Source: Cytophagales bacterium (GTDB lineage Bacteria > Bacteroidota > Bacteroidia > Cytophagales > Spirosomataceae). Taken from it: a DNA stretch of 64,000 nucleotides. Below, one piece after another: positions 1 to 64,000 of the stretch. Position numbers and translations under genes: made by a program. The stretch's first letter is position 1. Each line of letters opens with the position of its first letter. The notes under the pieces were generated by a model. The model was given only the letters and a program-made list of their open reading frames with translations. It searched no databases and was not told the origin of the DNA. The stretch lies in assembly GCA_004292855.1 (NCBI GenBank), contig RDXN01000049.1, forward strand, positions 21,760 to 85,759. The letters are read 5' to 3'.

Positions 1-1
1 G

Positions 2-454
2 GTGAAACGGCACTTTCTGGCCTTCCAACTCATCAACGCGATTATGATTGGAGCCGCGATTCTGATTGGTCTGAGTACGTGGTTGTTTCAACAGGGCGTG
101 ATGTCGGCGGGAACCTGGTTTACGCTGATGGGCGTCGGGTTGTACATGGCTTACGTGCCCTGCAATGGCCTGTATTTTGAACGGTTGGTGGCCTCGTTTC
201 GGTACGTCAGCACGGTCGGGTTTGTGGTCACCCTGGCCGACTGGTGGGGGTATCTGGGCAGTGTGGGTGTGTTGTTGTACAAAAACTTCGGCCAGCCCAC
301 GATCAGCTTTCTCGACTTTCTGGTGTACGGTGCCTACGGGTTATCGGTGCTCTATGCTCTACTGATTGCCATTTCTTACTGGTCGTTTGCCCGGCAATAT
401 TCCAGCAGCCAACAGCCCGATTTCGTCCCAATCACAACCTCTCTTACCCAGTAA
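2..454 (+). CDS. integral membrane protein, C-terminal part (gene starts left of window)
   Basis: ORF runs from window edge; several hydrophobic helices (IMIGAAILIGL, FVVTLADWWGYLGSVGVLL, GAYGLSVLYALLIAI); sits upstream of HAD/FAD-oxidoreductase pair. Confidence 0.5.
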   Translation: MKRHFLAFQLINAIMIGAAILIGLSTWLFQQGVMSAGTWFTLMGVGLYMAYVPCNGLYFERLVASFRYVSTVGFVVTLADWWGYLGSVGVLLYKNFGQPTISFLDFLVYGAYGLSVLYALLIAISYWSFARQYSSSQQPDFVPITTSLTQ

Positions 455-480
455 AACGTTAATCACACTCCTTTCCACTT

Positions 481-1209
481 ATGATGCCCCCCATTCAATT
501 GGTTATCTTCGACATGGCCGGTACAACCGTCGCCGACGAGCACGAGGTCGAAGCCTGTTTTATCGAAGCGGCTGCCCAAACCGGCCTGCGTGTGTCGCCC
601 GAGCGGATTTTGGCCATGCAGGGAATGGCCAAACGGTATGTGTTCGACCTGCTCTGGCGCGAACAACTCGACCACCCCACCGCCGACCCGAGCCGGTACG
701 TCGAGAAGTCGTACACGCGCTTCACGGAGGTTTTGGAAGCGCATTATCAAACCCAGCCCGTTCGCCCTACCGAAGGGTGCCTGGAGGCCTTCGCCTACCT
801 ACGCGAACGGCGCATTCCGGTTGCGCTCACCACAGGTTTTTATCGAAAAGTGACCGACATTATTTTAGGCCGGTTGGGGTGGCTCGATGGCCTTGACGAC
901 GCGCACATGGGCACGACCGACACCGTTATTCAGGCCAGTTTGGCCAGCGACGAAGTGCCCAACGGACGCCCGCACCCCGATTTGATTCGGGAAGCAATGC
1001 GCCGATTTGGAGTCGCGGACCCGAAAGCTGTAGTGAATCTGGGCGATACCCCCGCCGACCTCCAATCGGGCTTGGCGGCTCATGTGGGACACAATTTGGG
1101 CCTGACGAACGGCACCCACACCCGCGCTCAATTGACCCCGTTCCCACATCACCAACTGCTCGGTTCGTTGCTCGAACTACCCGACTATCTGACGTCTATC
1201 CGCGCATGA
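481..1209 (+). CDS. HAD-superfamily hydrolase, phosphonatase (PhnX)-like
   Basis: N-terminal DxDGT-type motif FDMAGTTV, HAD fold motifs (TTGF, NLGDTPADL); 4-nt overlap with downstream FAD oxidoreductase. Confidence 0.75.
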   Translation: MMPPIQLVIFDMAGTTVADEHEVEACFIEAAAQTGLRVSPERILAMQGMAKRYVFDLLWREQLDHPTADPSRYVEKSYTRFTEVLEAHYQTQPVRPTEGCLEAFAYLRERRIPVALTTGFYRKVTDIILGRLGWLDGLDDAHMGTTDTVIQASLASDEVPNGRPHPDLIREAMRRFGVADPKAVVNLGDTPADLQSGLAAHVGHNLGLTNGTHTRAQLTPFPHHQLLGSLLELPDYLTSIRA

Positions 1210-2354
1210 ACTACGACCTGATTATTGTTGGTGCTGGGGCGTTGGGCACGTTCCATGCCTACCACGCGGCCAAACGCGGACAGCGCGTGTTGCTGCTCGA
1301 AAAAGACAACCGACCTGTCGGCTCCACAGTGCGAAATTTTGGGCAGGTGGTGCCCTCCGGGTTGGCAGGCCGCTGGTTCGACTATGGTCGCCGGACGCTC
1401 GACATTTACCGCGAGATTCAGGCTAAAACCGACATCACCGTCCGGCAGAAAGGCTCCATTTACGTGGCCTCCGACGATGCTGAGTTGACGCTCATCAACG
1501 AACTCTTCGACCTTCGACAGGCCGACAGCTACCCGTGCGAGTTGCTCACGAAAGCCCAAACGCTCGCCCGCTACCCCAACCTCCGGCCCGACTACGTGCG
1601 CGGTGCCCTATGGTTCCCCGACGAACTAAGCGTGGAACCCGACCGGATGATTCACCGCCTGATTGGTTATTTGGTGGAACAATTGGGCGTCACCTATCGG
1701 CCCAACGCGACCGTTATCGACTGTCAGTCGGCGATGGGTCGGACGAGCGGCTCGCGGGCGGCTGTTACGCTCGCTGGCGACGATTATTACGAGGCCACGC
1801 AGGTGCTTATTTGCAGCGGGTATGAATTTCGGTTGTTGTATCCCGAAATTTTTGCCAACAGTGGTCTGGTCGTCAGCAAGTTGCAGATGATGCAGACGAT
1901 TCCGATGCCCCAGGTTCAGCTGCCCGGCAATATTCTTACCGGCCTGACGATCCGGCGGTACGAAGCCTTCGCCGAGTGCCCATCGTTTGCACTCCTAACT
2001 GCAAATACCCCCGACCATCTGGCCGAACTGAAACAGTGGGGCATTCACATTCTGTTCAAACAGGCTATAGATGGCTCTATCATCATCGGCGATTCACACG
2101 AGTACGCCCCTGCCAACCAACTAGATGATCTCGGTTTCGATACCAACGACTATATCAACGCGCTCATTCTGAACGAAGCCGCCCGAATTGTCGATTTGCC
2201 GGTCCAAAAAATAGCCCGCACGTGGGCGGGCTTCTATGCTCAGACGTCAGACGAAATTTTCGATCATCGCGTCGATGACCACATCCGAATCGTCACCGGC
2301 ATCGGCGGTAAAGGCATGAGTTCAGCGGCTGGGTACACTGAAGCGAGCTTTTGA
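1206..2354 (+). CDS. FAD-dependent oxidoreductase (DAO family; resembles the clade partnered with phosphonatase-like HAD proteins)
   Basis: Rossmann motif IIVGAGALGTFHAYHAAKRGQRVLLLEKD; DAO-like length; operon partner of HAD gene. Confidence 0.75.
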   Translation: MNYDLIIVGAGALGTFHAYHAAKRGQRVLLLEKDNRPVGSTVRNFGQVVPSGLAGRWFDYGRRTLDIYREIQAKTDITVRQKGSIYVASDDAELTLINELFDLRQADSYPCELLTKAQTLARYPNLRPDYVRGALWFPDELSVEPDRMIHRLIGYLVEQLGVTYRPNATVIDCQSAMGRTSGSRAAVTLAGDDYYEATQVLICSGYEFRLLYPEIFANSGLVVSKLQMMQTIPMPQVQLPGNILTGLTIRRYEAFAECPSFALLTANTPDHLAELKQWGIHILFKQAIDGSIIIGDSHEYAPANQLDDLGFDTNDYINALILNEAARIVDLPVQKIARTWAGFYAQTSDEIFDHRVDDHIRIVTGIGGKGMSSAAGYTEASF

Positions 2355-2369
2355 TTATTGGCGCAACGG

Positions 2370-2461
2370 TTTTTGTCATCCCGACGCAGGAGGGATCTAG
2401 CTCATCTACATCCAATTTGAGAATACCAAAAGTAGATCCCTCCTGCGTCGGGATGACAAAA
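2370..2461. repeat. REP/MITE-like palindromic element, copy 1
   Basis: TTTTTGTCATCCCGACGCAGGAGGGATCTAG ... AGTAGATCCCTCCTGCGTCGGGATGACAAAAG; perfect ~29-bp terminal inverted repeats. Confidence 0.9.
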
Positions 2462-2477
2462 GTCCGCGTACCAATCC

Positions 2478-3401
2478 TTATGCCAATCGCTCCAATAACG
2501 CTTTGGTTTTCTTGATGCCTTCGTATTCGTCGATTTTGCTGCCCTCGTACTCGATACCGGCGTAGCCCCGGAAACCGCTGTCTTTCACGATCTTCATCAT
2601 GCGGACGTAGTCGGTTTCGATGCAGTTTCCCTGCGCGTCGAAGTCGTACGTTTTAGCCGAAACGCCTTTGGCATAAGGCATTAGCTCCTGTGTGCCCTGA
2701 TAGCGGTCGTACGATTCCTCGCAGTCGAACGAGCCGGATTTGCGCTTGATGCAGAAGTTGCCGAAGTCGGGGAGGGTGCCCACGTTTTTCATGCCTACTT
2801 GCTTCATCACGCCCGATAGCCATTGCCCATTCGATGAATAGCCACCGTGGTTTTCGACAATAATGTTGATGCGAGTCTTTTTGGCAAACTCGCCAAGTGC
2901 GCCCAATCCTTCAACAGCAGCTTTAGCCACCTCGTCGGCGGTTCCGTTGCCGTAGGCGTTTACGCGGATGGTTTTGCAGCCAAGGTATTTGGCACACTCG
3001 ACCCACTTTTTGTGGTTATCGACTGCCTTGTTGCGCTTGTCGGCGTCGAGTTCGGCCAGGCCACCCTCCCCGTCGATCATGATGAGGTGGTTTTTTACGC
3101 CGTTGTCTTTGCAGCGGGCGAGCAGGTCGTTGAGGTAGGCGGTGTCCTGCGCTTTGTCTTTGAAAAACTGGTTCACGTACTCAACCGCGCTGATACCGAA
3201 CTCTTTTTTGGCGAGGGCCGGAAAGTCGAGGTTGGTGATTTTTTTGGCAAACAGGGCCTTGTGGAGCGACCATTCGGCCAGCGAAATTTCGAAAAATGGT
3301 TTCTTGGCTCCGGTTGCGAGGGCTTCGGGCAACAGGGCGACTGTTGCGGCAACGGTGGCGGCTTGTTTCAAGAACGAGCGACGATCTGTGGCGTTTGTCA
3401 T
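2478..3401 (-). CDS. sugar phosphate isomerase/epimerase (xylose-isomerase-like TIM barrel), Tat-signal secreted
   Basis: N-term [18 protein letters not shown] twin-arginine signal; TIM-barrel isomerase-like motifs ([14 protein letters not shown]). Confidence 0.7.
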
Positions 3402-3685
3402 GATTTTAAAAGCGGTATAGGAACGGGCTTACTCAAAACGACATAAAAAAAGCTGACCGTATAGCGGCCAGCCTTTCTGATAGTTGAATACAACCTGAAT
3501 TATAGCAATAACCAGAGAATTATTTGTATAAAATTGATTAATGTAATCCAGATTTCCAAATTTTTAATCGAAACTTATTGAACAACTACCGATAAGTTAG
3601 CCTGAAAAGGACGTACTTAATTGATAGTCAGTTTCTTTTACCGTGTAGAAAATATAATACAAACACGCAAACAAGCCTTGTATTA

Positions 3686-3784
3686 CACCCTGCCAGTGGT
3701 CGACAGACCCTGGCAGGGGTTTCTGACTAGCGAGCGAGTACCCACGGACACCCCTGCCAGGGTCTGTCGACCACTGGCAGGGTG
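3686..3784. repeat. perfect 35-bp inverted repeat, 29-nt spacer (CACCCTGCCAGTGGTCGACAGACCCTGGCAGGGGT / reverse complement)
   Basis: read directly; arm2 is the exact reverse complement of arm1; each arm is itself near-palindromic around GTCGAC. Confidence 0.9.
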
Positions 3785-3793
3785 TTGGGCAGG

Positions 3794-4807
3794 TCATGAG
3801 CCAATTGATTGCGGTTCCACCGCAACAAAATGTTTTTGGTTGAGGGGTAGATTTTCGGGCGTCCAAACCACGTCGCACACGAACGGGAATGCCCGCACGG
3901 GGCAGTCGGCCACGCGGCAATAGTGGCAACACTCCTTCAGACAAGGGTCGGTGTGGACGAAGATCTCAACCTCGCTGTTCGAGGCTTCCTTCAAGGCATC
4001 TTCAAACACGTGAACCTCATTATGCACCGTTTCCAGATCCCAATAATAGGGCAGCGTCAGGTGGCAGTCGATGTGCAGGTCGGCTCCGTATTTCTGGACG
4101 CGTAGGTTGTGAACGTCGATCCAGTTGCGGCTTTTGCGCACGTTTAGCACCGAAACAACCCGGTTCAGCGTGGGGCGGTCGGTTTCGTCCATGAGCCGCG
4201 CTACCGATTGACGGGTGATTACGAAGCCGTTGTATAAAATAACCCCGGCCAGAATGAGTGATAACAAACTGTCGAGCCAAACCAGCCCGGTGAGCCAAAC
4301 CAGCCCTACGCCCACCACCACAAAGGTGCTGCTGATACTGTCGGTGAGCAGGTGCCGCCCGTCGGCGATGAGGGCGAGTGAGTCGGTTCGGTTGCCCGTT
4401 TGCACGAGTCGCCAGCCCATGAATGCGTTTACAGCGGTCGTGAGGGCGATAATCGCTAAACCCCAGTCGAGGTTATCGAGCGAGCGCGGTTCCAGGAAAC
4501 TCAACACGGCCTCAACCAGAATAAACAAACCTGCCGAGATGATGAGGGCACCCTCGAAACCCGACGACAGGAACTCGATTTTGCCGTGTCCGTAAGGGTG
4601 ATTCTGATCGCGCGGCTGCCCTGATAAATAGATGCTGTACAGTGCAAACCCGCTTGCCACCACGTTCACGATAGACTCAAGCGCGTCGGTTAAAATAGCC
4701 GTTGAGTTGGTCAGGTAGTACGCGCCAATTTTGAGCAGAAGTAACAAAACACTCAGCCCGAGCGACACGCTCATCCAGCGATATTTAGTCGATTGATTCG
4801 ATTGCAT
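3794..4807 (-). CDS. cation diffusion facilitator (CDF) family metal efflux transporter with Cys-rich C-terminal tail
   Basis: CDF signature region (HPYGHGKIEFLSSGFEGALII), 6 TM helices; tail CLKECCHYCRVADC. Confidence 0.85.
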   Translation of the reverse strand: MQSNQSTKYRWMSVSLGLSVLLLLLKIGAYYLTNSTAILTDALESIVNVVASGFALYSIYLSGQPRDQNHPYGHGKIEFLSSGFEGALIISAGLFILVEAVLSFLEPRSLDNLDWGLAIIALTTAVNAFMGWRLVQTGNRTDSLALIADGRHLLTDSISSTFVVVGVGLVWLTGLVWLDSLLSLILAGVILYNGFVITRQSVARLMDETDRPTLNRVVSVLNVRKSRNWIDVHNLRVQKYGADLHIDCHLTLPYYWDLETVHNEVHVFEDALKEASNSEVEIFVHTDPCLKECCHYCRVADCPVRAFPFVCDVVWTPENLPLNQKHFVAVEPQSIGS

Positions 4808-4856
4808 TGCTCAAAATTAACCCTTAAAACCCGAAAAAGCTGTACTTTCGCCGGTA

Positions 4857-5404
4857 TGAATTCGACCGAAAATCCCTGGCAAACGCACACCTCAGCGGTT
4901 GCTTATGAGAATAACTGGCTCACCATCAGGCACGAAGAAGTAACAACGCCCGCCAACACCCCCGGTATTTACGGCGTGGTTAGTTTTAAAAACAAAGCCG
5001 TGGGTGTGGTGCCCATCGACGCCGATGGGAACACCTATCTGGTTGGTCAGTACCGGTATCCTCTAAACGAATATTCGTGGGAAATTCCCGAAGGCGGCTC
5101 CCCCCTCGGCACCGACCCCCTCGACTCGGCCAAGCGCGAGTTGAAAGAGGAAACCGGCCTCGAAGCCCGCAAGTGGACCAAAATCGCCCGCATCCATACC
5201 TCTAATTCTGCCACCGACGAGGAGGGTTTTATCTATGTGGCCGAAGACCTGATTCAGGGTGAACACGAGCCCGAAGAAACCGAGGATTTGCAACTCCTCA
5301 AACTCCCCCTCGCCGAGGCCGTTCAGATGGTAATGCGTAGCGAAATCACCGACGCCATCAGCATGACCGCCCTTCTCATGGTAGGTAGACTCTACAATGT
5401 ATGA
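4857..5404 (+). CDS. NUDIX hydrolase (ADP-ribose pyrophosphatase-like)
   Basis: Nudix box GGSPLGTDPLDSAKRELKEETGL; ORF start trimmed to ATG 4857 (MNSTENPW). Confidence 0.8.
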
Positions 5405-6039
5405 TCGAAGCTCTATTCTACGGTCTGCTGTCAGGGTTTTTGCTGTGCCTAACCTTCGGGACGGTGTTCTTTTCGCTCTTGCAGAATAGCGTCGATAATG
5501 GGTATAAATCGGGCATGAAAATCGCCCTGGGCGTGGTGGTCTGCGACGCCTTGTTCATTGCGTCGGCTCTTTTTGGCACCTCATTTATTCCTAAAATCGA
5601 CGGATTCGATCTGATTTTGACGCTCGTCGGTATCGTGTTTCTGGTGCTGATGGGCTTGGTAAACATCTTGAAAGGCACCCCGCGCATTGCCTATCCGACC
5701 ACTCGCTTTGGTAATTTTCTATACTACTTCTGGACGGGCTTTTTGCTCAATGGCCTCAACCCGATCAATTTTCTCACGTGGGCAACCTTAGCGGCCTCCC
5801 TTCGTAACTCGTTCCATTACGACTTAGGTGAGCAAATCGGTTTCATGACCATGAGCGTTGTAGGCATTTTCCTCACGCAATCGGGAATTGCTCTATCGGC
5901 GCATAAGCTCAAACGCTTTTTCACGCCCCGCATCGTTCTGAATTTCAATCGACTAACGGGGCTGGTATTTATCGGGATTGCCGCTGGTTTGGCCTACACG
6001 CGATTGTATGCGCCGTTGGCGAAACTGATGCACTGGTGA
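5401..6039 (+). CDS. LysE/RhtB family amino-acid exporter
   Basis: ~210 aa, 6 TM, LysE-type N-terminus; ATGA overlap with NUDIX stop. Confidence 0.75.
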   Translation: MIEALFYGLLSGFLLCLTFGTVFFSLLQNSVDNGYKSGMKIALGVVVCDALFIASALFGTSFIPKIDGFDLILTLVGIVFLVLMGLVNILKGTPRIAYPTTRFGNFLYYFWTGFLLNGLNPINFLTWATLAASLRNSFHYDLGEQIGFMTMSVVGIFLTQSGIALSAHKLKRFFTPRIVLNFNRLTGLVFIGIAAGLAYTRLYAPLAKLMHW

Positions 6040-6041
6040 TT

Positions 6042-6596
6042 TTACTTCACCTGATAAACCCCCCGTGTAAAAGGCGGTTGCCGTAGGAGTTGAAACGAGT
6101 TTTCATCACCGAGCATGACGGCCCGGCGGAGGTCGTTTTCGGCTTGCTGGATTTGCCGGAGTTGAATCCGGGCAAGGGCACGCCAACGGTAAGCGTCGGG
6201 TTGCTCGTCGCGGAGGTGCCAAACCGCCTTATCGAACTCGCGGAAGGCTTCGGGAAACTGGTGCGTTTTGTAGTAGGCAATGCCCCGGTCGAGGTAACAG
6301 TCGCCGAGAGTGTTGTCGCGGCTGAGGGCCTGGGTGAGGTCGTAAATGGCCGAATAGTAGTTGTCTTGCAGCAACTGGCATTTACCCCGGTAGGCATAGG
6401 CAATGGCCGATTTCGGATGCTGCTTCACGGCCTCATTGAAATACGTAAATGCAGGCTCAAGATCTCGATTTTTGAGTTGTTCAATGCCTGTCTCAAACCG
6501 GATACGATCTTTATCGGCGGGTGTGTCGTGGTCCGTAACGAAGTATTTGATGGCCAGATAAACGGCAAACAGCAAACCGATCAGCGAGACTTCCAT
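6042..6596 (-). CDS. TPR-repeat protein, N-terminal membrane anchor
   Basis: N-term TM helix; repeated AxxYxxRGxxxxxxxxYxxAIxDLxxAL TPR-like units. Confidence 0.65.
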   Translation of the reverse strand: MEVSLIGLLFAVYLAIKYFVTDHDTPADKDRIRFETGIEQLKNRDLEPAFTYFNEAVKQHPKSAIAYAYRGKCQLLQDNYYSAIYDLTQALSRDNTLGDCYLDRGIAYYKTHQFPEAFREFDKAVWHLRDEQPDAYRWRALARIQLRQIQQAENDLRRAVMLGDENSFQLLRQPPFTRGVYQVK

Positions 6597-6611
6597 AACT
6601 ATTTCGGATTG

Positions 6612-6706
6612 TTTTTTTTGTCATTCCGACGAAGGAGGAATCTTGTACTCCTCCAACGCTCTAGTTAGTCTGACTTTAAGATTCCTCCTTCGTCGGAATG
6701 ACAAAA
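6612..6706. repeat. REP/MITE-like element, variant copy 2 (GTCATTCCGACGAAGGAGGAATCTT stem)
   Basis: both arms carry matching substitutions relative to copy 1. Confidence 0.85.
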
Positions 6707-6711
6707 ACAGT

Positions 6712-7065
6712 TTACTCAAAAAATTGCGCTTGAGCCGCCTTCGATAAGCTTTTTCGAACCAAATCATAGGAGTGGTCGATCCACTCCTGCACCTGCGACC
6801 AACGGAGGGTCGGGTGCATGATCACGGTGTTCCAATGAGTCTTGTTCATGTGATAACCAGGCTGCACCGCCGAGAACTCATCCCGTAATTGCACAGCCCG
6901 CTCAGGGTCGCACTTGAGGTTGACGCTGACAGGCTGCGCATCGAGCGAAATCAGGGCAAACATTTTACCCCCCACTTTGAGCACAAGTGTCTCAGGGTCA
7001 AACGGCAGAGATTCGGTTGTGCCGGGTTTACTCAGACAGTAGTCGCGGAGGGCTTCAACATTCAT
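6712..7065 (-). CDS. MmcQ/YjbR family DNA-binding protein
   Basis: ~117 aa with YjbR-type sequence (LRDYCLSKPGTTESLPFD...LKVGGKMFALI). Confidence 0.65.
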   Translation of the reverse strand: MNVEALRDYCLSKPGTTESLPFDPETLVLKVGGKMFALISLDAQPVSVNLKCDPERAVQLRDEFSAVQPGYHMNKTHWNTVIMHPTLRWSQVQEWIDHSYDLVRKSLSKAAQAQFFE

Positions 7066-7250
7066 CGGTTGCAGGCACGAACAATCATGACGACTAAACA
7101 AAACAAAAACATCACAATCGAGATCCGATTGATGCCGTGCATCATACGGAGGTTAAAACTCGACGGATCGTTGGGGTTGGGCTTGCGAAACACCCGCAGG
7201 AAATAAGCAAACACCGGCCCAATTTTGAGATAATCAATGAAGCGATTCAT
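7062..7250 (-). CDS. small hypothetical membrane protein (62 aa)
   Basis: C-terminal TM helix; stop overlaps the MmcQ start codon (ATGA), suggesting translational coupling. Confidence 0.3.
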   Translation of the reverse strand: MNRFIDYLKIGPVFAYFLRVFRKPNPNDPSSFNLRMMHGINRISIVMFLFCLVVMIVRACNR

Positions 7251-7384
7251 AGCAGAGAACAGAGATCAGTGAGCAACGAACAACTGTCTTTGTGAAAGTT
7301 ACACAGCCTATAGAAACAATGTTTTGTTTGTTAAAAATGTTCAACTAGAAGCATCTAAAACTGATTTCTGTTGACTGTTCGCTG

Positions 7385-9373
7385 TCATCTGTTTTCTGCT
7401 TCCAGCCACCGCCCATCTTCCCGGATCAGTTCGATTAATTCGTCGACGGCGTTGGCGGCTGGCACCGATTTTTTGATCACCTGCTGACCCCGGTACAGCG
7501 CAATTTTGTCGCGACCAATGCCCACGTAGCCGTAGTCGGCATCAGCCATCTCGCCGGGGCCGTTCACAATGCACCCCATGATCCCAATCTTGACGCCCTT
7601 GAGGTGGTCGGTGCGCTGCCGGATGGTGGCCGTGGTTTCCTGCAAATCGAACAGAGTCCGGCCACACGAAGGGCAAGAGATGTATTCCGTTTTGGTGATA
7701 CGCGTGCGGGCAGCCTGCAAAATGCCGAAAGCCAGTTCGTTGGCTCGTTTGCGGTCGTCGGCTTCTACCGACAGCATCACGCCGTCGCCCAGGCCATCGA
7801 CCAGCAAACCGCCCATGTCGGTGGCGGCATAGAGCGGCAAATCGTTGGGCAAAACGGTCGGGTAGGAGCGGGCAATGACCACGGGGGCCGTGATGTTACG
7901 GTTCAGTAACTCTACAAACAGTCGACGCAGTTCGGGCATGGCGTGGGCGTTGGTGGTCTCGATTATGAGCACCAACGAGGGGTCGGTTTGTAGCGTCTCC
8001 GCCAGCGAGTCGGTCAGGTCGGCGAGGGATAGGCGCACGAGGTTGAGCCGGTTGCTGAGTCCCGTTTGGGCGGCATTCAGGTATTCATCGGGCGTAAGCA
8101 GGGGGAAGGTGTTGGCCGTGTCGCCCTTGGTCAGCCAGGCCGCGTAATTGAGGACTTCTTTCAGGCCGTTGGGCAACATAAAAGCCGCTGGAACTGAGCC
8201 GGTATAGATAAAATCGGCCCCCAGATCGTTCATGGCCCACTTGTCGGGTTCGGGCAGGTAAAAATGCCCGATAGCCTTTAGTTGGGCCATATCCGTGACG
8301 GGTGTCTGACTAAAATCGGCCAACACACGCGGCACGTTGCCCGCCCCAAAGTTAAACACCTCGCGGGTGCTCCGACGCTTGTAGCTGAACGGGTCGATGG
8401 GGTAGGAGGTTACGGGCGCGATGGGTTGCGACTCGGCGGACCGATGCGTATAACGGTCGATCAACGCTTTGGCAACGGGAGCCTCGCGCTCCGGGTCTTC
8501 GGTGAGCGACACCCGCACGGTATCACCCAGGCCGTCTTCGAGCAGCGTGCCGATACCCACCGCCGATTTGATCCGTCCATCTTCGGCTTCGCCCGCTTCG
8601 GTCACGCCCAGGTGCAACGGATACGGTTTTAAACCCTCCTGATCCATGCGTTGCACCAACAGCCGGTAGGCCTGCACCATCACCTGCGGGTTGCTGGACT
8701 TCATCGACAGCACAATGTTATAGTACTGCTCGTCCTCACAAATCCGCAAAAACTCCAGTGCCGACTCCACCATGCCCACGGGCGTGTCGCCGTAGCGACT
8801 CAAAATTCGGTCCGACAGCGAGCCGTGGTTCGTGCCGATCCGCATGGCCGTACCGTATTGCTTGCAGATCTGCACCAGCGGCAAAAACTTCTCGCGGATG
8901 CGTTCGAGTTCGGCAGCGTACGAGGCATCGGTATAGTCGATGTGCTCGAAGCGTTTGCGGTCGGCGTAGTTGCCGGGGTTTATGCGGACTTTCTCGACAA
9001 TCCGGGCGGCCAATTCGGCAGCGTTTGGTGTGAAGTGAATATCGGCCACGAGGGGCGTGTGGTAGCCCCGCAGGCGCAGTTCTTTGCGGATATTTTCGAG
9101 ATTTTGTGCCTCCTTTACGCTCGGTGCCGTGATACGAATGTACTCGCAACCGGCCTCGATCATCCGGATCGACTGCTCTACCGACCCCGCCGTGTCCATC
9201 GTGTCGATGGTGGTCATCGACTGCACCCGAATCGGGTAATCGGACCCCATCGGCACGTCGCCGATATTGACCGTTATGGTCTTGCGCCGGACGTATTGGG
9301 TGAGCGACGTAGTGTATAAACTTGGTTTATCAGGCGTAAGGATGGGGGCGGAGGTTGAAAGGGTATCGAGCAT
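7385..9373 (-). CDS. ispG: 4-hydroxy-3-methylbut-2-en-1-yl diphosphate synthase (flavodoxin), long A*B-domain form
   Basis: 662 aa; GcpE motifs (IRVQSMT, GTNHGSL, C-terminal CPSCGRT Fe-S cysteines) with the large insert domain typical of Bacteroidota/plant IspG. Confidence 0.95.
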   Translation of the reverse strand: MLDTLSTSAPILTPDKPSLYTTSLTQYVRRKTITVNIGDVPMGSDYPIRVQSMTTIDTMDTAGSVEQSIRMIEAGCEYIRITAPSVKEAQNLENIRKELRLRGYHTPLVADIHFTPNAAELAARIVEKVRINPGNYADRKRFEHIDYTDASYAAELERIREKFLPLVQICKQYGTAMRIGTNHGSLSDRILSRYGDTPVGMVESALEFLRICEDEQYYNIVLSMKSSNPQVMVQAYRLLVQRMDQEGLKPYPLHLGVTEAGEAEDGRIKSAVGIGTLLEDGLGDTVRVSLTEDPEREAPVAKALIDRYTHRSAESQPIAPVTSYPIDPFSYKRRSTREVFNFGAGNVPRVLADFSQTPVTDMAQLKAIGHFYLPEPDKWAMNDLGADFIYTGSVPAAFMLPNGLKEVLNYAAWLTKGDTANTFPLLTPDEYLNAAQTGLSNRLNLVRLSLADLTDSLAETLQTDPSLVLIIETTNAHAMPELRRLFVELLNRNITAPVVIARSYPTVLPNDLPLYAATDMGGLLVDGLGDGVMLSVEADDRKRANELAFGILQAARTRITKTEYISCPSCGRTLFDLQETTATIRQRTDHLKGVKIGIMGCIVNGPGEMADADYGYVGIGRDKIALYRGQQVIKKSVPAANAVDELIELIREDGRWLEAENR

Positions 9374-9471
9374 ACGATTGGTTCGTTGTGACGGAACGAC
9401 ATTCCGCTACAAAGGTAACACAATCTGAAAGAAGGAATAAACAGGGATAAAGTAACTAAAACCGTCTTCCC

Positions 9472-10446
9472 TTATTTGCTCCGCTCAATTGTGTACTGTA
9501 CTAGCTGCTCAAGCGAAGTCCGGTAGACCGACTCGGGGAAGGTGTGCAGGATGGTTTGGGCCTCGTCGACGTAGTGTTGCATGGCTTCGGTGGCATATTC
9601 GATGCCGCCCGACCCCTTCACAAAAGCAATGACCTCGGCCACTTTTTTGGGGTTCTGGCTCTCATTCTTGACAATGTTGATCATCCGACGTTTCTCGAAG
9701 AACTCGGCCCGGCGAAGGGCGTAGATGAGCGGGAGAGTCATTTTTTTCTCTTTAATGTCGATACCGAGCGGCTTGCCCACCTCGGCAGTGCCATAGTCGA
9801 AAAGGTCGTCTTTGATCTGAAAGGCGATGCCCACTTTCTCGCCAAATAGGCGGGCTTTTTCGACCGTTTCGGGAACGGCCCCGGCAGAGCGGGCACCTAC
9901 CGCGCAACAGGCAGCAATGAGCGAGGCCGTTTTCTGGCGGATAATCTCGTAATAAACGTCCTCGGTGATGTCGAGTCGGCGGGCTTTTTCAATTTGCAGT
10001 AGTTCGCCCTCGCTGATCTCGCGCACGGCCCGCGACACGAGTTGGAGCAGGTCGTAATCGCCATTGTCGACCGAGAGCAGCAACCCTCGCGAGAGGAGGT
10101 AGTCGCCCACCAAAACGGCGACTTTGTTTTTCCAGAGGGCGTTGATGGAGAAAAAGCCGCGCCGGTAGTTTGAGTCGTCTACCACGTCGTCGTGGACGAG
10201 GGTGGCCGTATGGAGAAGTTCAATCAGGGATGCTCCGCGATACGTGCCCTCGGTGATGCTGCCGCAAATGCCCGCCGACAGAAAGACGAACATGGGCCGG
10301 AGTTGCTTGCCTTTCCGCTTCACGATATAACTCATGATTTGGTCGAGCAGCATCACGTCGCTCTTCATCAGGTCCCGAAACTTGCGCTCGAACAACTGCA
10401 TTTCGTCGGCAATCGGGGCTTGTATGGCGGCAACGGATAGGGGCAT
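9472..10446 (-). CDS. polyprenyl diphosphate synthase (trans-IPPS, octaprenyl/solanesyl type)
   Basis: first DDxxD motif LVHDDVVDD and second KDDLFD; start trimmed to MPLSVAAIQ. Confidence 0.85.
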   Translation of the reverse strand: MPLSVAAIQAPIADEMQLFERKFRDLMKSDVMLLDQIMSYIVKRKGKQLRPMFVFLSAGICGSITEGTYRGASLIELLHTATLVHDDVVDDSNYRRGFFSINALWKNKVAVLVGDYLLSRGLLLSVDNGDYDLLQLVSRAVREISEGELLQIEKARRLDITEDVYYEIIRQKTASLIAACCAVGARSAGAVPETVEKARLFGEKVGIAFQIKDDLFDYGTAEVGKPLGIDIKEKKMTLPLIYALRRAEFFEKRRMINIVKNESQNPKKVAEVIAFVKGSGGIEYATEAMQHYVDEAQTILHTFPESVYRTSLEQLVQYTIERSK

Positions 10447-10526
10447 CAGAAAACTTTTTGGCAATATTACGGCGACAACTGTTCGCCCCAAAGCTACTGG
10501 CGAAAAAGTAGACCTGAAGGGGTAAA

Positions 10527-11663
10527 TTGCGATCCATTATGAAAAAATTAGCGTACATAGATGCCTTGCGCGGGCTGGCGATCCTGGGCGTAGTGATGGT
10601 CCACACCAATCAGTACGGTCATTTGAACTTACCGTGGGGCATTGAGAAAATCGTTTGGAAAGGAGGGCGTGGAGTTCAATTGTTCTTTCTGGCAAGTGCA
10701 TTTACCCTGTTTTTGTCGTACGGTAATCGGCTGGCGAAGGAGACAAGGCCGGTACGAAACTTCTTTATCCGACGCTATTTTCGCATTGCACCCATGTACT
10801 ATTTAGGGGTGCTTTACTACCTGTTCCAGGATGGGTTTGGCCCTCGCTATTGGCTGGGCGACGAACCAGGCATCACAGGGGTCAACGTTTTATCGAACTT
10901 CCTGTTTGTGAACGGTTTTAACCCGTATTGGTTTAGCAGCATTGTGCATGGAGGGTGGTCTATCGCGGTCGAGATGTTGTTTTACGCGCTGGTGCCGTTT
11001 CTGTTTTCGCGTATGAAGAACCCTCGGCAAGTGTTAGTATTTTTTGGACTATCGCTGGGGATTAGATTGGGGCTTCAACTGTTGTTTGAAACATACCCGC
11101 TCATTGCGCACGCCAAACTGTGGGAGGAATACCTGTCGCTGTATTTTCCGGCGCAACTCCCCGTATTCGCGCTGGGGATTCTGCTCTATTTCGTCGTTCG
11201 TGATGAACCGGCCCTACTCCGGCGCGTGTCGGGCAAATGGTTACTGCTGGCTAGTGTCGTTTTGTTAGCTCTGCTTGTCAACGGCGACCGGCTGGCGTTG
11301 CCCAATTTTGTGTCTCTTATTCTACCCGACCACGTTTTGTTCGGGGTCGCCTTTTTTCTGCTCGCCTTAGGCCTAAGTCGCTACCCGTGGCCGTTACTCG
11401 TGAACCCGGTCACGACGCATCTCGGCAAGATCAGTTTCAGCCTGTATCTGGTCCATTTTGGGGTCTTGTACTGGCTCGAACGATTCAACCTGACTGACTA
11501 TTTCTATAACGCTACCTTGGACTACGGCCTCCGACTCGTATTGGTGCTGTTGCTCGGTGGGTTGCTCTCCACGGCTTTCTATCACTTTGTCGAAGTACCT
11601 GGGCAAAGGTTAGGGAGCCGGTTGATTAAGCGGCTGGAGCGAAAAGAGGTAGTGGCAGTTTAG
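10527..11663 (+). CDS. acyltransferase family 3 (OatA-like) membrane protein
   Basis: N-term YIDALRGLAILGVVMVH signature, about 10 TM helices. Confidence 0.8.
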   Translation: MRSIMKKLAYIDALRGLAILGVVMVHTNQYGHLNLPWGIEKIVWKGGRGVQLFFLASAFTLFLSYGNRLAKETRPVRNFFIRRYFRIAPMYYLGVLYYLFQDGFGPRYWLGDEPGITGVNVLSNFLFVNGFNPYWFSSIVHGGWSIAVEMLFYALVPFLFSRMKNPRQVLVFFGLSLGIRLGLQLLFETYPLIAHAKLWEEYLSLYFPAQLPVFALGILLYFVVRDEPALLRRVSGKWLLLASVVLLALLVNGDRLALPNFVSLILPDHVLFGVAFFLLALGLSRYPWPLLVNPVTTHLGKISFSLYLVHFGVLYWLERFNLTDYFYNATLDYGLRLVLVLLLGGLLSTAFYHFVEVPGQRLGSRLIKRLERKEVVAV

Positions 11664-11827
11664 CCCCATCGGGGCGGCATGTTAATAGAAAACAAACGGT
11701 TTATTTGCAGTTAAAGCCCCATCGGGGCGGTATGTCCAGAGGTCGCACAATAACATATCGCCCCGATGGGGCTTTGGTGCGCGTTGTTGAGCCGTTTTCT
11801 ATTGACATGCCGCCCCGATGGGGCTAA
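11661..11827. repeat. nested palindromic repeat block (4 copies of GCCCCATCGGGGCG core), bidirectional terminator candidate
   Basis: outer arms 11661-11702 / 11790-11827 and inner arms 11713-11736 / 11752-11776 are reverse complements; block overlaps the stop codons of both convergent genes. Confidence 0.8.
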
Positions 11828-12774
11828 ACCGCGTGGCCAATGCGCTCTTTTAGTTCTTTCAGGCGGGTGCGTTGCATGACAAACTCGGTTTTGCCGTCGG
11901 TCAGGCGGACGATGTATTTGTCGTTTTCCCAGAACGAATAGTTTTTCAAATACGCCAAATTGAGCAGCACCGAACGGTTGATTCGATAGAATTGCGCGGG
12001 ATTGAGTTCGGCTTCGAGTTCGCTCAGGGTTTTGCGGAGTTGAACGGTACGGCCCGCCGTGTAGGCCAAATAGTTCTTGTTCTCTACTTCAATGTACCAA
12101 ATGTCCGTGACGGGCACGAGGGTTTCGCCTTCGTTGTCGGTAGCCTCTACGTGTGTTGGATACAGCGGGACAGGGCCGGACGGTGTTTCTGCTGAGGTTA
12201 CAGGTTTGCGGGCGTCGAGATTGTTTTTGAGGGCAGCTAGTTGGCGTTCCTGATAATCCTTGTAATCGAGAAAGAGGTTGACGTTCACGAATCCGTAGCC
12301 CACAATCAGGAACGGCAGGAAATAGTTGGCGAACATCGATCCTGTAAAGAAATATGAGGGAAAATACGAGTCCCACGAGTAGTTGGGGTAGAACACGGCG
12401 AGGTAGCGGAGGGTATTTGTGATGGGGCCAAACACCAGAATACACACGCAAAAAATGGGCAAAAACAGCAACTCGTATCGTACAACGGCCCCCAACGTTG
12501 GCTGGATCGAGCGGATATTCAGCACGCGCAAAAACCAGAGCGTGAGCTGCACAAAGATGAAGACGGAGAGCAGCTCGAACAGGTAGTAATACCCGAACAG
12601 CATTTTGAAATAATGCCACACGTTGCCCTGCAACAAGGGGGCGAAATCGCTGCCTTCGCTACGCTGGAGGGTCATGAGTTGGTAGAGGAAAATACCAACA
12701 AGCGTGAACAGAAGAAAGCGTTTCCACTGGCGTTTTGTGCGGAAGGTAAGCGGGATGGGCGGGGCCTCGGTCAT
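11824..12774 (-). CDS. membrane-anchored LytTR-family DNA-binding protein (one-component)
   Basis: N-terminal ~200 aa of TM helices, C-terminal LytTR domain (IWYIEVENKNYLAYTAGRTVQLRKTLSELEAEL...FYRINRSVLLNLAYL). Confidence 0.75.
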   Translation of the reverse strand: MTEAPPIPLTFRTKRQWKRFLLFTLVGIFLYQLMTLQRSEGSDFAPLLQGNVWHYFKMLFGYYYLFELLSVFIFVQLTLWFLRVLNIRSIQPTLGAVVRYELLFLPIFCVCILVFGPITNTLRYLAVFYPNYSWDSYFPSYFFTGSMFANYFLPFLIVGYGFVNVNLFLDYKDYQERQLAALKNNLDARKPVTSAETPSGPVPLYPTHVEATDNEGETLVPVTDIWYIEVENKNYLAYTAGRTVQLRKTLSELEAELNPAQFYRINRSVLLNLAYLKNYSFWENDKYIVRLTDGKTEFVMQRTRLKELKERIGHAV

Positions 12775-12983
12775 GCGGGGATTGGGCGTTGCGTATGCGA
12801 AGGTAAAACGGGGCCGTATTTCGGGCAAGTTTGAGGGCATTTCGCGCCCGAAAGTCGGCGAAACCCCCCTATTTCGGCGTGTAAAGGCCGTATTTGGGGC
12901 AACGGTTCTTGCACCGCCCAACACTCCCGACGTAGGTTTGCATCGTCGGAAACGAACAACGCCGACCCCAAACGAACAACGCC

Positions 12984-13895
12984 ATGAGCCTCGTCAAACT
13001 CGCCCTCCTCACGCTGATCGCCTACAGCCTGACCGTTTTTTTCGTCCACGCCCAAACCGCTCCCGTCGGTAGCGTCGGTTTGTTGACCGGGCGTATTCAG
13101 AGCACCGACAACCAACCGCTTGCCTACGTGAGCATCGGTATTCCCGGCACGCCTGTGGGTACAGTCTCGACCGAAGCAGGCACGTTCTCACTCACCCTCA
13201 AACCCGAAACCGCCCCCACAGACTCCGTACGGTTTAGTATACTTGGTTATGCACCACTAACGCTCACGGTAGCCAGTTTGCGTCAGCGGCTCGAAACAGG
13301 TCAGGCCCTTTCGCTGACCGAAACAGCCCGGCAACTGGCTGAGGTTCGGATCAAACCTGTGCCGGGCAAAACTATTGGCAACCAACGCGTAGCAACCAAC
13401 ATGAACACGAACCTGATGCTCAACAGTCAGCCCAGCCAAAATCTTGGTTCGGAGGTGGGTCGGCGGTTCAACTTGCCGGGCCGCACGGTTCGCCTGACTC
13501 AATACCGCGCTTATGTAGAGAGTAATTTCGAGGGAGTTACCCTACGCATTAACGTCTACGAGGCCCGGTCCATGAAACCCCTGCTAAACCGGAACGTGTA
13601 CGTGAAAATTACGGGTAAGCACAGCAATTGGATTGAAGTGGATCTGGAACCGCTCAATCTGGTAGCCGAGGGCGACGTGGTGGCGAGTGTACAATGGGTT
13701 GATAGTGAGGGCAAAGGATCGTATCTGGGTCTGCCCATTCAGATGCCCGCTTTTGCCACGCATATGTATAAATACGGTAGCCAAAACAAGTGGAAAACGT
13801 TCCGGGGTATGAGTACCGCCATGACGCTCGCCTTCTCACCCGTCGACAAGGACGACGTTAACGCTGGCCCTGAATCGCTGACGCTGGCTAAATAA
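12984..13895 (+). CDS. secreted CarboxypepD_reg-like domain protein
   Basis: signal peptide; carboxypeptidase-regulatory-like beta-sandwich motif (GRIQSTDNQPLAYVSIGIPGT..TEAGTFSL); divergent from LytTR gene. Confidence 0.55.
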   Translation: MSLVKLALLTLIAYSLTVFFVHAQTAPVGSVGLLTGRIQSTDNQPLAYVSIGIPGTPVGTVSTEAGTFSLTLKPETAPTDSVRFSILGYAPLTLTVASLRQRLETGQALSLTETARQLAEVRIKPVPGKTIGNQRVATNMNTNLMLNSQPSQNLGSEVGRRFNLPGRTVRLTQYRAYVESNFEGVTLRINVYEARSMKPLLNRNVYVKITGKHSNWIEVDLEPLNLVAEGDVVASVQWVDSEGKGSYLGLPIQMPAFATHMYKYGSQNKWKTFRGMSTAMTLAFSPVDKDDVNAGPESLTLAK

Positions 13896-13919
13896 GTTCA
13901 CGAAAAACACTCTCCTGTC

Positions 13920-14741
13920 ATGAAATCGCCCCTTCTCATCATCCTCGTTATCATTAGCACCACTGCCCTAGGTTATGCCGGTCGCCAACCGATCATGGCC
14001 GCCCTCGGCGTCGACACCACGACAACGTTCACGATCTGGCAATACACCGCCTACCGGGGGTTCTGGAATTTGTTGCTACCGGCTCTGGTGCTTGCCCTGC
14101 TCCACGGCCCGCGCCGGGTGTTCGACGAACTCGGCTGGAATGCCCCGGTACTGAAGGGATTGCTGGCGGGCTTCGTCATCACGTTGCCCATGCTGGTTGG
14201 GTTTGCGATTATGTTCGCGCCCGTTGATATGCCGTTGAACAAGATTTTGCTCAAATTTTACACCGGCTCGTTTTGGGCCGGACTAGCCGAAGAGACCTTC
14301 TACCGGGCGTTTTTGTTCGGGCAGTTGTACCGGCACGGGCGGGTTCCGTTCTGGTTGGCAGCCACCGCGCAGGGTCTTTTCTTTGGAATGGCTCACTTGT
14401 ATCAGGCGCAGGACATCCTACCCGCGCTCGGCATTTTTGCTATCACCTCAATGGGGGGCGTTTGGTTCGCATGGCTTTGGGTGAGCTGGCGCAATTTGTG
14501 GGTGCCGGTGGTAGTCCACATCCTGATGAACGCGTGGTGGGGCCTGTTCGCCGTCGACAATACGGCCCTGGGCGGATGGGTGGCCAACGGGTGCCGCGTG
14601 CTGACCATCGCGTTGTCGATCTGGCTCACGATCCGCGAACTTCGGAAGCAAGGCCGGACTGCGTGGGTGTGGCGCGAAGCAGTGCCTGCCAGCCCTCGTA
14701 TGCCCGATGCGCGGCTTCAGACTGCTCATCCGGTTCTATAA
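13920..14741 (+). CDS. CPBP family intramembrane metalloprotease (CAAX protease/Abi)
   Basis: EExxxR motif (GLAEETFYRAFLFG), FxxxH (FFGMAHLY), and second H (VVVHILMNAWWG). Confidence 0.75.
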   Translation: MKSPLLIILVIISTTALGYAGRQPIMAALGVDTTTTFTIWQYTAYRGFWNLLLPALVLALLHGPRRVFDELGWNAPVLKGLLAGFVITLPMLVGFAIMFAPVDMPLNKILLKFYTGSFWAGLAEETFYRAFLFGQLYRHGRVPFWLAATAQGLFFGMAHLYQAQDILPALGIFAITSMGGVWFAWLWVSWRNLWVPVVVHILMNAWWGLFAVDNTALGGWVANGCRVLTIALSIWLTIRELRKQGRTAWVWREAVPASPRMPDARLQTAHPVL

Positions 14742-16156
14742 TCCGCTCGTGATGAATGAGTCGGTGCAGGTGGGCTAGATCTGTAAAAAGGCCCGCCTGC
14801 AAACCAGCCAAGAACCCGGCTCCCTGCGCCGACACATCGGGGTTGCCCTGATTCACAACCCGTTTTCCCATCAAGTCGGCTAGAAATTGCAACACGAACC
14901 CGTTACTTGTGATGCCGCCATTCACCATTAGTTCGGACAGCGACACGCCCGTATCACCTTCCATTGCCACAATCACGTCCTTGATCTGGTACACAATCGA
15001 CTCCAAAGCCGCCCGCACAAGGTGGCTTTTGGTCGTTCCGAAGGTCAAGCCGTGTACCGATGCCCGGCGGTCCATTTGCCAATGGGGCGCACCCAATCCG
15101 CTGAAGGCTGGTACGAGATACACGCCCCCGTTGTCGGGCAGGGCGTGGGCTAGGGCTTCGGTTTCGTGGCTTTCGGCAAACAGGTCGAGCGCGTTTTTGA
15201 GCCATTCGACGGTGGCCCCGCACGAGACAATCACCCCTTCGAGGGCGTAATCAACCGAGGGGCGGTCCCGCCCGTCTTCCCGGCTCCAGCCAATCGTCGT
15301 CACCATGCCCCGCCCCCACTGGCTTTGGGCCGATGTTCATCAAAATAGAACAGCCCGTGCCGAGCGTAGCTTTGGCCGAACCGGGCGCAAAACAACCCTC
15401 GCCAATCAGGGCCGCGTGCGAGTCGCCGATCATGGCCCCGATAGGCAACGGGCGGTCGAGCAGTCCACCAAACGTTGTTTCACCAAAATAGGCCGACGAT
15501 GACTTGATTTCAGGCAGGTTCAGCCCCGTCAGGCCAAAGCGGTCGAGCAGGTCGGTGTCCCAGGAAAGCGTTTCGAGATTGAAAAACAGGGTTCGCGACG
15601 CGTTGGTGTGGTCGGTGGCGTAACTCGCGCCGTTTGTGAGTCGGTACAACAACCACGTGTCGACCGTACCAAAAAAAGCGTCACCCGCTCGAATGGTCTC
15701 ACCCACTGTCGGGACGTTTTCGGCCAACCAAATGAGTTTGGTTCCCGAAAAGTAAGGGTCGATAAACAGGCCGGTGCGCTGCCGTACAAGTGGCTCAAGG
15801 CCCTCGTTTTTAAGTCGTTCACAAATGGCAATGGAACGTTTGCACTGCCAGATAACGGCCCTGTGCAGGGGTTGGTCCGCCCGGTTCCAGACCACGAACG
15901 TTTCGCGCTGATTCGAGATACCCCCCACATGCAAGTCGGCCACATTGCCCCCACCCGCTCTGAACGCACTCAGGCATTCGCGCACCGAATCGACAACGGT
16001 CTGGTAAATGCCGTCGGGGTCTTGCTCCACGAAACCTTCACCAAAATAATGAGTCGTGAGCGGCACCGAGGCCCGGCAAACCACGTGCCCGTTTTTGTCC
16101 AGAATGAGCGTTTTGGTGCTGCTCGTACCCTGGTCGATGGAAAGGATATAATTCAT
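14626..16156 (-). pseudogene. glpK: glycerol-kinase-like FGGY carbohydrate kinase, frameshifted
   Basis: N-part (15251..16156) and C-part (14626..15306) are in different frames; GlpK motifs DQGTSSTK, NQRETFVVW, DPYFSGTK, GTVDTWLLYRLT, TDHTNASRT; junction in GCCCCGCCCCCAC run at 15307-15319. Confidence 0.8.
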
Positions 16157-16167
16157 TGGCTTTAAAA

Positions 16168-16279
16168 TAACCGTTGAAGCCAACGGCAATGGATAAAAAG
16201 TCCCTGCGGGACTGCGCTGATCTAGTTTTGCAGTCCCGCAGGGACTTTCCACATATTGCCGTTGACTTCAGTCAACGGT
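16168..16279. terminator. triple-hairpin element; central perfect 19-bp stem followed (minus-strand RNA) by UUUUUAU
   Basis: AAAGTCCCTGCGGGACTGC / GCAGTCCCGCAGGGACTTT at 16196-16247, flanked by CCGTTGAAGCCAACGG and CCGTTGACTTCAGTCAACGG hairpins. Confidence 0.6.
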
Positions 16280-17243
16280 TCCTAGAGCTAGCTTTGTCAA
16301 TAATCACGGCCAACAAAATCACCCCTCCTTTAACCACCTGTTGCCAGAATGGCGAGACATTGAGCAGAACCAGCCCGTTGTTCAGTACACCGATGATGAT
16401 GGCCCCTTGCACCGTACCCAACACACTCCCACGCCCGCCCGACAGCGAGGTGCCGCCGATAACGACAGCCGCGATGGAGTCGAGTTCGTAGCTCGTGCCC
16501 GCGTTCGGTTGGGCCGAGTCGAGCCGCGCCGTGACCAGCAGGCCCCCCACGGCCCCCCACGCCCCGGCAATGAGACCGTACGTTTCACCCCTTCCACGTT
16601 GACGCCGGACAACCGGGCCGCACTCTCACTGCCCCCAATGGCGTAGATGTAGCGACCCAGCCGGGTTTTATCGGTCAGGAAAACGGCACTGGCCACCACC
16701 ACCGACATCCAAACCGGCACCGGAATACCCAGCAGCCAGCCCGTGCCGAGGTAAGTGAACGAATCGCCGAGGCCCGTGATTGGAAAACCGCCTGTCCAGA
16801 GCATCGTCAGGCCTCGCGCGATGGTCAGCATGGCGAGCGTTGCCACAAACGGTGGCAGGTTGAACCGAGTGATGGCCCAGCCGTTGAACCAGCCTAGCGC
16901 AGAGCCGGTGAGCAGCCCCGCCAACATGGCCCCCAGCAGGGTGAAGCCGATGAACAAATCGGCGTTTTCGAGCGGGATGCCATTGCGGAACAGGCCCGCC
17001 GTGATGGCCCCCGCCAACGCCAGCACCGACCCCACCGATAGGTCAATGCCGGCAGTAAGCACCACGAGCGTCATGCCGGTCGAGATACAAACGTTGACCG
17101 AAATTTGTCGCAGGACGTTCCATAAGTTATTTACAGTCAGAAACTTATTTGACAACAGGCTAATGCCTAGGCAAAGCACAAACAACGCAATGAGCGACTG
17201 AAAGCGGGCCAGTGAGGGTTTAGGAGAGAGAGTTAGTTGCATA
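16272..17243 (-). pseudogene. rbsC: ribose-type ABC transporter permease (RbsC family), disrupted by frameshift/deletion
   Basis: N-part (to about 16590) and C-part (16272..16550) are in different frames; the conserved ...[11 protein letters not shown] and [51 protein letters not shown] segments overlap at the junction. Confidence 0.8.
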
Positions 17244-17250
17244 GTGATGT

Positions 17251-17357
17251 ATTGAGTGATTGAGCGAATGACGGTCCGCCGTCGCGGTGATTGAGTGAAC
17301 CATCCGGCAGACACTCAATCACCGCGACGGCGGACCGTCAATCGCTCAATCACTCAT
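17251..17357. repeat. 45-bp inverted repeat (one mismatch), 15-nt loop, between rbsA and rbsC
   Basis: TGAGTGATTGAGCGAATGACGGTCCGCCGTCGCGGTGATTGAGTG / CACTCAATCACCGCGACGGCGGACCGTCAATCGCTCAATCACTCA; right arm overlaps the last codons of rbsA. Confidence 0.9.
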
Positions 17358-18872
17358 TGATTTAGTTATGGCGGCCTTCAGTAATACCTCGTCGGTGGCT
17401 TGAGCGATGGGAATATTTGCAGTGAGTTGGCCTTCAGACAGGACCAGAATCCGGTCGGCGAGGGCGAGTAGTTCGGGAATCTCGGAGGAGGCCACGAGGA
17501 TGCTCATGCCCTGATCGGCTAATTGACGGATGAGCGCGTATAACTCGTTTTTGGCGTGTACGTCGATACCCCGCGTGGGTTCGTCGAGCAGCAGCAGACT
17601 GGGTTTTGTTGCCAACCATTTCGACAGCACGACTTTTTGTCCATTGCCCCCGCTCAGGTTGCGCACGGGGGTACGAACTGAGGGCGTTTTGATGTGCAAA
17701 TCCGTTACGTACTGCTCGGCGAGGGCCGTTTCTTTAGCCCGGTTCAACACCCCAGCCGTTTCGATAGAAGCCAGGGCGGTTAGGCTGATGTTGGTCTGCA
17801 CGTCGAGGTCGAGCAGCAGTCCATCGCGCTTGCGGTCTTCCGGCACGAGGGCCATGCCTGCCCGGATTGCCTGGGCGGGATTTTTGATCTGCACCACTTG
17901 TCCGTTCATGCGCACGGTCCCGTTCTTGGGTGTGGAGTGCAGCCCAAACAGGGTTTCCAGCAGTTCAGTACGGCCCGCGCCCATCAGCCCAAACAGGCCT
18001 ACAACCTCCCCTTTTTCAACCGTGAGAGAAAGGTTTTTCAGTACATTATCGCCCCGTCGTACCGGGTGGGATAGGCTCAGATTTTCCACGGCTAACATGG
18101 CCTCAACATCAGCGTCCTCCTTTTGGCTTTTGGGTTTTTCGCGCTGCCGAGCCACTAAATCGCGGCCCACCATTGCCCGAATCAGGTGGTCGTGGGTCAT
18201 GTTGGTCATTAGGCCCTCCTCCACTGATTTGCCGTCGCGCAGCACCACGTAGCGGTCGGCAATGGTGAAAAGTTCGTCGAGTTTGTGGGAGATATAAACG
18301 ACCGCTTTTCCCCGCTTGCGGAGGTCACGGATGATACCGAACAAGACCGCCACCTCGCTGTCGGAAATGGCCGAGGTGGGTTCGTCCATGATGAGTACGT
18401 CGGCATCGTTCAGTAACGCCTTCGCCATTTCGACCACCTGCTGTTGTCCCACTTTCAGGTCGCCCACGAGCGTGTTGGGGGCGAGGTTCAGGTGTAAATC
18501 GGCCAGCAGGTTGGCGGTTTGTTGGCGCATGGCCGGGCGGTCGAGCGTGCCCAGGCGGGTGGTCAGTTCGCGACCCAGAAATACGTTTTCGGTGATGCTC
18601 AGGTATGGAATCAGGTTCAATTCCTGATGAATAATGGCTATTCCGTGGGCCTAAGCCTCGCGCACCGATGCAAACCGAACGGGTTTTTCGTTCAGATTCA
18701 GTTGCCCCTCATAATCGGCAATGACGCCCGACAGGATTTTCATCAGGGTCGATTTGCCCGCGCCGTTCTCACCGATGACCGCCGTGACCTGCCCTTTTAA
18801 AAAGGACAAACTGACGTTGTCCAAGGCCGTGACTCCTGCGAATTTTTTGGTTATGTTGTTGGCTGTCAGCAT
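17346..18872 (-). pseudogene. rbsA: ribose-type ABC transporter ATPase (RbsA family), interrupted by in-frame TAG
   Basis: 73-aa N-fragment with Walker [10 protein letters not shown] ends at TAG (18651-18653); the same frame continues AHGIAIIHQELNLIPYL... through both ABC domains (LSGGNGQK signature). Confidence 0.8.
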
Positions 18873-18879
18873 AGTTTTA

Positions 18880-19002
18880 AACCACAGAGTTCGCGGAGTT
18901 TTTTGTCATCCCGACGCAGGAGGGATCTATTCTGTTTAGAGCCAAGTTTAGTGTAGGCAAGCTAGATCCCTCCTGCGTCGGATGACAAAAAACTCTGTGG
19001 TT
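18880..19002. repeat. REP/MITE-like element copy 3, extended form with AACCACAGAGTT flanks
   Basis: AACCACAGAGTT...TTTTGTCATCCCGACGCAGGAGGGATCTA ... TAGATCCCTCCTGCGTCGGATGACAAAAAACTCTGTGGTT. Confidence 0.9.
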
Positions 19003-19618
19003 AAAAAACTTGTATCGGAATCACACTCAACTCACCGACTCGCAAATGCGCCCGATTCAGTTCCACTGCCCCGACAAACCTGATTTTCCGACCGGGTTTG
19101 GCATCGCTCCGCAATCCCGGCACCACGCGCTTGCGGATGATGTCGTTCAACTCAGCAGCCACACTGTTGAGGTCGGCGGTGTTGGAGAATTCGGTGATCT
19201 GAATCAAGCCCGACGCATCGCGGGCGGCATTGCTGTAGATGTACTCGGTTGCCAGTCGGGCAGTTGCGCCAGTGGTTAGTTGCACGGTAACGTCGGTCTC
19301 GCCAACCGTCGATACCACGCCCTCGCCCTTCACCAGGAAGTATCGGATGTTACCAATGCCCAGCGCGTGGGCGTGAGCGTCGAACGCCTTATTTTTATCG
19401 GTTTTCAGTTGCGCCAATAAGCTCGACAACTCCACTGCCCGCTCTGCACCCGTTGGCAAAAGTTTATTGGTCCAGAACGTTTCGGCGTAGCGAGCCGGGT
19501 CGAATTTGCCCAATGCGCCAGCCGCCCGCACTTCGCTTAGAGGCCGCAAATACACCGAATTATAGCCAATCAACCCAACCAGAGCCAGCCCAATACCGTA
19601 CTTCATTCCTTTGTTCAT
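19001..19618 (-). CDS. DUF2291-like periplasmic lipoprotein (ABC-sugar-transporter-associated)
   Basis: start MNKGMKYGIGLALVGLIGYN; start codon overlaps the binding-protein stop (ATGA). Confidence 0.55.
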   Translation of the reverse strand: MNKGMKYGIGLALVGLIGYNSVYLRPLSEVRAAGALGKFDPARYAETFWTNKLLPTGAERAVELSSLLAQLKTDKNKAFDAHAHALGIGNIRYFLVKGEGVVSTVGETDVTVQLTTGATARLATEYIYSNAARDASGLIQITEFSNTADLNSVAAELNDIIRKRVVPGLRSDAKPGRKIRFVGAVELNRAHLRVGELSVIPIQVF

Positions 19619-20532
19619 GGCTTGTCGGGGGTTTCGTAATCGGCAATATTCGCTTGGGTAATCAACTCGACGGCAACCGGAATCCGTTGGGCGAAGTCGC
19701 GCTTGCCGTTGAGCCATTGATCGGCGAATTGGGCGGCTGTTTTGGCCATCGTTTGGGGCGATTGCAGGCCCGTTGCCCGAATCTTGCGGTCGCGGATGGA
19801 TGTCATCACATCGTCGGCCCCGTCGAAGCCAAACACCTTGACAATCTGCACTTTACCCGCCGACACGAGGGCCTGATACGCGCCCAACGCCATTGCATCG
19901 TTGCCGCAAAACACGGCGTCGATGTCGGGGTGGGCCTGCAAAATCGACTCCAGCACGTCCATTGCCTTGTTCCGGTCAAAATCGCCCGATTGTTGGGCCA
20001 CCATCTTCAGGCCGGGGTAGCGGTCCACCACGCTGTGAAATCCCTTCGAGCGGTTCCAAGTGTTGTTGTCGCCCACCATGCCCAAGATCTCGACGTAGCT
20101 GCCCCGGCGGTTCATCGTTTGCACGAAATACTCGCCAATGGCTACGCATCCCGAATAATTATCGGACAAAATCTGCGACGTCGCCACGTCCGACGCGTTC
20201 ACCTCGCGGTCCATGCAAAACACCGGCACGCCCGCTTCTTTGGCCTTCGCCACGTTCACAATCGACCCCTCCGAATCGGTCGGATTCAGCAAAATCGCCC
20301 CAAACCCCGACACGATGGCGTTCTCAAAATGGTCAGCTTCGAGAGCCGGGTTATTCTGCGAATCGAAGATTTTGGCCTCATAGCCCAGGCGTTTGGCCTC
20401 AGCCGCTGCCCCCTCGGCCAACACCACAAACCAGGGGTTATTGAGTGTCGAGACGATCACAGCCATCTTTTTGGGCTGATCCGTGTCTGTTTTGCCGGTG
20501 CAGGAGGCCAGAAGCAGGAGGAGCCATATCAC
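19615..20532 (-). CDS. sugar ABC transporter substrate-binding lipoprotein (RbsB/periplasmic-binding-protein type 1)
   Basis: lipobox LLLLLASC; RbsB-like fold motifs (VIVSTLNNPWFVVLAEGA, VFCGNDAMALGA, GFDGADD). Confidence 0.85.
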   Translation of the reverse strand: MIWLLLLLASCTGKTDTDQPKKMAVIVSTLNNPWFVVLAEGAAAEAKRLGYEAKIFDSQNNPALEADHFENAIVSGFGAILLNPTDSEGSIVNVAKAKEAGVPVFCMDREVNASDVATSQILSDNYSGCVAIGEYFVQTMNRRGSYVEILGMVGDNNTWNRSKGFHSVVDRYPGLKMVAQQSGDFDRNKAMDVLESILQAHPDIDAVFCGNDAMALGAYQALVSAGKVQIVKVFGFDGADDVMTSIRDRKIRATGLQSPQTMAKTAAQFADQWLNGKRDFAQRIPVAVELITQANIADYETPDKP

Positions 20533-20585
20533 CCGTTGGCTTTAGCCAACGGATAAGGGGAATGAGATCATTTCATTATTTTTAA

Positions 20586-21992
20586 TCAAGGCATCACCGT
20601 CAGAATCACCCGTTGATAGCGCGTCAGGGCGGGGGTTCCGTTGTCGGTTACGGCCAGAATAATGTGCATGGTTTCGGGAACGAGGGCTTTAGGAACCACC
20701 AGGGTTGCTACTTTTTGGTCTTTGTTTTTGATGATAGGCAGGCGGGCACTCTCAAACGTCCCGGCTTCGCGGTAGTAAATCCATTCGTATGTCAGGGCAT
20801 TACCGTCGGGGTCGGAGGAGCCGTCGGCACTGAGCGTGACGGTTTCGCCACTTTTGACCCGGATTTCGTTTGCATGCCCCAGTTTGGCAACCGGCGGGTG
20901 ATTGGCTTCGTTGTAGGGCTTAACCGTCCAGTCGATGCGGGCGGCAAAATCGTTTTGGTAATGCTGCCGCCAACGCCAGATCGTTGCCTTATTGCTGTCG
21001 TAATAATTTCCGTCCTTACCCTTTACCTGATCTTCGGCGTCGGACCAGATTGGACGGGTTTCGGGTTCCGAAAACCACTTGCGCGTGCGGGGCGTATACA
21101 GCTCGTACCGACCGCCCCACCCACCCCAGTCCGGCCGTTCGGGTACACTCAACCCGTTCACAATCAGGTTAAAAAAGCTGGGTGTGTCGCCCTCCATAAT
21201 ATAAACCGTGTGCGGATGCTCGGCCCCCAACGGCCCGTGGTTCTTACGAATATTGGCGTCTAGCCACGCATTGTTGACGATGCTAGAATCGGGACCAGCG
21301 AACCCCGGCGCAAACGGAAACACGTCGCCACTGATGCCCCGCCAGGTCGAATATTCGTAGGCTCCCCGGTCGTGGATGCCAGGGCTAACAATAAAAAACA
21401 GGTTCGGAAACGTTTTGCGGAGCCAGGGGCCGCTATCGTCCTGATCGGAGATCGTGTAGACCCGCAGTTTAGCCACAAACCGGTCCAGTTCGTCAGGCGT
21501 GCGGGTTTGGCGCACTTTCCAGAGAGCTTGCGCCAGGCAGTTGGCCCCGCCCCAAACCGGCACCCAAACCGGGCGCGGGTCGGCCTTGTCGACCACCGAA
21601 ATAATGTGTTCGGAGCCTTCCGAATCGTTGCCCGGCCCCACGGCGTTCATGCCATATTTGGCAACACTTGGTTTGATAATGCGTAACAGAGCCTCTGTTT
21701 CGGGATAGCCTTTTTCGTGCAGCAACAGGTTGTTCCGAACCTTGCCATAAGCCTCCACAATCCGCCGAATTCGCTCCGGTGCCACCCGATTCCGTTGATG
21801 CACCGAGGTTGTGGCAATCAGACCTTCTACGTCCCATTGGTTCACGTAGGTCAGAAACCGCACCATCGACTGCGCGTCGTCCGGCTCATTTTCGATATCG
21901 GTCAGCACCAGCACCCGCACTTTTTGAGGTGTTTGCTGCGCAGTGGCAAGAAGGGGGAGAAAGGTCAGGAGAAGCAGGAATACGTGTTTCAT
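20586..21992 (-). CDS. secreted DUF1593 protein (nucleoside-hydrolase-like N-domain + Ig-like C-domain)
   Basis: signal peptide; [32 protein letters not shown]-terminal beta-sandwich. Confidence 0.7.
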
Positions 21993-21997
21993 GGCTA

Positions 21998-23449
21998 TTA
22001 CGGCACGACCGTCACAATCACCCGTTTGTAGCGGGTGAGGGCGGGGGTGCCTTTGTCGGTTACTTTCAGGATAAAATGAAGCGTTTGCGAGGTGGTTACG
22101 GTCGGCGCAATGGGGCGGGCTTCGTAGATGTTCGAGACGAAGTTTTGGTAATTTATCGTCCCCGAATACGTCCCGGCTTCGGGGTAATGCATCCAGCGGA
22201 AACTCATCGAATCGCCATCGGGGTCGGTCGATTCGGAGGCTCGTAAATAGAACGTTTCGCCCGATTTAACCGTCAGATTTTCGGGGTGCGACAGGCGCGG
22301 AACGGGTGGGTGATTGGCCTCCTGGTACGATTTCGTACACCAGTCCATGCGGGCGGCAAAGTCGTTCTGAAACTCCGTGCGCCACCGCCAAATCGTTGCC
22401 CCAATGCTCTTGGGGGCTTTTTCCGTTTTCTCGGTCGATGGTCCCATAGCAAACCGAGGAGCTGCATAGATCGAATCAGCCGAATTGGTCCAGATAGGGC
22501 GGGTTTCGGGGTCGTCTTTGGGGGCACCTTGCGGGCGAAAGCGCGTTGTGGCTACGCTGGTGGGTTGTTGAAGCACATACCGACCACCCCACCCGCCCCA
22601 ATCCGGGTGTTCGGGGGCGTTCAACCCGTTCGGAATCAGGCCCAAAAACGAGGGAGTATCGCCCTCCATACCAAATGCCACGTCGGGGTATTGCGCCCCC
22701 AGTGGGCCATGCCCCTGCTGAATGTTCTGAGCCAGCCAGGCATTCGTGGCATACTCCGGTTGGGTTCCGGGTTCGCTCGTGTTAATGCCCCGCCAGGTCG
22801 CGTGTTCGTAGCCGTAACCGGGACTGACAACGAAAAAGACGGTCGGGAAATTCTTGCGAATCCAGGGACTGGTGTCGTCCTGATCCGAGATCGTGTAGAC
22901 GCGTAGTTTGCGGTAGAGTTGTTCGGCCTGTTGCGAGGTGCGCGTTTTTTGAATTTTCCAGAGGGCCTGCGCCAGCGTGTTCGGCCCGCCCCATACCGAC
23001 ACCCAGAGAGGTCGTCCGTCCAGCTTTTCGAGTTGGCGAATAATCCATTCCGAGCCTTCGGAGTCGTTGCCCTCGCCCACGCCCGTTAGGCCATATTTAG
23101 GCAAGCCTTTTTTGATTACGGCTTTCAGGGTTTGGGCAGTCGGGTAGCCGAGTTCGTGTTTGAGCAAATTAGGTTGGACAAGTCCGTAGGCGTCCACAAT
23201 CTTGTGGATGGTTTCGGGAGCTACCCGCGTTTGCAGGTGAATCGACGTGGTGGCAACGAGTCCTTCAATATCCAACTGATTGGCATAGGTCAGTAACCGC
23301 ACCAGCGACTGCGAATCGTCCGGCTCGTTCTCCATGTCGGTCAGCACCAACAACCGTGTTTTTTGGGCAGATGCCAAGAATGGGAAGAGGGTAAATGAGA
23401 GTAGGAGCAGTAGTTTCATAGTTTTAGATGGGAACATTGGGAACCGCAA
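21998..23449 (-). CDS. secreted DUF1593 protein, tandem paralog
   Basis: same architecture and motifs as 20586..21992 ([31 protein letters not shown]). Confidence 0.7.
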
Positions 23450-23476
23450 CGGCGGACCGTGCGGATGACGCGGACA

Positions 23477-23570
23477 TTTTTTGTCATCCCGACGCAGGAG
23501 GGATCTACTTCCTTGACGCTCAAATTGAATGTAGGCAAGCTAGATCCCTCCTGCGTCGGGATGACAAAAA
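23477..23570. repeat. REP/MITE-like element copy 4
   Basis: canonical arms; preceded by GGAACCGCAACGGCGGACCGTGCGGATG. Confidence 0.9.
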
Positions 23571-23571
23571 G

Positions 23572-24525
23572 TCATCCGCGATCTAATAATTCCAGTGCCA
23601 CCCGTTCAATGCCCGTTTCGGATAACCCGTAATGGGCGAAAATCTCCAGTTGCGAACCCGTAACGGTGTATTCGTCGGGGATGCCCATGATGCGGAAGCG
23701 GTTCCGAAAGCCATTTTGCAACAGAAACGACGCACACCCCTCCCCCAAGCCACCATACACGCTGTGTTCCTCGACCGTGACGATTGGGCATCCATCAGCG
23801 GCCACCATCGCCAGCAAATCATAGTCGAGCGGCTTGATCGTGTGCATACTCACCACCCTTGCCCGGATGCCCTGCTCGGTCTCCAACCGACGAGCCGCCT
23901 GCAAAGCCGGATAGACCGTTTCGCCGGTTGCAATGAGCGTCAGATCCTCGCCTTCGCGCACCACCCGACCTTTGCCAAACGCAAATTCGCGGTTAGTTTC
24001 GGAGAGCAACGGCATGGTTTTCTTGCCGAAGCGCAGGTATACGGGGGTGTTCATTTGAGCCGCCAGCCGAACGGCCTGCTCGGTCTCGAAATTGTCGGCG
24101 GGGGCCACGATAGTCAGGTTGTGAACGGCACGAAGAGCTGCCAAATCGTGCAGGCTGTGGTGGGTTGAACCCAACGCGCCGTAGCTGACGCCCGCGCTGA
24201 TACCCACGAGCCGGACCGGATTGTTGGAGTAACAGACATCGGTTTTGATCTGCTCGAACGAACGGGCCGTCAGGAAACACGCGGGCGATACCGCAAACAC
24301 GTTTTTCCCCGCCGACGCCAGGCCAGCCGCTACGCCCACCAGATTCTGTTCGGCAATACCGATTTCGACGATCTGCTTCGGAAATCGCTGCCCAAACGGG
24401 ACGAGTTTGCCCGACCCCCGCGAGTCGCTCGTGACAACGAGCAGGTTTCGGTCGGTTTCGGCCAGGGTTTGGAGCGTGGCCGAGAATATGTCGAGGTTAG
24501 CTTTTTCCATATGTTTTTCAACCAC
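23572..24525 (-). CDS. transketolase, C-terminal (pyrimidine-binding) subunit
   Basis: 317 aa; transketolase pyrimidine/C-terminal domain motifs (IGIAEQN, GSTHHS). Confidence 0.9.
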   Translation of the reverse strand: MVEKHMEKANLDIFSATLQTLAETDRNLLVVTSDSRGSGKLVPFGQRFPKQIVEIGIAEQNLVGVAAGLASAGKNVFAVSPACFLTARSFEQIKTDVCYSNNPVRLVGISAGVSYGALGSTHHSLHDLAALRAVHNLTIVAPADNFETEQAVRLAAQMNTPVYLRFGKKTMPLLSETNREFAFGKGRVVREGEDLTLIATGETVYPALQAARRLETEQGIRARVVSMHTIKPLDYDLLAMVAADGCPIVTVEEHSVYGGLGEGCASFLLQNGFRNRFRIMGIPDEYTVTGSQLEIFAHYGLSETGIERVALELLDRG

Positions 24526-24528
24526 AGT

Positions 24529-24622
24529 TTTTTTGTCATCCCGACGCAGGAGGGATCTACTCGGTTAGTGTTCAAGTCGGGGGTAAGCAAAGTAGATCCC
24601 TCCTGCGTCGGGATGACAAAAT
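24529..24622. repeat. REP/MITE-like element copy 5 (AACCACAG / CTCTGTGGTT flanks)
   Basis: canonical arms. Confidence 0.9.
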
Positions 24623-24631
24623 ACTCTGTGG

Positions 24632-25666
24632 TTAATCGTTTAACTCCAGTTTTGCAAAGAAATCGTTGAACATCAGGCCCGTATCCAACTGTGTGTATAC
24701 CCGAATCGGTCGCCCTTTGTGGTTGTGGGCGTACACCCCAGCCGCGTTGATGCGCGGGGCCTGCCGAACCACATACGTACTCGACGAAGGGTCGGCCTCG
24801 AACGACGATTGCAGGGCCGTGAGCAACACCAGCGGACTATCGCCCAAAATGTACGTTTCACCAATGTTCAAAAACGACTGAATCCGGGTCATCAGGCTCT
24901 CCAGCGTTCCGGCCAGATACGCCCCCGTTTTGCCACGCGGCTTCACCTTCGTGAGCAGTTGGGCATACGAAATCAGGCACTGCCGGTACGCGTTTCGGGG
25001 AATCTGCCACAACGCCACCGCCGACCGATTGAACACCGCCCGTGCAGCCGCCTGATCAATATTCAGGTTGTATTCGACCTCGGTATACCCCGGTGGGGGC
25101 GTGGCCAACTCAGTATATTCAGGACCGCCGATCCAGATAAGGGTCAGTTTATCAGCTATTTGCGGATTGGTCAATACCGCCGAAGCGATTTCGGTAAGTC
25201 CAGCCCCGCAGACCACATAAAGCGGTAGTTTGGTATCGGTCCGCAAAGCTTCCTGAATAATGAAGTTGACGGCCTCGTTTTTTACGGGCGTGCTGTCGTT
25301 CACCATTGCCGTGTTCGACCCGGCAAAAACCGGAATCGGTTTGGTCACGTTCATGATACTCAGCACCTCTCGCGCTTTTTTGGCAGCATTGTCGGCCTGC
25401 GTGGTGGAGCGGTCGAAGCCATCGCCGACGCGCAGGTGCGACCCGATTATGCCCCGCACCTCCACCGACGGCGACATCAGCAAATGCGCCAACTGAAACA
25501 GTCCGTCGGGGTCGCCACTGAAGTCGTTATCCACGATCACCCGCATCCGAGGTTGCACCATTGCCAGACCAGTGGGTTGGGCAACGGCCCCAAACGATGC
25601 CAACCAGATGATGGAACTTAGCCAAAAGACCAGTTTAGGAGCTTGTTCGATGGTCTGTTTTGTCAT
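24632..25666 (-). CDS. inosine-uridine-preferring nucleoside hydrolase family protein, probably secreted
   Basis: VIVDNDFSGDPDG aspartate cluster; N-terminal hydrophobic signal; start ATG lies inside the terminus of repeat copy 6 (ATGACAAAA = MTK). Alternative start at MRVIV is possible. Confidence 0.65.
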   Translation of the reverse strand: MTKQTIEQAPKLVFWLSSIIWLASFGAVAQPTGLAMVQPRMRVIVDNDFSGDPDGLFQLAHLLMSPSVEVRGIIGSHLRVGDGFDRSTTQADNAAKKAREVLSIMNVTKPIPVFAGSNTAMVNDSTPVKNEAVNFIIQEALRTDTKLPLYVVCGAGLTEIASAVLTNPQIADKLTLIWIGGPEYTELATPPPGYTEVEYNLNIDQAAARAVFNRSAVALWQIPRNAYRQCLISYAQLLTKVKPRGKTGAYLAGTLESLMTRIQSFLNIGETYILGDSPLVLLTALQSSFEADPSSSTYVVRQAPRINAAGVYAHNHKGRPIRVYTQLDTGLMFNDFFAKLELND

Positions 25667-25750
25667 CCCGAAGCATGAGGGATCTACTCCGCTAACGCTC
25701 AAGTTGAGAGTGGACAAGCTAGATCCCTCCTGCGTCGGGATGACAAAAAA
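25657..25750. repeat. REP/MITE-like element copy 6 (left arm degenerate: GAAGCATGAGGG)
   Basis: read directly. Confidence 0.85.
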
Positions 25751-25773
25751 TTGTGTTACAGTATTTCGCTCTT

Positions 25774-26598
25774 TCATTCTTTCGCTCTTTCACCCAACTC
25801 CTCCAACGCCTGTTGATACTGATCGTAACTAGGCACGCCGTGATGCCATTTCAGTTGATTTTCCATGAAACTCACGCCCTTGCCTTTCACCGTGTGGGCA
25901 ATCACCAAACTTGGCTTCCCTGTTGCAAACGGCAGCGCATCGAACGCTTCTTGCAGGGCCGTGAAGTCGTGTCCATCCACGTGCCGGACCGCCCAACCGA
26001 ACGCTTCAAACTTCTGGTCGAGCGGGTCGGTGCTGCATACGTCGGCGGTGGGGCCGGTAATTTGCAGGGTGTTCTTGTCGACAATGGCGCAAAGGTTGTC
26101 GAGCTTGTAGTGCGACGCCAAGAGGGCCGCTTCCCAGTTAGAACCTTCGGGTAGTTCGCCGTCGCCCATGAGCGTGAACACGCGGTAAGCGCGATCATCC
26201 AATTTAGCCGCGAGAGCCGTTCCCACGCTTAACGACAGCCAGTGCCCCAGCGAACCGGTGTTTTGCTCCACGCCATACACTTTGCGCGTGGGATGCCCAA
26301 TGTAGTGGGAGTTGTACCGGCAAAGTGTTTGCAAGTCAGTTTCCGGGAAAAAGCCCAGGTCGGCCAGTACCACATACAGGGCCTCGACCGTGTGGCCTTT
26401 GCTCTGAATATACCGGTCGCGGTCGGGCGAGGTAAAGGTGTCGGGACCAACGTTCAACACGGTATTATAGAGCACGTTCAGGATGTCGATGCACGACAGA
26501 CTACCGCCCGTATGCCCAGCCCCTGCCCCATAAATGTATTGGAGGATGTTCCGGCGGTATTGCGTCGATTTCTGGGCTAGTTCGCTAACGGTTAGCAT
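25774..26598 (-). CDS. transketolase, N-terminal (TPP-binding) subunit
   Basis: 274 aa; GHTGGSLS, GDGELPEGSNWEA TPP-binding motifs. Confidence 0.9.
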   Translation of the reverse strand: MLTVSELAQKSTQYRRNILQYIYGAGAGHTGGSLSCIDILNVLYNTVLNVGPDTFTSPDRDRYIQSKGHTVEALYVVLADLGFFPETDLQTLCRYNSHYIGHPTRKVYGVEQNTGSLGHWLSLSVGTALAAKLDDRAYRVFTLMGDGELPEGSNWEAALLASHYKLDNLCAIVDKNTLQITGPTADVCSTDPLDQKFEAFGWAVRHVDGHDFTALQEAFDALPFATGKPSLVIAHTVKGKGVSFMENQLKWHHGVPSYDQYQQALEELGERAKE

Positions 26599-27490
26599 GT
26601 TCTGTATGGGAGGGCTTTATGAAACCCTGTTGAGCCAGCCACTCGGCAAATCGCTCGATCCACCCATCCGAGGGCAAATTCTGTTTATTCATGCCGAACC
26701 CATGCCCCCCTTTTGCGTACAAATGGAGTTCCGTAGGTTTCTTAGCCGCAAGCCATGTGTTGTACAAGTCCACGCTGTGTGGAGCCAGATTCAGTTGATC
26801 GTCGGAGGCACAAACCAGGAACATCGGGGGCGCATCGGTTGGCAAGTTGCCCTGCATGGCTGCCGGGAAAAAAGCGTAAATGGGGGCCGCAAACGCTGGT
26901 TTATTGTCGGCATTGTAGCCAAAAACAGCCCCCGCTGTCACTGTCCCCCCCGCCGAAAAACCCATAATTCCGATTTTGTTTGGATCAACGCCATACGTAG
27001 CCGCGTGTTTGCGGACGTAGGCGATAGCCGCGCGACCATCGGCCATCGACAGGGGAATTGTGGCCTTGTTTTCGGCGTCCCACTCCTGTTTGCGCGGCCC
27101 GTCGATGCCCGCCATCATGTCGGCAAACGGGTCGTCGGTGTTGATGCGGGCCGTCCGGTATTTTAACACAAACGCCGTGACACCCTTTTTTGCCAGACAT
27201 TTCGCCACGTCATTACCCTCACTATCAATGGACAGAAAGTGAAACCCTCCGCCCGGACAAATCACCACCGACGTCCCCGTTGCCAGAGCCGGATCAGCCG
27301 GGAACACCGTCAGCGTTGGGTTGACGACGTTATAAACCGTCATCAGGTTAATGGCGTTTTTGTTGTTCTTTTTCTCGGTCCAGTTCCAGGTTTCCGAGCC
27401 GGGTGCGGCCCCGTCGTAGATTCGCACCTCGGTTTGTTGCGCCTGAGCCAGCCCAGCCAGCAATACGCCAAGTAGTAGTAGTCGTGTTTT
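26585..27490 (-). CDS. secreted alpha/beta-hydrolase esterase
   Basis: signal peptide; GFSAGG nucleophile elbow, HGFG C-terminal His. Confidence 0.7.
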   Translation of the reverse strand, partial: KTRLLLLGVLLAGLAQAQQTEVRIYDGAAPGSETWNWTEKKNNKNAINLMTVYNVVNPTLTVFPADPALATGTSVVICPGGGFHFLSIDSEGNDVAKCLAKKGVTAFVLKYRTARINTDDPFADMMAGIDGPRKQEWDAENKATIPLSMADGRAAIAYVRKHAATYGVDPNKIGIMGFSAGGTVTAGAVFGYNADNKPAFAAPIYAFFPAAMQGNLPTDAPPMFLVCASDDQLNLAPHSVDLYNTWLAAKKPTELHLYAKGGHGFGMNKQNLPSDGWIERFAEWLAQQGFIKPSHTEHANR

Positions 27491-27505
27491 CATATTGGTA
27501 TTCAT

Positions 27506-28918
27506 TTATGCCGTATGCTGATAGACGTCCCAACCCATATAATTCTCGAACGCTTCGCGCAAAACGCCCGCCGTTCGCGAAGCATTCATGACCACGTGAT
27601 GCTCAAACCCATTGCGGCACACGTACTGCATCAGGTTTTGTAGGTTGTCGATTTTGGCCACCGCCCGGTTGCCGAAGGTATTGAGCGGGTCGTCGGTGAG
27701 GACCCCCTCGCCAATGTACGCCTTCATGATGCCTTTGGGGTCGTCGGTGCTGATGCGCCCAAACGTGAGGGGCGACGCGGGCGTGCGACCGTCCAACGCG
27801 CCATAAGTGTTTTCTTCGCCCACCGTCGTGCCCAGAATCGGTGCCGTACTCATCTGTATATCAGGCAGAAATGACTTGGCCCAGTTGCCGCAATGAAACA
27901 GCACACACTTATTTTCGTCGTCGGCGTAGTTGTTGTTCCAATCGACCAACGCGCTTGGCGAACCAGACGCGAGTTGCATGGCGTACATGCTCAACGTACC
28001 CGTCACATCGACCTCACACGCGCTCGGCAGCATGTTCTCGCTCATGATGCTCATGTTGGTGCAGACGTTGCAGCCGTAATTCTGTTGCAACGAGGTCCAG
28101 CACTGAATAGCCTTGGCATCAAGCGCGTGTTCGGCCATGAACTCGGCCAGTACCACATCGAGCTTGGCAATCTGCACCAGTCGGTCGTCGGGGGTGCGGC
28201 CTGTGGGGGCGTAGGCCCGGATGGTTTCTAACTTATTTTTTACGGACTGATCGTTGATAGTCAGCTTGTTGGCGTTGCCCAGAATCTTCGACAGATCGAC
28301 CGTTACCACCGAAATTCCGTGCCGTTGCAGGATTTTCTCGCTGTAACGCACGGTGTTGAACGCCCCCGGTCGCGCCCCCACCGCCCCAATCCGCACCGTC
28401 CGCAGGCCGCGCACCACCCGGCAAACAGCTTTGAAATGCAACAGATCCTGGGCAAAACTGGGGTCCGACGGATGCACCACATGCTTGGTTGTGAGCGAGT
28501 ACTTGATACCAAACTGATACAGGTTGTTGCACACCGAAATCTTGCCACACCACGCATCGCGCCGACGCGCCACGTCCATCCGGTTCAGATCGTCGGGGTA
28601 CGCCTGAACAAGCACAGGTACGTCTAACCGAGCGAGTTTGAGGGTTTCGGCCACGCCTTTTTCATCGCCGAAGTTGGGCAAAACGACCACCACGCTCATG
28701 ATTTCGTCGGCATGACGCCGGAAGAGTTCGGCGCATTTTTGGGCCTCCTGAAACGTTTCGACGCCCCCCAGTTTGGTTGCCTGCTCGTCGAGCATGATCG
28801 GTTTCAGACCCGCTTTCTGAAAGGCGTCGAGCAAATCGGCGCGGCATTCGCCAACGAGTTTGTCAGGGAAAAAGTCACGGTTGCCGATGATTACACCGAC
28901 GGAAATGGGGTTGGTCAT
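27506..28918 (-). CDS. L-fucose/L-arabinose isomerase family protein (COG2407-like)
   Basis: 470 aa; fucose-isomerase C-domain-like region (FHCGNWAKSF, VDWNNNY). Confidence 0.55.
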   Translation of the reverse strand: MTNPISVGVIIGNRDFFPDKLVGECRADLLDAFQKAGLKPIMLDEQATKLGGVETFQEAQKCAELFRRHADEIMSVVVVLPNFGDEKGVAETLKLARLDVPVLVQAYPDDLNRMDVARRRDAWCGKISVCNNLYQFGIKYSLTTKHVVHPSDPSFAQDLLHFKAVCRVVRGLRTVRIGAVGARPGAFNTVRYSEKILQRHGISVVTVDLSKILGNANKLTINDQSVKNKLETIRAYAPTGRTPDDRLVQIAKLDVVLAEFMAEHALDAKAIQCWTSLQQNYGCNVCTNMSIMSENMLPSACEVDVTGTLSMYAMQLASGSPSALVDWNNNYADDENKCVLFHCGNWAKSFLPDIQMSTAPILGTTVGEENTYGALDGRTPASPLTFGRISTDDPKGIMKAYIGEGVLTDDPLNTFGNRAVAKIDNLQNLMQYVCRNGFEHHVVMNASRTAGVLREAFENYMGWDVYQHTA

Positions 28919-29194
28919 GGTTTAGGCTACGGTTCGGCAGAAGCTTGTGAAGCTCCGCCAACTCATAAAGCGAAAACCAGTTCGTTTATAGCTGTTTGGT
29001 TGGGAGGGGCTTTTATCGAACTGGCTGACACACAGCCCTTCGACAGGCTCAGGGTGACCGCTGCCTTGTGAGTGAATACCTACCCTGACTCAACTTTCCT
29101 GTCACCCTGAGCGGAGTCGAAGGGCGAGCCTAGCCGCTCAGCCAGTTTGCTACGCTACATAGCATTTTTCAAAACCTCAAAAACTAAGGCGAGT

Positions 29195-29232
29195 CCAATT
29201 GGCCTCACGGCCATGCCGGATACTATCCGGCA
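29195..29232. repeat. family-B repeat, single arm (TTGGCCTCACGGCCATGCCGGATACTATCCGGCATTAC)
   Basis: matches each arm of the 41731-41824 inverted pair; contains 10-bp-arm palindrome ATGCCGGATA/TATCCGGCAT. Confidence 0.8.
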
Positions 29233-29949
29233 TTACAGGTGCTTCCGTTTAATGCTTTTTAAATAGATGACGCCGTATTTCCAGACCAGTATAAGCCCGT
29301 ATTTTGTGCCCTTCCAGAACCCCAAATGTCGATATTTGATGCGGTTCGATTCGAGTAACGATTGCCACATGCCCGCGCTAATACCCTGTTCGGCGCAACG
29401 GCTCATGTCGAGGTCGATGATGCGGACCTGACTCCGGCGCAGGAACAGAATCAGGTTCAGTTCATAGTCCGACATGGCTCGGAGTTGGGTGTCGTAGCGG
29501 AAGTTCTCGAACACCCGCTGGTTGTAGAAAGCGGCTTGATGGTGGATGAGATTACTAACCAAAATGGCGTCGGAAAAGGTGCCGATGAAGCGTCCACTGC
29601 CCGTTTGCAGGCTGTGTCCGGCCAGCAAATCGAGGTCGTTGGTGAGCAGTGGGGCCACTTTTTCCAGGACGCCGGGTAGAATCACGTCGCCCGCGCAGAT
29701 GAACAGAATCCAGTTGCCTTTGGCGCGGTCCAGGCCCTTGTTCATGGCGTCGTAAATGCCGGAATCGGGTTCGCTGATCCAGCGCACGAGCGGGAAGTTC
29801 TGCTCTCGAAGCCAGTTGGCGGTTCCGTCGGTGCTGTTTCCGTCGATAATCAGATGCTCAACCGCCATACCCGTTTGGGCCTGCACACTCGCGATGGTTT
29901 CGGGCAGCAGGTGACGGGCGTTGTAGGTGACGGTGATGACGGAAATCAT
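29233..29949 (-). CDS. glycosyltransferase family 2
   Basis: VITVTYNARHLL, IIDGNSTDGT GT-A motifs. Confidence 0.8.
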   Translation of the reverse strand: MISVITVTYNARHLLPETIASVQAQTGMAVEHLIIDGNSTDGTANWLREQNFPLVRWISEPDSGIYDAMNKGLDRAKGNWILFICAGDVILPGVLEKVAPLLTNDLDLLAGHSLQTGSGRFIGTFSDAILVSNLIHHQAAFYNQRVFENFRYDTQLRAMSDYELNLILFLRRSQVRIIDLDMSRCAEQGISAGMWQSLLESNRIKYRHLGFWKGTKYGLILVWKYGVIYLKSIKRKHL

Positions 29950-30930
29950 TTACACTTTGTAGAACATTTTTTTGTTGAACACCGTCGGCCAGAAAAACCG
30001 CAAGACCACGCCTAGCTGCTGAGCAAACGCCCGTTGATTATCAAGCTCGTAGAATGGCGATTTGCCCTGCCGCAGGTTGACGAGCATTTTCCAGCCGAAG
30101 ATGATTGGCACCAGCGTCAGGTAGTGAAAAATGACTACCAGATAAGCTCCTACACCATATTGCTTCCGAAGCCAGAGCAAGTTCGAGACGTGCATCTGGG
30201 TGCGAAACCGGTTGATGTGCGAAAGGTCGGGTTGTTGGTAATCAGCCTGCGAACCGTATTCCAGGTGGACGATAAAGGCGTCGCGCAACATCAGCAACCG
30301 CCCGGCTTTTCCGAGCCGGTAGCTCCACTCCTGATCCTCGCCGTACATGAAAAAACTTTCGTCTAATGCCCCCACTTTAGCGATCACCTCCGGGCGGGTC
30401 ATGAGGCAGGCCCCCGACATCCATTCAACCTGATCGGGTTCCTGGAACACCGGTTCGGGCAGGAGCCGGTGCATGATTTTGAGCGTAAAGGGCGTGTGGG
30501 GGAAAATAAAAAGATGCCTCCGCAGATGCACAAAGGCCGTGTAGATGCTCCCGTGTACCTTGCCCTCACGGGTAATCTGACTCGGCGTTACGGCGGCAAC
30601 CTCCGGGCGGGCGTCCATCACCCCCACCAATTGCGTCAGCACATCGCTAACCAGCAGCGTATCCGAATTGAGTAAGATCACATACCGACCCCGCGCGTTT
30701 TCGATACCCCGGTTGCTCGCCCGACTGAAGCCCGCGTTGTAGCCCATCTGCATCCAGCGAACATCGGGGAAAGCCCGCAAAATTTGAGCCTCGCTGTCAT
30801 CGCCCGAATCGTTGTCGATCACGAGTACTTCAAACGTCACCCCTTTAGTAAATTCGTGCAGCGTCCGCAGGCAGTCACAAATCAGGCCGGGCGTTTTATA
30901 ATTGACTATAACTACTGATACGTCGATCAA
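29950..30930 (-). CDS. glycosyltransferase family 2, C-terminal TM segment
   Basis: VSVVIVNYKT, VIDNDSGD DxD motifs. Confidence 0.85.
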   Translation of the reverse strand: MIDVSVVIVNYKTPGLICDCLRTLHEFTKGVTFEVLVIDNDSGDDSEAQILRAFPDVRWMQMGYNAGFSRASNRGIENARGRYVILLNSDTLLVSDVLTQLVGVMDARPEVAAVTPSQITREGKVHGSIYTAFVHLRRHLFIFPHTPFTLKIMHRLLPEPVFQEPDQVEWMSGACLMTRPEVIAKVGALDESFFMYGEDQEWSYRLGKAGRLLMLRDAFIVHLEYGSQADYQQPDLSHINRFRTQMHVSNLLWLRKQYGVGAYLVVIFHYLTLVPIIFGWKMLVNLRQGKSPFYELDNQRAFAQQLGVVLRFFWPTVFNKKMFYKV

Positions 30931-31012
30931 AGCAGAACATTCATTTGAGGGGGCAAAAGTACGCGAAAAATGGCACCCAGAAGATACCGTATCCTCTGAA
31001 TGCCATTCGTTC

Positions 31013-32989
31013 TTACTTCCCTTCCTCTTTCGACTTTGCCGTGATTGGCACGCGCCGGGCCGTTGCGGGTTGGGCGTCAGGGGCGATTTCCTTGCGGGCG
31101 TCGGCGAGTTCGAGGAGTTTCAGGCCCATTAGTCCGCTCATCGACCCGTCGGTGGTGCCGTTGGGGCCACCGTTGATCATAATGTCGGGGATGATGCGGA
31201 TGTTGCCGCGACCGATCTCCTCCATGATTTTGTAGCGCGTAAAGTTCTCGTCGCCCATTGCCTTCACCTGCAACTCGTATGCCTCGGCAGTTGAGCGACC
31301 CACGGCCAGAATCTTTTCGGCTTCGGCGGCACCCGTTTTGGCAATCCGCTCGGCTTCGGCATCGGCGGTGAGCTTGGTGGCCTCGGCGTCGGCAGCAGCC
31401 TGACGGCGACGGGCTTCCGCGTTGGCTTCCGCCCGAATCTTGGTGGCTTCCGACTCGGCCCCCACCTGCAACTTCATGCTTCGGGCCTCACCTTCCGACT
31501 TTTTCACGGCGGCATCGGCAGTGCGTTGGGCAATCTCCACGCTCTGTTGGGCCTTCACCACCTCGCGCTGAATGTCGGCGAGGGCTGTTTCGCGCTCCAT
31601 ACCCTGCCGTTTTTCCTGCGCCATCCGCTGCGTTTCGTAGGTCTTCTCTTCTTCCTGCGCAATCTTGCGGTCGGTGAGGGTTTTCATCAGGCTGTCGGGC
31701 GGGGCAATGTCGCCAATGAGCGTGTCAACGGCATTCACGTTGTAGATTTCAAGCACCTGCTTGATGTGCTCGCGGGCGGCCTCCTGCCGTTCTTTTCGGG
31801 TGCTCAAGAACGCGATCACATCGGAATCCTGCGCCGAGTTGCGGAAGTAGTTGCCAATCGTCGGCTCCAGCACCTGCGACACCAGGTTGTTCATGCTCCC
31901 GAAGCGGGCAATCACCTTCGGAGCTTCGGCAGCCGGGATGTGGATGATCTGCGCCACGTCGAGGTTGAACGGGAAACCGTCTTTCGAGCGCACCGTGATG
32001 GTCGAGAGGTTCCGGTCCAGCTCGTGCGACTCCGAACGGGCGTTGGCCCAGTTGAGCACGAGGTTGGTGGTTGGCACGCCCTCCACTTTCATTGTGAACG
32101 TGTTGATGGGGTATTTGCCCGGCCCCAGCGGCTCCATCCAGACGCCCCGGTAGCCTTTGCGCACGATGTTGCCGTGTTTGAAGGTGTCGCCTGTGAGATC
32201 TTCGCCATCCTCGCCGATATACGAGATCACCACGCCTACCTGCCCAATAGGTACGGTTGTCATCGGGATTTGTTCGATCTGCACAGCCCAGGGGTTGATA
32301 TAATACGAACCCGCCAATACGACCTGCGGTTGCAGACCCCGATTACCGCCGTTTTGCAAAAAAGCGTCGATGTTCTGGAAGTTGTTGTGGCCCTCCACCT
32401 GCCGACCGGCAATCTGCCCCGACTGTAACGGCGCACCGTCGAGGGTCGTGATAACACCCACCATGTTCTCCTTAATATCGGTCATGGGCGAGATGCTCAC
32501 CGTGAACGCAAACGTATTGATCCGGTACGTTCCGGGCGTGAGCAGGCCGGTTTGCCGCCCCTTTTGCCCACTTGAAGACAGGAACCGCTCGGTGTCCTGA
32601 AAGTTGTCGCACTCCACGCGCCGGGCCAAAATGTTGCCCTGCGGCAGTTCGGCCCCGTCGTTCGCTAAAATCAGGCCGATTTTACCTTCGGGAATGACCG
32701 TAAACGGCTCCATCTGCACGCCGTATTGCCAGGGCCACATAAACCAGTACAGGCCCGGAGCGAGGGTTTGGGCCTGATAACCAGCTTCGCCTTTGGTGGC
32801 AATAATGCGCCCATCGGGCAGTTCGCGGTCAGGTCCCATCAGTACGTATTTTTTGGTCACGAGACCAATTCGGTCTTGTGGTACGATCACCATACCGAAC
32901 AGAAAACGGAGTACCCATTTGTAGAGCACCAGAGCAACCAGGAGCAAGGGCAACCAGCCCCAGCCCGAAAGCAGGGAAATAAGGTCCAT
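31013..32989 (-). CDS. flotillin/SPFH (band-7) family protein, long form
   Basis: N-terminal TM helix, SPFH core, long Ala/Glu-rich coiled-coil tail. Confidence 0.8.
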   Translation of the reverse strand: MDLISLLSGWGWLPLLLVALVLYKWVLRFLFGMVIVPQDRIGLVTKKYVLMGPDRELPDGRIIATKGEAGYQAQTLAPGLYWFMWPWQYGVQMEPFTVIPEGKIGLILANDGAELPQGNILARRVECDNFQDTERFLSSSGQKGRQTGLLTPGTYRINTFAFTVSISPMTDIKENMVGVITTLDGAPLQSGQIAGRQVEGHNNFQNIDAFLQNGGNRGLQPQVVLAGSYYINPWAVQIEQIPMTTVPIGQVGVVISYIGEDGEDLTGDTFKHGNIVRKGYRGVWMEPLGPGKYPINTFTMKVEGVPTTNLVLNWANARSESHELDRNLSTITVRSKDGFPFNLDVAQIIHIPAAEAPKVIARFGSMNNLVSQVLEPTIGNYFRNSAQDSDVIAFLSTRKERQEAAREHIKQVLEIYNVNAVDTLIGDIAPPDSLMKTLTDRKIAQEEEKTYETQRMAQEKRQGMERETALADIQREVVKAQQSVEIAQRTADAAVKKSEGEARSMKLQVGAESEATKIRAEANAEARRRQAAADAEATKLTADAEAERIAKTGAAEAEKILAVGRSTAEAYELQVKAMGDENFTRYKIMEEIGRGNIRIIPDIMINGGPNGTTDGSMSGLMGLKLLELADARKEIAPDAQPATARRVPITAKSKEEGK

Positions 32990-33236
32990 TGAGAATTGGG
33001 ATTATTGGTTAAGAAAAATACTGGAAAACAAGAAATGCGAGTGCATCGACGTGGGCTGATTGCCCTGTTTTGATGGCTCAAAGGTAGAGTGTTTCGTCAG
33101 ATATGATTCCTAAAATGTGACCATCGGTTACCTAATTGCTCAATTGGTTCTCGGTTAGGACGAAAGGTGAGCAAACCACAAAGGCCATTTGCTAAGTATC
33201 TTTTTGCCCGATAACCAAGCTCTTTACATTTACACT

Positions 33237-34370
33237 ATGGCTGCCACCCCTGCTCTTCGTACCATCCCGCAAATTGTCCCTTTCCTGACCGCCGATGAGT
33301 CGGCCTCTGTTTTACAAACACTGGAAGACGGCTGGATTACCGAAGGCCCCCGATCAGCGGCTTTTGTTGAGGCCCTCAAACAGACGATTCAGGTGCCCTA
33401 TGGCGTATTAGCTCCGAACGGAACACTAGCCCTCGCGCTTGGCCTGATGGCTCTTGGCATTGGACCAGGCGATGAAGTCATTATCCCCGATATTACGTTC
33501 ATTGGGTCGGCCAACGCCGTGTTGATGGTGGGTGCCACGCCTGTGTTGGTCGATGTTGAACCCGACACGTTCCAAATCGATCCAACCCAACTAGAGCATT
33601 GCCTGACGTACAAAACCCGCGCTATCATGCCCGTTCATTTGTATGGCACCGCCTGCGACATGGACCCCATTCTGGCGTTGGCACGTCGGCATGGGCTGCT
33701 CGTTATTGAAGATGCGGCTCAAGGGATTGGGGTCTGTTACAAGGGCAAACCCGTTGGCGGGTTGGGCGACGTGGGTTGCTTTTCATTCTTCGCCGATAAA
33801 ACAATCACGACTGGCGAAGGCGGTTTTGTGGCTTGCCGGGATGAGCACACCTACAGACAATTGTTGTTACTGCGCAATCAGGGCCGCCTGAATCGCGGCT
33901 CGTTTGTACACCCTGCTATTGGCTACAACTTCCGCATGACCGACATGCAGGCGGCTGTAGGTCTTGCCCAAATTAAAAAACTGGACTGGATCATACAACG
34001 TAAACAGGAGCTTTGGGCAACGTACGTCAGTGGTCTACAGGATGTACGTCAGGTCAGAATCTTGGGGGCAGCCAGCCACAGTACCCACGTGCCGTTTCGG
34101 TGTGTGCTGATGGCTCAGGAGGCCACTCAACTTCAAGCCCATCTCGAACAGGCGGGCGTTCAAATCCGGTCGTTCTTCTACCCACTTCATCGGCAACCGT
34201 GTTTTGGGGTATCAGCCTCAGAAATTTCTCCCGTTCGTTCGTTTGGCAACAACGCGTATCCCGTTGGTGACTCCGGGTTCTCGCAGGGCCTTTGTTTGCC
34301 CATCTACCCCACTCTCACCGACGACGATGTTCACTACATAGTCGATTTAATTGTGGCGTTTTATTCGTGA
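33237..34370 (+). CDS. DegT/DnrJ/EryC1/StrS PLP-dependent sugar aminotransferase
   Basis: family-typical motifs across length (GDEVIIPDITFIGSANAV, FSFFADKTITTGEGG with PLP lysine). Confidence 0.85.
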   Translation: MAATPALRTIPQIVPFLTADESASVLQTLEDGWITEGPRSAAFVEALKQTIQVPYGVLAPNGTLALALGLMALGIGPGDEVIIPDITFIGSANAVLMVGATPVLVDVEPDTFQIDPTQLEHCLTYKTRAIMPVHLYGTACDMDPILALARRHGLLVIEDAAQGIGVCYKGKPVGGLGDVGCFSFFADKTITTGEGGFVACRDEHTYRQLLLLRNQGRLNRGSFVHPAIGYNFRMTDMQAAVGLAQIKKLDWIIQRKQELWATYVSGLQDVRQVRILGAASHSTHVPFRCVLMAQEATQLQAHLEQAGVQIRSFFYPLHRQPCFGVSASEISPVRSFGNNAYPVGDSGFSQGLCLPIYPTLTDDDVHYIVDLIVAFYS

Positions 34371-34396
34371 CAAGATAATAAAGTGGTGCTGACGCT

Positions 34397-35143
34397 CTAG
34401 CTAGCAACGGGCAGGGTAGGTGTGAAATGTTTCCGCTTGATCCGTTTTAGATGGATAATCAGGTATTTCCAGGCAAGAATCGCCCCATATCTCGTACCCC
34501 CAACAAGCCCTAAACGCCTGAATTTGATTCGGTTCGACTCCACCAATGACCGCCAAAGTGGGCCACTGATGCCTTGGATGTCGTAGTAGGAGATGTCTTC
34601 GTCGATAATGCGTACGTTTCGTTTCTGGAGCCACATGAGCAAATTCAGCTCATAATCAGCCATAGCTTTGATCGACGTGTCGTACTGAAATTCGTCGAAG
34701 ATGCGTCGGTGGTAGAAAGCCGCCTGATGGTGAATAAGATTGCTAACCAGCATAGCCTCCGAAAACGTACTATAGAATCGCCCGCCCTCCGCTTTTTGCA
34801 CATGCCCAGCCAACACGTCGAGGCCATCGGTCAACATAGGGGCCATCTGCGACAGGATATTGGGCAGCAGTTCGTCGCCCGCGCAGAGAAAAAAGTACCA
34901 TTCGCCAGATGCCATGCTCATCCCTATATTCATGGCTTCGGAAATACCCCGATTGGTTTGACTCACCCAGCGCACCAGGGGGAAATTGTTTTCTCGAAGC
35001 CAATTGGCAGTTCCGTCGTGACCGTTGCCATCGACAATAATGTGTTCGACCGAAACGCCGGTTTGTTTTTGTACACTGGCAATTGTAGCAACCAACCGGT
35101 GCTTGTCGTTTAAGGTGCCAGTAATGATGGAGATCAGAGGCAT
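34397..35143 (-). CDS. glycosyltransferase family 2, paralog of 29233..29949
   Basis: colinear similarity to 29233..29949 (HIIVDGNGHDGTANWLRENNFPLVRW vs HLIIDGNSTDGTANWLREQNFPLVRW; shared LVSNLIHHQAAFY, ESNRIK, IKRKH). Confidence 0.8.
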   Translation of the reverse strand: MPLISIITGTLNDKHRLVATIASVQKQTGVSVEHIIVDGNGHDGTANWLRENNFPLVRWVSQTNRGISEAMNIGMSMASGEWYFFLCAGDELLPNILSQMAPMLTDGLDVLAGHVQKAEGGRFYSTFSEAMLVSNLIHHQAAFYHRRIFDEFQYDTSIKAMADYELNLLMWLQKRNVRIIDEDISYYDIQGISGPLWRSLVESNRIKFRRLGLVGGTRYGAILAWKYLIIHLKRIKRKHFTPTLPVAS

Positions 35144-35368
35144 ATAAAAGAGAATCAATAGCGGTATCAAAACTCCCCAAATAAGCTAAAAACCGCATTA
35201 AATTCCCAGATAGTCCAGAGAAATAAAAACGCACCGCCCCCCTGCAACGAACCACCCCTATGCTGCGTTATGTAATTACCAGTTCACAAATTCATTCGGG
35301 CGTTATTGTATGCAGCATTCTGTACAGACTTTGTTCGTGTTTTTCAACTCAAATTGTCTGTATCGACC

Positions 35369-36559
35369 ATGCCCCGAAGCCTATCTGCGGCCTGCTTTAA
35401 CGCAGCCCTGTTCCTGCTACCGCTCACTGCCTGCCAATCGGACGACGATGTCGACCTTGGCCCCGCTGCCGATTGCCTGGTAAAAGCCTCTGCCCGCAAC
35501 GGCGAAATTATTGAAGGTAGCTACATTGTCACGTATGCCCCAGACGTGGCATTGCCCAACGCACCCAACGCCCGCGTGGCAGCCCAAACACCCCTTGTTG
35601 CCGTTGAGCAGATGCTGCGACTCAACCGGGTTGAGGCCGAAGCCGTAACCGTATTGGGTACTGGCCCCGAAACCATGTTTTCGGCTACCCTTTCCCCCTC
35701 CGATTTGGCCCGGCTCCAGCAAGATCCCGCCGTGTTGTCGGTGGAGCAAGACCAGATTATGTCGATCTGCAACTGCGTTGATGTGGCTACAACGGCCACC
35801 TTGTCATGGAATATATCGGGAACTGGCTTCGGACGGGGCGACCGCCAAAATGGCAAAACCGTGTGGGTAATCGACACGGGAATCGATCTCGACCACCCCG
35901 ACCTGAACGTCGACCGGAACCGCTCAATCTCGTTTCTGACGGGTAAAACTGCCGACGACGAAAGTGGTCACGGCACCCACGTGGCGGGCATTATTGGTGC
36001 CCTCAACAATGGTTTTGGAGTCACGGGCATCGCGTCGGGGGCCACGTTGGTATCGCTCAGGGTGCTTGATGCCGAGGGTGACGGGAAGGTGTCGACTATT
36101 TTGCAGGCCATCAACCACGTGTTTCGCAACGGCCAACCCGGCGACGTGGTGAACATGAGCCTGGGTGGCGAGGGTGTATCGAGCAGCCTTGAACGGGCCA
36201 TCCGGCAAACCGCCGACAGGGGTATTTTCTTCACCATCGCGGCTGGCAACGAAAAAATGGCCGTTGCGGGTCTCAGTCCCGCCCGCGTCGATCACCGCAA
36301 CGTGTTTACAGTGTCGGCGATGGACCGCAACGAGCAGTACGCCAGTTTCTCGAACTACGGACCCGAAGTCGATATATGCGCGTATGGCGTCAGGATTCCG
36401 TCGACCTACAAAGATGGCCGGTATGCCACCTTGTCGGGCACGTCGATGGCGGCTCCGCACGTGGCTGGGTTGCTCTACATTCGTGGGGCAAGTCTGCCCA
36501 CACGCGGCTACGTTAAAAACGACCCCGACGGCAAAGCCGATGCCATTGCAAGGGAGTGA
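35369..36559 (+). CDS. subtilisin-like S8 serine peptidase lipoprotein
   Basis: lipobox LLPLTAC; catalytic motifs DTGID, HGTHVAGIIGA, GTSMAAPHVAG. Confidence 0.85.
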   Translation: MPRSLSAACFNAALFLLPLTACQSDDDVDLGPAADCLVKASARNGEIIEGSYIVTYAPDVALPNAPNARVAAQTPLVAVEQMLRLNRVEAEAVTVLGTGPETMFSATLSPSDLARLQQDPAVLSVEQDQIMSICNCVDVATTATLSWNISGTGFGRGDRQNGKTVWVIDTGIDLDHPDLNVDRNRSISFLTGKTADDESGHGTHVAGIIGALNNGFGVTGIASGATLVSLRVLDAEGDGKVSTILQAINHVFRNGQPGDVVNMSLGGEGVSSSLERAIRQTADRGIFFTIAAGNEKMAVAGLSPARVDHRNVFTVSAMDRNEQYASFSNYGPEVDICAYGVRIPSTYKDGRYATLSGTSMAAPHVAGLLYIRGASLPTRGYVKNDPDGKADAIARE

Positions 36560-36624
36560 TTAGGATTGCAATGGCATATCCTGCGGATTTAGCGGACGGG
36601 CCGATACTGGTCGGGGGGGAAGCT

Positions 36625-37749
36625 CTACTTCATTTTCAGCAGCTCACTGCCGGCCAGTAGATACGCGCCCGTCCCGAAGTTCTGCCAACTGTCTTTGTCG
36701 GCGGGTTTGGGGTCGAAACCGATGTTTTGCACCCAGCCAATTTTGCCCGTCTCCTGCTGACACTGAGTCAGCGCATCCCAGGCTTTCAGCACGGCGGGCT
36801 GGTAGGTTGCCTTGTCTAACAAGCCGTTGTTGATGCCCCAAGCCAGGCCGAACGTGAAGAAACCACTGCCGCTCACCTCGCCGTGCGGGAACGTTTCGGG
36901 AGCCAGCAAACTAGTGCGCCAGAGGCCGTCGGCGGGTTGCAGGTCTTTAATTCGGGCGGCCATATCCTTGAACAGTTTCTCGTAGAACGGGCGATTTTTG
37001 TAGTTCTTGGGCATGTCTTCCAGCAACAAAGCCAACCCGCCCAGCACCCAGCCGTTGCCCCGCGACCAGAAAATATGCTTGCCGTTGGCTTCTTTGCGGT
37101 CGCTATCCTTGCCCGCCCACAAGAACCGGACATCCCGCGCAAACAGTTTATCGTCCTTGTTGTAGAGTAGGTCGTAGGTCTGCATGTAGTATTTGTGCAT
37201 CTGATCGAGATAGACCGGGCCACTCCTGGCCGGGTCTCTTTTCTGTTTGGCGTAAACCGTCAGCACAGGCGGGGCCATGAAAAGCGCGTCGCACCACCAC
37301 CACAAAATGCGCTGATCTTTATCGGGAATGCCCACGCGCCATTCGTGGGGTTTGTAGAGGTGCTGGGCGATGATGCTGTCGGTTGGAACGGTATTGACCG
37401 TTTTCTCTTTGAGCGAGTTGAGGTACAGATACGAGTAGCAGATCGCCATATCGTCGGCGTGGTAGAACCGCTCGTAGGGTTGCCAGTTGTTGCGATTGGC
37501 CATGCCAGTGAGGGCATTCAAAAAAGCGTTGTTGCGAGTCGATTTGTGCGCCCGAACAACGCCCGTGTAGTAGGCTCCATTGGTCCAGTCGGTGGGGGCT
37601 TTGGCGAAAATGGGGTTGGCTTCCTGCCAGGCCAACGCCCGAAGCATCGACTGCTCAATGGCTTTTTTATCAGGCAAATTGCCCGGTTTCCACGACGACA
37701 GGCAAAGTATCAGGACGGCAAAAATTGGTAGTATTAGTCTGGTTTTCAT
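36625..37749 (-). CDS. GH88/GH105 unsaturated glucuronyl/rhamnogalacturonyl hydrolase
   Basis: signal peptide; YteR/UGL six-hairpin motifs ([19 protein letters not shown]). Confidence 0.7.
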
Positions 37750-37801
37750 GTAATTAATAAATGATTGGAGTTGCCTGAAATGTGAGTAATCGGACGATTT
37801 T

Positions 37802-37879
37802 GTTTTTGTCATTCCGAGGTACGAGGAATCTCACAATCAGGCAACTGTAAGATTCCTCGTACCTCGGAATGACAAAAAC
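37802..37879. repeat. REP/MITE-like element, short variant copy 7 (GTCATTCCGAGGTACGAGGAATCT)
   Basis: perfect 29-bp arms with matching substitutions. Confidence 0.85.
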
Positions 37880-37895
37880 AAAGCCGTCCAACTTA

Positions 37896-40490
37896 TTAAT
37901 TCGATTTATTGAAAATCACTCGCTTTCCCGACTCTACTGTAACGTCAACAGTATCGGCGGCTTTGACGGTTGGGGTATCGCTTTCCATTTGCAAGTAAGC
38001 GGCTGTGGGTTTGCCACTTACAGACTTCAGGGACAACTTTCCAAACGACCCTGATTGCCCATGTCCCAGATAGATCGAGTGCAGTTTGTTTGCGTCGGTT
38101 AGGGTAATAACGGCGTATCGACCCTTCACACGGATGCCGAGTTTGGAGTCGGCAAATTCGGCTTCGTCCGAGTCCTGCATAATCACGTACTGCGTGAGCA
38201 GCCCATTCGATGTATTGCTCTTGATAGTCACTCCCTTGAACGCATCGCCCTGCCGGATAGCCTCGACCGACTGAATGCTGCCGTTGCTGTTTGCGTCGGT
38301 TGGTTCGTAAACCACGGCAAACGGGTGTGTCCAGGCTTCGCCGGTTTGCCGAATCACGAGCGTCGGCGTGGGGCGATTCGCATACGCTTTGGGGCTGTCG
38401 GTCGTGGGTGGGGCCATCACGCTTGTGTATTCGCGGTTGGCATCGCCGGGGATAAACACGTTCATCTGCACGGGCTGCGGGCGGATGGCGTTGGCCTTGA
38501 AACTGACCCGAACATCGTTTGGATACATCCCCGACGTGTTGACCGATTTGAAAAAATGCCAGCCCGGATGCCGCGCCTTTTTGTTGTTTTGCCACGCTTT
38601 CTGTTCTGAAGCCGCGTATCGTTCCGGGTCGGGGCGGAGTTGAAACGCCGGGGTCGGTGCGGTGACCAGGAGCGTGTCGCCGATGTTGTGATACACGTAG
38701 TCGTGGTACTGCGTTGGCAGGGCCGATTTTGACCGGAACAGGTCCACGTAGTAGGCGGTCGTGGGCGAAGTGCGGATGAGAGCCAATGTGCGTTCCTGAG
38801 TGGCTTCGGCTCCGTCGCCCCGGTCGTCGAGGAAGCGCGAAACCGAAAACGAATGGTTGGCCGACACCCCCGACTGCCGATACCTCGGCTCAATCGCCAC
38901 CGGCTCAACCCGGTTCGTGCCGAGGTTGGCCCAGCCCCCGTTGCTTTCCGATGAGCCGTTGACAATCACCGTATTATGACCTGCAAAAAGCCGGTAATAA
39001 TTCTCGTGAATATCGGTCGTGTAGGCACTGCGTCCCGCTTTCACACCCATCACCATGCCCTTGCCGTAGAGTTCCATGTTCATACCCGATGCGTGACCAT
39101 GCACAAACGAGGCTCCACCCACAAAACCCATCAGATCGTCGGCGGGGTTGTTTGTGGGGCTAAAATTGCGCTGAATCTGAATCCCGGCGAAGGGTAATTC
39201 GTCGGTGATGGGCAGCGGATACGCCTTCGTTTGGCCCTCTATTTCAGGGCTAAACCACAGCAGTTCAACGGGTTCGTTATAAACTTCCGCGCCGTAATTG
39301 CGCTTGCCCACTGCGGGGCGACTATACTGTTTGGTGCTGATTCCGCTGGTTATCAACGCCCCAAATTCGCGTTTCAGGGTCGCCGAATTCTCCAACTGCC
39401 CCAGGTGGTAGGCCATCTCAAACGAATGATAGTCGAGGTGAAATGATCGGTGTCCGTCGCCAAACACCACCATGTCGCGCTTATTCGGGTAGGTCAGGTA
39501 GTAGGTGGTGGTGAGCGCGAAGGGGATCTGCGGGTATTGATTGCCCAAGTGCAATGACGGATCGAAGCGGGTCAGGAGCGTCATCAGGTAGGTGGTCAGA
39601 CCCGCAACCGCACCGGAATAGTTGGTACTTTCGGGCCAGTTGCCGCCGTGTTTCTGGTAAAACTGCCCCACCTTTTGGAGCGCGTCCTGATGGGGGGTGT
39701 TTTTAGTCAGATAATACGGCAGAAAGGAATCCCGTTCGGCAGGGTCGTTGAGAGCCAGCGTGTTACCCACCAAACTCGGCGATTCCAAAATTGGCCAGTT
39801 GCAGTTGATAATGCCCTGTTCCAGAGCCAGATTGATGTAGGTTCGGAAAACGGCTTGCGCGTGATCGTGCGAAAACGGGACTTTTTTCCCCGCCCCCAAA
39901 TCATAAACTGCGCTGTTCTGGGCGATGAACGGATACGCGAAATCATACAGAATCGGGATACCCGCGCCGATCTCGCGAGCCTCGCGCAGGTGGTCGTCGG
40001 GGTAGAGGTAGCCCCCGCCATTATGCCCGCCCGCACTGGGTTTCAGCGGCACAAGCCCTTCGACAAGGGTGTGCAGGATGTCGGCACTGCATTGGCCATA
40101 TTTCGGGTCGTTGGTCAGGTAGTAGAGAATGCCACAGTCGATGCCCGTTTGCAAATAGTGAATCACGATTTTCCGCAATTCGGCATCACTCGTCACGCCC
40201 TTGATCGGCGCGAACGGCGGAATTTTCCCGGCCTCCTGCTTCGCCCAATCGAGGGGCATTTTGCTTAAATAAGCTTTGGCATCGGCCTGATGGCTGCTTA
40301 CATCGTCGGCCACGCGCTTCACAAAAGCGTCGTAGTATGTTTTGGCCCAGGGTGTCGTCCTGATTTTTTGCAGGATAGCTGCCTTGTCCGCCGGTTTCAC
40401 CCAGATCATCGGCCTGACAACCTCCTGAGCCAGCGCGACGGAGTGCCAGAAAAATAGATTGATTACTAAGCAGTTGAGTAATTTTTTCAT
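37896..40490 (-). CDS. heparinase II/III-like polysaccharide lyase family protein (putative)
   Basis: 864 aa, signal peptide, size and architecture fit alpha/alpha-toroid + beta-sandwich lyases; assignment is by resemblance only. Confidence 0.45.
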   Translation of the reverse strand: MKKLLNCLVINLFFWHSVALAQEVVRPMIWVKPADKAAILQKIRTTPWAKTYYDAFVKRVADDVSSHQADAKAYLSKMPLDWAKQEAGKIPPFAPIKGVTSDAELRKIVIHYLQTGIDCGILYYLTNDPKYGQCSADILHTLVEGLVPLKPSAGGHNGGGYLYPDDHLREAREIGAGIPILYDFAYPFIAQNSAVYDLGAGKKVPFSHDHAQAVFRTYINLALEQGIINCNWPILESPSLVGNTLALNDPAERDSFLPYYLTKNTPHQDALQKVGQFYQKHGGNWPESTNYSGAVAGLTTYLMTLLTRFDPSLHLGNQYPQIPFALTTTYYLTYPNKRDMVVFGDGHRSFHLDYHSFEMAYHLGQLENSATLKREFGALITSGISTKQYSRPAVGKRNYGAEVYNEPVELLWFSPEIEGQTKAYPLPITDELPFAGIQIQRNFSPTNNPADDLMGFVGGASFVHGHASGMNMELYGKGMVMGVKAGRSAYTTDIHENYYRLFAGHNTVIVNGSSESNGGWANLGTNRVEPVAIEPRYRQSGVSANHSFSVSRFLDDRGDGAEATQERTLALIRTSPTTAYYVDLFRSKSALPTQYHDYVYHNIGDTLLVTAPTPAFQLRPDPERYAASEQKAWQNNKKARHPGWHFFKSVNTSGMYPNDVRVSFKANAIRPQPVQMNVFIPGDANREYTSVMAPPTTDSPKAYANRPTPTLVIRQTGEAWTHPFAVVYEPTDANSNGSIQSVEAIRQGDAFKGVTIKSNTSNGLLTQYVIMQDSDEAEFADSKLGIRVKGRYAVITLTDANKLHSIYLGHGQSGSFGKLSLKSVSGKPTAAYLQMESDTPTVKAADTVDVTVESGKRVIFNKSN

Positions 40491-40498
40491 AGATAAAC

Positions 40499-41623
40499 TC
40501 AGTTCATTTGTACTACCAGCGGACTTGCCAACGCTTCTTTAAACGCCTGAAGATAAGCGAACCACGCGGGCGCATCGGTGATGACCCCGGCTTTGTTCCA
40601 GCAGGCTCCGGTGTAATAGATAAACGGCTCGTTTTGCACCGATGTGGATTGTGCCAGCAGTTGCTCGCCCGTGATTTTCATGGCCGTGACGGGCGTAAGC
40701 AGCACCGAACCCACGCCCGTGATGCCGTCCGGTCCGTGTTGCGGCTCCCAATAGGCCATGATCCCGCGTTGCTCATCGAGCAGCATTTGCCCCAGCTCCG
40801 GGCGTTTGATGATCCCGACCACAACCGGCAGTTTCGATGCCCCACTGTAGCGGTAGGTAGCCTCAACCCGGTTCATCTGCGTACCGGCATCCAGAGTGAT
40901 TTTTTTGGTGGCCGTCACCTTCAGGCCGTTCACATCCCACTCGTCGTATTCGAGCACAAACGTGGTTCGGATGGGGCCGTTGTCCAGCACTTTCCAGCGG
41001 TGGTAGTTTTTGGAATAATAGACCGAATCCTTCACGTAGGGCATCACGTTGCCCGCGCCGAGGGTGTGGCCAACGTGGTAATAATCCATACCGTCGCCAA
41101 TGTCTTCGTGGTATTTGCCGCGTTTGTACCGAGCGTCGAGAACGAGTTTGTCGGTGCGTTTCACCCACACGTCCAGCCCGTAAGCATCGCCTTTGGTGCC
41201 TTCCAAAGCCTTGCCATAAGCGCGAAACGCCACTTTGTCGTTTTCCCACGCAAAATCGTCGAGCCGTTCGGGAACGTACCGGGCAAAGGTTTTGGCTGCA
41301 ACGGGAGCTGGTTTACCTTTCTGAACAGACACCTGAACGCTGCTCTTGGCCGGAACTGATACCTGCATCAACAGGTTCTGCACCGACGCTTCGCCCTGCC
41401 GCTCCAACTGATAAGGAATCTCGGCTTTTGTCCGACTGTCGATCAACCGAAAATTGGCCGAATCGAGGGTTGAGTAGCGGGCTTTCAGAGCCTTCCACGA
41501 AACACCGACAACGGCTTCGTTCCGGGCAACGGTAGCCTCGTTTTGAACGGTAATCGTACCCTGCCCCAATACCGGAAGGGTAAAGCCAGAAAGCAGAAGA
41601 ATGAAATAGTGGTGTTTTTGCAT
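40499..41623 (-). CDS. DUF4861-like secreted protein (PUL accessory, often with GH105)
   Basis: signal peptide; neighbourhood and length; weak recognition. Confidence 0.5.
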   Translation of the reverse strand: MQKHHYFILLLSGFTLPVLGQGTITVQNEATVARNEAVVGVSWKALKARYSTLDSANFRLIDSRTKAEIPYQLERQGEASVQNLLMQVSVPAKSSVQVSVQKGKPAPVAAKTFARYVPERLDDFAWENDKVAFRAYGKALEGTKGDAYGLDVWVKRTDKLVLDARYKRGKYHEDIGDGMDYYHVGHTLGAGNVMPYVKDSVYYSKNYHRWKVLDNGPIRTTFVLEYDEWDVNGLKVTATKKITLDAGTQMNRVEATYRYSGASKLPVVVGIIKRPELGQMLLDEQRGIMAYWEPQHGPDGITGVGSVLLTPVTAMKITGEQLLAQSTSVQNEPFIYYTGACWNKAGVITDAPAWFAYLQAFKEALASPLVVQMN

Positions 41624-41730
41624 TTTCAGGGTAATGTAGTATTGAAAAATCTTGTCGTATGTACTTAGCGTTGGGTGCATTTCACTCTTGTGTTTTGCTC
41701 AACCGTCGCCACTTAAAGCAACCTATATTG

Positions 41731-41824
41731 GCCTTACGGCCATGCCGGAAAGTATCCGGCACTACAAAAGTCGCCCCTTCACGTAATGCCGGATATTTTC
41801 CGGCATGGCCGTAAGGCCAACAAC
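41731..41824. repeat. family-B inverted repeat pair (about 38-bp arms, 17-nt loop)
   Basis: ATTGGCCTTACGGCCATGCCGGAAAGTATCCGGCACTAC / GTAATGCCGGATATTTTCCGGCATGGCCGTAAGGCCAAC. Confidence 0.85.
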
Positions 41825-41846
41825 ACACAAGATCGAAATGCACCCC

Positions 41847-42965
41847 TTAGCGTTTGCCAGTCTCGCTGTCAGGTTTTACGCCGGTTATCTCGCTTACTTT
41901 TTGGAAGAAACCCCGCTTCCGGTCAGAGTTAATACCCCAATCGACTGGGACACTCTGAAAACCTTCTTTGTAGTCGGTCTCGCCCTTAAAACGAAAATCG
42001 AAGTAGCCCCACGACACGTAATTTTTTACGGAAACGGTGAAGTTATTGATCTCCTTGTCGAAGTCGAAATGGTCGTCTTCGTTGTTCATAACGGGCATTT
42101 CCCGATAACCTTCTACCTGCCGGGTGGCATCAATGAGTGTTTGGATCTGTTGGGGTTGTTTGGCTCCGTTCCCGTGAATCAAGATCAAATCTGAGACTTT
42201 CACCACGTTGGATGTCGGCACCTGCCGGCCCCCGTAACTCGTTCCTACCAGAAACCGATAGCCGTTTTTCTTCTTCCCTTTCACCCGCTCAATCAGCTCA
42301 TGAATCCGGTCGGGCCACAGGATTTTGTGGTCGTAGTTGCCGGTCGTGTTGGTTTCGTTGGCAATTTCGATGATGACGTTCCGGTATTTTTTGTCAAACA
42401 GCCAGTTCGTCAGGTTGTCGGTTGCGTTTACAATGGCCCGCTCGTCGGTCAGGTTCTGATCCTGACCAAAGTAAAAAATGCCCAGAATCACGACCATGTT
42501 CAGGTCATCGGCCTTTTTCAGAATCCGATCCAGCCGCTTCATGTACGGCTCCATCAGCGAACCATCGGGGTTGAAGCCCGGATTCAGGCATTTTTTGTTG
42601 CCGTAGCCGTAGGGACTGCCGCCCTGCATATTGAGCGTGAAGGCATTCATGCCGTAGCTCTTCCAGAGTGGCATAGCCGCCACAAACTCGTTGGTGTTGC
42701 GGTCGGCATCCCATTTTTTGGTGTCGGAATAGGCAAACTCGGCTACCGTTTCGGGATTCAGATCATCGAAAATACCCTGAACCAACCGGGCGTTCATGAG
42801 CAACCCTTCGATTTTATTACCCTGCCAGGTTCGGCCCGGATAGGTAGGCTTTCCGTTGATATAGAACTGATTACCCTTGATTTCGACCCGCGTTTTTTGC
42901 GCGAACGAATGATTTTCCAAGACGAGAATCAGGGCGAAAAAGGCTAAAATTCGACGAGTGGTCAT
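41847..42965 (-). CDS. cellulase-like TIM-barrel glycoside hydrolase (putative)
   Basis: signal peptide; IIEIANE acid/base-like motif; family uncertain; start overlaps the sulfatase stop (ATGA). Confidence 0.4.
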   Translation of the reverse strand: MTTRRILAFFALILVLENHSFAQKTRVEIKGNQFYINGKPTYPGRTWQGNKIEGLLMNARLVQGIFDDLNPETVAEFAYSDTKKWDADRNTNEFVAAMPLWKSYGMNAFTLNMQGGSPYGYGNKKCLNPGFNPDGSLMEPYMKRLDRILKKADDLNMVVILGIFYFGQDQNLTDERAIVNATDNLTNWLFDKKYRNVIIEIANETNTTGNYDHKILWPDRIHELIERVKGKKKNGYRFLVGTSYGGRQVPTSNVVKVSDLILIHGNGAKQPQQIQTLIDATRQVEGYREMPVMNNEDDHFDFDKEINNFTVSVKNYVSWGYFDFRFKGETDYKEGFQSVPVDWGINSDRKRGFFQKVSEITGVKPDSETGKR

Positions 42966-44404
42966 GGTTTCGTTTTTCGTTTGTCTTCCCAAAAATCGGC
43001 TCCTCTGTTTTTCCGCATCAGGTCAGATAGCTCCGTGACGACCCCCGCATGTTCGGGTTGTTCGGCCAAATTTTTCAGCTCCAACGGGTCCGTTTTGTGG
43101 TCGAATAACATCCGTGCGGTACGGTTATCTTTATCATCAACCCATTCGGTGTAGAAATACTGGTCCTTAATGACGGTCAGCGCATCGCCCCACCGCGAGA
43201 TGGCAAACGTCTTGGTTCGTTTCCGGTTTTCGATCAACGGAACCACACTCTCGCCCACAGCCGTATTGGGCTTGGGCAACTGGGTTAATTCTGCCAGAGT
43301 TGGGAAAATATCAATAAACTCCACGATGTCTCTGATGCGCTGCCCCGATGTTTTTTGCGGAATTCGGATCAGCAAGGGCGTTGTCAGCGACGACGAAAAA
43401 TTGCAGTGTTTATTCCACAGTTGATGGTCACCGAGGTTCCAGCCGTGATCACCGATCAGTACCACAATTGTGTTTTTGTCTAACTCTAAGCGGGCAAGCT
43501 CGTCCATGATGATGCCTAACTGAGCATCCACATAACTCACACTCGCGTAATAGCCATGTATCAATTTCTTGGCTAAATCTTTAGAAACGAGACCTTTATC
43601 GGGAATGCCGTAATAATTGCGCAGCTCGCCCGAATTATGAAACGCCACTTTTGGAGTACTGGCCGGTTGGCTGTAGTTGGCGGGTAGCCGGATTTTGGTA
43701 CTATCATACAGATCCCAGTATTTTTTGGGCGCATTAAACGGCAAATGAGGCTTGTGAAAACCAACCGTCAGGAAAAACGGCTTCCCGCTTTGCTTGAACT
43801 TTTGTAAATCCTTCTTGATTTTCAGGGCCATTTTGCCATCCCGGTAATCGGTATCGTTGAGGGCTACGTCTTCGTAAGCATAACCCCGATTGTTGTCTTT
43901 TCGGACAGGTTCGTTTTTCACCAGATCCACATTGACCGGATTGATATAGTCTAATTCGCCGTTGCCTTTAGCTTGCCAAATTTCGTCCCAGGCATCTTTC
44001 TCGTCCTGTTTTTGATGGAAAATTTTACCGTTCGAGATGGTTGTGTAGCCGTTTTCGTGAAAAATACGAGGCATCGATTTGGCTCCTGGGTAATGCTCAT
44101 TTAGGAAATCGCCATGATTAATAAAGCGATACCGAGCCGGTCTTGCACCCGACATCAGGCTCGCCCGCGATGCTCCACAAACGGGTATGTTGCAATAGGC
44201 CCGCTCAAAAATGGCACTCCCTGCAGCCAGTTTATCGATATTGGGCGATTTGATGTGCGTGGCCCCAAAACTGCCCAATTCAGGACGCAGATCATCGGCA
44301 ACAATGAACAGGACGTTCATTTTGCCCTGCTCAACGGGTTGTTTTTTAAACCCGACCAGTAAACCGAGTATCAAAACAAGGGAAAGGGGTACGGCTATTT
44401 TCAT
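42962..44404 (-). CDS. sulfatase (formylglycine-dependent, S1 family)
   Basis: CGASRASLMSG Cys-x-A-x-R FGly motif, VADDLRPELG N-terminal metal site. Confidence 0.85.
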   Translation of the reverse strand: MKIAVPLSLVLILGLLVGFKKQPVEQGKMNVLFIVADDLRPELGSFGATHIKSPNIDKLAAGSAIFERAYCNIPVCGASRASLMSGARPARYRFINHGDFLNEHYPGAKSMPRIFHENGYTTISNGKIFHQKQDEKDAWDEIWQAKGNGELDYINPVNVDLVKNEPVRKDNNRGYAYEDVALNDTDYRDGKMALKIKKDLQKFKQSGKPFFLTVGFHKPHLPFNAPKKYWDLYDSTKIRLPANYSQPASTPKVAFHNSGELRNYYGIPDKGLVSKDLAKKLIHGYYASVSYVDAQLGIIMDELARLELDKNTIVVLIGDHGWNLGDHQLWNKHCNFSSSLTTPLLIRIPQKTSGQRIRDIVEFIDIFPTLAELTQLPKPNTAVGESVVPLIENRKRTKTFAISRWGDALTVIKDQYFYTEWVDDKDNRTARMLFDHKTDPLELKNLAEQPEHAGVVTELSDLMRKNRGADFWEDKRKTKP

Positions 44405-44454
44405 AATCTAGTATTGAATTTGATCAAATCTCTGTTTAGGCGCATTTTTTGTCA

Positions 44455-44567
44455 TCCCGAAGTTTTTTTGTCATTCCGAGGAACGAGGAATCTACTTCGT
44501 TAACCCTCGATTGTGTATTAACGAAGTAGATTCCTCGTTCCTCGGAATGACAAAAACTCACTTTCCA
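44455..44567. repeat. REP/MITE-like element copy 8, with an extra upstream half-copy (TTTTTGTCATCCCGAAG)
   Basis: GTCATTCCGAGGAACGAGGAATCTACTTCGTTA / TAACGAAGTAGATTCCTCGTTCCTCGGAATGAC. Confidence 0.85.
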
Positions 44568-44571
44568 GCGT

Positions 44572-47500
44572 CTAATACGTATTGATAATCAGCTCAATCC
44601 GGTTCATTCCGGGCGACAGACGGATGGTATTGAACATCGTGTTGACTTTGTTGCCGTTGAGCAGAACGGTGTCCTCCGACGAGTACGTCAGGCTCAGTTC
44701 TGCCGAGACATTGGCGGGCAACTCGATCTGATACGCCTGATCGGTTTTGCTTTTGCGCTGGTACGTGGCCCGGACCGTTCCCTTCATGGTGGGTACGTCT
44801 ATCTGGCTTTTAGTCAGCTTGCCCATCTGTGGCCGGATGGACAGAATGGCCCCGCCCGGCGTTTGGGGCTGGATTCCCCAGAGATTCCGGGCGACAATGT
44901 TGGCGGGGGCCGCGCCCCAGGCGTGGTTCCAGTCGAGGTTGGGTTTATATTTGGTGTCCCAGGCTTCCCAGGTCATTGTGGAGCCGGACCGAATCATGTT
45001 GTACCAGCTTCGGTCGTGGGTGGCCGTCATCAGCGACAGAGCATAGTCGGGTTCGTTGGCTTTGTAGAGGGCTTCCAATAGATATTGAGCACCGTAAACA
45101 CTACAGGCCATACCGCGTGTTTTGATGAAAGCGGCCACCGATTTTTTGCGCGATTCGGGCACCACATCAAACGCCAGAGCCATCATGTTGGCGTGCAACG
45201 ACGAGTGGTTCGTGCCTTCGCCATCCACATACGCCCCCGTTTTGGAGTCGAACAGTTTTTCATTGATTGCTTCCCTGACCTTCAGGGCCATCGTGCGGAA
45301 TCGCTGTTCATCGTCGGGCTTGTTCAGTATCCGGGCAAACTCGCTCATGATGACCATGTTCTGGTAAAAGAAACTGTTTACTACCGTGTTGATGGGCGTA
45401 AACACGTATCCGTCGCGTTCCCCCTCGGCGGTGGCTAATTTCCAGCCGGTGTCTTTCTGAGCGGGGGGCCAATCAACAATATCTTTAAGTTTCACAGCGG
45501 GGTCGGTGAACCCCAGCTTCTGCATGAACGCGGGCGTGTTTTTGGGTGAGCCAGAGCTAATCAATCCGTCTTCGCGGGCCAGTTCAAGCAGCGTTTTGTG
45601 AATCAGTGGTTCATAATAGCGGCTGATTAGCCCCGTGTTGCCCGTATACATGTAGTCCTGGTGAAGCATCAGGACTACATGTAGCTGCCACTCGGTGGGC
45701 CAGGTGGGGTGGGCCATAAAATACTCAATGGTCCGGCGGGCAATACCATATTCGCGGTCGGTGGTGTAATGACTCAGTTGATTCAGATAAGCATCAGCCT
45801 CGTAGGGAATCCGCTCCCGGTCGCCGTCCAGATACAATCCCGAAAACGAACTGCCTTTCATCGTGTATTTGCACAAAGCCCACACCTGATTCAAAATAGT
45901 ATCGGAACTGGAAAAGCGACTCTGATTTTCGTCGAAATAGCTGAAATAAGCCACCTGCTTTACGGCATCGGCGGTTAGTGAACTGTTGGCCGCCCCGTCA
46001 ATCTCGGCATACCGGAAAGGCAACAGCACCGGAAACGAGTCGGGCAGGACTACCGCACCGGGTTTGGTGTTTCTCTCGTCGGGTTTGATGGCCAGCCGGT
46101 AGGTACGTTGCCCGGGCTGAACAGCCAGCTTCACTTCCTGATAGCGAATGTGTCCGTCTGGTTTGCGGTTGATTTGCTCACCCGCCAGTTGTTCACCCAA
46201 CCGAATCCGCAGCGTGTCGTTGTTTCGTGCGCTGTTGTAGGTCAGTTCGAGCGTAGCGAAGGCGGCTTTGCCAAAGTCCGCGAAATACGTACCGTCCGCT
46301 TTTTTCCGAAAGGCCGTTGGAACAATACGTTCTATCTGGAAACCACTCGGCGAACTCAGGTACGTGCCCGGTTTTCCTACCCGAAACGGTTGCCCCGCCG
46401 AATAGTCGCTCGTTCGGTTGTCAGCATCCCAGACTCTGACTTTCCAGTAATAGGGCGCACCAATTTTCAGCGTCGCCCCTCGATAAGGAACCTCCGTCGA
46501 TTGGCCGCTACGTACTTGTCGGCTATCCCACACATCGCCCACGTTATTGTCGAGCATGGCTTTCGACGAAGCCACCAAAAGCTGATACGCCGACTGGAAA
46601 ACGGCTTCTTTCGGAACAATCCACGAAAAGTTGGGGCTGCTGTCGGCCAGCAACACCCGGTCCGGTTTCCGCACCAAATCGACCATTAAGCCGGTCGGCA
46701 CGCCCGAATACGGGTCTTGGTAGCGAGTAATGAGTTGATCGGTTTTCTGCCGAAGTTTGGTCAGCACAACCCGGTGGGTTTCGTCTTTGGCGAGGTTGGT
46801 GGCTTCGGTTGGGTCGTTTTTTACGTGGTAGAGTTCCTCCAGCGATTTGTCGTTCACGTACCGAAAATACTTCCAGTCGTTTGTTCGCACGCCTTCGCTC
46901 GGCGGAATAGACTCAAACGCCCAAAGATGCTCAATCAATACGGTGTCGCGGCTACTGCGATTACCCCCGCCCGATACCATTGTTCGCAGGCTTTTACCCT
47001 GATAAAGAGCCGGTTGCTTCACGCCTGCTAGGTCGAGAATGGTCGAGGGAACGTCGATGTTTCGGGCGATGGCTTCCACGTCCTGATGTTGGTTGGCTCG
47101 TGGGTCATATACTATGAGCGGCACCCGGATTGAGGCATCATACATGAGCCATTTGTCGGCCAACTGCCGTTCGCCGAGGAAATAGCCATTATCGCCCATC
47201 ACGATGATGACGGTGTTTTTGTCAAGGCCACGTTGTTTGAGTTGCGCCCGAATTCGGGTCACTTCGAGGTCAACGCCAGCAATCATGCGGTAGTAGCCCT
47301 TCACCATGCGTTGGTATTTTTCGGGCGTATCGAACCGCCACTTCCACCGCACCCGGCTGAATCCGGCTTTTACAGCTTCGGGTTGTTGGTTAAAGTCAGC
47401 ATTGGTACTTAGGGGTGGGGGCGGAATTGTCTCGTTTTCAAGCCAGTTTGCCGTTTGCTCATCCCAGAAATACTGGTCCGGGGCAGAGTCGTGGGCGTGG

Positions 47501-48084
47501 GGTGCCGAGAAACTGAGCGACAGGCAGAACGGCTGTTTTGTAGGAGCATTCTGAATAAAATCAATCGCTTTCTGACCCGTGTAGCGGGTCAGGTGAACGG
47601 TGTCTTTGCCAATCGTTTTGTAAAAATAGCCGCGCCGGTCGGGAAATCTGGTGTTCCGGTCATAGTCCTCCATCACGTCGAACAGCGCGTCGGTCTGGTT
47701 ATATTTCACGCCCAGTTTTCCGTAGAAACCCGTGTAATAACCCGCTTCTTTCAGGAGTTTGGGGTAGGCCATTTGCATGTACTCCGACCGGATCGTACCC
47801 GCCTGAAACGTGTACTTGTGTGTTCGCTCGTGCATCCCGCTCAGGATGGTGGCCCGGCTCGCGGTGCAGATGGGCGTGGTAACAACGGCGTTTTTGAAGT
47901 ACGTCCCTGTCCGGGCCAGTTTGTCCAGTTCGGGCGTGTGCGCGAACCGATTTCCCACATACCCCAACGCATCCGCCCGATGATCGTCGGTCAGGATAAA
48001 AATGATATTCGGTCGGGACGCTGATTGCCCGTTTGCAATCAGGGTGGACAAACAGACCAGGAGCAGCGTAATCCCAATTTTCAT
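44572..48084 (-). CDS. bimodular S1 sulfatase - GH78 alpha-L-rhamnosidase fusion (1170 aa)
   Basis: N-terminal ILTDDHRADALG / CTASRATILSGMH sulfatase motifs; C-terminal Bac_rhamnosid N-domain-like region and six-hairpin GH78 region (LMLHQDYMYTGN, NHAWGAAP). Confidence 0.75.
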   Translation of the reverse strand: MKIGITLLLVCLSTLIANGQSASRPNIIFILTDDHRADALGYVGNRFAHTPELDKLARTGTYFKNAVVTTPICTASRATILSGMHERTHKYTFQAGTIRSEYMQMAYPKLLKEAGYYTGFYGKLGVKYNQTDALFDVMEDYDRNTRFPDRRGYFYKTIGKDTVHLTRYTGQKAIDFIQNAPTKQPFCLSLSFSAPHAHDSAPDQYFWDEQTANWLENETIPPPPLSTNADFNQQPEAVKAGFSRVRWKWRFDTPEKYQRMVKGYYRMIAGVDLEVTRIRAQLKQRGLDKNTVIIVMGDNGYFLGERQLADKWLMYDASIRVPLIVYDPRANQHQDVEAIARNIDVPSTILDLAGVKQPALYQGKSLRTMVSGGGNRSSRDTVLIEHLWAFESIPPSEGVRTNDWKYFRYVNDKSLEELYHVKNDPTEATNLAKDETHRVVLTKLRQKTDQLITRYQDPYSGVPTGLMVDLVRKPDRVLLADSSPNFSWIVPKEAVFQSAYQLLVASSKAMLDNNVGDVWDSRQVRSGQSTEVPYRGATLKIGAPYYWKVRVWDADNRTSDYSAGQPFRVGKPGTYLSSPSGFQIERIVPTAFRKKADGTYFADFGKAAFATLELTYNSARNNDTLRIRLGEQLAGEQINRKPDGHIRYQEVKLAVQPGQRTYRLAIKPDERNTKPGAVVLPDSFPVLLPFRYAEIDGAANSSLTADAVKQVAYFSYFDENQSRFSSSDTILNQVWALCKYTMKGSSFSGLYLDGDRERIPYEADAYLNQLSHYTTDREYGIARRTIEYFMAHPTWPTEWQLHVVLMLHQDYMYTGNTGLISRYYEPLIHKTLLELAREDGLISSGSPKNTPAFMQKLGFTDPAVKLKDIVDWPPAQKDTGWKLATAEGERDGYVFTPINTVVNSFFYQNMVIMSEFARILNKPDDEQRFRTMALKVREAINEKLFDSKTGAYVDGEGTNHSSLHANMMALAFDVVPESRKKSVAAFIKTRGMACSVYGAQYLLEALYKANEPDYALSLMTATHDRSWYNMIRSGSTMTWEAWDTKYKPNLDWNHAWGAAPANIVARNLWGIQPQTPGGAILSIRPQMGKLTKSQIDVPTMKGTVRATYQRKSKTDQAYQIELPANVSAELSLTYSSEDTVLLNGNKVNTMFNTIRLSPGMNRIELIINTY

Positions 48085-48093
48085 AAATCAGAT

Positions 48094-48750
48094 TCAAAAA
48101 GCGACGTTGCGCGTGTAATCATTCAGGACGTGGGCGATTCCGTTGGCATACCGCAGATTGTGCGTGCGGACGGTGGTGCCGCGCCGGGTAGCGGTGAGCG
48201 GGAAAACCGTTGCCGGATTCACCGAAACCGTGTATCGCTCATCGCGCCGGAGCAGGATTTTTCCGTTGTCGCCCTCGTTGAGCGTCTGGAAAAAATAATC
48301 GCTCCCATACGCTTTCAAGGGGTCAATCTGCGTGATATACTCCTTGTCGATGATGTGGTATTTCAGCAGGTTTGCCAGCCGGACTTTATCGGCGGCCCGA
48401 ACCGGCCCCGTGACCTTGCCCGTCAGCGTTTGCAGAATCTTGTTGGCATCATCGAAGGCGTTGTTGTTCAGCAACAGAAATGTTCGCCGGTCGCTCTTCC
48501 GGTTGAACTCCTCCACCAAACCCGTGTACTCGATGGCATCAATCAGGAAGTCAAATTTATATTGATCGACCGCCGTGAGGCTGCTCGGCGATTTCTGGGT
48601 TTGGAGCCATTCCCAAACGGTCTGGTTCTCGTAGGTGGCGATGTCGTTGGTTTCAGGAACAAATTCAAATGGTTTCTGCACCTCCAGATCGCAACCGATC
48701 AGGGGCAGAAACAACACAAGGATGAAGAAATATTTCAGATGAGAAAACAT
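48094..48750 (-). CDS. fasciclin (FAS1) domain lipoprotein
   Basis: lipobox LPLIGC; FAS1 motifs (TFLLLNNNAFD, NGIAHVLNDY). Confidence 0.7.
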   Translation of the reverse strand: MFSHLKYFFILVLFLPLIGCDLEVQKPFEFVPETNDIATYENQTVWEWLQTQKSPSSLTAVDQYKFDFLIDAIEYTGLVEEFNRKSDRRTFLLLNNNAFDDANKILQTLTGKVTGPVRAADKVRLANLLKYHIIDKEYITQIDPLKAYGSDYFFQTLNEGDNGKILLRRDERYTVSVNPATVFPLTATRRGTTVRTHNLRYANGIAHVLNDYTRNVAF

Positions 48751-48795
48751 ATGGAAGTCGGTTTGGGAGGCAACGATTAGTTATTTGACCTTTTA

Positions 48796-48870
48796 CCCCC
48801 CGCCCTAAAGGGTGCCTTGCTTGCGCCAGAGTGGGCTTACGCGCCAGCAGGCCCCCTTTAGGGCGGGGGG
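48796..48870. terminator. GC-rich 17-bp-stem hairpin (CCCCCCGCCCTAAAGGG / CCCTTTAGGGCGGGGGG) downstream of susD
   Basis: read directly. Confidence 0.5.
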
Positions 48871-48877
48871 TGACATT

Positions 48878-50338
48878 TTAATACCCCTCCGTTTGCGTCA
48901 GTAAGGGATTGTCGAACAAGTGCCGGTCGAAAATGGGGAACAGCAGCCTTTGTTCGGTTTGCTTGTTTATTGGGCCCATTACCGTTACGGCCTTACCTGT
49001 CCGGCGCAGATCCCACCAACGGACTCCTTCGGCCAGGAACTCCATTTGCCGTTCGTCGAGAATAAAGTTTTCGAGTTGCTCTTTGGTCGTGAAATCAGCC
49101 GCCCGAACGGTGGGCAATTGCCGGGCCGTGCGGAGTTGGTTCATCAGCGTAACGGCGGCATCCTTGTTGCCGAGTTGGTTTTCGGCTTCGGCTAACAGGG
49201 TTAGCGTGTTGGCATACCGATACACAATGATGTCGGTATCGTCGAAGGTGGGGCTAATGTTGGTCTTGGTATATTTGGCCACCCGCGCCAACCCAAAATC
49301 GCGCGCGGCCTCGCGGCTTTCAATGTACCGCCAATCGCCAAAGAGCGTTTTTCCGGCTGCGTCTTTAGATTTGGGCGAAAAGGTAGGATACAGCGTGGTC
49401 CAGGCGACTGAGTCTGTCGGGAATTTGGCAACCCATTTCCGTTCCAGAACTGGATTGATGTAATACGTGGGTAGCCCGGCAAAGAACACCGCATAAATAC
49501 CACTCCGGTCGCTGTCTTCGGTCAGGCTATAACGGATGTTGAAAATAAATTCGGGGCTGGTCTGAAACTTGCCACCCTGTCCCGGATCATTCAGAAACTG
49601 CTTTAACCAGGCATCGCGCGTTGTTACCAGCGAGAAGGTATTAAGCTTGGTAATATTCGTGAGAGCAACTTTGGCTTTGGCAAAATCTTTTAGAAACAGA
49701 TAGACCTCGGCCTGCAACGACCAAATGCCCGCTTTCGAGAACCTGTACGTGTTGGTGTTCTGAGTCAGCAACGATTCGGCCTTGAGCATATCCGGGATAA
49801 TCAACTGATTCATGATCTCGGCGGCCTTCGATTTCGGTTTTTTGATCTCCTGATCCAGGCCCGTTACGGGTTCGGTGTAGAGCGGCACGTCGCCCCAAAC
49901 CCGAACTGCGTGGAAATAAGCGTAGGCGCGTATGGCATGGGCCTCACCCAGAAGCTGCCGGTCATAATTTGGGATTTTGGGAATATTCGCGATGGCGATG
50001 TTCGCCCGGGCAATCATCAGATAGAACGTATTCCAGCGCAGTGCCCCGGCATTCGTGGACGTGAGGGCGTTATTGAGCAATTCCAGACCCTCTGCCGTGG
50101 GCGTAGCCGACCGCACAAAGTTGTCGGCCCGGAACTCGCCCCAACTGTAGTACTTCGTATTGTAGGTTTTCTGCATGGCATCGTAAATGGCCGTCACGCC
50201 CGACGTGGCATCGGCATTGCTGCGCCAAAACTGCTCTTCCGACAGTTGGCTGTAGGGTTTTTGTTCGAGAATACCCTCGCACGAACTGACCAATAAACTG
50301 GCAACCGACAAAATGAGAAATGTATAGAATGTATTCAT
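48878..50338 (-). CDS. SusD/RagB family nutrient-binding outer-membrane lipoprotein
   Basis: lipobox SLLVSSC; SusD-like TPR scaffold; follows susC. Confidence 0.9.
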   Translation of the reverse strand: MNTFYTFLILSVASLLVSSCEGILEQKPYSQLSEEQFWRSNADATSGVTAIYDAMQKTYNTKYYSWGEFRADNFVRSATPTAEGLELLNNALTSTNAGALRWNTFYLMIARANIAIANIPKIPNYDRQLLGEAHAIRAYAYFHAVRVWGDVPLYTEPVTGLDQEIKKPKSKAAEIMNQLIIPDMLKAESLLTQNTNTYRFSKAGIWSLQAEVYLFLKDFAKAKVALTNITKLNTFSLVTTRDAWLKQFLNDPGQGGKFQTSPEFIFNIRYSLTEDSDRSGIYAVFFAGLPTYYINPVLERKWVAKFPTDSVAWTTLYPTFSPKSKDAAGKTLFGDWRYIESREAARDFGLARVAKYTKTNISPTFDDTDIIVYRYANTLTLLAEAENQLGNKDAAVTLMNQLRTARQLPTVRAADFTTKEQLENFILDERQMEFLAEGVRWWDLRRTGKAVTVMGPINKQTEQRLLFPIFDRHLFDNPLLTQTEGY

Positions 50339-50354
50339 AGTGAGGCTATTAAAT

Positions 50355-53300
50355 TTAAAACCCTGCTTTGATCCCGATAATAAAATCCCGCTTGTTCGGA
50401 TACCTCAGGTCGTCCTGACCCGGTTGCAGCACATTGCCGCGCGTGCCGAGTTCGGGGTTGTAGCCGGGGTAGTTGGTGAACGTGATCAGGTTGTTGACCG
50501 AAAAATTGACTGACGCATTTTTCAGCCAGGGCGTTTTTTTCAGCATCGTTGCCGGTAGGCGATACGAAAACCGAACGTTGCGGAACTTGATATACTCGCC
50601 CGGACTGATGTACTGGGAGTTTGGCCCCAGCCGGTTTTGAGTGCGATTGCGGTCGAGGCTCGCATATTCGGACACGTCGCCTGCTTTCACCCACGCCCGG
50701 TCGATCCGTTCGGGGGCGGGGGTTTCGTTGGCTGAGTTCAGGTCGTTGCGCTGCTGATCGTAGTTACGGAAGATCTGGTTGCCAAACGTGTAATCGAACA
50801 AAAACGACAGCGAGGCCGCTCCATATTTGAACTCGTTGAAAAACCCGCCGAAGTACTTCGGCAATCCATTCCCGATTACTTGCCGGTCGAAGCCGTCAAT
50901 CGAAAAATTATTGTCGAGGTCCTGCCAGAAAATATCGCCCCCACGTAGCACCGTTGCGCCAATTCGCTGGCGATTAACGGTTCCCGTATAGTCGGCCCCG
51001 TTTTGCTGGTATTTAACGAAGGCTCCGTTCTCAAAAACAGGAGTCAACTGCGTGCCGCTTGCATCGAAAGCGTTGTGCTGATCGGTTGGGAAAATGCCGA
51101 GATTCCGATACCCGTAGAAATTACCAATCGATTCACCCTGCTGAATAAAGAAATTCCCCGCCGTAAAGCCATCTTCGTCAGCCAGTTCGAGCACTTTGTT
51201 TTTCTGGAACGTGATGTTGAAATTGCTAAACCACTCGAACGGACCCTTACGATAAGGCGTCCCGCTCAGGTTAATATCGACTCCACGGTTGCTCACCGCC
51301 CCAATGTTTTGCCGCGATACGGAGAACCCCGTTTCTTCGGGAATCGGTACGTTGTAGAGCAGGTTCCGGGTAGTTTTTTGCCAGAAATCAACCTCCACGT
51401 TCAACCGCGACTTAAACAAGGTGGCGTTCAGGCCGTAGTTGACCGATGCTGTACTTTCCCAGCCTAAGTTGGGATTAGCCAACTGAAAACTGGCTACGCC
51501 GTTGATGCCGTTGTAATAGAAACCCGGACGATACAGCAGCAGCGATTCGTAGTTGCCCACGCGCTCGTTGCCGGTGGCCCCGAAACTCGCTTTCAGCAGC
51601 AGATTGTTGACCTGCGGAATACCCTTGAAGAATTTTTCATTGCTGAGTCGCCAACCTACCGAACCCGACGGGAAAAGGCCATACCGTCGGTTGGCCCCAA
51701 ACCGCGACGAACCATCGCGCCGGAGCGTCGCTTTAACCAAATATTTGCCACCGTAATCATACGAAACATCTCCGAAAAGGCCCGTCAGGGCGTGCCGGAA
51801 CTTGTCGGTGCGGGTGTTGCCGAGGTTAAACTCAGCGACGTTATTAAAGGTGCGGATATTGTCGGAAACAAACGAAATGGCCACCAGATCAGACGATTCC
51901 TCTTCCCATAGTTGGCTCGAATAGCCCGCCAAAGCTCCCAGCGAGTGCTTGTTGAACCGCTTTTTGAACCGGAAATAATTTTCCTGGAGCAGGTCATAAC
52001 TCAGCCCGTAGCCTTCGCTGCCCGTTGCGGGCCGGCCAATGGTCTGCACAATAATCGGGTCGAAATTATTTTGCTTGTTTAGCCTGAAATTGACCCCCAG
52101 CGTGGTTTTGAACGTAAGCCAGGGGGCCAGTTCCAGTTCGAGAAAGCTAAACGATTGGGCGCGATAATTCCGGTTGTCGCGGGTGGTGAACAGGGCTTCG
52201 GCCACCGGATTCTGCCGACCCGCAATCTCCGGGGTGTAGCTTCCGTCGGGTTCAAAAATGGGGAAGTAGGCAATCCGCTCGGCAATTTGCTGAAACACCG
52301 CGCCTTCATTCAAACCCTTTGTTAGCTCATACGACAGGTTGAGGGCCGTGCCGCCATTCATCCGCTTATTGATTTCGAGGTCTAATTTCAACTTCGACGT
52401 TATGCGGCTGTACGAACTGTTGAGCACAATTCCGTTCTCGTTGAGGTAGCCAGTGTTCCAGTAAAACCGGGTCCGGTTGGTGCCGCTACTCAACGATACG
52501 TTCACCTGATCGCGAACACCCGTGCGGGTAACCAGGCTGTTCAGGTCGTTGGAAATCTGGTATAACAAGCTGGTTGAGTCGGCAGATTGATTTTCCGGGG
52601 CCAAACCCGCCCGCACGTTCTCGTAATAAAACCGCTGCCGGGTGTTGGCAATCGGAATCGCGCTTGCCACCTGACTATACACCCGCCCGTAGTCAACGTC
52701 GAGCCGAAAATCGTTGGTCTTCCCCGATTTGGTGGTGATGATAATCACACCGTTGGCCGACTTCGACCCGTAGATAGCCGCCGAAGCCCCATCTTTCAGC
52801 ACTTCTATCGAGGCAATGTCGTTTGGGTTCAGGTTGTCGATGTCTTCCAACTGCTGCCCATCCACTACATACAATGGATTCACGCCCGCCGAAAACGTCG
52901 ACGTACCTCGAATGCGAATATCCGACCCCGATCCCGGCCCGCCGTTCGACGAAATCTGCACCCCGGCAATCCGTCCCTGCACCGCATCGAACGCGTTAAT
53001 AGGCGTTGTCTGCTCAATATCCTTTTCTTTAATGGAGCTAATCGAACCCAGAATATCCTTACGGCTCGTGGTCGAATAGCCCGTTACCACCACTTCGTCA
53101 AGTGACTGACTGTCAGGCAACAGAGCCACGTTGATGGTGGAGTTGTTGGCGACCAGAACTTCTTTTTTGGTAAACCCCACAAACGAAAAAACCAGGATTG
53201 CCTTGTTGTTCGGCACCGAGATCTGGTAGTTGCCGCTGGGGTCGGTCACGGTTCCGTTGAACGTACCTTTCAGCAACACCGACACGCCCACCAACGCGGC

Positions 53301-53747
53301 CCCTTCCGAGTCGGTCACGGTTCCTTTTATCAGTTTCGCCACGACCGCCTGCCCCTCCGTTGGGGGCATATTCGTCATGCCCACGTCTTTTTTGAACAGG
53401 AGAATCTGCCTGTTTCCTGCCGGTTCATACGTGATTTTCAGGGGTTTGAAAATCTGATCGAGCACCTGCCGTAGCTGTTCGTTGGTGGCCTTGAAATTAA
53501 TTTTCTGGCCTACTTTCAACTCTTTCGGGTTGAAAACGAAACGCACACGCGATGCCTTTTCGAGCTTGCTGAGGGTAGATCGCAAGTCTTCGTTGACGAG
53601 TTCGACGCTAACGGTTTGGTCGAGAAGCTCCTGCCCCGCCGAGTCGTGCGCGAAGGCAAAACCGGCGAACAGGGCGACAAGTACTAGCTGAATGAAGGTG
53701 AGCTTTGCCAGGTGATCGATGTACCGGACGAGTAATTGTTTATCCAT
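50355..53747 (-). CDS. SusC/RagA TonB-dependent outer-membrane transporter with N-terminal STN signalling domain
   Basis: 1130 aa; STN domain, carboxypeptidase-regulatory-like domain, plug and beta-barrel; C-terminal F. Confidence 0.9.
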   Translation of the reverse strand: MDKQLLVRYIDHLAKLTFIQLVLVALFAGFAFAHDSAGQELLDQTVSVELVNEDLRSTLSKLEKASRVRFVFNPKELKVGQKINFKATNEQLRQVLDQIFKPLKITYEPAGNRQILLFKKDVGMTNMPPTEGQAVVAKLIKGTVTDSEGAALVGVSVLLKGTFNGTVTDPSGNYQISVPNNKAILVFSFVGFTKKEVLVANNSTINVALLPDSQSLDEVVVTGYSTTSRKDILGSISSIKEKDIEQTTPINAFDAVQGRIAGVQISSNGGPGSGSDIRIRGTSTFSAGVNPLYVVDGQQLEDIDNLNPNDIASIEVLKDGASAAIYGSKSANGVIIITTKSGKTNDFRLDVDYGRVYSQVASAIPIANTRQRFYYENVRAGLAPENQSADSTSLLYQISNDLNSLVTRTGVRDQVNVSLSSGTNRTRFYWNTGYLNENGIVLNSSYSRITSKLKLDLEINKRMNGGTALNLSYELTKGLNEGAVFQQIAERIAYFPIFEPDGSYTPEIAGRQNPVAEALFTTRDNRNYRAQSFSFLELELAPWLTFKTTLGVNFRLNKQNNFDPIIVQTIGRPATGSEGYGLSYDLLQENYFRFKKRFNKHSLGALAGYSSQLWEEESSDLVAISFVSDNIRTFNNVAEFNLGNTRTDKFRHALTGLFGDVSYDYGGKYLVKATLRRDGSSRFGANRRYGLFPSGSVGWRLSNEKFFKGIPQVNNLLLKASFGATGNERVGNYESLLLYRPGFYYNGINGVASFQLANPNLGWESTASVNYGLNATLFKSRLNVEVDFWQKTTRNLLYNVPIPEETGFSVSRQNIGAVSNRGVDINLSGTPYRKGPFEWFSNFNITFQKNKVLELADEDGFTAGNFFIQQGESIGNFYGYRNLGIFPTDQHNAFDASGTQLTPVFENGAFVKYQQNGADYTGTVNRQRIGATVLRGGDIFWQDLDNNFSIDGFDRQVIGNGLPKYFGGFFNEFKYGAASLSFLFDYTFGNQIFRNYDQQRNDLNSANETPAPERIDRAWVKAGDVSEYASLDRNRTQNRLGPNSQYISPGEYIKFRNVRFSYRLPATMLKKTPWLKNASVNFSVNNLITFTNYPGYNPELGTRGNVLQPGQDDLRYPNKRDFIIGIKAGF

Positions 53748-53840
53748 CTACAGTGAAGGGTCTTCTTTCTTAGCAGATGGCGGTCGGGAAAGTCAGATAC
53801 TGTGTAAGTTTAAAAAAAAGTAGAAAATAATCCTACTCAC

Positions 53841-54926
53841 TTAATTACACCCTTCGCTTCGAATAAAAATCTGTGCATCAACCACTTCGTAGGTCGAGTG
53901 CGTGATTCGGCAGATCAGATCGAGTTTTTCAAATAACGATTCTTCGGTCAGGTTGGCCGTCAGGTAGCAATTCTCAATCGTGCGCTCGTCGTAAGTAAAC
54001 GAAATACCGTAGGCACTGCTCAAGTTTTGCAGCACCGTTTTGAGGGGCGTTTCGTCAAACACAAATTGCTCGTTGGCAGGCGTAGCCACAAGTTCCGGCT
54101 GTTGTACAATAGATTTCACCAATCGCTCCTCTTTGGGCGCAACCGTAGCCTGCTGATTGGTTGTTAGCACCACGCCCGTCAGCCGACTGTTGCCGCGTTC
54201 GCTGACAGCCCGTAAATCTTTGTACAAATAGACCGACACCTTGCCCGACCGTACCTGTACGCTCGCATCGGCATTTTTCGCGAACGAATTTACCATAAAA
54301 CTCGTCCCCAGCACCTGCGTAGATAGTTTGTCGCTATGCACCCAGAACGGTTTTTTGGGATTTCGGCTAATCTCGAAAAAGGCTTTTCCGTTCAGAAAAA
54401 CCACTCGTTTCGTCGGTTCAAACGGGTTTGGGTATTTAATGCTACTGTTAGGGTAAAGCGTAATCACGCTGTTCTCCGATAGTAAAATCCGAACGGGTTT
54501 GTCGGTATCGTTGGTGTTTTCGATGTATTTGCCAGTGGTCGGTTGGCCGTTGGCGACAGTCGATTGGGTCGGTTTCAGAATAAGTTGCCGGTATAAAAAG
54601 CCCCCAATACCTAACACCAACAGGATTGAGGCCGCGATTCGCATGGCCGGACTGCGCCAGAAAAAGATCACTTTGGGGCGATTCTCAGCCACCGTGTCGG
54701 CCACAAAATCATCTATCTCTTCGTCGGAAATAGTAACGGGGGTCTCCTGCAAATTCAGTAAAATGGCTTTGGCAACGTGTACCTTCCGGGCATTTTCGGG
54801 CTTGACGGCCATCCAGTTCGTCCAGGATGCCTCTCCTTCCGAATCGTTGTTCAGCACCCATTCCCGAAACGGCTCCTGCCGAAGCAAGTCCTGAATCGTA
54901 TACTCCGTGTGTTCGTTCGGTATCAT
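53841..54926 (-). CDS. FecR-family anti-sigma factor
   Basis: single TM, FecR + DUF4974-type C-domain. Confidence 0.85.
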   Translation of the reverse strand: MIPNEHTEYTIQDLLRQEPFREWVLNNDSEGEASWTNWMAVKPENARKVHVAKAILLNLQETPVTISDEEIDDFVADTVAENRPKVIFFWRSPAMRIAASILLVLGIGGFLYRQLILKPTQSTVANGQPTTGKYIENTNDTDKPVRILLSENSVITLYPNSSIKYPNPFEPTKRVVFLNGKAFFEISRNPKKPFWVHSDKLSTQVLGTSFMVNSFAKNADASVQVRSGKVSVYLYKDLRAVSERGNSRLTGVVLTTNQQATVAPKEERLVKSIVQQPELVATPANEQFVFDETPLKTVLQNLSSAYGISFTYDERTIENCYLTANLTEESLFEKLDLICRITHSTYEVVDAQIFIRSEGCN

Positions 54927-55052
54927 GTGGAGCTTGATTTCTTATTAGATGGCGTTACGAATGAACCCATACCCTACCAATTGGAAAATTTTGACAGCGT
55001 ACCATGAAAGTTGACCAAAATCAACCGCATACGTTGTCTGTTGAAATTCAAA

Positions 55053-55147
55053 TTTTTTGTCATTCCGAGGAACGAGGAATCTCAAATTATCCTTGCTATC
55101 TAGTTGGTAACCAGTAAGATTCCTCGTTCCTCGGAATGACAAAAAAA
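55053..55147. repeat. REP/MITE-like element copy 9 (GTCATTCCGAGGAACGAGGAATCT variant)
   Basis: read directly. Confidence 0.85.
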
Positions 55148-55156
55148 CGTACTTTA

Positions 55157-55741
55157 CTATGTGCTCAAACCATTCCAGCGTGTTCTGATAAACTTGAACG
55201 CAGCCTGTAGCAGGTTAGAAACCGACTGCGGATTGATGCCCATTGTCTCGGCAATTTCGTCGCGGCTCATGTTCTGGAAATACTGCAAATAAACTACCTC
55301 CCGTTGCCGACGGGGGAGTTCGTCCAGCACGGCGTTCACTTTAGCCTGAATCTGTTGCTCCTGCTCGTCGTTAATCCAGGCCCACTCAAATGGTTCTTCG
55401 CTTAGGGAGGCATCGTTGGCAAGATCCAACTCAAAATCGGCCGCGTCGAACTTTTGCCGGGAGCTTTCGCGATACAGTTTCCGCCGAACCGAACTAAGCA
55501 GATACGCCTTTACGCTATCAGGAACGCTGATTCGCTCGCGCCGTTTCCAGATTTCGATGAATACTTCCTGCACGCAATCGTTGATAAACTCTTCGTCGCG
55601 CACAAACCGAAAACCGTAGTTGGCCAATGGCCGAAAATACAGTTTCACGATTTTGGAGAACGCGAGTTCGCTGCCGGCCTTCATCTGAAGCCATAATTGT
55701 TGGTCGGTTTGCCCCGCATTGGAAGAACCCGGCTTACTCAC
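55157..55741 (-). CDS. ECF (sigma-70 group IV) RNA polymerase sigma factor
   Basis: region 2 and region 4 motifs (FIEIWKRRE, LPRRQREVVYL). Confidence 0.9.
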   Translation of the reverse strand: MSKPGSSNAGQTDQQLWLQMKAGSELAFSKIVKLYFRPLANYGFRFVRDEEFINDCVQEVFIEIWKRRERISVPDSVKAYLLSSVRRKLYRESSRQKFDAADFELDLANDASLSEEPFEWAWINDEQEQQIQAKVNAVLDELPRRQREVVYLQYFQNMSRDEIAETMGINPQSVSNLLQAAFKFIRTRWNGLST

Positions 55742-56978
55742 ACGGTCTGGTTAGGCGGCTTACATTAGTTGGGTTCCGCACGGTCGACGCAAAAGCGCAG
55801 TAGTCTGGTTTGTTCATCATACTGCCCGCATCCACGAATAATCGGCGCAGTTTATCAAGTTCTGAATCAAGGTCGCCCAGTTGCTCGCGGGTCCAGGTGG
55901 CTTTGCCCTCAGCGTAGGGTTGCAGAAACTCGTAGGCTTTTTGAATACTGCCACCTTTGGGGTTCTTGTAATTCCACAAATCAACGTTGAGCAATTTGCC
56001 GAAATAGGCCAGATGCGTGAAGGCGTTGAGATTCATGATGCTGTAGGACAGCGACTTGGTACGAGCCAACTCTTCGGGTTGCGAACCGTCGGCATCGAGT
56101 TGATGGTCGATTCGTTTTTTGGTCGTGGATTCGAGAACGGCTTTGGCCTCGGCATCGCGTTTCAGAAACAAGAGAATCGCCACCACCTGCGCGTCGTACC
56201 AGGTGCCGTGATTGTTCATTGTTGCTTTTTCTTCTAACGCTAACTTACCTGTTTGCAGCCAGTTGACGTACTCCGTGAGCCAGGCCACCAGCCCGGCATC
56301 CGTTTTCTGGTCAAGCGCGTTGCCTTCCCGGAGCATTTCGATGGTCGTGGTCAGGTCGATTACGCCCGTAAACTCGATAATACCAAAGCCCCGGCCCGTG
56401 CTCACGCCCGGCACGCCCTGACCAAAATTCAGGTTGGGATTCATTTTGGTTTCGGGGTTCAAGAACCACGTTTGCAACACCTCGATGGCTCGTTGGGCAT
56501 ACTTCCGGTCGTCCGAAAAGTAGTAAGCCATAGCCAATGCCTCGGCACGTTTGAACATCGCATCTTTGGCAGGCTGATCCACGTTTTCGCCCCGCGTGAG
56601 GGGGTTCACCTGCCCATCTTTCCGAATCCAGGGCAGGCCGTCGGGTTTGGCTGGATCAGGCCACCAATAGGGGGCAAGGCTGAGATAATCGTGTTTGTCG
56701 CCACTCGGCGGGGTCTGCGTTTTTGTTACCACCGACGTTAGTTTACCCATCAGTTGCTTGTCGGCAGATTTCAGTACAGTCTGATAATAAGGCGCATACG
56801 TTGTCTCTTTCTTTTTCAGACTGGCCTTTACGGCGGCAATCTTGCGGTCGTCCAGAACCGTGAACGTTCTGGACGCTGCAATGCCTGTGGTGTCGTCGAT
56901 GGGGGTAGTTGGGATTGAGTTACCAACCAAAAGGAGGCAGGAGGCAAGGGTGGTAAACGGGTTTAGGAATAGTTTCAT
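55734..56978 (-). CDS. alginate-lyase-family (alpha/alpha toroid) secreted protein
   Basis: signal peptide; DYLSLAPYWWPDP motif typical of the Alginate_lyase/heparinase N-domain; 8-nt overlap with sigma-factor gene. Confidence 0.5.
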   Translation of the reverse strand: MKLFLNPFTTLASCLLLVGNSIPTTPIDDTTGIAASRTFTVLDDRKIAAVKASLKKKETTYAPYYQTVLKSADKQLMGKLTSVVTKTQTPPSGDKHDYLSLAPYWWPDPAKPDGLPWIRKDGQVNPLTRGENVDQPAKDAMFKRAEALAMAYYFSDDRKYAQRAIEVLQTWFLNPETKMNPNLNFGQGVPGVSTGRGFGIIEFTGVIDLTTTIEMLREGNALDQKTDAGLVAWLTEYVNWLQTGKLALEEKATMNNHGTWYDAQVVAILLFLKRDAEAKAVLESTTKKRIDHQLDADGSQPEELARTKSLSYSIMNLNAFTHLAYFGKLLNVDLWNYKNPKGGSIQKAYEFLQPYAEGKATWTREQLGDLDSELDKLRRLFVDAGSMMNKPDYCAFASTVRNPTNVSRLTRPCE

Positions 56979-57143
56979 CAGTTCGCTTAACGAAATGGTT
57001 TAGAAGCTGTTTGAGTTATTACCTATAGATGGCGTTCGGCTGTGGAAGATACTTGTTTCTGACACAACATAAGTCTATACCCCGGATGACAAAAATCTGC
57101 CTTACTCGTTCAAGCCGCGTTCCAATCTAGTATATTAGCAGCT

Positions 57144-57671
57144 ATGCTGCCTGATCTGACAACCCTCGTACTAGAAACTGACCGGCTTGTACTCAAGCCC
57201 ATCTCACCCGACTACACCGACGCGATCTTTTCGGAGTTCACGCCCGACGTAGCCACGTATATGTACCCGCGCCCCGCCGAACAACGGATGGAGACGGAGG
57301 CTTTTGTGCAGTCGGCGATGGCCGACAACGAAGATGAGACCAGCCTGACGATGGTTATTACCCTGCGCGAAACCGGCGAGTTTTTGGGGTGCGTGGGCCT
57401 CCACAAATTAGCCGACCCACGCCCGGAGTTCGGAATTTGGGTGAAACAATCGGCGCACATGCACGGTTACGGACGCGAGGCCATCCGGGTACTCAAACGC
57501 TGGGCCGACCAGTATCTGAACTACGAGTACCTGATGTATCCCGTCGACTCGCGCAACATCGCAAGCCGCAAAATCCCGGAGTCCCTGGGGGCAGCCATTG
57601 TGGGTCAGTTCGAGGGAACAGGGGGAATGGGGCAAGATTTGACCTTGATCAACTATCGAATAGAGCGGTAA
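57144..57671 (+). CDS. GNAT family N-acetyltransferase (RimJ/RimL-like)
   Basis: acetyl-CoA-binding region GCVGLHKL...GYGREA. Confidence 0.8.
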   Translation: MLPDLTTLVLETDRLVLKPISPDYTDAIFSEFTPDVATYMYPRPAEQRMETEAFVQSAMADNEDETSLTMVITLRETGEFLGCVGLHKLADPRPEFGIWVKQSAHMHGYGREAIRVLKRWADQYLNYEYLMYPVDSRNIASRKIPESLGAAIVGQFEGTGGMGQDLTLINYRIER

Positions 57672-57678
57672 GCAGGGT

Positions 57679-58440
57679 TTATGTTCTCCCCTTCATAAAC
57701 TCCCCGGCTGCCGACTTAAGCAGGCCCGCAAAGGAATTCAAACAGAACAGTACACCTCTGTCTACCAAGGCTTTAGCCTGGTCTCCACTCGCGGCTGTGG
57801 TACCTACGATCAGCCCGGCGGCTTTGATCTTTTCGACCACTGCGCCAATAGCTTTTTTCACCTCGTCGTGGCCAGGGCCGTCGTAGTAGCCCATACTCAT
57901 GGCCAAATCGCGGGGGCCAATCACAAAGCCATCCACCCCATCAATCTGCAACATTTCATCGAGGTTGGCAATGGCGTCTTTATCTTCGATCATGGGCAGA
58001 ACCAGCGTGTGCTCATTGGCGAAGGCAACGTATTCGCCCTGGGTCATATTGCCTTGCAGGTAATCGGCGGAGCGGACGGGGCCGAGTCCTCGGTCGCCCA
58101 TTGGGGGGTATTTCATGGCCCGTACAAAGGCCTGCACGTCGGCAGCGGTTTTGATACCGGGCATCATGATGCCTGCTACTCCCGCATCCAGAAATTGCAA
58201 AATAAGCTTGGGGTCGTTGGAACGGACGCGGGCAAGGGGCGTAATGTTGCTCACCTCACAGGCCCGCACAATGTCCTGCACCTGGGCCGTAGTAACGGGG
58301 CTGTGTTCCCCGTCGATCATGTAAAAATCCAGCCCCGAAAAGCCGCACAATTCGGCAACGGTGGGGTCGGGACTGTTGGAGATAACGCCCAACACGGGCT
58401 GGCCATTTTTAAGGCGGGTCTTAACGTTATTTTCTCTCAT
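57679..58440 (-). CDS. HpcH/HpaI aldolase family (2-keto-3-deoxy-sugar acid aldolase, RhmA-like)
   Basis: 253 aa class-II aldolase-type TIM barrel with family motifs. Confidence 0.75.
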   Translation of the reverse strand: MRENNVKTRLKNGQPVLGVISNSPDPTVAELCGFSGLDFYMIDGEHSPVTTAQVQDIVRACEVSNITPLARVRSNDPKLILQFLDAGVAGIMMPGIKTAADVQAFVRAMKYPPMGDRGLGPVRSADYLQGNMTQGEYVAFANEHTLVLPMIEDKDAIANLDEMLQIDGVDGFVIGPRDLAMSMGYYDGPGHDEVKKAIGAVVEKIKAAGLIVGTTAASGDQAKALVDRGVLFCLNSFAGLLKSAAGEFMKGRT

Positions 58441-58449
58441 TCGCTGATT

Positions 58450-58695
58450 TTAGGGTTCGTTGCGTTCAATGGTTTCAGCCCAGTTGTGGGCCATTTCTGT
58501 AAATCGTTGGGCAACCTGTTCGGTAAACCGTTCGTCCAGCAAAGTTGGCAAATCGTCGGGGTTTATCACGTCGGTTTGGTCGATTTTGTAGGTCTGTTCG
58601 TAGATTCCGGCCTCAATTTTAAGGATATACCGGTTGTTCCAGGAATACAGGCCCACTTTGAACTGTGGATTGGGAATGTCGTGGAGGTAGCGCAT
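58450..58695 (-). CDS. hypothetical protein (81 aa), tightly packed in operon
   Basis: 10- and 13-bp spacers to flanking genes; no family recognised. Confidence 0.45.
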   Translation of the reverse strand: MRYLHDIPNPQFKVGLYSWNNRYILKIEAGIYEQTYKIDQTDVINPDDLPTLLDERFTEQVAQRFTEMAHNWAETIERNEP

Positions 58696-58708
58696 AGGGC
58701 AAGTTGGT

Positions 58709-59599
58709 TCACGAACGATTCAGACCGAGCATCCGAATGGCGTTCTCCTTCAAAATTAAGGGTTTTACCTCGTCGCGGAACCCGGCAGTCTCAAAATCTT
58801 TCATCCAGCGGTCGGGCGTGATGAGCGGAAAATCCGTTCCAAACAGCATCCGGCTTTTGAGTTGGGTGTTGGCATATTGCACCAATTGGGGCGGAAAATA
58901 CTTCGGCGACCACCCGCTGAGGTCGATATACACGTTGGGTTTGTGCATGGCTACCGACAGGGCTTCGTCCTGCCACGGCCACGAGGGGTGGGCAATGATG
59001 ATCGGCGAGTCGGGGAAGGCAATGGCCACATCGTCGAGGTGCATGGGGTTGGAGTATTCGAGCCGGAGACCGCCCCCACCCCGCACCCCCGACCCAAAGC
59101 CCGAGTGCCCTGAATGGAACAACATGGGCAGTTTGTGCTCGGCAATGGCCTCGTAAACGTGCCACGCCATGCGGTCGTTGGGGTAAAAACCCTGCACCGT
59201 CGGGTGAAATTTGAAGCCCTTTATACCAAACTCTTCGATCAGTCGGCGGGCTTCGCGGGCACCCATCCGGCCCTTGTGGGGGTCGATACTGCCGAACGGG
59301 ATCATCACGTCGGGGTTGTTGGCGGCCCCCTCGGCTACTTCCTCGTTCGGAATCCGCCGACGCCCTAACTCGTATTCGGCGTCAATCGTGAACATCACGA
59401 AGGCCATGTTCCGCTCGCGGTAATAATCGGCGGTTTCCTGAATCGTAGGGCGTTTGTCGGACTTAAAATACCTGGCAAACGCCACGTCGAATTCGGGCCG
59501 GTAATCGTCGTGCGGCTGGCAACACGACACCTCGGCATGGGTATGGACGTCGATAGCGACGATGGTTTCGATGTTTATCATAGTTGGGGATAGGAACAC
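58709..59599 (-). CDS. amidohydrolase-2 family protein (candidate sugar-acid lactonase)
   Basis: metal-binding HxH (AIDVHTH) and downstream His/Asp motifs of the amidohydrolase_2 fold. Confidence 0.7.
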   Translation of the reverse strand: MFLSPTMINIETIVAIDVHTHAEVSCCQPHDDYRPEFDVAFARYFKSDKRPTIQETADYYRERNMAFVMFTIDAEYELGRRRIPNEEVAEGAANNPDVMIPFGSIDPHKGRMGAREARRLIEEFGIKGFKFHPTVQGFYPNDRMAWHVYEAIAEHKLPMLFHSGHSGFGSGVRGGGGLRLEYSNPMHLDDVAIAFPDSPIIIAHPSWPWQDEALSVAMHKPNVYIDLSGWSPKYFPPQLVQYANTQLKSRMLFGTDFPLITPDRWMKDFETAGFRDEVKPLILKENAIRMLGLNRS

Positions 59600-59697
59600 G
59601 GATTGAACAGATTGAACGGATGAAAACGGATTTTATAATCGTGAACAATGATAAAATCCGTTTTCATCTGTTCGATCCGTTCAATCCGTGTTCCTAT
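59590..59697. repeat. 47-bp imperfect inverted repeat, 14-nt loop, with GATTGAAC tandem units
   Basis: ATAGGAACACGGATTGAACAGATTGAACGGATGAAAACGGATTTTAT / ATAAAATCCGTTTTCATCTGTTCGATCCGTTCAATCCGTGTTCCTAT. Confidence 0.85.
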
Positions 59698-59702
59698 CAT
59701 TT

Positions 59703-60821
59703 TTATTCCACAAATCCCGCTCTAGCTTTAATGCCCGTTTTGACCCAGTTGCGGAGTTGGTCGAACGCCTGGCCCGTTTGCGCGGGGGTAAAATTGCAGT
59801 GGCCCTGTCCGTTGGTGTATTTGACGGTAAAGTACGCATCACGGCCTTGTGCGTGAACCATGTTCTCGAAATTCACGATGGCGTAGGTGGCCGGAATCAA
59901 CTGATCGTAGATCGTATGCACGGCCACGGTTGGCTTGTCGATTCGGCCCGTGCGGTCGTACGTCCCGAATAGCTTGCCGGGGTCGACGGTGGCGGGCAAT
60001 CGCTCGGCCTTTTGGTTCACGAGCAGGTTGTCGGGGAAGCCGCTGTAGAGCGTGTTCGTATTGTCGAAGGGGTTGCCACCGGCTTTCTGGGCGATGTCGC
60101 GCAGGACGTTTTCGTTGAAAAAGAGTGAGAACGGCAGGTCATCTGGTTTCAGATCGAACCGATGGGCGAAGGCCACCGCCAACGCGGAGTCTTTGGTCAT
60201 GATGGCCTTGCGAATTTCCCGTGCTCGTTCGCGCAGGTTGCGGGCGTTCTGTGCCTGATACGGTTTCGACAGATCGAATATGGTTGCCAACGGTGTGGCA
60301 ATGCCCGGAAACAAACCGTTGAAGGTCGCGTACAAGTCAAACTCCTTCCGGCATTGCAAATAGGGTCGGCTCGACAGCGGGCACATCGGTAGTCCCCCGG
60401 TATAGTGTTGCCCCAAATTTTCGAGGGTAGCCAGCGTGATGCCGCCCCCCATCGAATGCCCCACCATGTAGGTTGTGTCGGGTTGGCCGTAGGTTTTCAC
60501 CACGTATTGCCGCAGGGCTTCGGTATCGTCTACGCCCTGCGCCAGCGCAAAACCCTGAACGGCATAGTCGGAAGCTGCCACGGCGTAACCCCGAGCCAGA
60601 AACGGCTGCATCCGCGCCAAAAAATCGGGGTTTTGGCTCTGCCGGGGCACCGACCCCATAAACTCGTAGCCGTGGGCATACATGACGAGTTTTTTCTGCC
60701 AGTTGGCCGGAAACAGAACCCTGTAGCGGGTGCCGTTGATAGCCCCGGAGTCGATACGAGTAATGGGTTGCTGCGCTAGTGCCGACGTTGCAACCAGGAG
60801 AAGTAAAAGGGTTTGTTTCAT
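59703..60821 (-). CDS. secreted alpha/beta hydrolase
   Basis: signal peptide; GHSMGG nucleophile elbow. Confidence 0.7.
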   Translation of the reverse strand: MKQTLLLLLVATSALAQQPITRIDSGAINGTRYRVLFPANWQKKLVMYAHGYEFMGSVPRQSQNPDFLARMQPFLARGYAVAASDYAVQGFALAQGVDDTEALRQYVVKTYGQPDTTYMVGHSMGGGITLATLENLGQHYTGGLPMCPLSSRPYLQCRKEFDLYATFNGLFPGIATPLATIFDLSKPYQAQNARNLRERAREIRKAIMTKDSALAVAFAHRFDLKPDDLPFSLFFNENVLRDIAQKAGGNPFDNTNTLYSGFPDNLLVNQKAERLPATVDPGKLFGTYDRTGRIDKPTVAVHTIYDQLIPATYAIVNFENMVHAQGRDAYFTVKYTNGQGHCNFTPAQTGQAFDQLRNWVKTGIKARAGFVE

Positions 60822-60838
60822 GCTTGTATCATTAACGT

Positions 60839-60935
60839 TTTTTTGTCATCCCGACGAAGGAGGGATCTACTTTGCTTACTCATACCTTGTGCATGCCAGA
60901 GCTAGATCCCTCCTTCGTCGGGATGACAAAAAACT
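60839..60935. repeat. REP/MITE-like element copy 10 (GAAGG/CCTTC stem variant)
   Basis: read directly. Confidence 0.9.
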
Positions 60936-60944
60936 ACGTGCCCA

Positions 60945-62738
60945 CTAACTGATATACATACGTTCCACTAATTTAACTCTGTGCTTCAGAACAGCCCGCT
61001 GATTGAGCGAGCCTTTGTCGGTGATTTCGCCGAGGTCAATCGAGGGCGGGTCGAGGGCAATCACGGCCCGCGCAATGCGGTTGGCACTGCCCGTTGCGGT
61101 TTCGCCTAGCCGGACAAGAAGGTCATCAACATAATTCTTAATCATCGGGTGCTCAAAAACAATCTCAGCAGGGCACCCTGCATCCAAATTGGCCCATTTT
61201 CGGCAGGCGTCGGGGTTCAGAAACAGGATCGCGCTCACATATTCGCGGTCGAGGCCGACAATCACTACATCCTGCACGACGGGCGCACCGGCCGCTAAAA
61301 CGCTCGCTTTCAATACGCCTACGTTCACCCACGTGCCGGTCGAGAGTTTAAAATCTTCGGCAATGCGTCCGTCGAAAAGGAGGCCCCGGCTAGGGTCGAC
61401 TTCATCCAGAAATCGCACGGCGTCGCCGGTTTTGTAGAACCCCTCCTCATCGAACGCGTTGGCCGTGGCTTCGGGGTTGCGCCAGTAGCCGGGCGTCACG
61501 TTGGGGCCACGGTAGCGGGCTTCGAGCTTGTCGCCATCGGGCACGAGCTTCACCGTCAGGCCTGCCACCGGCACGCCCAACAAACCCGAAAAGCTGCCCG
61601 GCCAGTTGGCAAACATCGCCGACGGCCCCGACTCGGTGCAGCCCAGCCCCGTAATGATCGGCACAGGTTGGCCGGTCATTTGGGTAGCCAGTTCGTCCAG
61701 TTTATTCCAGATCGGTTGGCCCAAACTGGCTCCGGCGTAGAAAAAGAAATGAACGTTACGGAAAAACGTTGCCCGCAGGTCGGGGTCGTTTTCGAGATAC
61801 GGCAACAGCATCTCGAAGCCCTTTGGCACGTTGAAATAGGCCGTGGGCGAAATCTCGCGCAGATTTTGCACCGTGGCTTCGATGCCCTGCTGAGTGGGTT
61901 TGCCTTCGTCGATGTAGAGTGTCCCGCCGTTGTAGAGCGTCAGACCCACATTATGATTCCCGCCGAACGTGTGATTCCACGGGAGCCAGTCGACAAACAC
62001 GGGTGGCTCGACGTTAAAAATAGGGAACACTTGCGTGATCTGTTGCAGGTTGGCGCACCACATCCGGTGGGTATTTATGACGCCCTTCGGCAAGCCCGTT
62101 GACCCCGACGTAAAGAGTATTTTGGCAACCGTGTCGGGGCCAACGCACTCGTGTGCCTGAGCAACGGCCTCGGTTGGTTGGGTTGTCAGGGCGTGGGGTA
62201 GGTCGTCGGCGGTGAGGATGAGTGCATCGGGGAAAAGCTCACGGGTAATCGCCAAAGCTGGGCCATAGACAGACTTGTTCTGGGCAAAAATTAGCCTGGG
62301 AGCCATCGCCAACAAGCAGTGTTTCAGCTTCCCGAAGTCCTTAGAAACAAGCGAATACGCGGGCGAAATAGACGCGTATGGAACCCCGATATGCACAGCC
62401 GCCAAGGCCAGCAGGGCGTGTTCGAGGGTATTATCGGAGAGGATGACAAGGGTATCTTCTCCCGTGAAATTCTGGTTCAGTAAGTATTGAGAAAGGCTTT
62501 CAATATGCCGAAGCGTTTGGGCGTAACTTACTCTCTTCCAGTTGTTTGCTTCATCTTGCTGAGCCAGAAAGGTATTGTCGGGGATGGATTTGGCCCAGTG
62601 CTGAAGTTTTTGAGTAAGCGTATCGGGGAATGGGGCCAATGATTGCTCGGCCTGAAGCAGAATGCTGCCATCTGGTCGAATGGTTTTGTGCGTTTGTGTT
62701 GGCCCGAAAATATTGCTCATGATTGATTGGAACCGCAA
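60945..62738 (-). CDS. AMP-dependent synthetase/ligase (acyl-CoA synthetase)
   Basis: AMP-binding motif TSGSTGLPKGV, adenylate-forming enzyme length. Confidence 0.85.
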   Translation of the reverse strand: MRFQSIMSNIFGPTQTHKTIRPDGSILLQAEQSLAPFPDTLTQKLQHWAKSIPDNTFLAQQDEANNWKRVSYAQTLRHIESLSQYLLNQNFTGEDTLVILSDNTLEHALLALAAVHIGVPYASISPAYSLVSKDFGKLKHCLLAMAPRLIFAQNKSVYGPALAITRELFPDALILTADDLPHALTTQPTEAVAQAHECVGPDTVAKILFTSGSTGLPKGVINTHRMWCANLQQITQVFPIFNVEPPVFVDWLPWNHTFGGNHNVGLTLYNGGTLYIDEGKPTQQGIEATVQNLREISPTAYFNVPKGFEMLLPYLENDPDLRATFFRNVHFFFYAGASLGQPIWNKLDELATQMTGQPVPIITGLGCTESGPSAMFANWPGSFSGLLGVPVAGLTVKLVPDGDKLEARYRGPNVTPGYWRNPEATANAFDEEGFYKTGDAVRFLDEVDPSRGLLFDGRIAEDFKLSTGTWVNVGVLKASVLAAGAPVVQDVVIVGLDREYVSAILFLNPDACRKWANLDAGCPAEIVFEHPMIKNYVDDLLVRLGETATGSANRIARAVIALDPPSIDLGEITDKGSLNQRAVLKHRVKLVERMYIS

Positions 62739-62756
62739 CGGCGGACCGTGCGGATG

Positions 62757-62850
62757 GTTTTGTCATCCCGACGAAGGAGGGATCTAGCTAGCTGATAGTC
62801 AACCTGATTGCAAATGGAGTAGATCCCTCCTTCGTCGGGATGACAAAAAA
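62757..62850. repeat. REP/MITE-like element copy 11 (preceded by GGAACCGCAACGGCGGACCGTGCGGATG)
   Basis: read directly. Confidence 0.9.
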
Positions 62851-62860
62851 ACCGCATTCA

Positions 62861-63643
62861 TCATTCATCATTACGCATTACCTTCTTCCCTCGTCCCTCC
62901 AAAAACTCCCGCAACTGCTCTTGTGCCTCCGGCGAACTCGACGAGATGGTGGCCATCAGCGACTCCATCATCAACCCCTCCGCCTGCCCCGAATCGGCGA
63001 TGCGCGGCAACACGTGCATAACCCCGTAAGTGGTCATTTCGCCAACCTGCGCGATGCGTTTGGCCAGTTCAAGCCCCTTCGCCAATCCCTCTCCCGCCCC
63101 AACAACATACTGCGACAAACCGGCGGCTAACCCCTCGTCGGCAGAGAGCACCCGGCCTGTGAGCATCATGTCGGTCATGCGGGCCACGCCAATTAGTTTG
63201 GGCAACCGCACGGAGGCACCACCCCCTACAAAAATGCCCCGTTTGCCCTCGGGCAGGGCGTAGAACGTGCTTTGTTCGGCCACCCGGATATGGCAGGCTG
63301 CAGCAATTTCCAGCCCCCCGCCCACACAAGCCCCATGCAATACGGCCACCACCGGCACCCGCCCAAACTGAATTTTGTCGAGCGCACGGTGCCACATGCG
63401 CGAGTGATGCAGCCCCTCCACGAGGTTCCGTTCACGCAGTTGCGACAGGTCCAGGCCCGCGCTGAAATGCCCGCCCTCGCCGTAAATCAGGGCGCAGCGA
63501 ACACCATCGGGGATGGCCGAGAACACCGCTTCGAGACCCAGAATGAGTTCGTCGTTGATGGCATTGCGCTTTTCGGGCCGGTTCAGTTTGAGCAGCAAAA
63601 CGTCGTCTTGCTGCTCAATGTGTAAGGAAGTCGGGGAGGTCAT
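62861..63643 (-). CDS. enoyl-CoA hydratase/isomerase (crotonase) family protein
   Basis: crotonase fold motifs (GEGGHFSAGLDL, ACVGGGLE); start trimmed to MTSPTSL. Confidence 0.8.
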   Translation of the reverse strand: MTSPTSLHIEQQDDVLLLKLNRPEKRNAINDELILGLEAVFSAIPDGVRCALIYGEGGHFSAGLDLSQLRERNLVEGLHHSRMWHRALDKIQFGRVPVVAVLHGACVGGGLEIAAACHIRVAEQSTFYALPEGKRGIFVGGGASVRLPKLIGVARMTDMMLTGRVLSADEGLAAGLSQYVVGAGEGLAKGLELAKRIAQVGEMTTYGVMHVLPRIADSGQAEGLMMESLMATISSSSPEAQEQLREFLEGRGKKVMRNDE

Positions 63644-64000
63644 GCTGGTTGAAGAACTGACTGTTTTTCGGCCACGGCCAGGCGGTAGGGCTTGAGCGAT
63701 AAATAGCTCAGAACGAGACCAACCCCGCCCCCCAGGGCAAACAATAGCACGAGCGAGTACCGAATCATGTTCTCGTCGTGGAAAATGTAGTCCGTAAACA
63801 GGGCCACAATGGTCGGCCCCAGCCCGATACCGATCAGGTTCAGAATAAACAGGAAAATAGACGAGGCCAACGCCCGCACCTGATTCGGCATCAGCTCCTG
63901 AATAGCCGCCGTTGCCGCACCAAACGGAGCCGCCAACCCGAAAATAGGCAGCGAAAGGGTCAGCAATGCCCACTCAGCGCGGGGCATCAGGGGGGCGATA
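63640..64000 (-). CDS. MFS-type transporter, C-terminal part (gene continues right of window)
   Basis: three hydrophobic helices; start of crotonase overlaps its stop (ATGA). Confidence 0.5.
   Translation of the reverse strand, partial: IAPLMPRAEWALLTLSLPIFGLAAPFGAATAAIQELMPNQVRALASSIFLFILNLIGIGLGPTIVALFTDYIFHDENMIRYSLVLLFALGGGVGLVLSYLSLKPYRLAVAEKQSVLQPA

Follow-up and report, generated by a model that had tools for sequence, protein, structure and literature searches.

Among bacteria, REP/REPIN sequences and their RAYT proteins are the textbook case of a partnership between a repeat and an enzyme, which may be domesticated or selfish. In Proteobacteria, REP doublets reportedly occur together with a REP-associated tyrosine transposase (RAYT). 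The REPs of E. coli have secondary roles in addition, as mRNA stabilisers, attenuators or protein-binding sites. Another fold that is of concern here is that of the GIY-YIG nucleases. Slx1 cleaves stem-loop as well as branched DNA, so that recognition of hairpins by a related nuclease is plausible. GIY-YIG enzymes are hydrolytic, and strand transfer is not known among them. In the open-access full-text literature we found no prior description of the arm repeats reported below or of their partnership with a GIY-YIG protein, and in the open-access literature no report of a repeat association for UPF0213 proteins.

The window, by which we mean the whole 64,000-nucleotide stretch of Cytophagales DNA that was analysed, contains 24 matches to the terminal motif TTTTTGTCATYCCGA (at most 2 mismatches), compared with 0.47 expected from shuffled sequences and a shuffle maximum of 3. 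It holds 11 complete palindromic elements of about 93 bp, one solo end and one terminal 'stutter' (Table 1), in agreement with the initial annotation, which had counted at least 11 copies. The coordinates given there were accurate to within a few bases except for the eighth copy, which had been placed at 44455-44567 and in fact spans 44446-44556, and the half-copy reported there at about 57081-57097 proved to be a solo right end. Roughly one element copy is present per 6 kb of the source genome. All copies are intergenic, as had been recognized from the sequence, and lie 1-24 nt downstream of a stop codon; the initial annotation had placed them mostly at 3' ends or gene junctions. The adjoining genes are ordinary metabolic or polysaccharide-utilisation genes. 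Copy 6 is the only one in which the two arms differ (2 mismatches); in the MAG record the call for a 381-aa gene reads through this copy, so the annotated start is probably wrong. The outer inverted repeat enclosing the core of copy 3 has the same sequence as that by which the arms are extended in Flavobacterium copies. The two arms of another stem type at 29035-29125 face outward, not inward, and are enclosed in a larger inverted repeat. No tRNA genes were found in a tRNA scan of the window.

Table 1. Elements, element fragments and related arms in the window
Feature	Position	Strand	Arm type or sequence	Site and remarks
Copy 1	2370-2462	.	ATCCC / GA-C-GCA-G-GA; 29-nt arms, 100% complementary	Between DAO oxidoreductase gene (1206-2354, +) and AP_endonuc_2 gene (2478-3401, -), whose 3' ends converge; 15 nt to either stop codon
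Copy 2	6615-6707	.	ATTCC / GA-C-GAA-G-GA	4 nt past YjbR gene stop (6712-7101, -); 18 nt ahead of TPR gene start (6042-6596, -)
Copy 3 (core)	18899-18994	.		Right arm with 1-nt deletion
Copy 3, outer inverted repeat	18880-19010		AACCACAGAGT...ACTCTGTGGTT	Encloses the core
Copy 4	23478-23570	.		1 nt past transketolase C-subunit gene stop (23572-24510, -); 28 nt ahead of next gene start
Copy 5	24530-24622	.	Partial outer flanks AACCACAG...CTGTGGTT	Between IU_nuc_hydro and transketolase-C genes
Copy 6	25657-25749	.		Between transketolase-N and IU_nuc_hydro genes
Copy 7	37803-37878	.	ATTCC / GA-G-GTA-C-GA; short 16-nt centre	Between heparinase-like gene and GH88 gene
Copy 8	44465-44556	.	ATTCC / GA-G-GAA-C-GA; 39-nt perfect arms	Full span with stutter 44446-44556
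Copy 8, stutter	44446-44462		TTTTTGTCATCCCGAAG	17-nt terminal fragment ahead of the copy
Copy 9	55054-55145	.		11 nt past ECF sigma-factor gene stop (55157-55741, -)
Solo right-end remnant	57081-57095	-	CCCCGGATGACAAAAA	
Copy 10	60840-60932	.	ATCCC / GA-C-GAA-G-GA	12 nt past AMP-binding enzyme gene stop
Copy 11	62757-62849	.	As copy 10	11 nt past enoyl-CoA hydratase gene stop
Two superfamily arms of another stem type	29035-29125	- and +	GTCACCCTGAGCCTGTCGAAGGG (minus strand), GTCACCCTGAGCGGAGTCGAAGGG (plus strand)	

The arms had been described as 29 bp long and self-complementary, around a partly conserved centre of about 35 nt. Their self-complementarity stands (93-100% in the 11 window copies), with lengths revised to 29-39 nt for the arms and, in most copies, 33 nt for the centre; the latter is weakly conserved, with the core CTCAAnTTGA, and the arms are far better conserved. 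The conserved unit is a 22-nt mini-hairpin present inside every arm, which consists, in order, of GTC, a stem of 5 bp, GA, one base pair, the triloop GNA, one base pair, GA, the returning strand of the stem and C. The GTC head is invariant, usually continuing as GTCAT, and GTAG is absent. Neither the covarying mini-hairpin in each arm nor the occurrence of the arm sequence in several phyla, beyond any one genome, had been noticed in the initial annotation. Terminal stutter fragments are present in many lineages.

At least nine stem types of the mini-hairpin were seen. When arms were collected with a pattern of fixed spacing that did not require pairing, 285 of the 350 matches had 5/5 Watson-Crick pairs; permutation of the 3' halves reduced this to 86 of 350. 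The inner pair is C-G in 170 and G-C in 130 cases, and the triloop is GNA in 309 of 327. Among 133 unique arm cores, 85.7% of the cells were paired (64.1% in shuffles) and double-sided changes numbered 174 (57 in shuffles). The covariation score of these cores, 0.558, was reached by 0 of 500 shuffles, which scored 0.207, and fell to 0.05-0.17 when the partners were slid. Moreover, both arms of one copy match in 9/10 cases in the window, with 2.2 expected, and in 37/71 overall, with 6.0 expected. The arms are covarying hairpins.

Folding of whole elements gave z-scores of -11 to -14, with an element hairpin of -40 kcal/mol as DNA and -65 kcal/mol as RNA. The isolated mini-hairpin is no stabler than shuffled sequences under nearest-neighbour parameters (z ~ -0.7), and the support for it is consequently evolutionary, in the form of covariation. 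G:T wobbles in the arm stems were no commoner than A:C mismatches, hence there is no sign of one RNA strand as the functional form. With its position immediately past stop codons, the hairpin probably has a secondary influence on mRNA 3' ends as well, and given its stability as RNA a stabilising influence on mRNA or a modulation of translation is plausible. An intrinsic (Rho-independent) terminator, one of the roles initially suggested, was rejected. A T-run precedes the hairpin and an A-run follows it on both strands, no 3' U-tract is present, and a terminator scan of positions 21500-27000 called 0/3 elements terminator-like.

More than 116 stretches contain the exact 26-nt arm pattern, with Flavobacterium, Chitinophagaceae, Pedobacter, Hymenobacter, Spirosoma and Chryseobacterium among the taxa represented. 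Besides Bacteroidota, the window arm occurs in MAG contigs of Chloroflexota and Armatimonadota. Arms of related types stand on the flanks of GIY-YIG genes in Cyanobacteria and Alphaproteobacteria. Identical arm sequences are found in distant phyla beside unrelated neighbour genes. Closer to the window, further copies in the near-identical MAG GCA_013297945.1, on contigs 66 (L206) and 23 (L210), bear out the earlier view of a dispersed, non-coding REP/MITE-like family. The window and this MAG are 98-99% identical over ~21 kb, and all four elements in this shared region are common to both, so that no insertion polymorphism indicative of recent transposition was seen between these two strains. 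Logan short-read contigs of the source sample stop ~40 nt past the flanking gene at element positions, as expected for a high-copy repeat.

A comparison of filled and empty sites, as had been proposed at the outset, showed that the orthologous intergenic sites of relatives are empty. In S. aerophilum and S. taeanense the spacers around the transketolase genes contain no elements, and the spacer orthologous to the copy 4 site measures 27-64 nt and is element-free in two Spirosoma species. The ilvN-ilvC spacer holds an element-GIY-YIG-element unit in Spirosoma sp. KCTC 42546 and in MAG GCA_013297945.1 and is empty (77-81 nt) in S. daeguense and Spirosoma sp. KNUC1025; with two lineages filled and two others empty, loss and gain are indistinguishable at this site. 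For gene-less elements and for element-GIY-YIG-element units alike, there are thus occupied sites whose orthologues in relatives are unoccupied.

These comparisons bear on the proposal that the elements are RNA or DNA structures of benefit to the host, which selection maintains and which do not move at present. They could serve as 3'-end stabilisers of mRNA, as intercistronic attenuators of translation or transcription, or as binding sites for nucleoid or topology proteins. Such roles would be in keeping with the intergenic location of all copies shortly past stops in same-strand gene arrays, with the high stability of the RNA hairpin, with arm conservation far above that of the centres and with the retention of all four copies compared between the two strains, and they have a precedent in E. 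coli REPs. We nevertheless regard this proposal as improbable, since the orthologous spacers of relatives contain no elements, no U-tract is present and identical arms occur in distant phyla next to unrelated genes. Furthermore, pure regulation would account neither for the terminal stutters nor for the bracketing of nuclease genes described below.

The initial annotation had anticipated a cognate transposase of the tyrosine (RAYT) type. None was found: neither the window nor 875 kb of motif-selected loci showed a RAYT or other transposase recurring beside arms, and in these loci the only recurring arm neighbour is a GIY-YIG nuclease of ~100 aa. No Y1 TnpA or TnpB-type ORF lies next to arms in the motif-selected loci. 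The flanks of the 11 window copies show no consistent direct repeat, and hence no target-site duplication, and no target consensus; some flanks are themselves inverted repeats. A search of Rfam gave no match to the window at gathering thresholds and none to a full-length element at E <= 1. No MITE parent with a DDE transposase was found; gene-carrying versions encode only the ~100-aa GIY-YIG protein. With their terminal inverted repeats, small size, high copy number, intergenic location and REPIN-like doublet architecture, the elements do resemble classical MITEs or REPINs that owe their mobility to a DDE transposase or RAYT gene at another place in the genome. However, the 11 flank pairs without duplications, the missing GTAG head, the lack of a transposase or RAYT beside arms in the window and the motif-selected loci, and the presence of a GIY-YIG nuclease as the arm-bracketed gene together make this origin very improbable.

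The association of arms with GIY-YIG genes was observed from both directions. In the 875 kb of motif-selected loci, all four GIY-YIG ORFs are bracketed by inverted arms, and unbiased clustering of arm-adjacent ORFs returned GIY-YIG as the only family recurring in at least three loci. From the protein side, 80 metagenome loci were chosen by GIY-YIG similarity only. An arm was present upstream in 42/74, downstream in 54/77 and on both sides in 36/71 of these loci, which contain 218 arms in 190 kb as opposed to 0-1 in shuffles. Arm density decreased from 5.6 per kb within 100 nt of the GIY-YIG gene to 0.08 per kb at 800-1500 nt. A motif-free test likewise detected inverted flank matches of at least 12 nt in 37/68 loci and in 0/68 shuffles. 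In 41-49% of GIY-YIG loci the strict detector did not find arms on both sides; some of the loci that it missed, for example in S. meliloti, carry divergent hairpins. No GIY-YIG ORF was detected within the window at E < 1e-3. At least two GIY-YIG genes are present in MAG GCA_013297945.1, on the two contigs named above, each with window-type elements on both sides. Overall, arms bracket genes for a single-domain GIY-YIG (UPF0213/Slx1-like) nuclease in several phyla and in the near-identical MAG of the window.

The associated nuclease, whose gene lies outside the window, matches Pfam PF01541 (E = 6e-16). Residues Y9, Y20, G22, H34, E69 and N88 are invariant and R30 is at least 90% conserved, and these correspond to the GIY-YIG catalytic set. 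The AlphaFold2 model (mean pLDDT 93) is a single domain of three strands and four helices, and neither the domain search nor the model revealed a C-terminal DNA-binding domain of the homing-endonuclease kind. The nearest solved folds are, in order, UPF0213 BH0048, Slx1 and the UvrC N-terminal domain. Foldseek probabilities were 1.00 for 1zg2 and 0.99 for the Slx1 entries 4xm5 and 7cq2, and the sequence matched PDB 1ywl with E = 1.7e-3. In NCBIfam the protein weakly matched the model for group I intron endonucleases. With regard to a defence role, there was no PADLOC match, and a PHROG of unknown function was weakly matched. Judged from its residues and modelled fold, the nuclease looks active and structure-specific.

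Since GIY-YIG is the classic homing-endonuclease fold, and in view of the weak NCBIfam match, the gene could instead be a parasite of the repeats, a homing-endonuclease-type gene that enters or adjoins pre-existing palindromes as its homing sites. The elements themselves would then spread by other means, either through an unseen RAYT or other transposase or through host replication or recombination at hairpins. In Flavobacterium one element contains the GIY-YIG gene, and the sequences on either side of the gene are matched by the centres of gene-less copies, as would result from insertion into the centre. The filled and empty ilvN-ilvC alleles resemble homing, and homing into existing elements would likewise associate arms with the gene. 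In Spirosomataceae, however, the gene lies between two complete elements and not within one, the protein consists of the catalytic domain only, and the 875 kb show no further recurrent arm neighbour that could mobilise the elements. The many stem types found with one protein family in four phyla, moreover, point to a long-term partnership. We therefore consider a parasitic gene unlikely, if less so than benefit to the host.

On balance we lean towards the interpretation that the elements, which are REPIN-like and gene-less, derive from a GIY-YIG-associated selfish element or are its satellites. The 93-bp element would be a gene-less doublet, with two inverted terminal mini-hairpins around a fast-evolving spacer, and would belong to a selfish-element family spanning several phyla. 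The putative protein partner of this family is the minimal single-domain nuclease of the UPF0213/YhbQ/Slx1-like type, an enzyme different from that of REPINs and, as a partner of repeats, apparently undescribed so far. It may recognise the extruded arm hairpin through both its structure and the invariant nucleotides GTC, GA, GNA, GA and C, and introduce a nick there or close by. New intergenic sites, or the empty allele, might then receive a copy of the element through repair or through copying that depends on synthesis, and restarts of the polymerase at the hairpin might yield the duplicated terminal fragments beside many copies. The copying step is hypothetical, because strand transfer is not known for the hydrolytic GIY-YIG enzymes.

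A more far-reaching possibility, to which we give tentative and lesser credence, is that these are an unrecognised multi-phylum class of selfish DNA, in which a minimal Slx1/YhbQ-like GIY-YIG nuclease reads the GA/GNA mini-hairpin structure and brings about nick-initiated, synthesis-dependent copying of the doublets and of its own gene. If so, such copying would constitute a mechanism of mobility distinct from DDE, HUH, serine and tyrosine transposition, and the widespread UPF0213 family would gain a first function. Should the hairpins prove to be substrates of the nuclease, a function could be assigned to the very common 'GIY-YIG nuclease family protein' (UPF0213) annotations, a large class of intergenic repeats that breaks short-read assemblies and yields spurious small ORFs would be explained, and a compact nuclease specific for hairpin structure would become available with a defined DNA ligand.

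Several known systems share features with the elements. The double-hairpin elements and GC clusters of fungal mitochondria are reportedly small mobile double hairpins near mobile endonuclease genes, but they are organellar and eukaryotic and have no known sequence relationship with the elements described here. IS200/IS605 elements also have subterminal DNA hairpins as recognition elements, no target-site duplication and single-stranded DNA as the likely substrate, although they use a Y1 HUH transposase and their ends are not inverted copies of each other. MITEs such as Correia/NEMIS and Nezha are likewise small, non-coding, high-copy and intergenic, with terminal inverted repeats and gene-carrying versions that have the same ends. 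The present elements differ in lacking a target-site duplication and a DDE transposase and in having a covarying hairpin at each end, and the Spirosomataceae gene is between two complete elements rather than inside one. With free-standing and intron-encoded GIY-YIG homing endonucleases (I-TevI, Seg proteins) the nuclease shares the catalytic fold, and the allele pattern at ilvN-ilvC, filled in some lineages and empty in others, may be comparable to theirs, whereas the nuclease has ~100 aa and no DNA-binding domain, is not found in an intron or phage and is accompanied by a large gene-less population of hairpin repeats. Its best fold and sequence matches are to UPF0213/YhbQ (1zg2, 1ywl) and then to Slx1 (4xm5, 7cq2, 6sei), the latter differing in its RING domain, its Slx4 partner and its action in DNA repair.

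The closest parallel is to the REP/REPIN-RAYT system, in which short extragenic hairpins, variable in the stem and conserved at unpaired nucleotides, also form inverted doublets that fold into a larger hairpin (11 doublets in the 64 kb examined here), hundreds of gene-less copies are present per genome, and repeats whose stem type differs between lineages bracket the partner gene. The differences are that the partner is a hydrolytic GIY-YIG nuclease in place of an HUH/Y1 transposase, with at least two gene copies in the MAG of the window, that the head is GTC(A) with GA/GNA loop nucleotides in place of GTAG, and that the arm sequence is common to several phyla. This comparison suggests a parallel partnership of repeat and enzyme, built on a completely different nuclease fold and extending over at least four phyla.

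The initial annotation had proposed a family of palindromes of about 95 bp with at least 11 copies, all of them intergenic, and both claims held when the copies were extracted and aligned. The window contains 11 complete elements of 76–96 bp, nine of which measure 92–93 bp, as well as a solo right end and a 17-nt terminal fragment. Allowing up to two mismatches, the terminal 15-mer TTTTTGTCATYCCGA occurs 24 times, against a chance expectation of 0.47; the repeat family is real and far exceeds chance. Its arms (29–39 nt, 93–100% self-complementary) enclose a weakly conserved centre with the core CTCAAnTTGA, which is 33 nt long in most copies and 16 nt in one. Every copy in the window is intergenic, with a flanking gene ending in a stop codon 1–24 nt before it, and most lie within same-strand arrays of metabolic or polysaccharide-utilisation genes. 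An exact match to the window came from Logan contigs of run SRR7244341, and one at 98–99% identity from contig JAAFIZ010000029 of GCA_013297945.1, a Cytophagales (Spirosomataceae-like) MAG. At element positions the Logan short-read contigs stop about 40 nt past the flanking gene, as expected for a high-copy repeat.

Each arm holds a mini-hairpin that covaries, with the form GTC, ATYCC, GA, S, GNA, S', GA, GGRAT, C(T). Five variants are found in the window, differing at Y/R, S/S' and N, and the changes are always compensatory; nearly every copy carries the same variant in both arms (9/10, compared with 2.2 expected under random re-pairing of arms). In order to measure covariation we used a pattern that fixed GTC, GA, GA, C and the spacing but left base pairing free. 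All five Watson–Crick pairs were present in 285 of its 350 matches, as opposed to 86 of 350 with the 3' halves permuted, and stems of nine or more types are represented. C-G forms the inner pair 170 times and G-C 130 times; the triloop is GNA in 309 of 327. Among 133 distinct arm cores, 85.7% of cells were paired (64.1% in shuffles) and double-sided changes numbered 174 (57 in shuffles). The covariation score was 0.558 compared with 0.207 in shuffles, none of 500 shuffles reaching the observed value, and it fell to 0.05–0.17 once partners were slid by 1–3 columns. Under nearest-neighbour folding the mini-hairpin taken alone did not stand out (z about −0.7), in contrast to the complete element, which reaches −40 kcal/mol as DNA or −65 kcal/mol as RNA (z −11 to −14). 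A C-GNA-G triloop flanked by tandem G/A forms unusually stable DNA mini-hairpins, a stability missed by the energy model used. In the arm stems G:T pairs are no more common than A:C mismatches, so there is no sign that the functional form is one particular RNA strand.

When one genome per GTDB species was scanned with a 26-nt arm pattern, at least 116 stretches were recovered from Flavobacterium, Chitinophagaceae, Pedobacter, Mucilaginibacter, Hymenobacter, Spirosoma, Fibrella, Chryseobacterium and others. The matches listed also include Chloroflexota and Armatimonadota contigs, and single contigs binned as Crocosphaera and Patescibacteria; the element family spans several phyla. Left and right arms are of unlike stem type in many copies from these other genomes, and therefore the conserved unit is the arm hairpin and not arm–arm pairing. 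An outer motif, (T)AACCACA(A/G)AGT, prolongs the arms at two places in the window and in many Flavobacterium copies (for example loci L091, L029 and L135). The complete terminal repeat may therefore extend beyond the core arm, and most copies in the window may lack the outer part.

At four loci, from Flavobacterium orientale, Flavobacterium sp. DGU99, a Bacteroidota MAG and a GC-rich Chloroflexia MAG, an ORF of about 95–105 aa lies directly downstream of the left arm and directly upstream of the inverted right arm. Its product is a GIY-YIG catalytic domain (PF01541, E about 5e-16). An HMM built from the four ORFs had no other matches among all six-frame ORFs of the 875 kb of loci chosen by arm motif, and the same kind of search found no GIY-YIG ORF in the window. 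Unbiased clustering of the ORFs within 150 nt of arms in the 875 kb left GIY-YIG as the only family recurring in at least three loci; neither a RAYT nor any other transposase was among them. In the reverse test, 80 metagenome loci were chosen by GIY-YIG protein similarity alone. A strict arm detector found an upstream arm in sense orientation at 42 of 74 loci, a downstream inverted arm at 54 of 77, and both at 36 of 71. The 190 kb of these loci hold 218 arms compared with 0–1 in shuffles, and arm density falls with distance from the gene, from 5.6/kb within 100 nt through 3.4, 1.8 and 0.58 to 0.08/kb (800–1500 nt). Even without a motif, 37/68 loci had an exact inverted flank–flank match of at least 12 nt, as against 0/68 when shuffled. 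Arms and GIY-YIG genes are thus tightly associated in position, tested from both sides.

Arm-bracketed GIY-YIG genes are also carried by an annotated plasmid record of Spirosoma oryzicola and by a Planktothrix agardhii plasmid (arms of type GTCATTCTGAGTGAAACGAAGAATC), and the gene on Sinorhizobium meliloti pSymB has a different hairpin, GTCATCCTCGGGCTTGACCCGAGGATC. The P. agardhii gene sits in a defence island, with an MmeI-type restriction-modification gene on one side and drmA of DISARM on the other; no PADLOC model matched the GIY-YIG protein. The GIY-YIG genes of alphaproteobacterial and similar GC-rich loci (pSymB, L204; L177, L185 and L189) are bracketed by hairpins with a GTCATCC...GGATGAC frame and differing loops, for example CTCGGGCTTGACCCGAG. 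Abundant rhizobial intergenic repeats similar to these hairpins may belong to the same superfamily as the window arms.

A search with a Spirosoma GIY-YIG protein led to P0141, encoded on contig 66 of GCA_013297945.1, whose gene has complete window-type 93-bp elements on both sides, plus terminal stutters (arm-end fragments repeated outside a complete arm). A second GIY-YIG copy in this MAG lies on contig 23, in the ilvN–ilvC spacer between two complete elements, and the association of arm and gene holds in this near-identical genome. The same spacer is filled likewise (element–GIY-YIG–element) in Spirosoma sp. KCTC 42546 and is empty, at 77–81 nt, in S. daeguense and Spirosoma sp. KNUC1025. 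By their ilvN genes, the latter two are nearer to KCTC 42546 than the MAG is. Three window elements occupy the spacers around the split transketolase genes; in S. aerophilum and S. taeanense these spacers are 12–64 nt long and lack an element. Filled and empty sites, which the initial annotation had suggested comparing in related strains, therefore exist, and elements and element–GIY-YIG units are dynamically present or absent. In the window and in L198, the matching contig of the MAG, the genes for transketolase subunits N and C are parted by an IU_nuc_hydro gene that has an element on either side and so resembles cargo; in S. aerophilum and S. taeanense the two subunit genes are neighbours, 12–20 nt apart.

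Three further observations concern neighbouring genes. In the MAG record one element is read through by a gene called at 381 aa, the start of which is probably wrongly placed. The window has an alpha/beta-hydrolase gene (DLH/BD-FAE, 306 aa) where the otherwise 98–99% identical L198 lacks exactly this one gene, owing either to an indel between strains or to a difference in MAG assembly. A conserved 16-nt insert is shared by two different Spirosomataceae genomes in the left arm of the element that directly follows the GIY-YIG stop codon, and may be a terminator or regulatory hairpin of the nuclease gene.

Among 40 aligned homologues Y9, Y20, G22, H34, E69 and N88 are invariant and R30 is at least 90% conserved; by reference to I-TevI and UvrC, we take these to be the catalytic residues of GIY-YIG nucleases. 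The AlphaFold2 model (mean pLDDT 93) is nearest to the UPF0213 protein BH0048 (1zg2), followed by several Slx1 structures and the UvrC N-terminal domain, and a sequence search led to 1ywl, likewise UPF0213. The protein is a single domain without a DNA-binding module.

In many lineages a fragment made up of the outermost 12–20 nt of an arm, with a T-run after it, is duplicated just outside a complete arm, as beside window copy 8 and at L206 (contig 66 of the MAG), L008, L022, L056, L146 and L205 (the P. agardhii plasmid). These stutters contain TTGTCAT, the 5' stem half and GA(G). They stop at the hairpin loop or slightly within it, as would be expected if copying begins at the outer end of the element and occasionally aborts and restarts at the hairpin. 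We propose that the nuclease would recognise and cut the arm hairpin, and that this cutting would drive element copying. According to the main rival explanation, the elements were there first and the nuclease gene does no more than home into them. The single-domain architecture would fit Slx1-like, structure-specific recognition better than the long-sequence recognition of homing endonucleases.

The flanks of copy 4 form an inverted repeat like element ends, and the TGA stop of the upstream gene falls within ATGAC of the flank. These flanks may be the remnant of an older element or reflect an insertion preference for end-like sequences. Elsewhere in the window, two arms of another stem type point outward instead of inward, enclosed by an inverted repeat of greater size, ACTGGCTGA...TCAGCCAGT; two old elements may meet here, or the topology may be an alternative one. 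At least seven further long intergenic palindromes or repeat families are unrelated in sequence to the GTCAT family, among them AGCCCCATCGGGGCGGCATGT, with three copies around 11.7 kb, and the GGCCTTACGGCCATGCCGGA family, which occurs at both 41.7 kb and 29.2 kb. Palindromic intergenic repeats seem unusually abundant in this genome.

Coordinates of individual features in the window and in compared loci
Feature	Record	Position	Sequence or remark
Solo right end	window	57081-57095	
17-nt terminal fragment (stutter)	window	44446-44462	directly outside copy 8
Outer motif	window	18880-18898, 18995-19010	
Outer motif	window	24520-24529, 24623-24633	
Flanks of copy 4	window	23457-23477, 23571-23595	GCGGATGAC ... 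GTCATCCGC
IU_nuc_hydro gene between two elements	window	24530-25749	
IU_nuc_hydro gene between two elements	L198	8766-9979	
Element within 381-aa gene call	window	25657-25749	
Alpha/beta-hydrolase gene	window	26586-27505	
16-nt arm insert	L206	2813-2880	GGCTCCGGCCATCCGG
16-nt arm insert	L207	2807-2850	AGCTGCGGCCACCCGG
Arm-flanked GIY-YIG gene	P. agardhii plasmid p1 (L205)	18.8-19.1 kb	
Outward-facing arms	window	29035-29125	GTCACCCTGAGC...GAAGGG
Other palindrome or repeat	window	59589-59698	arm 54 nt
Other palindrome or repeat	window	17253-17356	arm 45 nt
Other palindrome or repeat	window	3685-3785	
Other palindrome or repeat	window	11655-11832	
Other palindrome or repeat	window	16175-16270	
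Other palindrome or repeat	window	48795-48871	
Other palindrome or repeat	window	41728-41820 with 29196-29236	

No Rfam family matched the window or the full-length element in L012, and we found no description in the open-access full-text literature of bacterial GIY-YIG genes tied to REP- or MITE-like repeats. The elements do not qualify as MITEs, having neither a target-site duplication nor a DDE parent element. The elements have no U-tract, which argues against rho-independent terminators and against the terminator role first suggested for them. The original reading as REP/MITE-like non-autonomous elements stands in outline, without its cognate tyrosine transposase: no RAYT lies near arms in the 875 kb. 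In function and architecture the closest system is REPIN–RAYT, with its inverted hairpin doublets, repeat-bracketed partner gene and many gene-less copies. Two defining features nevertheless keep the window family out of it: there is no GTAG head, and the gene bracketed is a GIY-YIG one instead of one for a Y1 transposase. The partner enzyme of the window family appears to be a minimal GIY-YIG nuclease.

Follow-up and report, generated by a model that had tools for sequence, protein, structure and literature searches.

Repeats of the REP type that carry a CGTC tag have been sorted into four families, CGTC-1 to -4, which include dRS3 and the Rickettsia repeats RPE-4/6 (Di Nocera et al. 2013, PMC3733652). 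They consist of the tag, often present as TGTC or CCTC, a stem of 8-9 bp beginning with the pairs A-T and T-A, a loop of 4-5 nt and a short unpaired 3-nt tail with the consensus CCA; head-to-head dimers predominate among them, homodimers as well as heterodimers, with spacers of 20-100 nt, and they are found in several phyla including Bacteroidetes, near gene 3' ends and between co-oriented or convergent neighbours, with no associated transposase genes (PMC3733652). That study, from which repeats with more than one mismatch were dropped, already reported subfamilies with alternative complementary stem residues, and RNA-level activity of REP dimers (PMC3733652). In Neisseria the CGTC superfamily is represented by NTS (CGTCATTCCCGCGMAVGCGGGAATCYRG), which contains dRS3 and is bound, as single-stranded DNA only, by SsnA, a 94-aa single-domain GIY-YIG protein whose cut site lies a few nucleotides upstream of the motif and for whose cleavage the identity of the loop bases is dispensable; such motifs usually stand on both sides of ssn genes, as in the NTS-ssnA-NTS architecture (Chenal et al. 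2025, PMC11893778). A third kind of element, the REPIN, is an inverted REP doublet with a less conserved spacer, for which a long hairpin and a 'clover' fold have been set against each other and in which compensatory changes occur (PMC3116915). Complementary-change REP subfamilies are thus already on record, and the class of system dates from 2013 and 2025; the family described here adds the chemistry of its hairpin, its host range and the link to GIY-YIG genes in Bacteroidota as new features.

The repeat under study lies in a window of 64 kb, the whole stretch of DNA that we analysed, from a Cytophagales (Spirosomataceae) MAG. It is a REP-type variant of the CGTC/TGTC-tagged superfamily, and by analogy with NTS we consider it probable that its hairpin serves as the single-stranded DNA site of an Ssn-type GIY-YIG nuclease. 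Its layout is a T-run, an arm of 23-25 nt, a spacer of about 33 nt, the inverted arm and an A-run. A degenerate arm pattern retrieves 21 arms from the window against 0.01 expected from shuffles, and these, together with one arm that carries a deletion, give 22 arms and 11 elements. The copy at 6612-6707, second among the 11 copies of this small intergenic palindromic repeat, reads T8, GTCATTCCGACGAAGGAGGAATCTT, a 33-nt spacer, AAGATTCCTCCTTCGTCGGAATGAC, A5. Its run of eight T (6612-6619), the last of which completes the tag TGTC, leads into the left arm (6620-6644, plus strand), a hairpin module with the stem ATTCC/GGAAT, the tandem G.A, a C-G pair, a GAA loop and the tail CTT; the spacer (6645-6677) is homologous to the other spacers and has diverged from them, the right arm (6678-6702, minus strand) is the variant of the left arm inverted, which makes the element a head-to-head homodimer, and a run of five A (6703-6707) closes it.

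All variant sequences quoted in the initial annotation are present in the copies to which it had assigned them. The canonical arm GTCATCCCGACGCAGGAGGGATCTA, with a CCC/GGG stem and C-GCA-G, occurs in copy 1 (2370-2461, perfect arms, convergent genes on either side), copy 3 (18899-18992, inside a AACCACAGAG/CTCTGTGGTT palindrome), copy 4 (23477-23570, perfect arms, between the gene for the transketolase C-terminal subunit and a Sde182-like gene), copy 5 (24528-24621, perfect arms, downstream of an extra nucleoside hydrolase gene) and the right arm of copy 6 (25658-25750). The variant GTCATTCCGACGAAGGAGGAATCTT and its complement occur in copy 2 (6620-6702), and GTCATTCCGAGG(T/A)ACGAGGAATCT with its complement defines copies 7 to 9: copy 7 (37803-37878; TCC/GGA with G-GTA-C) has a short spacer, with 20 nt between its 23-nt arms, copy 8 (44463-44556; TCC/GGA with G-GAA-C) has a stem that runs into the spacer to give 39-nt perfect arms and is abutted by a truncated arm remnant, TTTTTTGTCATCCCGAAG (44445-44462, plus strand), and copy 9 (55053-55147), of the same variant as copy 8, separates the gene of an ECF sigma factor from that of its FecR-type partner. 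The pair GACGAAGG/CCTTCGTC is shared by copy 10 (60838-60933; CCC/GGG with C-GAA-G) and copy 11 (62758-62851), both with perfect arms. The annotated claim of 100% arm complementarity in every variant thus stands for each named variant and for 9 of the 11 copies, whose arms are perfect over 29-39 nt, but fails for two: in copy 3, whose arms span 18905-18986, the right arm is short of one G (GGGATGAC becomes GGATGAC), and in copy 6, whose arms span 25662-25744, the left arm, GAAGCATGA, is two positions off the right arm, to which it is 93% complementary.

All 11 copies are intergenic and lie 1-23 nt past the stop codon of the gene before them; the neighbouring genes are co-oriented in ten cases, convergent in one and divergent in none. 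Several sit inside apparent operons, as between the ECF sigma factor and FecR-type genes or at the split transketolase subunits. In Spirosoma aerophilum, S. taeanense and Nibrella viscosa the orthologous operon is closely spaced, its short intergenic regions lacking the element, copy 4 being missing from the same site in all three genomes, and the nucleoside hydrolase gene that copies 5 and 6 flank in the window is likewise missing from their operons. These three species are strongly diverged in their intergenic DNA. A sister MAG, 98-99% identical, carries copies 3-6 at the same sites, shares the deletion of copy 3 and the A-T pair of copy 6, and differs from the window strain across these four copies by a single spacer substitution. 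The absence in three relatives, taken with the identity in the sister MAG, points to turnover between species and stability at the strain level. Rfam at gathering thresholds returns no match to the window repeat, and at permissive thresholds only sub-threshold microRNA precursor models, which amount to generic long-hairpin noise; a literature search with the arm sequences yielded unrelated primer matches only, and the supplements of Quentin et al. 2018 contained no GTCAT-type REP.

Each arm is a hairpin in its own right, composed of the tag TGTC, a 5-bp stem (A4-T22, T5-A21, C6-G20, C7-G19, C8-G18), a tandem G.A in which G9 faces A17 and A10 faces G16, and one closing pair, C11-G15, over the loop G12-N13-A14; with its short tail the module, of 23-25 nt, has the consensus T-GTC-A-T-Y-C-C-G-A-N-G-N-A-N'-G-A-G-G-R-A-T-C-T-N. 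The initial annotation was right that the subfamilies differ by compensatory substitutions, yet the changes (C6/G20 to T6/A20 and C11/G15 to G11/C15) are compensated inside the arm, in an element of a known class, and the other subfamily changes fall on the loop base N13, which may be C, A or T. Copy 6 is the telling case, as A11 and T15 of its left arm break the long stem and pair mutually inside the arm. A structural search for this hairpin (GTCA, a 5-bp stem, GA, 1-3 bp, a loop of 3-4 nt, GA, stem) over a scan of one genome per species recovered at least 241 modules against 0-2 in shuffles. Among the matches listed, the loops are almost all of the form G..A (GAA 146, GCA 52, GTA 17), a 3-nt GNA loop being present in 219 of 241 modules and the remainder including 4-nt GNNA loops; G9, A10, G12, A14, G16 and A17 are at least 90% invariant, and in 216-217 of 221 modules the stem opens with A-T followed by T-A. 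In longer variants the inner mini-stem is extended by one or two pairs.

Covariation was scored on 37 distinct partner arms, a set free of any constraint from the search pattern. Pairing holds in 94.6% of their cells, compared with 77.5% after shuffling, and 39 cells carry double changes against 11.8; the covariation score is 0.515 versus 0.195, a value that none of 500 shuffles reached, and controls in which the pairing was slid gave 15-61% paired. The larger-set covariation analysis that had been proposed for the long stem accordingly goes against that stem and in favour of the hairpin within the arm. Pairs of the G.T type are no more frequent than A.C mismatches (8 and 8 of 1,326 pairs, among the matches listed), and since there is no such excess the stems behave as DNA palindromes, unlike typical RNA helices. 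The folding energy of a single arm, by itself, gives no support to the small hairpin: nearest-neighbour DNA folding of a lone arm predicts -1.9 to -2.7 kcal/mol, with z of about -0.1 to -0.6. The parameters of this folding give no credit to sheared G.A pairs or to GNA triloops. The comparative data strongly support the view that the hairpin under constraint is the small one within each arm, not the long stem from arm to arm. Covariation also separates the roles of individual positions, in that the stem pairs appear structural and loop base N13 free, whereas sequence specificity resides in the tag, in the two G.A pairs and in loop positions G12 and A14; such a division of roles may be useful to those who seek new site-specific ssDNA nucleases.

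Compared with NTS and the SRM motif class, the module shares an HGTC tag followed by AT, a stem of about eight positions (ATTCC.../...GGAAT), a short loop of free identity, ATC and a tail, as well as the occurrence of oriented hairpins in many copies around genes. The orientation typical of SRMs is present, since the 5' flank is not palindromic and TGTC or CGTC stands there in 214 of 220 modules among the matches listed: TGTC in 203 and CGTC in 11, against TGTC in all 21 arms of the window, so that the T directly 5' of GTCA is found in 203 of 220 modules elsewhere and 21 of 21 here. What sets the module apart from NTS is that a tandem G.A/A.G replaces two inner stem pairs, such that two of its eight stem positions are not Watson-Crick, that the loop is a GNA triloop, that the host belongs to the Bacteroidota, and that the modules form tight head-to-head homodimers flanked by T- and A-runs. 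The published SRM pattern, HGTCWYN(0-2)YYVSBRHN(0-5)WNVSBRGN(0-2)RNCYNB, is failed by all five window variants because of the A in the tandem G.A, and is passed by the NTS control; its two matches in the window are unrelated sites. As the pattern misses hairpins with a tandem G.A and a GNA triloop, motif censuses based on it are probably incomplete. With the CGTC REPs the element has in common the tag, the A-T/T-A start of the stem, a short tail, the orientation of its dimers, the coexistence of homo- and heterodimers, spacers in the range of 20-100 nt, subfamilies that differ by complementary stem residues, the spread over several phyla, the position at gene 3' ends and the lack of a RAYT link; it is unlike them in the two G.A mismatches of the stem, in a loop of 3 rather than 4-5 nt and in a tail CTN instead of CCA (CTC 71, CTT 39 and CTG 35 among the matches listed, and CTA in 15 arms of the window).

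The scan, at one genome per species, covered at least 119 loci in several phyla. Modules occur in the Bacteroidota Flavobacterium, Chryseobacterium, Chitinophagaceae, Hymenobacter, Spirosoma, Fibrella and Pedobacter, and also in contigs of Chloroflexota, Armatimonadota, Terriglobales and Crocosphaera watsonii (Cyanobacteria); no phage record with the module was found, one provirus-like contig carries it, and the only plasmids that do so are Spirosoma oryzicola megaplasmids. A dimer survey of these loci, anchored on one exact arm and leaving the opposite arm unconstrained by the search pattern, gave 22 perfect dimers, 73 imperfect ones and 33 modules without a recognisable partner. About 55% of the differences between arms come as double changes after which the hairpin of the arm itself is still Watson-Crick. 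Across 37 imperfect partners of 23 nt, 29 double changes preserve Watson-Crick pairing within the arm, two lead to G.T and one breaks the pair, while single changes break a pair in 10 instances and lead to G.T in five, and nine further changes fall on N13; mixed-variant dimers in other genomes thereby retain the hairpin of each arm. Among the matches listed, dimers are oriented head to head in 66 cases, tail to tail in eight and in tandem in 11, and lone modules lie in 19 co-oriented, 15 convergent and three divergent contexts, with no clear bias for the sense strand (12 versus 7).

In the window, by comparison, the dimers behave as units. At least 9 of the 11 pair two arms of the same variant, an outcome not equalled once when the 22 arms were paired at random 200,000 times. 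This agrees with the annotated proposal that each subfamily is copied as a unit, though unit copying, templated correction or selection may each keep the two arms identical; it is because both arms of a dimer are one variant that the long stems are perfect here. In the main subfamily the arms are 97.6% identical and the spacers 63%, over a shuffled-spacer baseline of 47 +/- 2%; the spacers have kept their length, 33 nt between the TA...TA boundaries in most copies, and are homologous and diverged. Hence the arms are under constraint or are being homogenised, and recent origin does not suffice to explain the dimers, in agreement with the earlier contention that the repeat is not a product of neutral decay.

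Genes for small GIY-YIG proteins, of about 100 aa, are bracketed by modules at six independent Bacteroidota loci (L021, L063, L211/L212, L207-L210, L213 and L214), a small sample in which two loci were drawn from the set selected for containing the module; the further loci were fetched through the GIY-YIG protein, independently of the repeat. A Hymenobacter MAG (L063) has the order dimer, GIY-YIG gene, dimer, and Flavobacterium orientale (L021) has a single module, the gene and an inverted module, with arms identical to the canonical arm of the window; both proteins match PF01541 at 55-59 bits. Dimers stand on each side of the gene in H. rubripertinctus, arrays of variant modules adjoin it in a metagenomic lineage (L207-L210), modules flank it on both sides in Siphonobacter (L213), and on a Spirosoma oryzicola plasmid (L214) the gene is preceded by a T-run-flanked homodimer and followed by a collapsed GTCATCC...GGATGAC palindrome. 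When ORFs of 100 aa or more near modules were clustered, over the at least 119 loci, neither a recurrent family nor a recurrent transposase emerged; the GIY-YIG gene escaped notice because few of these loci have it and the minimum ORF length had been set too high. A crude GIY-YIG regular expression returned false matches only, so that profile searches were needed; sequence and profile searches of every ORF at all loci place GIY-YIG genes solely where modules bracket them. There is no GIY-YIG gene in the 64-kb window or in the 21-kb locus of the sister strain. The proteins of the Bacteroidota are 39-53% identical to GIY-YIG proteins of Azospirillum, Sinorhizobium and Sphingobium; the Azospirillum lipoferum homolog is bracketed by canonical, NTS-like head-to-head dimers of CGTCATCCCCGCGAAGGCGGGGATCCAG, and the Novosphingobium homolog by CGTC-tagged hairpins of another type, two cases that tie the protein family to the classical CGTC/NTS repeats. 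Their putative kinship with SsnA itself and with the Ssn clade (CDD cd10448) is suggested indirectly, by size, by PF01541 and by the homologs in Azospirillum, Sphingobium and Sinorhizobium. In relatives, though not in the window, the likeness to NTS thus extends to single-domain GIY-YIG genes of 94-100 aa bracketed by repeats, and the partnership between Ssn nucleases and hairpin repeats would extend to the Bacteroidota.

Two other accounts of the compensatory changes have to be weighed against this reading, neither of which we regard as likely. The initial annotation offered selection on a hairpin, and if that hairpin were the long one from arm to arm, acting in the operon transcript to stabilise the mRNA or direct its processing, or else as a cruciform in DNA, substitutions would be compensated so as to keep its perfection. 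The perfection of nine copies speaks for such a view, as do the stability of the fold (-34 kcal/mol and z = -11 as a single strand, so that in a full-length single strand the long hairpin is predicted to beat the arm hairpin), the spacer of about 33 nt in most copies, the placement just past stop codons between co-oriented genes and within apparent operons, and the RNA-level action reported for REP dimers (PMC3733652). Yet the changes in copy 6 break the long stem but pair with each other inside the arm; elsewhere 73 of 95 paired elements have imperfect arms, among the matches listed, which is the frequent mismatch in a larger copy set that was to count against the long stem, and mixed dimers keep their arm hairpins; the invariant unpaired G and A and the GNA positions are left unexplained, the parity of G.T and A.C pairs is unlike typical RNA helices, and lone modules show no clear sense bias. 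Selection on a hairpin therefore survives as a claim for the small hairpin within the arm, not for the long stem. Perfection might, with comparably low probability, need no selection at all, one arm being corrected from the other by template switching during replication (quasipalindrome correction) or by gene conversion. Template-switch mutagenesis of quasipalindromes is an established process, the stems are strictly Watson-Crick without a wobble excess, and subfamilies differ by coordinated changes at four positions, two per arm, with spacers that are still homologous, a pattern more easily produced by templated copying than by stepwise mutation. Correction of this kind, however, does not explain the cross-phylum conservation of the tag and of the non-paired positions, nor the link to GIY-YIG genes, and it has to contend with the heterodimers that persist in many genomes and with copies 3 and 6, whose defects predate the divergence of the sister strain and are still uncorrected.

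More remote are the explanations that assign the repeat to other classes of element. In its anatomy of inverted doublet, spacer and hairpin it equals a REPIN (PMC3116915), a REP doublet mobilised in trans by RAYT, the Y1 HUH tyrosine transposase, and it resembles the REPIN-RAYT system (Bertels and Rainey 2011) and the BIMEs of E. coli in having inverted doublets with a spacer of fixed length that are extragenic and lie within operons. RAYT genes do occur in Spirosoma, Rudanella, Larkinella and Hymenobacter, but REPs of their own, tagged GTAC or GTAG, flank the ones in a Spirosoma MAG, in S. soli and in H. metallilatus (L003, L201, L202), the tag of our repeat is TGTC and not the GT[AG]G of REPINs, 80 metagenomic RAYT loci (273 kb) contain one module, which is not beside the RAYT gene, and CGTC-type REPs have been reported without any association to transposase genes (PMC3733652); the gene associated here is a GIY-YIG nuclease instead of an HUH transposase. 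RAYT was rejected as a partner on these grounds, and a REPIN is very improbable. An ordinary MITE, a DDE-mobilised insertion sequence that has lost its interior and kept its terminal inverted repeats, is equally hard to credit: the element is short and intergenic, with inverted ends and presence/absence differences between species, but none of the 11 copies shows a direct target-site duplication, their flanks tending to be inverted-complementary instead, each supposed terminal repeat is itself a covarying hairpin, no transposase recurs near modules at the at least 119 loci, and lone modules and mixed dimers are common. Least probable of all is an intrinsic bidirectional transcription terminator, which a strong G+C-containing hairpin right after stop codons would recall; on both strands, however, T's precede and A's follow the hairpin, which leaves no U-tract, the copies separate genes usually transcribed together, such as those for the sigma factor and its anti-sigma partner or for the subunits of transketolase, and a terminator scan called none of the elements. 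Integron attC sites were rejected as well, as the ends are GTCAT...ATGAC with perfect pairing and not RYYYAAC...GTTRRRY core sites, and so were integron cassettes, since the flanking genes are ordinary operon genes whose synteny is conserved in relatives.

We are thus led back to the reading that a small GIY-YIG nuclease most likely recognises the arm hairpin as ssDNA, a role assigned to the hairpin by analogy. The putative single-stranded target of the Spirosoma/Hymenobacter GIY-YIG protein would be GTCATCCCGACGCAGGAGGGATC, and the predicted substrate module, read after the model of NTS, TTTTGTCATCCCGACGCAGGAGGGATCTA, with the T-run situated where enzymes of the SsnA type cut. A complete element would then present two identical modules head to head with their tags outward, about 33 nt apart, from T-run to A-run. 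The compensatory changes probably have two causes, namely that each arm must keep its own hairpin and that both arms of a dimer are copies of one variant, the perfect long stem arising as a by-product. A GIY-YIG nuclease encoded in the genome from which the window derives would bind or cut the arm hairpins, such a nuclease may spread or maintain the repeats, and the elements could in turn affect incoming DNA or the surrounding operons. We also entertain, as a speculative and rather improbable extension, the idea that the module-ssn-module arrangements of Flavobacterium orientale (L021) and Siphonobacter (L213) are autonomous mobile units driven by the GIY-YIG protein and that the window dimers are internally deleted, non-autonomous derivatives of them. 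If this were true, there would be a class of transposable elements that relies on a GIY-YIG ssDNA nuclease in place of HUH or DDE enzymes, the first arm would serve as the template from which the second is remade, accounting for the perfect homodimers, and the hairpin with a tandem G.A and a GNA loop would represent a new natural specificity of ssDNA cleavage.

These findings also call for caution in genome scans, as a perfect long palindrome may merely reflect two identical small hairpins that have been paired; the palindrome of a REP dimer then need not be evidence for selection on the long stem. A last point of resemblance to the described repeats concerns the peptides that the arms encode, VIPRNEES and RFLVPRND, which parallel VIPAKAGI and ..RFRGND in the list given for intragenic CGTC-1 repeats (PMC3733652) and thereby suggest a shared GTCATTCC...GGAATGAC frame.

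A nucleoside hydrolase gene (window 24632-25657) stands between the two transketolase subunit genes and is bordered on one side by copy 5 of the 11-copy element (24528-24621) and on the other by copy 6 (25658-25750), and all three are missing from the orthologous operon in each of the three related genomes compared. The layout looks like an insertion of the gene, made either along with the two copies or in between them. Copies 3 and 5 themselves sit within AACCACAG(AG)/CTCTGTGGTT palindromes (18875-19007 and 24520-24633), and a GGCGGACCGT-type repeat (23451-23475 and 62740-62757) adjoins copies 4 and 11 and also forms a 45-nt inverted repeat at 17253-17356. At several copies the two flanks are inverted complements of each other, not direct repeats. 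A truncated arm, TTTTTTGTCATCCCGAAG (44445-44462), abuts copy 8, which suggests that an earlier copy was broken or that one element inserted into another.

In other genomes, modules (the hairpins that each make up one arm of the element) or CGTC-type repeats accompany genes for a small GIY-YIG nuclease. On the Azospirillum lipoferum plasmid AZO_p3 (L215, 230-740), such a gene lies between sufB and sufC with CGTC-type head-to-head dimers on either side, and the whole repeat-gene-repeat unit looks like an insertion into a conserved operon. In a metagenomic lineage (L207-L210, about 530-1000 and 1461 onward), a variant module, TGTCATTTCGACCGTAGGGAGAAAAC, is repeated in tandem with a period of ~139 nt ahead of the GIY-YIG gene, and an MmeI-like restriction-modification gene comes after it. 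Unlike the inverted dimers of other loci, Crocosphaera watsonii WH 8501 carries two direct module copies in tandem, 52 nt apart and with identical 5' flanks (L033, 3652-3726).

The intergenic DNA of the window also holds at least six further palindromic repeat families (3685-3785, 11655-11832, 16175-16270, 41728-41820 plus 29226, 48795-48871 and 59589-59698), one of them a cluster of four CCCCATCGGGGC hairpins. The repeat at 41728-41820, a REP doublet with GTAG/GTAA tags, belongs to the type found beside RAYT transposase genes in related genomes; the RAYT genes of Spirosoma and Hymenobacter have their own GTAC- or GTAG-tagged REPINs on both sides (RAYT and REP loci: L003 4878-5700, L201 2900-3690, L202 2660-3860 and L205 3417-3500). 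In Nibrella viscosa the transketolase intergenic site also holds a REP of the L003 type. Different repeat families have therefore settled in the same operon gaps, depending on the species.

The window also has a 306-aa ORF (26585-27505) with the fucose isomerase gene on one side and the gene for the transketolase N-subunit on the other; the sister MAG (L206), 98-99% identical, is without it, and there the two genes directly overlap.

Follow-up and report, generated by a model that had tools for sequence, protein, structure and literature searches.

Evidence for stepwise pseudogenization of a putative sugar importer and kinase operon in an uncultured Cytophagales bacterium

Unused catabolic operons decay stepwise ("use it or lose it") in host- or niche-restricted bacteria. 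The operon described here appears to follow this pattern: one inactivating hit is followed by further independent hits in neighbors of the same pathway, while useful adjacent genes stay constrained. It differs in that two stages were caught in two closely related natural populations, which reveals the sequence in which the hits fell. Among described systems, its importer and kinase resemble E. coli RbsABC (CUT2) and GlpK, with the same Pfam families and domain order. The surrounding genes resemble the D-apiose degradation I cluster defined by Carter et al. 2018 (as cited in PMC13001218), which was validated in E. coli SE15 (ECSF_RS02670-02715) by growth on D-apiose (PMC13001218). The latter source counts a locus as such a cluster when 10 consecutive CDS contain five or more of the 10 genes, aplK, aptA and aptB among them, each at 40% identity or more and 80% coverage or more (PMC13001218).

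We analyzed a window of 64,000 nucleotides, the whole stretch of DNA considered here, taken from a metagenome-assembled genome (MAG) of an uncultured Cytophagales bacterium. Pfam searches confirmed the minus-strand order binding protein, DUF2291, ATPase, permease, kinase. The first gene encodes an RbsB-like periplasmic sugar-binding lipoprotein (19615..20532; Peripla_BP_4), and the second a DUF2291 periplasmic lipoprotein (19001-19618), which is intact, with one PF10054 match over profile positions 2-199 of 200 and orthologues that align over the full length. The double ABC_tran ATPase lies in two pieces (18654-18872 and 17346-18620), the BPD_transp_2 permease in two frames (16382-17242 and 16272-16550), and the FGGY_N and FGGY_C domains of the kinase at 15251-16156 and 14626-15306, respectively. 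The operon thus combines the hallmarks of a CUT2 ABC importer, namely a Peripla_BP_4 protein, two ABC_tran domains on one polypeptide, and a permease of the BPD_transp_2 family. Upstream on the same strand, intact genes of the same sugar cluster (20586..28918, Pfam) encode two Sde182/DUF1593 nucleoside-hydrolase-like proteins, a transketolase C-terminal subunit, an IU-nucleoside-hydrolase-like protein, a transketolase N-terminal subunit, an esterase and a fucose-isomerase-like protein. We infer that the operon would encode a CUT2-family sugar ABC importer and a GlpK-like FGGY kinase, as part of a transketolase-dependent D-apiose-type catabolic cluster.

The E. coli SE15 cluster matches this locus in gene order and architecture and has in common with it aplK, an RbsB-like protein, DUF2291, a double ABC ATPase, a permease and a split transketolase (aptA/aptB), and the matching genes all lie within 10 consecutive genes at the locus. 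Identities of window or sister-strain proteins to their E. coli SE15 counterparts were 49.8% for transketolase N (aptA), 41.0% for transketolase C (aptB), 40.3% for the ATPase, 40–44% for the permease, 37.8% for the kinase (aplK) and 33% for the binding protein. The locus falls short of the published D-apiose definition: aptA, aptB and the ATPase pass, aplK narrowly fails and the permease is split. DUF2291 was too diverged for a match at E<=1e-5, and the SE15 SDR oxidoreductases and regulator had no match among the twelve locus proteins compared. The locus differs further in adding the two Sde182/DUF1593-like, IU-nucleoside-hydrolase-like, esterase and fucose-isomerase-like proteins, and in that three cluster genes are pseudogenes in the window strain. 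D-apiose is thus best treated as a candidate substrate. The best NCBIfam matches were XylG/GguA/AraG/RbsA for the ATPase, RbsB for the binding protein and GlpK for the kinase. Since all equivalog scores lie below their cut-offs (RbsA NF008030, 527 against 745; RbsB NF007936, 226 bits against 337; GlpK TIGR01311 with the intact sister allele, 532 bits against 590), the names rbsA, rbsC and glpK should be read here as family labels, not as function assignments. The sole model passed, of those compared, was the GlpK subfamily NF000756 (527.6 bits, cut-off 498).

An initial annotation of the window had proposed that the adjacent ATPase, permease and kinase genes each carry a different inactivating lesion. 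All three lesions were borne out and are very probably real. Two of the checks it had suggested, comparison of orthologous loci and alignment of the fragment pairs, found each gene in a single frame, in the same five-gene order, at five orthologous loci (Spirosoma sp. 48-14, a Chitinophagaceae MAG, Sphingobacterium, Maribacter and a Saprospiraceae MAG). Closer at hand is a sister population (MAG GCA_013297945.1 and runs SRR9948920-34) with about 99.2–99.5% identity to the window. It is represented by eight contigs, from seven runs of another project and the second MAG; the runs are consecutive within one project and the contigs are haplotype mosaics, so that together they weigh about as much as one extra population, not eight. 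Set against intact orthologues, both near and remote, these frames are broken, which marks the genes as probable pseudogenes.

The RbsA/XylG-like CUT2-type double-domain ABC ATPase pseudogene (17346..18872, minus strand; Pfam, NCBIfam) is split, as first annotated, by one in-frame TAG, which lies at codon 74 (18651..18653). Comparison with sister strains and orthologues showed the change to be CAG to TAG (Q74*): the codon is CAG in all five sister contigs covering the site and encodes Gln in the two nearest orthologues, and every sister contig spanning the gene carries an intact 508-aa allele. If read through, the gene would encode 508 aa. TAG is an ordinary stop here, terminating 9 of 48 genes in the window; tRNA genes were looked for in the 64-kb window and none were found. 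A second change, Q411G, turned LSGGNQQK into LSGGNGQK in the second signature region; it is lineage-specific, at a site invariant in outgroups. The GlpK-like FGGY sugar kinase pseudogene (14626..16156, minus strand; Pfam, NCBIfam) does change frame, but by a 5-nt deletion and not, as had been proposed, by homopolymer slippage near 15310. Sister comparison placed the loss of GAGTC between 15316 and 15317, adjoining a G run, where the ancestral sequence GTG GAG TCG GGG CGG GGC ATG encodes VESGRGM. The deletion is private to the window strain; an intact 511-aa allele is present in every sister contig spanning the gene, and the protein database holds an intact kinase (P0001) at 99% identity.

The frame change in the RbsC-like permease pseudogene (BPD_transp_2; 16272..17242, minus strand; Pfam, two frames) was also borne out, at 16572/16573 and not in the 16575-16600 interval given initially. 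The N-terminal part lies in one frame and the final ~100 codons in the -1 frame, and the Pfam profile is matched at positions 2-180 by one ORF and at 193-269 by the second. Orthologue alignment located the net -1 switch within "gtc tc att", where the two bases "tc" replace orthologue codons for Tyr-Thr/Ala/Gly; the lesion is best read as a 4-nt deletion, at the cost of an invariant Tyr codon within a transmembrane segment. The same frameshift occurred in 9 of 9 contigs examined (the window and eight from the sister population), and the protein database held no intact permease allele above 86% identity. Inside a transmembrane segment, two T>G changes (16555 and 16558, minus strand; sister contig comparison) replace Leu by Trp and Val by Gly when read in the true permease frame. 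These non-conservative changes were seen in no contig besides the window's and one from the sister population.

The initial view that the upstream genes are intact holds for DUF2291 and for the body of the binding-protein gene (Pfam, NCBIfam), but not for the 5' end of the latter, which lacks 58 nt compared with sister strains. The loss removed the ATG and the charged start of the signal peptide. The only remaining start is a GTG, giving MIWLLLLLASC, with an in-frame TAA 4 codons upstream; the Logan gene caller places the start at Met23 (283 aa). In sister strains the protein has 339 aa, and orthologues have normal lipoprotein signal peptides. A small hairpin, CCGTTGGCTAAAGCCAACGG (20533..20552, minus strand; sister comparison), is the junction formed after loss of a 58-nt hairpin-family element, which sister strains hold between two copies of this 20-mer. 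Because the ATG and the charged part of the signal peptide are gone, the proposal that the orphaned binding protein now serves another transporter is less likely.

Contrary to the initial treatment of the three lesions as equivalents, the permease frameshift runs through the whole lineage sampled, whereas only the window strain has the ATPase and kinase lesions. The permease broke first, because the sister population carries the same frameshift beside intact ATPase, kinase, binding-protein and DUF2291 genes. We consider it probable that the importer and kinase operon underwent stepwise pseudogenization, with the permease lost lineage-wide and further losses in the window strain. The permease frameshift predates the split of the window strain and the sister population (divergence about 0.5–0.8%) and, judging from the sequence, should abolish transport. 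Once uptake had failed, the remaining genes would have drifted, and in the window strain alone the operon acquired the ATPase nonsense codon, the 5-nt kinase deletion and the loss of the 58-nt element from the binding-protein gene. The ratio of nonsynonymous to synonymous differences from the sister strain was 19:14 in the operon and 2:9 in four intact upstream cluster genes (the two Sde182-like genes, transketolase C and the IU-hydrolase-like gene; Fisher p=0.036), while comparing substitutions in the operon with all other genes gave p=0.13 on small counts. Changes at outgroup-invariant sites in this lineage and in its Spirosoma sister numbered 11:3 for the ATPase, 3:0 for the permease, 10:4 for the kinase and 4:0 for DUF2291; the binding-protein gene showed no rate excess (6:7). 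These figures are only suggestive of relaxed constraint on the operon. The verdict is one of ordinary progressive pseudogenization, an ordinary case of gene decay.

Could the lesions instead be sequencing, assembly or MAG-chimera artefacts, with the operon intact in the cell? The source is a MAG, G runs adjoin the kinase lesion, and the public assembly and the Logan contigs are products of two assemblers on possibly the same run, hence not independent data. Nevertheless, the Logan contigs of SRR7244341 match the window base for base over 11799-18923 and 18963-23467, all three lesions included, and the permease lesion recurs in the assembly contigs of a second project. A C>T nonsense change and deletions of 5, 4 and 58 nt are not the kinds of change that consensus errors or homopolymer miscalls produce. 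No split gene was found among the ~47 other genes of the window, and the chance of three lesions falling in three adjacent genes of 52 is about 0.002. An artefact is therefore highly improbable. Because the second assembler agrees, the changes are unlike errors, they are confined to the operon and the sister strains give the ancestral states, the three lesions are very probably true mutations marking decay of the operon, not one assembly error, as the initial annotation had argued. A real permease frameshift might still be tolerated, through two polypeptides or ribosomal -1 frameshifting, in which case the operon would work in the sister population and be lost only in the window strain. The frameshift is indeed fixed across the lineage while its sister-strain neighbors stay intact, and a downstream-frame GTG or TTG, as gene callers predict, could start a 92–94-aa C-terminal piece. 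Against this, neither a homopolymer nor an X XXY YYZ slippery heptamer is present at the shift site ("acg gtc tca ttg"), no orthologue is split or frameshifted, and TAG terminates genes here, a combination that fits neither programmed -1 frameshifting nor stop recoding. The deleted Tyr, at K+4, and its spacing are conserved in 118 of 118 homologues bearing the motif, in a transmembrane segment of fixed length. A divergence of about 0.5% is low enough to account for the intact state of the other genes, and the lineage has excess changes at invariant sites. Tolerance is thus quite improbable.

Selection for the losses, for example by avoidance of a toxic sugar phosphate or saving of cost in a substrate-free bioreactor, would draw support from the four disruptive changes that one strain has accumulated specifically in this operon. 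Every disruptive difference between this strain and the sister strain lies in the operon, which makes up 27% of the aligned 21 kb. The neutral expectation fits as well, with ~1 nonsense change per ~21 substitutions (ATPase and kinase) and 4 indels per 21 kb. Further hits would bring no obvious benefit once the permease was dead, and parallel independent knock-outs were not seen in the sister population; we regard selection as unlikely. The initial annotation had also suggested that large hairpins, inserted where the genes adjoin, could have imposed transcriptional polarity, with the resulting silencing of downstream genes setting off the decay. All three hairpins exist and are extremely stable (z-scores -12 to -16): a palindromic repeat of family TTTTGTCATCCCGACGCAGGAGGGATCTA at the DUF2291/ATPase junction (18880..19002, -69 kcal/mol), a hairpin with 45-bp arms at the ATPase/permease junction (17253..17356, -95 kcal/mol) and a hairpin at the permease/kinase junction (16168..16279, -77 kcal/mol), which on the minus strand has two terminator-like sub-hairpins followed by T runs. 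However, the same hairpins stand at the same places in sister strains with intact ATPase and kinase genes, and Spirosoma sp. 48-14, whose operon is intact, has hairpins at the ATPase/permease and permease/kinase junctions, one of which has GAGTGATTGAGCGA in common with the window hairpin. Copies of the 18880-19002 family, of which the window holds 8, also lie at two intact-gene junctions just upstream (23478-24621) and in the 5' end of an intact ORF (25658-25748). Moreover, the first lesion struck the permease, not the most distal gene. A polarity trigger is largely refuted and now scarcely credible.

In the stepwise decay that we favor, the junction hairpins are resident, genome-wide repeat-like palindromes, older than the decay and not its cause, because the sister strains have them too, as does Spirosoma sp. 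48-14 with its intact operon. About 20 hairpin sites occur in the window overall. An Rfam search of the junction palindromes returned no family match. They resemble REP/BIME-type or MITE-like palindromes in being 90–125-nt imperfect palindromes of several families that occupy many spacers, vary between strains and break contigs; short-read contigs break inside the 18880-19002 element. They differ in that some copies overlap a coding region at its 5' or 3' end. The 5' arm of the 17253-17356 hairpin, for instance, overlaps the final ATPase codons, and this hairpin occurs just once in the window. The 18880-19002 and 16168-16279 families show the many intergenic palindromic copies and the presence/absence polymorphism typical of REP- or MITE-like elements. 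In the permease/kinase hairpin, a 4-nt indel at 16177 separates the sister strains from the window, and the 58-nt indel between strains is itself a presence/absence polymorphism of a hairpin element.

Five minus-strand genes extend across 14626-20532, and their families were assigned by Pfam: a Peripla_BP_4 sugar-binding protein (19615-20532), an intact DUF2291 lipoprotein (19001-19618), a double ABC_tran ATPase, a BPD_transp_2 permease and an FGGY kinase. ATPase, permease and kinase are each broken into two parts: one in-frame TAG (18651-18653) interrupts the ATPase, the permease shifts into the -1 frame at 16572/16573, and the kinase switches frame at 15316/15317. When the frames were re-read in the window, the lesions lay essentially where the initial annotation had placed them. 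Exact look-ups matched window proteins to TAE29010.1, TAE29018.1 and TAE29027.1 of an NCBI Cytophagales MAG. The closest named relatives of the kinase in the protein database are from Fibrella and Spirosoma (~70% identity). The kinase has 511 aa in this lineage, and most homologues listed are shorter (typically 489-504 aa); its 3' end shares 116 nt (14626-14741) with a CAAX-protease-like gene (13920-14741) that converges on it.

Several observations bear on whether the lesions are real. Contigs assembled independently by Logan from SRR7244341 matched the window base for base across 11799-18923 and 18963-23467, all lesions included; they terminate within repeat hairpins, as is usual for short-read assemblies. 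A Pfam scan found no split genes among the other ~47 window genes, and nearly all of those with a Pfam match span most or all of a profile. The probability that three hits would land in three adjacent genes of 52 is ~0.002. TAG serves as a normal stop codon in the window, where it terminates 9 of 48 genes; no tRNA gene, hence no suppressor candidate, was found within the 64 kb. The five-gene order is shared by five orthologous loci (Spirosoma sp. 48-14, a Chitinophagaceae MAG, Sphingobacterium suaedae, Maribacter sp. and a Saprospiraceae MAG), and the comparison with such loci, proposed at the outset, found every gene in a single uninterrupted frame in all five. The nearest orthologues in the genome-contig scan were only 65-67% identical. 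A sigma-70 promoter scan returned chance-level hits only; the sigma-70 model does not apply to Bacteroidota promoters.

Searching the protein database with the repaired kinase, we found an intact 511-aa protein of 99% identity, and through its cluster we reached sister contigs (runs SRR9948920-34 and MAG GCA_013297945.1) that are ~99.2-99.5% identical to the window across 21 kb. Every sister contig that covers the premature TAG has CAG in its place and encodes an intact 508-aa ATPase. Likewise, every one that covers the kinase site encodes an intact kinase, reading GTG GAG TCG GGG CGG GGC ATG at the point where GAGTC is missing from the window. Since the sister contigs carry an intact ATPase and kinase, both lesions are derived states confined to the window strain. 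The change in the kinase had been ascribed to a homopolymer slip; judged against the sister allele, it is a 5-nt deletion. Loss of one copy of a 'catgg' repeat would also remove 5 nt, though not the bases that are missing, and was rejected. Relative to window positions 12049-18858, the contigs L021-L028 from SRR9948920-34 are two-haplotype mosaics: window-type alleles occur in blocks of several of them (e.g., L028 at 18465-18144 and 16558/16555, L026 at 16320-16096), and the lesion alleles are never seen in these contigs. The pattern indicates that several strains live side by side in that population or that recombination occurs within it.

The identical permease frameshift was present in the window contig and in 8 of 8 sister contigs examined. 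A database search with the repaired permease found no intact permease of the same species: the best match was 86% identical and all matches came from other species, so the species has no unbroken allele on record. The motif at the break was located in 118 of the best 120 permease homologues, and in all 118 a Tyr stands four residues past a conserved Lys and the distance to the ARL motif is identical. In the window lineage, just two bases occupy the place of two codons. The simplest event would be a 4-nt deletion, GTC TAC NNC ATT > GTC TC ATT; deletions of 1 nt or 7 nt were ruled out by the fixed spacing and Tyr. One transmembrane segment of the permease has Leu>Trp and Val>Gly replacements, shared by the window strain and one of the sister contigs.

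The initial annotation had also regarded the upstream genes as intact. This holds for DUF2291 but not for the binding-protein gene, whose 5' end bears a 58-nt deletion relative to the sister allele (window 20533-20552 vs 5563-5620 of L022, one of the sister contigs). The deletion sits between two copies of a 20-nt mini-hairpin, and the missing hairpin element, present in the sister strains, belongs to the family of window 16168-16279. The sister protein has 339 aa and an ATG start; its first 34 codons, comprising the ATG and a Lys/Arg-rich signal-peptide start, are encoded by two hairpin elements. The window gene offers only GTG (MIWLLLLLASC), preceded four codons earlier by an in-frame TAA, and the Logan gene caller begins the protein at Met23, without a signal peptide. 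An exact look-up of the protein read from GTG found nothing, because gene callers place the start elsewhere. In orthologues, the binding protein carries a normal lipoprotein signal peptide that begins with charged residues. For the window protein, impaired export is probable; in the sister strains, repeat sequence may have been co-opted as a signal-peptide start.

The three large hairpins noted at the gene junctions do exist and are very stable. The element at 18880-19002 belongs to a ~90-nt palindromic family with eight copies within the window (2371-2461, 6615-6707, 18880-19002, 23478-23570, 24531-24621, 25658-25748, 60839-60933 and 62758-62848) and variants at 37792-37889, 44465-44556 and 55053-55146. 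Its unit consists of TTTTGTCATCCCGACGCAGGAGGGATCTA ... reverse complement. The family also occurs in Spirosoma sp. 48-14 (7953-8035 of that locus, L007), and short-read contigs break at its elements. Two copies lie at intact-gene junctions (23478-24621), and the 25658-25748 copy lies within the 5' end of an intact IU-nucleoside-hydrolase-like ORF (24632-25777). The Pfam match of this ORF begins only at residue 80; either its true start would be downstream or the gene reads through the repeat. Across the 64 kb there are ~20 large hairpins, and no Rfam family matched the hairpins. Another hairpin unit (AGCCCCATCGGGGCGGCATGT) is clustered in four copies within one intergenic spacer (11655-11832), where L001, a Logan contig of SRR7244341, ends.

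Nonsynonymous and synonymous differences from the sister strain number 19 and 14 in the operon, against 2 and 9 in the four intact genes of the cluster immediately upstream (Fisher p=0.036) and 22 and 33 in all other genes combined (p=0.13, again vs the operon); per gene, substitutions are too few for dN/dS to decide. At sites invariant in four outgroups, changes in this lineage and in the Spirosoma sister, taken as the comparison lineage, numbered 11:3 in the ATPase, 3:0 in the permease, 10:4 in the kinase, 4:0 in DUF2291 and 6:7 in the binding protein. One of them, ATPase Q411G (~17640), changes the second ABC signature region to LSGGNGQK, vs LSGGNQQK invariant in five orthologues, and is common to the sister strains, whose ATPase is intact. 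These counts are only suggestive of relaxed constraint on the operon.

The best-supported account is ordinary progressive pseudogenisation, here well documented, which agrees with the operon decay originally proposed; the sister strains give the order of lesions. On this account, a deletion inactivated the permease in an ancestor that both sampled populations share, after which the importer and kinase genes, now useless, would drift. The window strain is furthest along, with its nonsense codon, 5-nt deletion and lost binding-protein start. The ATPase and kinase genes carry ~21 substitutions, one of them nonsense, and the 21 kb compared with the sister contain four indels, two disruptive; these numbers are consistent with neutral expectation, and selection for gene loss is a less likely explanation. 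Artefact is also less likely: the identical Logan assembly and the unsplit genes elsewhere in the window favour real lesions. The broken genes should therefore be retained in the annotation as pseudogenes; protein accession numbering alone gave us the idea that public annotation already marks the three as such.

Polarity from the junction hairpins had been offered as the trigger of decay. The hairpins are in place, yet all three also occur in the sister strains, beside an intact ATPase and kinase, and in Spirosoma sp. 48-14, whose operon is intact, the ATPase/permease and permease/kinase junctions also hold hairpins, the first of which has flank AAATCAATGAG and core GAGTGATTGAGCGA in common with the window's. 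As the first lesion, moreover, fell in the permease rather than in the most distal gene, a polarity trigger is unsupported and less likely than pseudogenisation. Large junction hairpins are normal in Spirosomataceae-like genomes and should not be taken for disruptive insertions. The presence of the permease frameshift in every sister contig examined could instead mean that it is tolerated, perhaps as a split permease or through a recoding event, which we consider less likely. This reading, or one in which hairpin repeats were co-opted as coding sequence, is highly improbable; on the latter, loss of the 58-nt element would switch the binding-protein start off, and repeat gain and loss would act as an on/off switch for lipoprotein export. 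Under progressive pseudogenisation, the locus is a small, well-ordered example of operon decay, from permease to ATPase, kinase and binding-protein start, with neighbouring catabolic genes still constrained.

With NCBIfam, the parts fell near XylG/RbsA, RbsB and GlpK; every equivalog cut-off was missed and only the GlpK subfamily model passed. The genes upstream encode split transketolase subunits, a fucose-isomerase-like protein, an esterase and three nucleoside-hydrolase-like proteins. A D-apiose cluster of E. coli SE15, which supports growth on D-apiose (PMC13001218), comprises an FGGY kinase (aplK), an RbsB-like binding protein, DUF2291, an ATPase, a permease and a split transketolase (aptA/aptB). 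The parts match at 33-50% identity, with the kinase at 37.8% to aplK, narrowly below the 40% criterion of that study. The locus is called apiose-like by architecture, with a putative substrate. Literature searches on DUF2291, apulose and the MAG accession found nothing. Metabolic reconstructions should not credit this Cytophagales MAG with uptake or phosphorylation of an apiose-like sugar.

Three other loci in the window were recorded. The YjbR gene (6712-7101) has a synonymous divergence from the sister MAG of ~0.30 vs ~0.01 in its neighbours, which points to import by recombination or to a hypervariable patch. One of two Sde182/DUF1593-like genes (21998-23449) differs from its counterpart in the sister MAG by an in-frame indel of 15 nt (CGCACCGGCGGACCG) at ~23018. 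A single 1170-aa ORF at 44572-48084 fuses a sulfatase domain (with SGSH_C) to a GH78-type alpha-L-rhamnosidase, and adjoins a second sulfatase and SusC/SusD genes.

Follow-up and report, generated by a model that had tools for sequence, protein, structure and literature searches.

The locus analysed here raises the question of how a gene came to separate the two subunit genes of a split transketolase. In a 64,000-nucleotide stretch of DNA from a Cytophagales bacterium (the window), tktN, an IUNH-family hydrolase gene and tktC are consecutive on the minus strand, with near-identical 92-nt palindromic repeats in all three junctions (copies A, B and C, following tktN, IUNH and tktC, respectively). 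The original prediction read this as a cassette either inserted by the repeats or later colonised by them, and suggested that the repeat ahead of the hydrolase supplies its start codon. The genes and the three 92-nt repeats were found where it had placed them, to within 1–2 nt (Table 1). We propose that the gene order is old, that the repeats colonised it later, and that IUNH is likely translated from an ATG upstream of copy A, at 25777; as a whole we consider this explanation probable.

Table 1. Features of the tktN-IUNH-tktC locus, in positions of the window
Feature	Position	Strand	Description
fucI-like (L-fucose-isomerase-like) sugar isomerase	27506-28918	-	Pfam
alpha/beta-hydrolase esterase	26585-27505	-	Pfam
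tktN	25774..26598	-	N-terminal thiamine-diphosphate-binding subunit of split transketolase; Pfam PF00456 Transketolase_N, E 7.5e-42
Repeat copy A	25658..25749	.	Starts 25 nt past tktN stop; ~9 codons into IUNH coding sequence, in frame
IUNH-family secreted protein, nucleoside-hydrolase fold	24632..25777	-	Pfam PF01156 IU_nuc_hydro; long ORF, 381 aa
Repeat copy B	24520..24633	.	Core 24531-24622; outer arms AACCACAG / CTGTGGTT; spacer between IUNH and tktC
tktC	23572..24525	-	C-terminal subunit, pyrimidine-binding and C-terminal domain; Pfam PF02779 Transket_pyr, PF02780 Transketolase_C
Repeat copy C	23479..23570	.	2 nt past tktC stop
Sde182-like secreted nucleoside-hydrolase-like paralogue	21998-23449	-	PF07632 E about 1e-110, PF21027
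Second tandem Sde182-like paralogue	20586-21992	-	PF07632 E about 1e-110, PF21027
RbsB-like binding protein, DUF2291, ABC ATPase, permease, FGGY kinase	14626..20541	-	Pfam and NCBIfam
Repeat copy	18901-18992	.	Between DUF2291 and ABC ATPase genes

The transketolase operon and its hydrolase gene

The transketolase domains are divided between separate genes, Transketolase_N on one and Transket_pyr with Transketolase_C on the other, which in the window are not adjacent and lie 1.25 kb apart, a distance occupied by the IUNH gene and two repeats. The closest solved structure to the tktN product is 6yak, the 'N-terminal component of the split chain transketolase' (E 1.8e-70). Comparison with a related locus, L083, makes the ATG at 24510 (MEKANLDIF) the likely start of tktC, and the GTG at 24525 falls within an outer arm of copy B. 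This likelier start and the 381-aa IUNH open reading frame were both overlooked in the original prediction.

The protein encoded between the two subunits matches PF01156 with 59.7 bits (cut-off 34.2) over model positions 1–247 of 297, and its similarity to solved nucleoside hydrolases is remote (best E 7e-4, about 1e-3, over ~100 residues). Against the NCBIfam UriH model it scores 27 bits, far under the cut-off of 450. Canonical nucleoside hydrolases carry an N-terminal DxDxxxDD fingerprint that binds calcium and ribose; this is absent from the IUNH N-terminus, where the Asp motif reads VDNDFSGDPDG. Judged from its sequence, the signal peptide ends ...KLVFWLSSIIWLASFGAVA/Q, and among the 120 matches listed nearly all homologues have a signal-peptide-like segment ahead of PRMRVIVDNDFSGDPDG, while a few shorter ones begin at or just ahead of it. 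The putative signal peptide and the sugar-operon context argue for an extracytoplasmic furanoside substrate. GC3 and codon usage, which the original prediction had wanted compared with the neighbouring genes, do not mark IUNH as foreign: its GC3 of 0.678 lies within the range of those genes (0.62–0.745), its GC content is similar too, and in codon usage it is among the least divergent of the genes compared. Orthologues with 70–85% identity occur elsewhere in the genomes of S. rigui, Fibrella, Adhaeribacter and Arcicella, and in locus L013 an orthologue lies 5 kb downstream of tktC. Composition and the spread of orthologues both point to a native Cytophagales gene.

The operon runs from the fucI-like isomerase through the esterase, tktN, IUNH, tktC and the two Sde182 nucleoside-hydrolase (NH)-like genes to an RbsB-like ABC transporter with DUF2291 and an FGGY kinase, and in nearly all related loci the fucI-like gene is directly upstream of tktN. 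The first Sde182-like gene is likely to start at ATG 23419, and direct repeats D3–D5 in the window reflect the paralogy of the two Sde182-like genes. A second GC-rich palindromic motif, CGGTCCGCCGTTGCGG (~23440-23478), unrelated to the repeats, lies between copy C and the first of these genes. The window and its relatives hold the gene set of a D-apiose cluster (split transketolase, FGGY kinase, binding protein, DUF2291 and ABC transporter), with 33–50% identity to the E. coli SE15 genes (AptA 50% for tktN, AptB 41% for tktC, AplK 39%, ABC 40%). The operon resembles a D-apiose transketolase cluster; identities of 40–50% do not fix specificity, and we read the locus as an operon of Spirosoma type for a sugar of the furanose or pentose kind.

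The kinase, ATPase and permease of the window are disrupted, and the operon appears to be in decay. Alignments by tblastn and frame translations place an in-frame stop at ~18651-18653 in the ABC ATPase and frameshifts near 16571 and near 15306 in the permease and FGGY kinase, respectively; in loci L085–87 a deletion joins residues 1–311 of the fucI-like protein to residues 205–269 of tktN; and every sizeable operon spacer in the window contains some palindromic element. Taken together, these features would fit a reading in which the repeats are functionless and accumulate as a symptom of relaxed selection, with IUNH perhaps poorly expressed. We regard this as unlikely, because the open reading frames of tktN, IUNH and tktC, like those of the isomerase, the esterase and the two Sde182 genes, are intact, the mature region of IUNH is under strong constraint (pN/pS 0.10 against L083), the intact operons of S. 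flavus and S. aerolatum also have repeats at their junctions, and the lesions could be assembly errors of the MAG.

Gene order across relatives and the arrival of the repeats

As the original prediction had assumed, tktN and tktC are normally neighbours: they are adjacent in 76 of the 77 related loci having both subunit genes, separated by an estimated −30 to +223 nt, and Spirosoma telluris is the sole exception. Hence IUNH is a derived insertion. It breaks nothing where it lies, because the tktN and tktC products are separate polypeptides, and the adjacency of the two genes is a feature of gene order rather than a functional requirement of the split transketolase. This near-universal adjacency, the repeats on both sides of IUNH in the window and an annotated start that coincides with the terminal ATG of a repeat would all suit a mobile cassette, inserted by the repeats as a composite MITE-bounded unit in which the repeat furnishes the 5′ UTR and start codon.

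The relatives argue strongly against such an insertion. The order tktN-IUNH-tktC, or IUNH-tktC with tktN lost to a contig end or deletion, recurs in L001, L081/82, L083, L084, L085–87, L088 and L093. In L081/L082 and in S. flavus (L084) the tktN stop and the IUNH ATG share an ATGA and tktC follows 6–14 nt on, and no repeats are present at junctions A, B or C in L081 or L084. S. telluris (L001) likewise keeps the gene order, with palindromes other than the window's repeats in its spacers. In L083 copy A is present and copy B absent, the IUNH stop there overlapping the tktC GTG; copy B is also missing from the IUNH-tktC junction in L081, L084, L087 and L093, and L087 and L081 lack a repeat at the copy C junction. 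Other repeat subtypes occupy junctions A and C in L088 and L093. Since the gene order is old and common to relatives without the repeats, the comparison indicates that it predates the window's repeats and that the three copies are later, independent arrivals. Copies A, B and C differ in age and origin: L083 has copy A without copy B, and L088 and L093 have other subtypes. Comparing the junctions among relatives was the check that the original prediction had called for, and it turned up what was named there as refuting the idea, an identical order with an independent start and no repeats; IUNH is not a recent repeat-bounded cassette. With the native composition of the gene and its orthologues across Cytophagales also weighing against it, repeat-mediated insertion is highly improbable; the other half of the claim, colonisation at a later time, stands.

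The three repeats are 83–88% identical over 92 nt and belong to a family with 11 copies in the window, 1–2 copies per Spirosoma locus and essentially none in ~45 other Bacteroidota loci. Each element consists of two 28-nt inverted arms around a variable loop of ~35 nt, with a small palindrome within each arm (ATCCC...GGGAT or ATTCC...GGAAT) and termini TTTTGTCAT...ATGACAAAA. The 28-bp stem is 98.8% paired across the family, with compensatory double changes at 5 pairs, and the predicted energies of the three hairpins range from −56 to −87 kcal/mol, with z-scores between −7 and −14 relative to shuffled sequences. Copy A is the weakest of the three at −55.8 kcal/mol and the sole copy with stem mismatches, of which it has two; copies B and C reach −74.6 and −87 kcal/mol. 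The right outer arm of copy B overlaps the IUNH TAA stop (24632–24634). All 11 window copies begin 2–25 nt past a stop codon and 10 of them are intergenic. As in REP/REPIN elements, two inverted REP-like units form a hairpin that is numerous (11 copies in 64 kb) and mostly extragenic; as in MITEs, terminal inverted arms of at least 28 nt bound an element of ~92 nt with no transposase coding capacity. No Rfam family matches the repeat sequence. When occupied and unoccupied versions of junctions A, B and C were compared, no clear target-site duplication emerged, as the flanking T/A runs diverge fast. By their layout and distribution the repeats appear to be REPIN/MITE-like colonisers. Intrinsic termination was considered as a role for them and rejected: in both orientations the hairpins run into A-runs with no coding-strand U-run following, and none of the terminator-like sites on the minus strand coincides with a repeat.

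The IUNH start codon and the reading frame through copy A

The annotated form of IUNH (NCBI P0001) is exactly the 344-aa product of 24632-25666. Its ATG (25666-25664) coincides with the ATGACAAAA terminus of copy A, and the protein begins MTKQ..., as predicted. The frame is nevertheless open further upstream, across the whole of copy A to ATG 25777, which overlaps the tktN TGA stop as ATGA and gives the 381-aa form. Because IUNH began within the stop codon region of tktN, a copy placed after that stop lies inside the IUNH coding sequence; copy A falls in the region encoding the n-region of the signal peptide and encodes 30 residues. Its insertion would have been tolerated because these residues would leave with the signal peptide.

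The two candidate starts differ in accessibility. ATG 25777 has an opening energy of 3.2 kcal/mol and an A at −3, whereas ATG 25666 is buried in the 28-bp stem, with an opening energy of 10.6 kcal/mol and a G at −3; initiation in Bacteroidetes depends on low mRNA structure and an A at −3 rather than on a Shine-Dalgarno sequence (PMC6847099). Copy A of L083 is orthologous to that of the window, with the same loop and the same two stem mismatches, so that one insertion event lies behind both genomes. The L083 frame is likewise open without stops from the equivalent ATGA, and the two genomes differ in length by 9 nt ahead of the repeat, which leaves the frame intact. Between the two copies there are 11 differences with a pN/pS of 0.29; five consecutive differences in the loop are all synonymous third-position changes, and the synonymous excess corresponds to roughly p = 0.05–0.08 (an estimate from the 11 differences). 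The two other frames of copy A hold stops, and a non-coding orthologous repeat pair, L081 against L084, has gained indels of 14 nt and 1 nt. The pN/pS ratio, the frame-keeping indel and the accessible upstream ATG lend indirect support to translation of copy A, and the ancestral ATG 25777 is probably still used.

Copy A may instead have cut off the ancestral start, leaving IUNH to be translated only from the MTK ATG below a fortuitous upstream frame, with the repeat as donor of both start codon and 5′ leader. The 344-aa form equals the orthologue lengths exactly, MTK followed by the hydrophobic core makes a canonical signal peptide, and the 48-residue n-region of the long form may be exported poorly. 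Openness of copy A is itself unremarkable, since ~60% of strand-reads across the 92-nt copies are open, and the two mismatches common to both genomes, located in the arm adjoining this ATG, weaken the hairpin from −67 to −87 kcal/mol down to −56 kcal/mol, which could be an adaptation that permits initiation. Set against this are the burial of the ATG in the stem, retention of the ATGA site and the frame in both genomes, and the synonymous pattern in the loop; moreover, the repeat-derived MTK ATG of a GH88 gene in the window is clearly not the real start. We hold exclusive use of the repeat ATG to be doubtful but worth keeping in view. The original prediction was thus right about where the ATG lies; that the repeat supplies the start is possible, and less well supported than initiation at 25777. 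Possibly the MTK ATG serves as an alternative or additional start that yields the same mature protein. More generally, repeats of this kind can mislead start-codon annotation, as the MTK starts of the IUNH and GH88 genes illustrate.

A proposed course of events and comparison with known systems

The comparison shows that a gene native to Cytophagales, encoding a secreted NH-fold protein, became wedged between tktN and tktC in an ancestor of a Spirosoma subclade and was tightly integrated there, with stop/start overlaps of the ATGA and GTGA type. The ~92-nt palindromic elements entered the operon junctions much later and singly, in Spirosoma species independently of one another. One copy, after the tktN stop, fell in frame and open into the n-region of the IUNH signal peptide. 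Most likely, initiation at the accessible, A-rich ATG 25777 would be coupled to tktN termination and the hairpin read through to give a 381-aa precursor, from which the 30 repeat-encoded residues would be dropped with the signal peptide. By analogy with REP or Correia elements, the hairpins probably work on the transcript as stable stem-loops between cistrons, which could change how stable its segments are, how RNase III processes it or how translation is coupled. Repeats on both sides need not make a gene a cassette; synteny here dates the order before the repeats.

A D-apiose cluster in Pectobacterium and E. coli ST131 comprises aptA/aptB, aplK, a binding protein, DUF2291 and an ABC transporter (PMC13001218, citing Carter et al. 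2018). The window shares the binding protein, DUF2291, ABC transporter, FGGY kinase and split transketolase, and differs from the E. coli cluster in having a fucI-like isomerase in place of an SDR pair; an esterase and further secreted proteins of the NH fold come in addition. The NH-like domain of Sde_0182 from Saccharophagus degradans is reported to lack activity on nucleosides and has been proposed as a furanose-binding module (PMC8910321). Likewise, two genes for secreted PF07632 proteins of the NH fold occur here in a carbohydrate context; unlike Sde_0182, the intervening IUNH gene belongs to PF01156 rather than PF07632, with the Asp motif DNDFSGDPDG. Conservation of secreted NH-fold proteins beside an apiose-type transketolase pathway suggests a furanosidase role. 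A fuller combination, in which the IUNH-like and Sde182-like proteins act as furanosidases that free the sugar from plant glycosides or pectins at a locus for the use of apiose or another furanose, and copy A is translated and then discarded, seems to us rather improbable; if true, it would give the NH fold a glycosidase role, and the signal peptides of Bacteroidota would be sites where selfish DNA can insert in frame without harm.

The repeats constitute a REPIN/MITE-like hairpin family of Spirosoma, absent from Rfam, that appears repeatedly to target the first ~25 nt after stop codons. REP/BIME elements and REPINs of E. coli and Pseudomonas are REP doublets that form hairpins. The window's repeats are likewise short extragenic palindromes of high copy number, with two inverted arms holding inner palindromes around a spacer in a ~90-nt hairpin, located just past stop codons between co-transcribed genes and with a stem kept by compensatory changes. 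Unlike REP/REPIN elements, they have longer arms (28 nt) that end in T/A runs, a Bacteroidota host, one copy in coding sequence and an unrelated sequence. Correia/NEMIS elements of Neisseria and ERIC elements are ~100–150 bp long, carry terminal inverted repeats, adjoin genes and are co-transcribed with them, and the RNA hairpins of Neisseria Correia elements are cut by RNase III with shifts in transcript levels (PMC10969869). The window's repeats are similarly inverted-repeat elements beside genes that form long RNA hairpins; unlike Correia elements, they have no definable TA or other target-site duplication. Rickettsia palindromic elements (RPEs) insert in frame into protein-coding genes (PMC10969869). 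Copy A, too, is palindromic, in frame and free of stops within its open reading frame (24632-25777), and so could be translated along with the protein. In contrast to RPEs, it is one case rather than a genome-wide set, lies in a signal peptide instead of a mature protein and has a terminal ATG that could itself serve as a start codon. In a signal peptide, from which the inserted residues would be removed, copy A would be a natural case of a harmless insertion into a gene.

Gene order at the transketolase locus

The two transketolase subunit genes of the window, tktN and tktC, are separated by a gene for a nucleoside-hydrolase-fold protein (IUNH), and a palindromic repeat lies at each of three junctions, with 83–88% identity among the three copies (A, B and C). 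This gene order and these repeats had been described in the original prediction, whose coordinates agree with ours to 1–2 nt. The identical 344-residue IUNH protein (P0001) is annotated by NCBI from a 'Cytophagales bacterium' MAG.

Genes and repeats at the transketolase locus, and lesions in the same operon (window coordinates)
Feature	Position	Strand	Description
tktN	25774–26598	minus	Transketolase_N, E 7.5e-42
IUNH, as annotated	24632–25666	minus	PF01156 (IU_nuc_hydro), 59.7 bits; cut-off 34.2
tktC	23572–24525	minus	Transket_pyr + Transketolase_C
Repeat copy A	25658–25749		92-nt palindromic, tktN-IUNH junction
Repeat copy B	24531–24622		92-nt palindromic, IUNH-tktC junction
Repeat copy C	23479–23570		92-nt palindromic, third junction, after tktC
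ABC ATPase lesion	∼18651–18653		In-frame stop, ∼codon 74
Permease lesion	near 16571		Frameshift
FGGY kinase lesion	near 15306		Frameshift; two ORFs overlapping at 15251–15306

A scan for TktN, with one genome taken per species, gave 80 loci, 77 of which hold both subunit genes. The two are adjacent in 76 of these 77 loci, in Bacteroidota and Clostridia, the gap between them being estimated at −30 to +223 nt, and in most cases the gene immediately upstream of the pair encodes a fucI-like isomerase. The sole non-adjacent locus is that of Spirosoma telluris, where the same IUNH gene intervenes. The subunits are thus normally adjacent, as had been assumed, and, measured against the deep ancestral arrangement, IUNH has been inserted.

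Among contigs that encode close IUNH homologues, the order tktN-IUNH-tktC, or IUNH-tktC where tktN is lost to a contig end or a deletion, is found in at least eight genomes (S. telluris L001, L081/82, L083, S. flavus L084, L085–87, S. aerolatum L088, L093 and the window). L081/82 and S. flavus have the three genes tightly packed, the IUNH ATG overlapping the tktN stop as ATGA and tktC following 6–14 nt past IUNH, and repeats are absent from all three junctions. The spacers of S. telluris hold palindromes unrelated to the 92-nt repeat, while S. aerolatum and L093 have different repeat subtypes, intergenic, at junctions A and/or C. The closest relative, L083 (92% IUNH identity), has copy A in common with the window, including the same loop and the same two stem mismatches; copy B is absent, and the GTG start of tktC is overlapped by the IUNH stop. 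Since these junctions are repeat-free or differently occupied in relatives, copies A, B and C were each inserted separately, at different times, into a gene order already in place. The original prediction had proposed a hydrolase cassette inserted by the repeats or later colonised by them. The finding that it had itself named as refuting, the same order in relatives without repeats and with an independent upstream start, is borne out; repeat-mediated insertion is rejected, and later colonisation is the part that stands.

Codon usage and GC3, proposed earlier as a check on the cassette, do not set the hydrolase apart: its GC (0.557) and GC3 (0.678) are inside the range of its neighbours, and few genes of the region diverge less in codon usage. 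S. rigui, Fibrella, Adhaeribacter and Arcicella carry orthologues of 70–85% identity at loci other than this one, and in L013 one is found a few kb downstream of tktC. A foreign origin was rejected on the basis of this composition and orthologue distribution, and the hydrolase looks native. The likely history is an old lineage-specific insertion of a native gene between the split-transketolase subunits, whose junctions were later colonised singly by REPIN/MITE-like hairpins, an evolutionary account that is ordinary but tidy. Genes for secreted hydrolases have been taken up at the operon's junctions over its history: the positions of the esterase, of the one to three Sde182-like genes and of IUNH differ between species.

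Pathway and integrity of the operon

The full cluster in relatives comprises, in order, a DeoR regulator, the fucI-like isomerase, an esterase, (an Sde182-like protein), tktN, IUNH and tktC, followed downstream by an Sde182-like protein, an RbsB-like binding protein, a DUF2291 protein, an ABC ATPase, a permease and an FGGY kinase. The D-apiose cluster of E. coli SE15 (L094, 572041–582988) was established by growth assays (PMC13001218). The core that it has in common with the operon consists of a binding protein, DUF2291, an ABC transporter, the FGGY kinase aplK and the split transketolase aptA/aptB. The core gene set of the window (14626–28918) has 33–50% protein identity to the E. coli/Pectobacterium D-apiose transketolase-pathway cluster, the values against E. 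coli SE15 being 50% for AptA, 41% for AptB, 39% for AplK and 40% for the ABC protein. Given this common core and these identities, assignment of the operon to an apiose-type transketolase pathway is reasonable but unproven.

IUNH is remote from characterised nucleosidases, with a best solved-structure match at E ∼1e-3 and the aspartate motif DNDFSGDPDG. The related NH-like domain of Sde_0182 is reported to lack activity on nucleosides and has been proposed to bind furanoses (PMC8910321). It is plausible that the secreted NH-fold proteins serve as furanosidases or in furanose binding; literature searches on DUF1593 and on apiosidase together with nucleoside hydrolase found nothing relevant. Many Cytophagales loci (L002, L006–L008, L014, L037, L041) have Sde182 NH-like genes alongside the fucI-like, tktN and tktC trio, and relatives have one to three of them at varying positions. 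In the window they form a tandem paralogous pair (20586–23449; 468 and 483 residues) with DNA segments that are 72–77% identical (repeat families D3–D5); the pair is a local duplication. One of the two most interesting details of the locus is the conserved association of a putative apiose-type pathway with secreted proteins of nucleoside-hydrolase fold.

Three lesions hit consecutive operon genes at 14626–18872. Either the uptake and kinase part is decaying into pseudogenes in the window's lineage, or these are local errors in the MAG assembly. The mature region of IUNH is under strong constraint (pN/pS 0.10 versus L083). In the metagenome contigs L085–87 (L085, 5042–6162), a deletion joins residues 1–311 of the fucI-like protein directly to TktN residues 205–269, encoded by the 3' end of tktN, with loss of the esterase and most of tktN and retention of IUNH, tktC and Sde182, which suggests pathway decay in a close relative.

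The hairpin repeat family

Eleven copies of the repeat are present within the 64-kb window. The element consists of TTTTGTCATCCCGACGCAGGAGGGATCTA, a ∼35-nt loop and TAGATCCCTCCTGCGTCGGGATGACAAAA, with a small palindrome inside each arm (ATCCC...GGGAT, or ATTCC...GGAAT in one subfamily). In a 12-copy alignment the 28-bp stem is 98.8% paired, with compensatory double changes at five stem pair positions (18 cells), while slid-register controls of the same alignment give pairing of only 43–55%. The RNA hairpins of copies A, B and C have dG values of −56, −75 and −87 kcal/mol, respectively (z-scores −7 to −14). Stem mismatches occur in copy A alone among the 12 copies, and both of its two are common to L083; they make the hairpin weaker, and selection for translatability may be speculated. 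At pair 19/77, copy A is C-G in the window and A-T in L083 (717–812). This compensated change post-dates the lineage split and suggests that pairing is under selection or that the copies undergo gene conversion with one another. In the copies at 18901–18992 and 24520–24633 the 92-nt core is framed by additional outer arms (AACCACAGAG ... CTCTGTGGTT), suggesting either that a longer subfamily exists or that the core is nested in a small hairpin already in place. The outer arm of copy B supplies the TAA stop of IUNH and also holds the GTG taken by ORF finders as the tktC start.

Every copy lies 2–25 nt downstream of a stop codon, most of them between same-strand genes. With its hairpin built from two inverted REP-like arms, the element has an architecture that appears REPIN-like and equally MITE-like. 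When related loci were scanned with a covariance model of the repeat (R2), one or two copies were found per examined Spirosoma locus, and matches were practically absent from ∼45 other Bacteroidota loci, apart from L038, which has a short variant, and L021, which gave a weak match. The variant in L038, a non-Spirosoma Bacteroidota MAG, is a 50-nt hairpin in the tktN-tktC spacer (2459–2508) that has the same termini (TTGTCATTCCG...CGGAATGACAA) and sits nested inside further palindromes; the common terminal motif may mark a broader superfamily.

An Rfam scan of the whole window gave zero family matches, a protein-database search with the repeat-encoded peptide gave no candidate, and a search of the literature on Spirosoma palindromic repeats found nothing relevant. 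No target-site duplication was definable from filled and empty sites in junction alignments with relatives. A role as terminators was rejected, as A-runs follow the stems in either orientation and there is no terminator-like site at any repeat. A sigma-70 promoter scan gave nothing meaningful, that promoter model being inapplicable to Bacteroidota.

Unrelated palindromic families occupy other spacers (17253–17356, 16175–16270, 23440–23478, 62733–62757 and 59589–59698), one with CGGTCCGCCGTYGCGG and another with TGAGTGATTGAG-type arms; the junctions of the permease gene with the ABC ATPase and FGGY kinase genes in the transketolase operon are among these spacers. The CGGTCCGCCGTTGCGG motif is present also at junction C of S. 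flavus. A 40-nt direct repeat, ATTGGCCTCACGGCCATGCCGGATACTATCCGGCATTACA, which contains a small hairpin, occurs at 29198–29237 and 41727–41766 (90% identical), one copy being in the spacer immediately upstream of the fucI-like gene.

Translation start of the hydrolase

A hydrolase start at the repeat terminus had been predicted, and the coding strand of copy A does end in ...GGG ATG ACA AAA CAG..., corresponding to the annotated MTKQ (ATG 25666). What was overlooked is that the ORF is open upstream through the entire copy A to ATG 25777, which overlaps the tktN stop as ATGA, the ancestral start arrangement of L081 and S. flavus. L083 is likewise open through the repeat, the form called by JGI having 373 residues (MKNLSQLFVIPTKEGSS...GMTKIGYG...). 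Copy A is therefore inserted in frame, ∼9 codons into the sequence for the signal-peptide n-region, and its coding landing site fits the family's habit of landing just past a stop codon, here overlapped by the start of the next gene. Nearly all of the 120 homologues listed have a signal-peptide-like segment of ∼30–40 residues before PRMRVIVDNDFSGDPDG, and a few shorter ones start at this motif or just before it, so IUNH is predicted to be exported and translated from a start at or upstream of 25666.

The ATGA site is kept in both the window and L083, and a 9-nt length difference between them upstream of the repeat preserves the frame. The orthologous copies A differ at 11 positions with a pN/pS of 0.29, and five consecutive differences in the loop are synonymous third-position changes, with stops in the other two frames; however, these statistics represent one insertion event and 11 differences, and ∼60% of repeat strand-reads are open in this frame anyway. 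A non-coding orthologous pair (L081 versus L084) gained indels of 14 nt and 1 nt. In Bacteroidetes, low mRNA structure and an A at −3 are decisive for initiation, rather than Shine–Dalgarno pairing (PMC6847099). ATG 25777 is in an open, A-rich context with A at −3 and an opening energy of 3.2 kcal/mol, whereas ATG 25666 is within the stem, with G at −3 and an opening energy of 10.6 kcal/mol, although the 344-residue form that it yields has a textbook signal peptide and a length equal to that of orthologues. On balance we lean slightly towards use, at least in part, of the upstream start. Once the signal peptide is cleaved, the mature protein would be identical from either start, which would account for toleration of the insertion.

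In a control, the GH88 gene at 36625–37812, the longest ORF starts at a repeat-terminal MTK (short repeat copy, 37804–37877) and the true start is probably 21 codons downstream of it. Throughout this genome, repeat-terminal ATGs are therefore liable to mislead start-codon annotation, resulting in false N-terminal extensions.

The other of the two most interesting details of the locus is that a repeat copy lies in frame within signal-peptide coding sequence. Rickettsia palindromic elements are likewise in-frame palindromic insertions (PMC10969869), that of copy A being placed within the region coding for a putative signal peptide.
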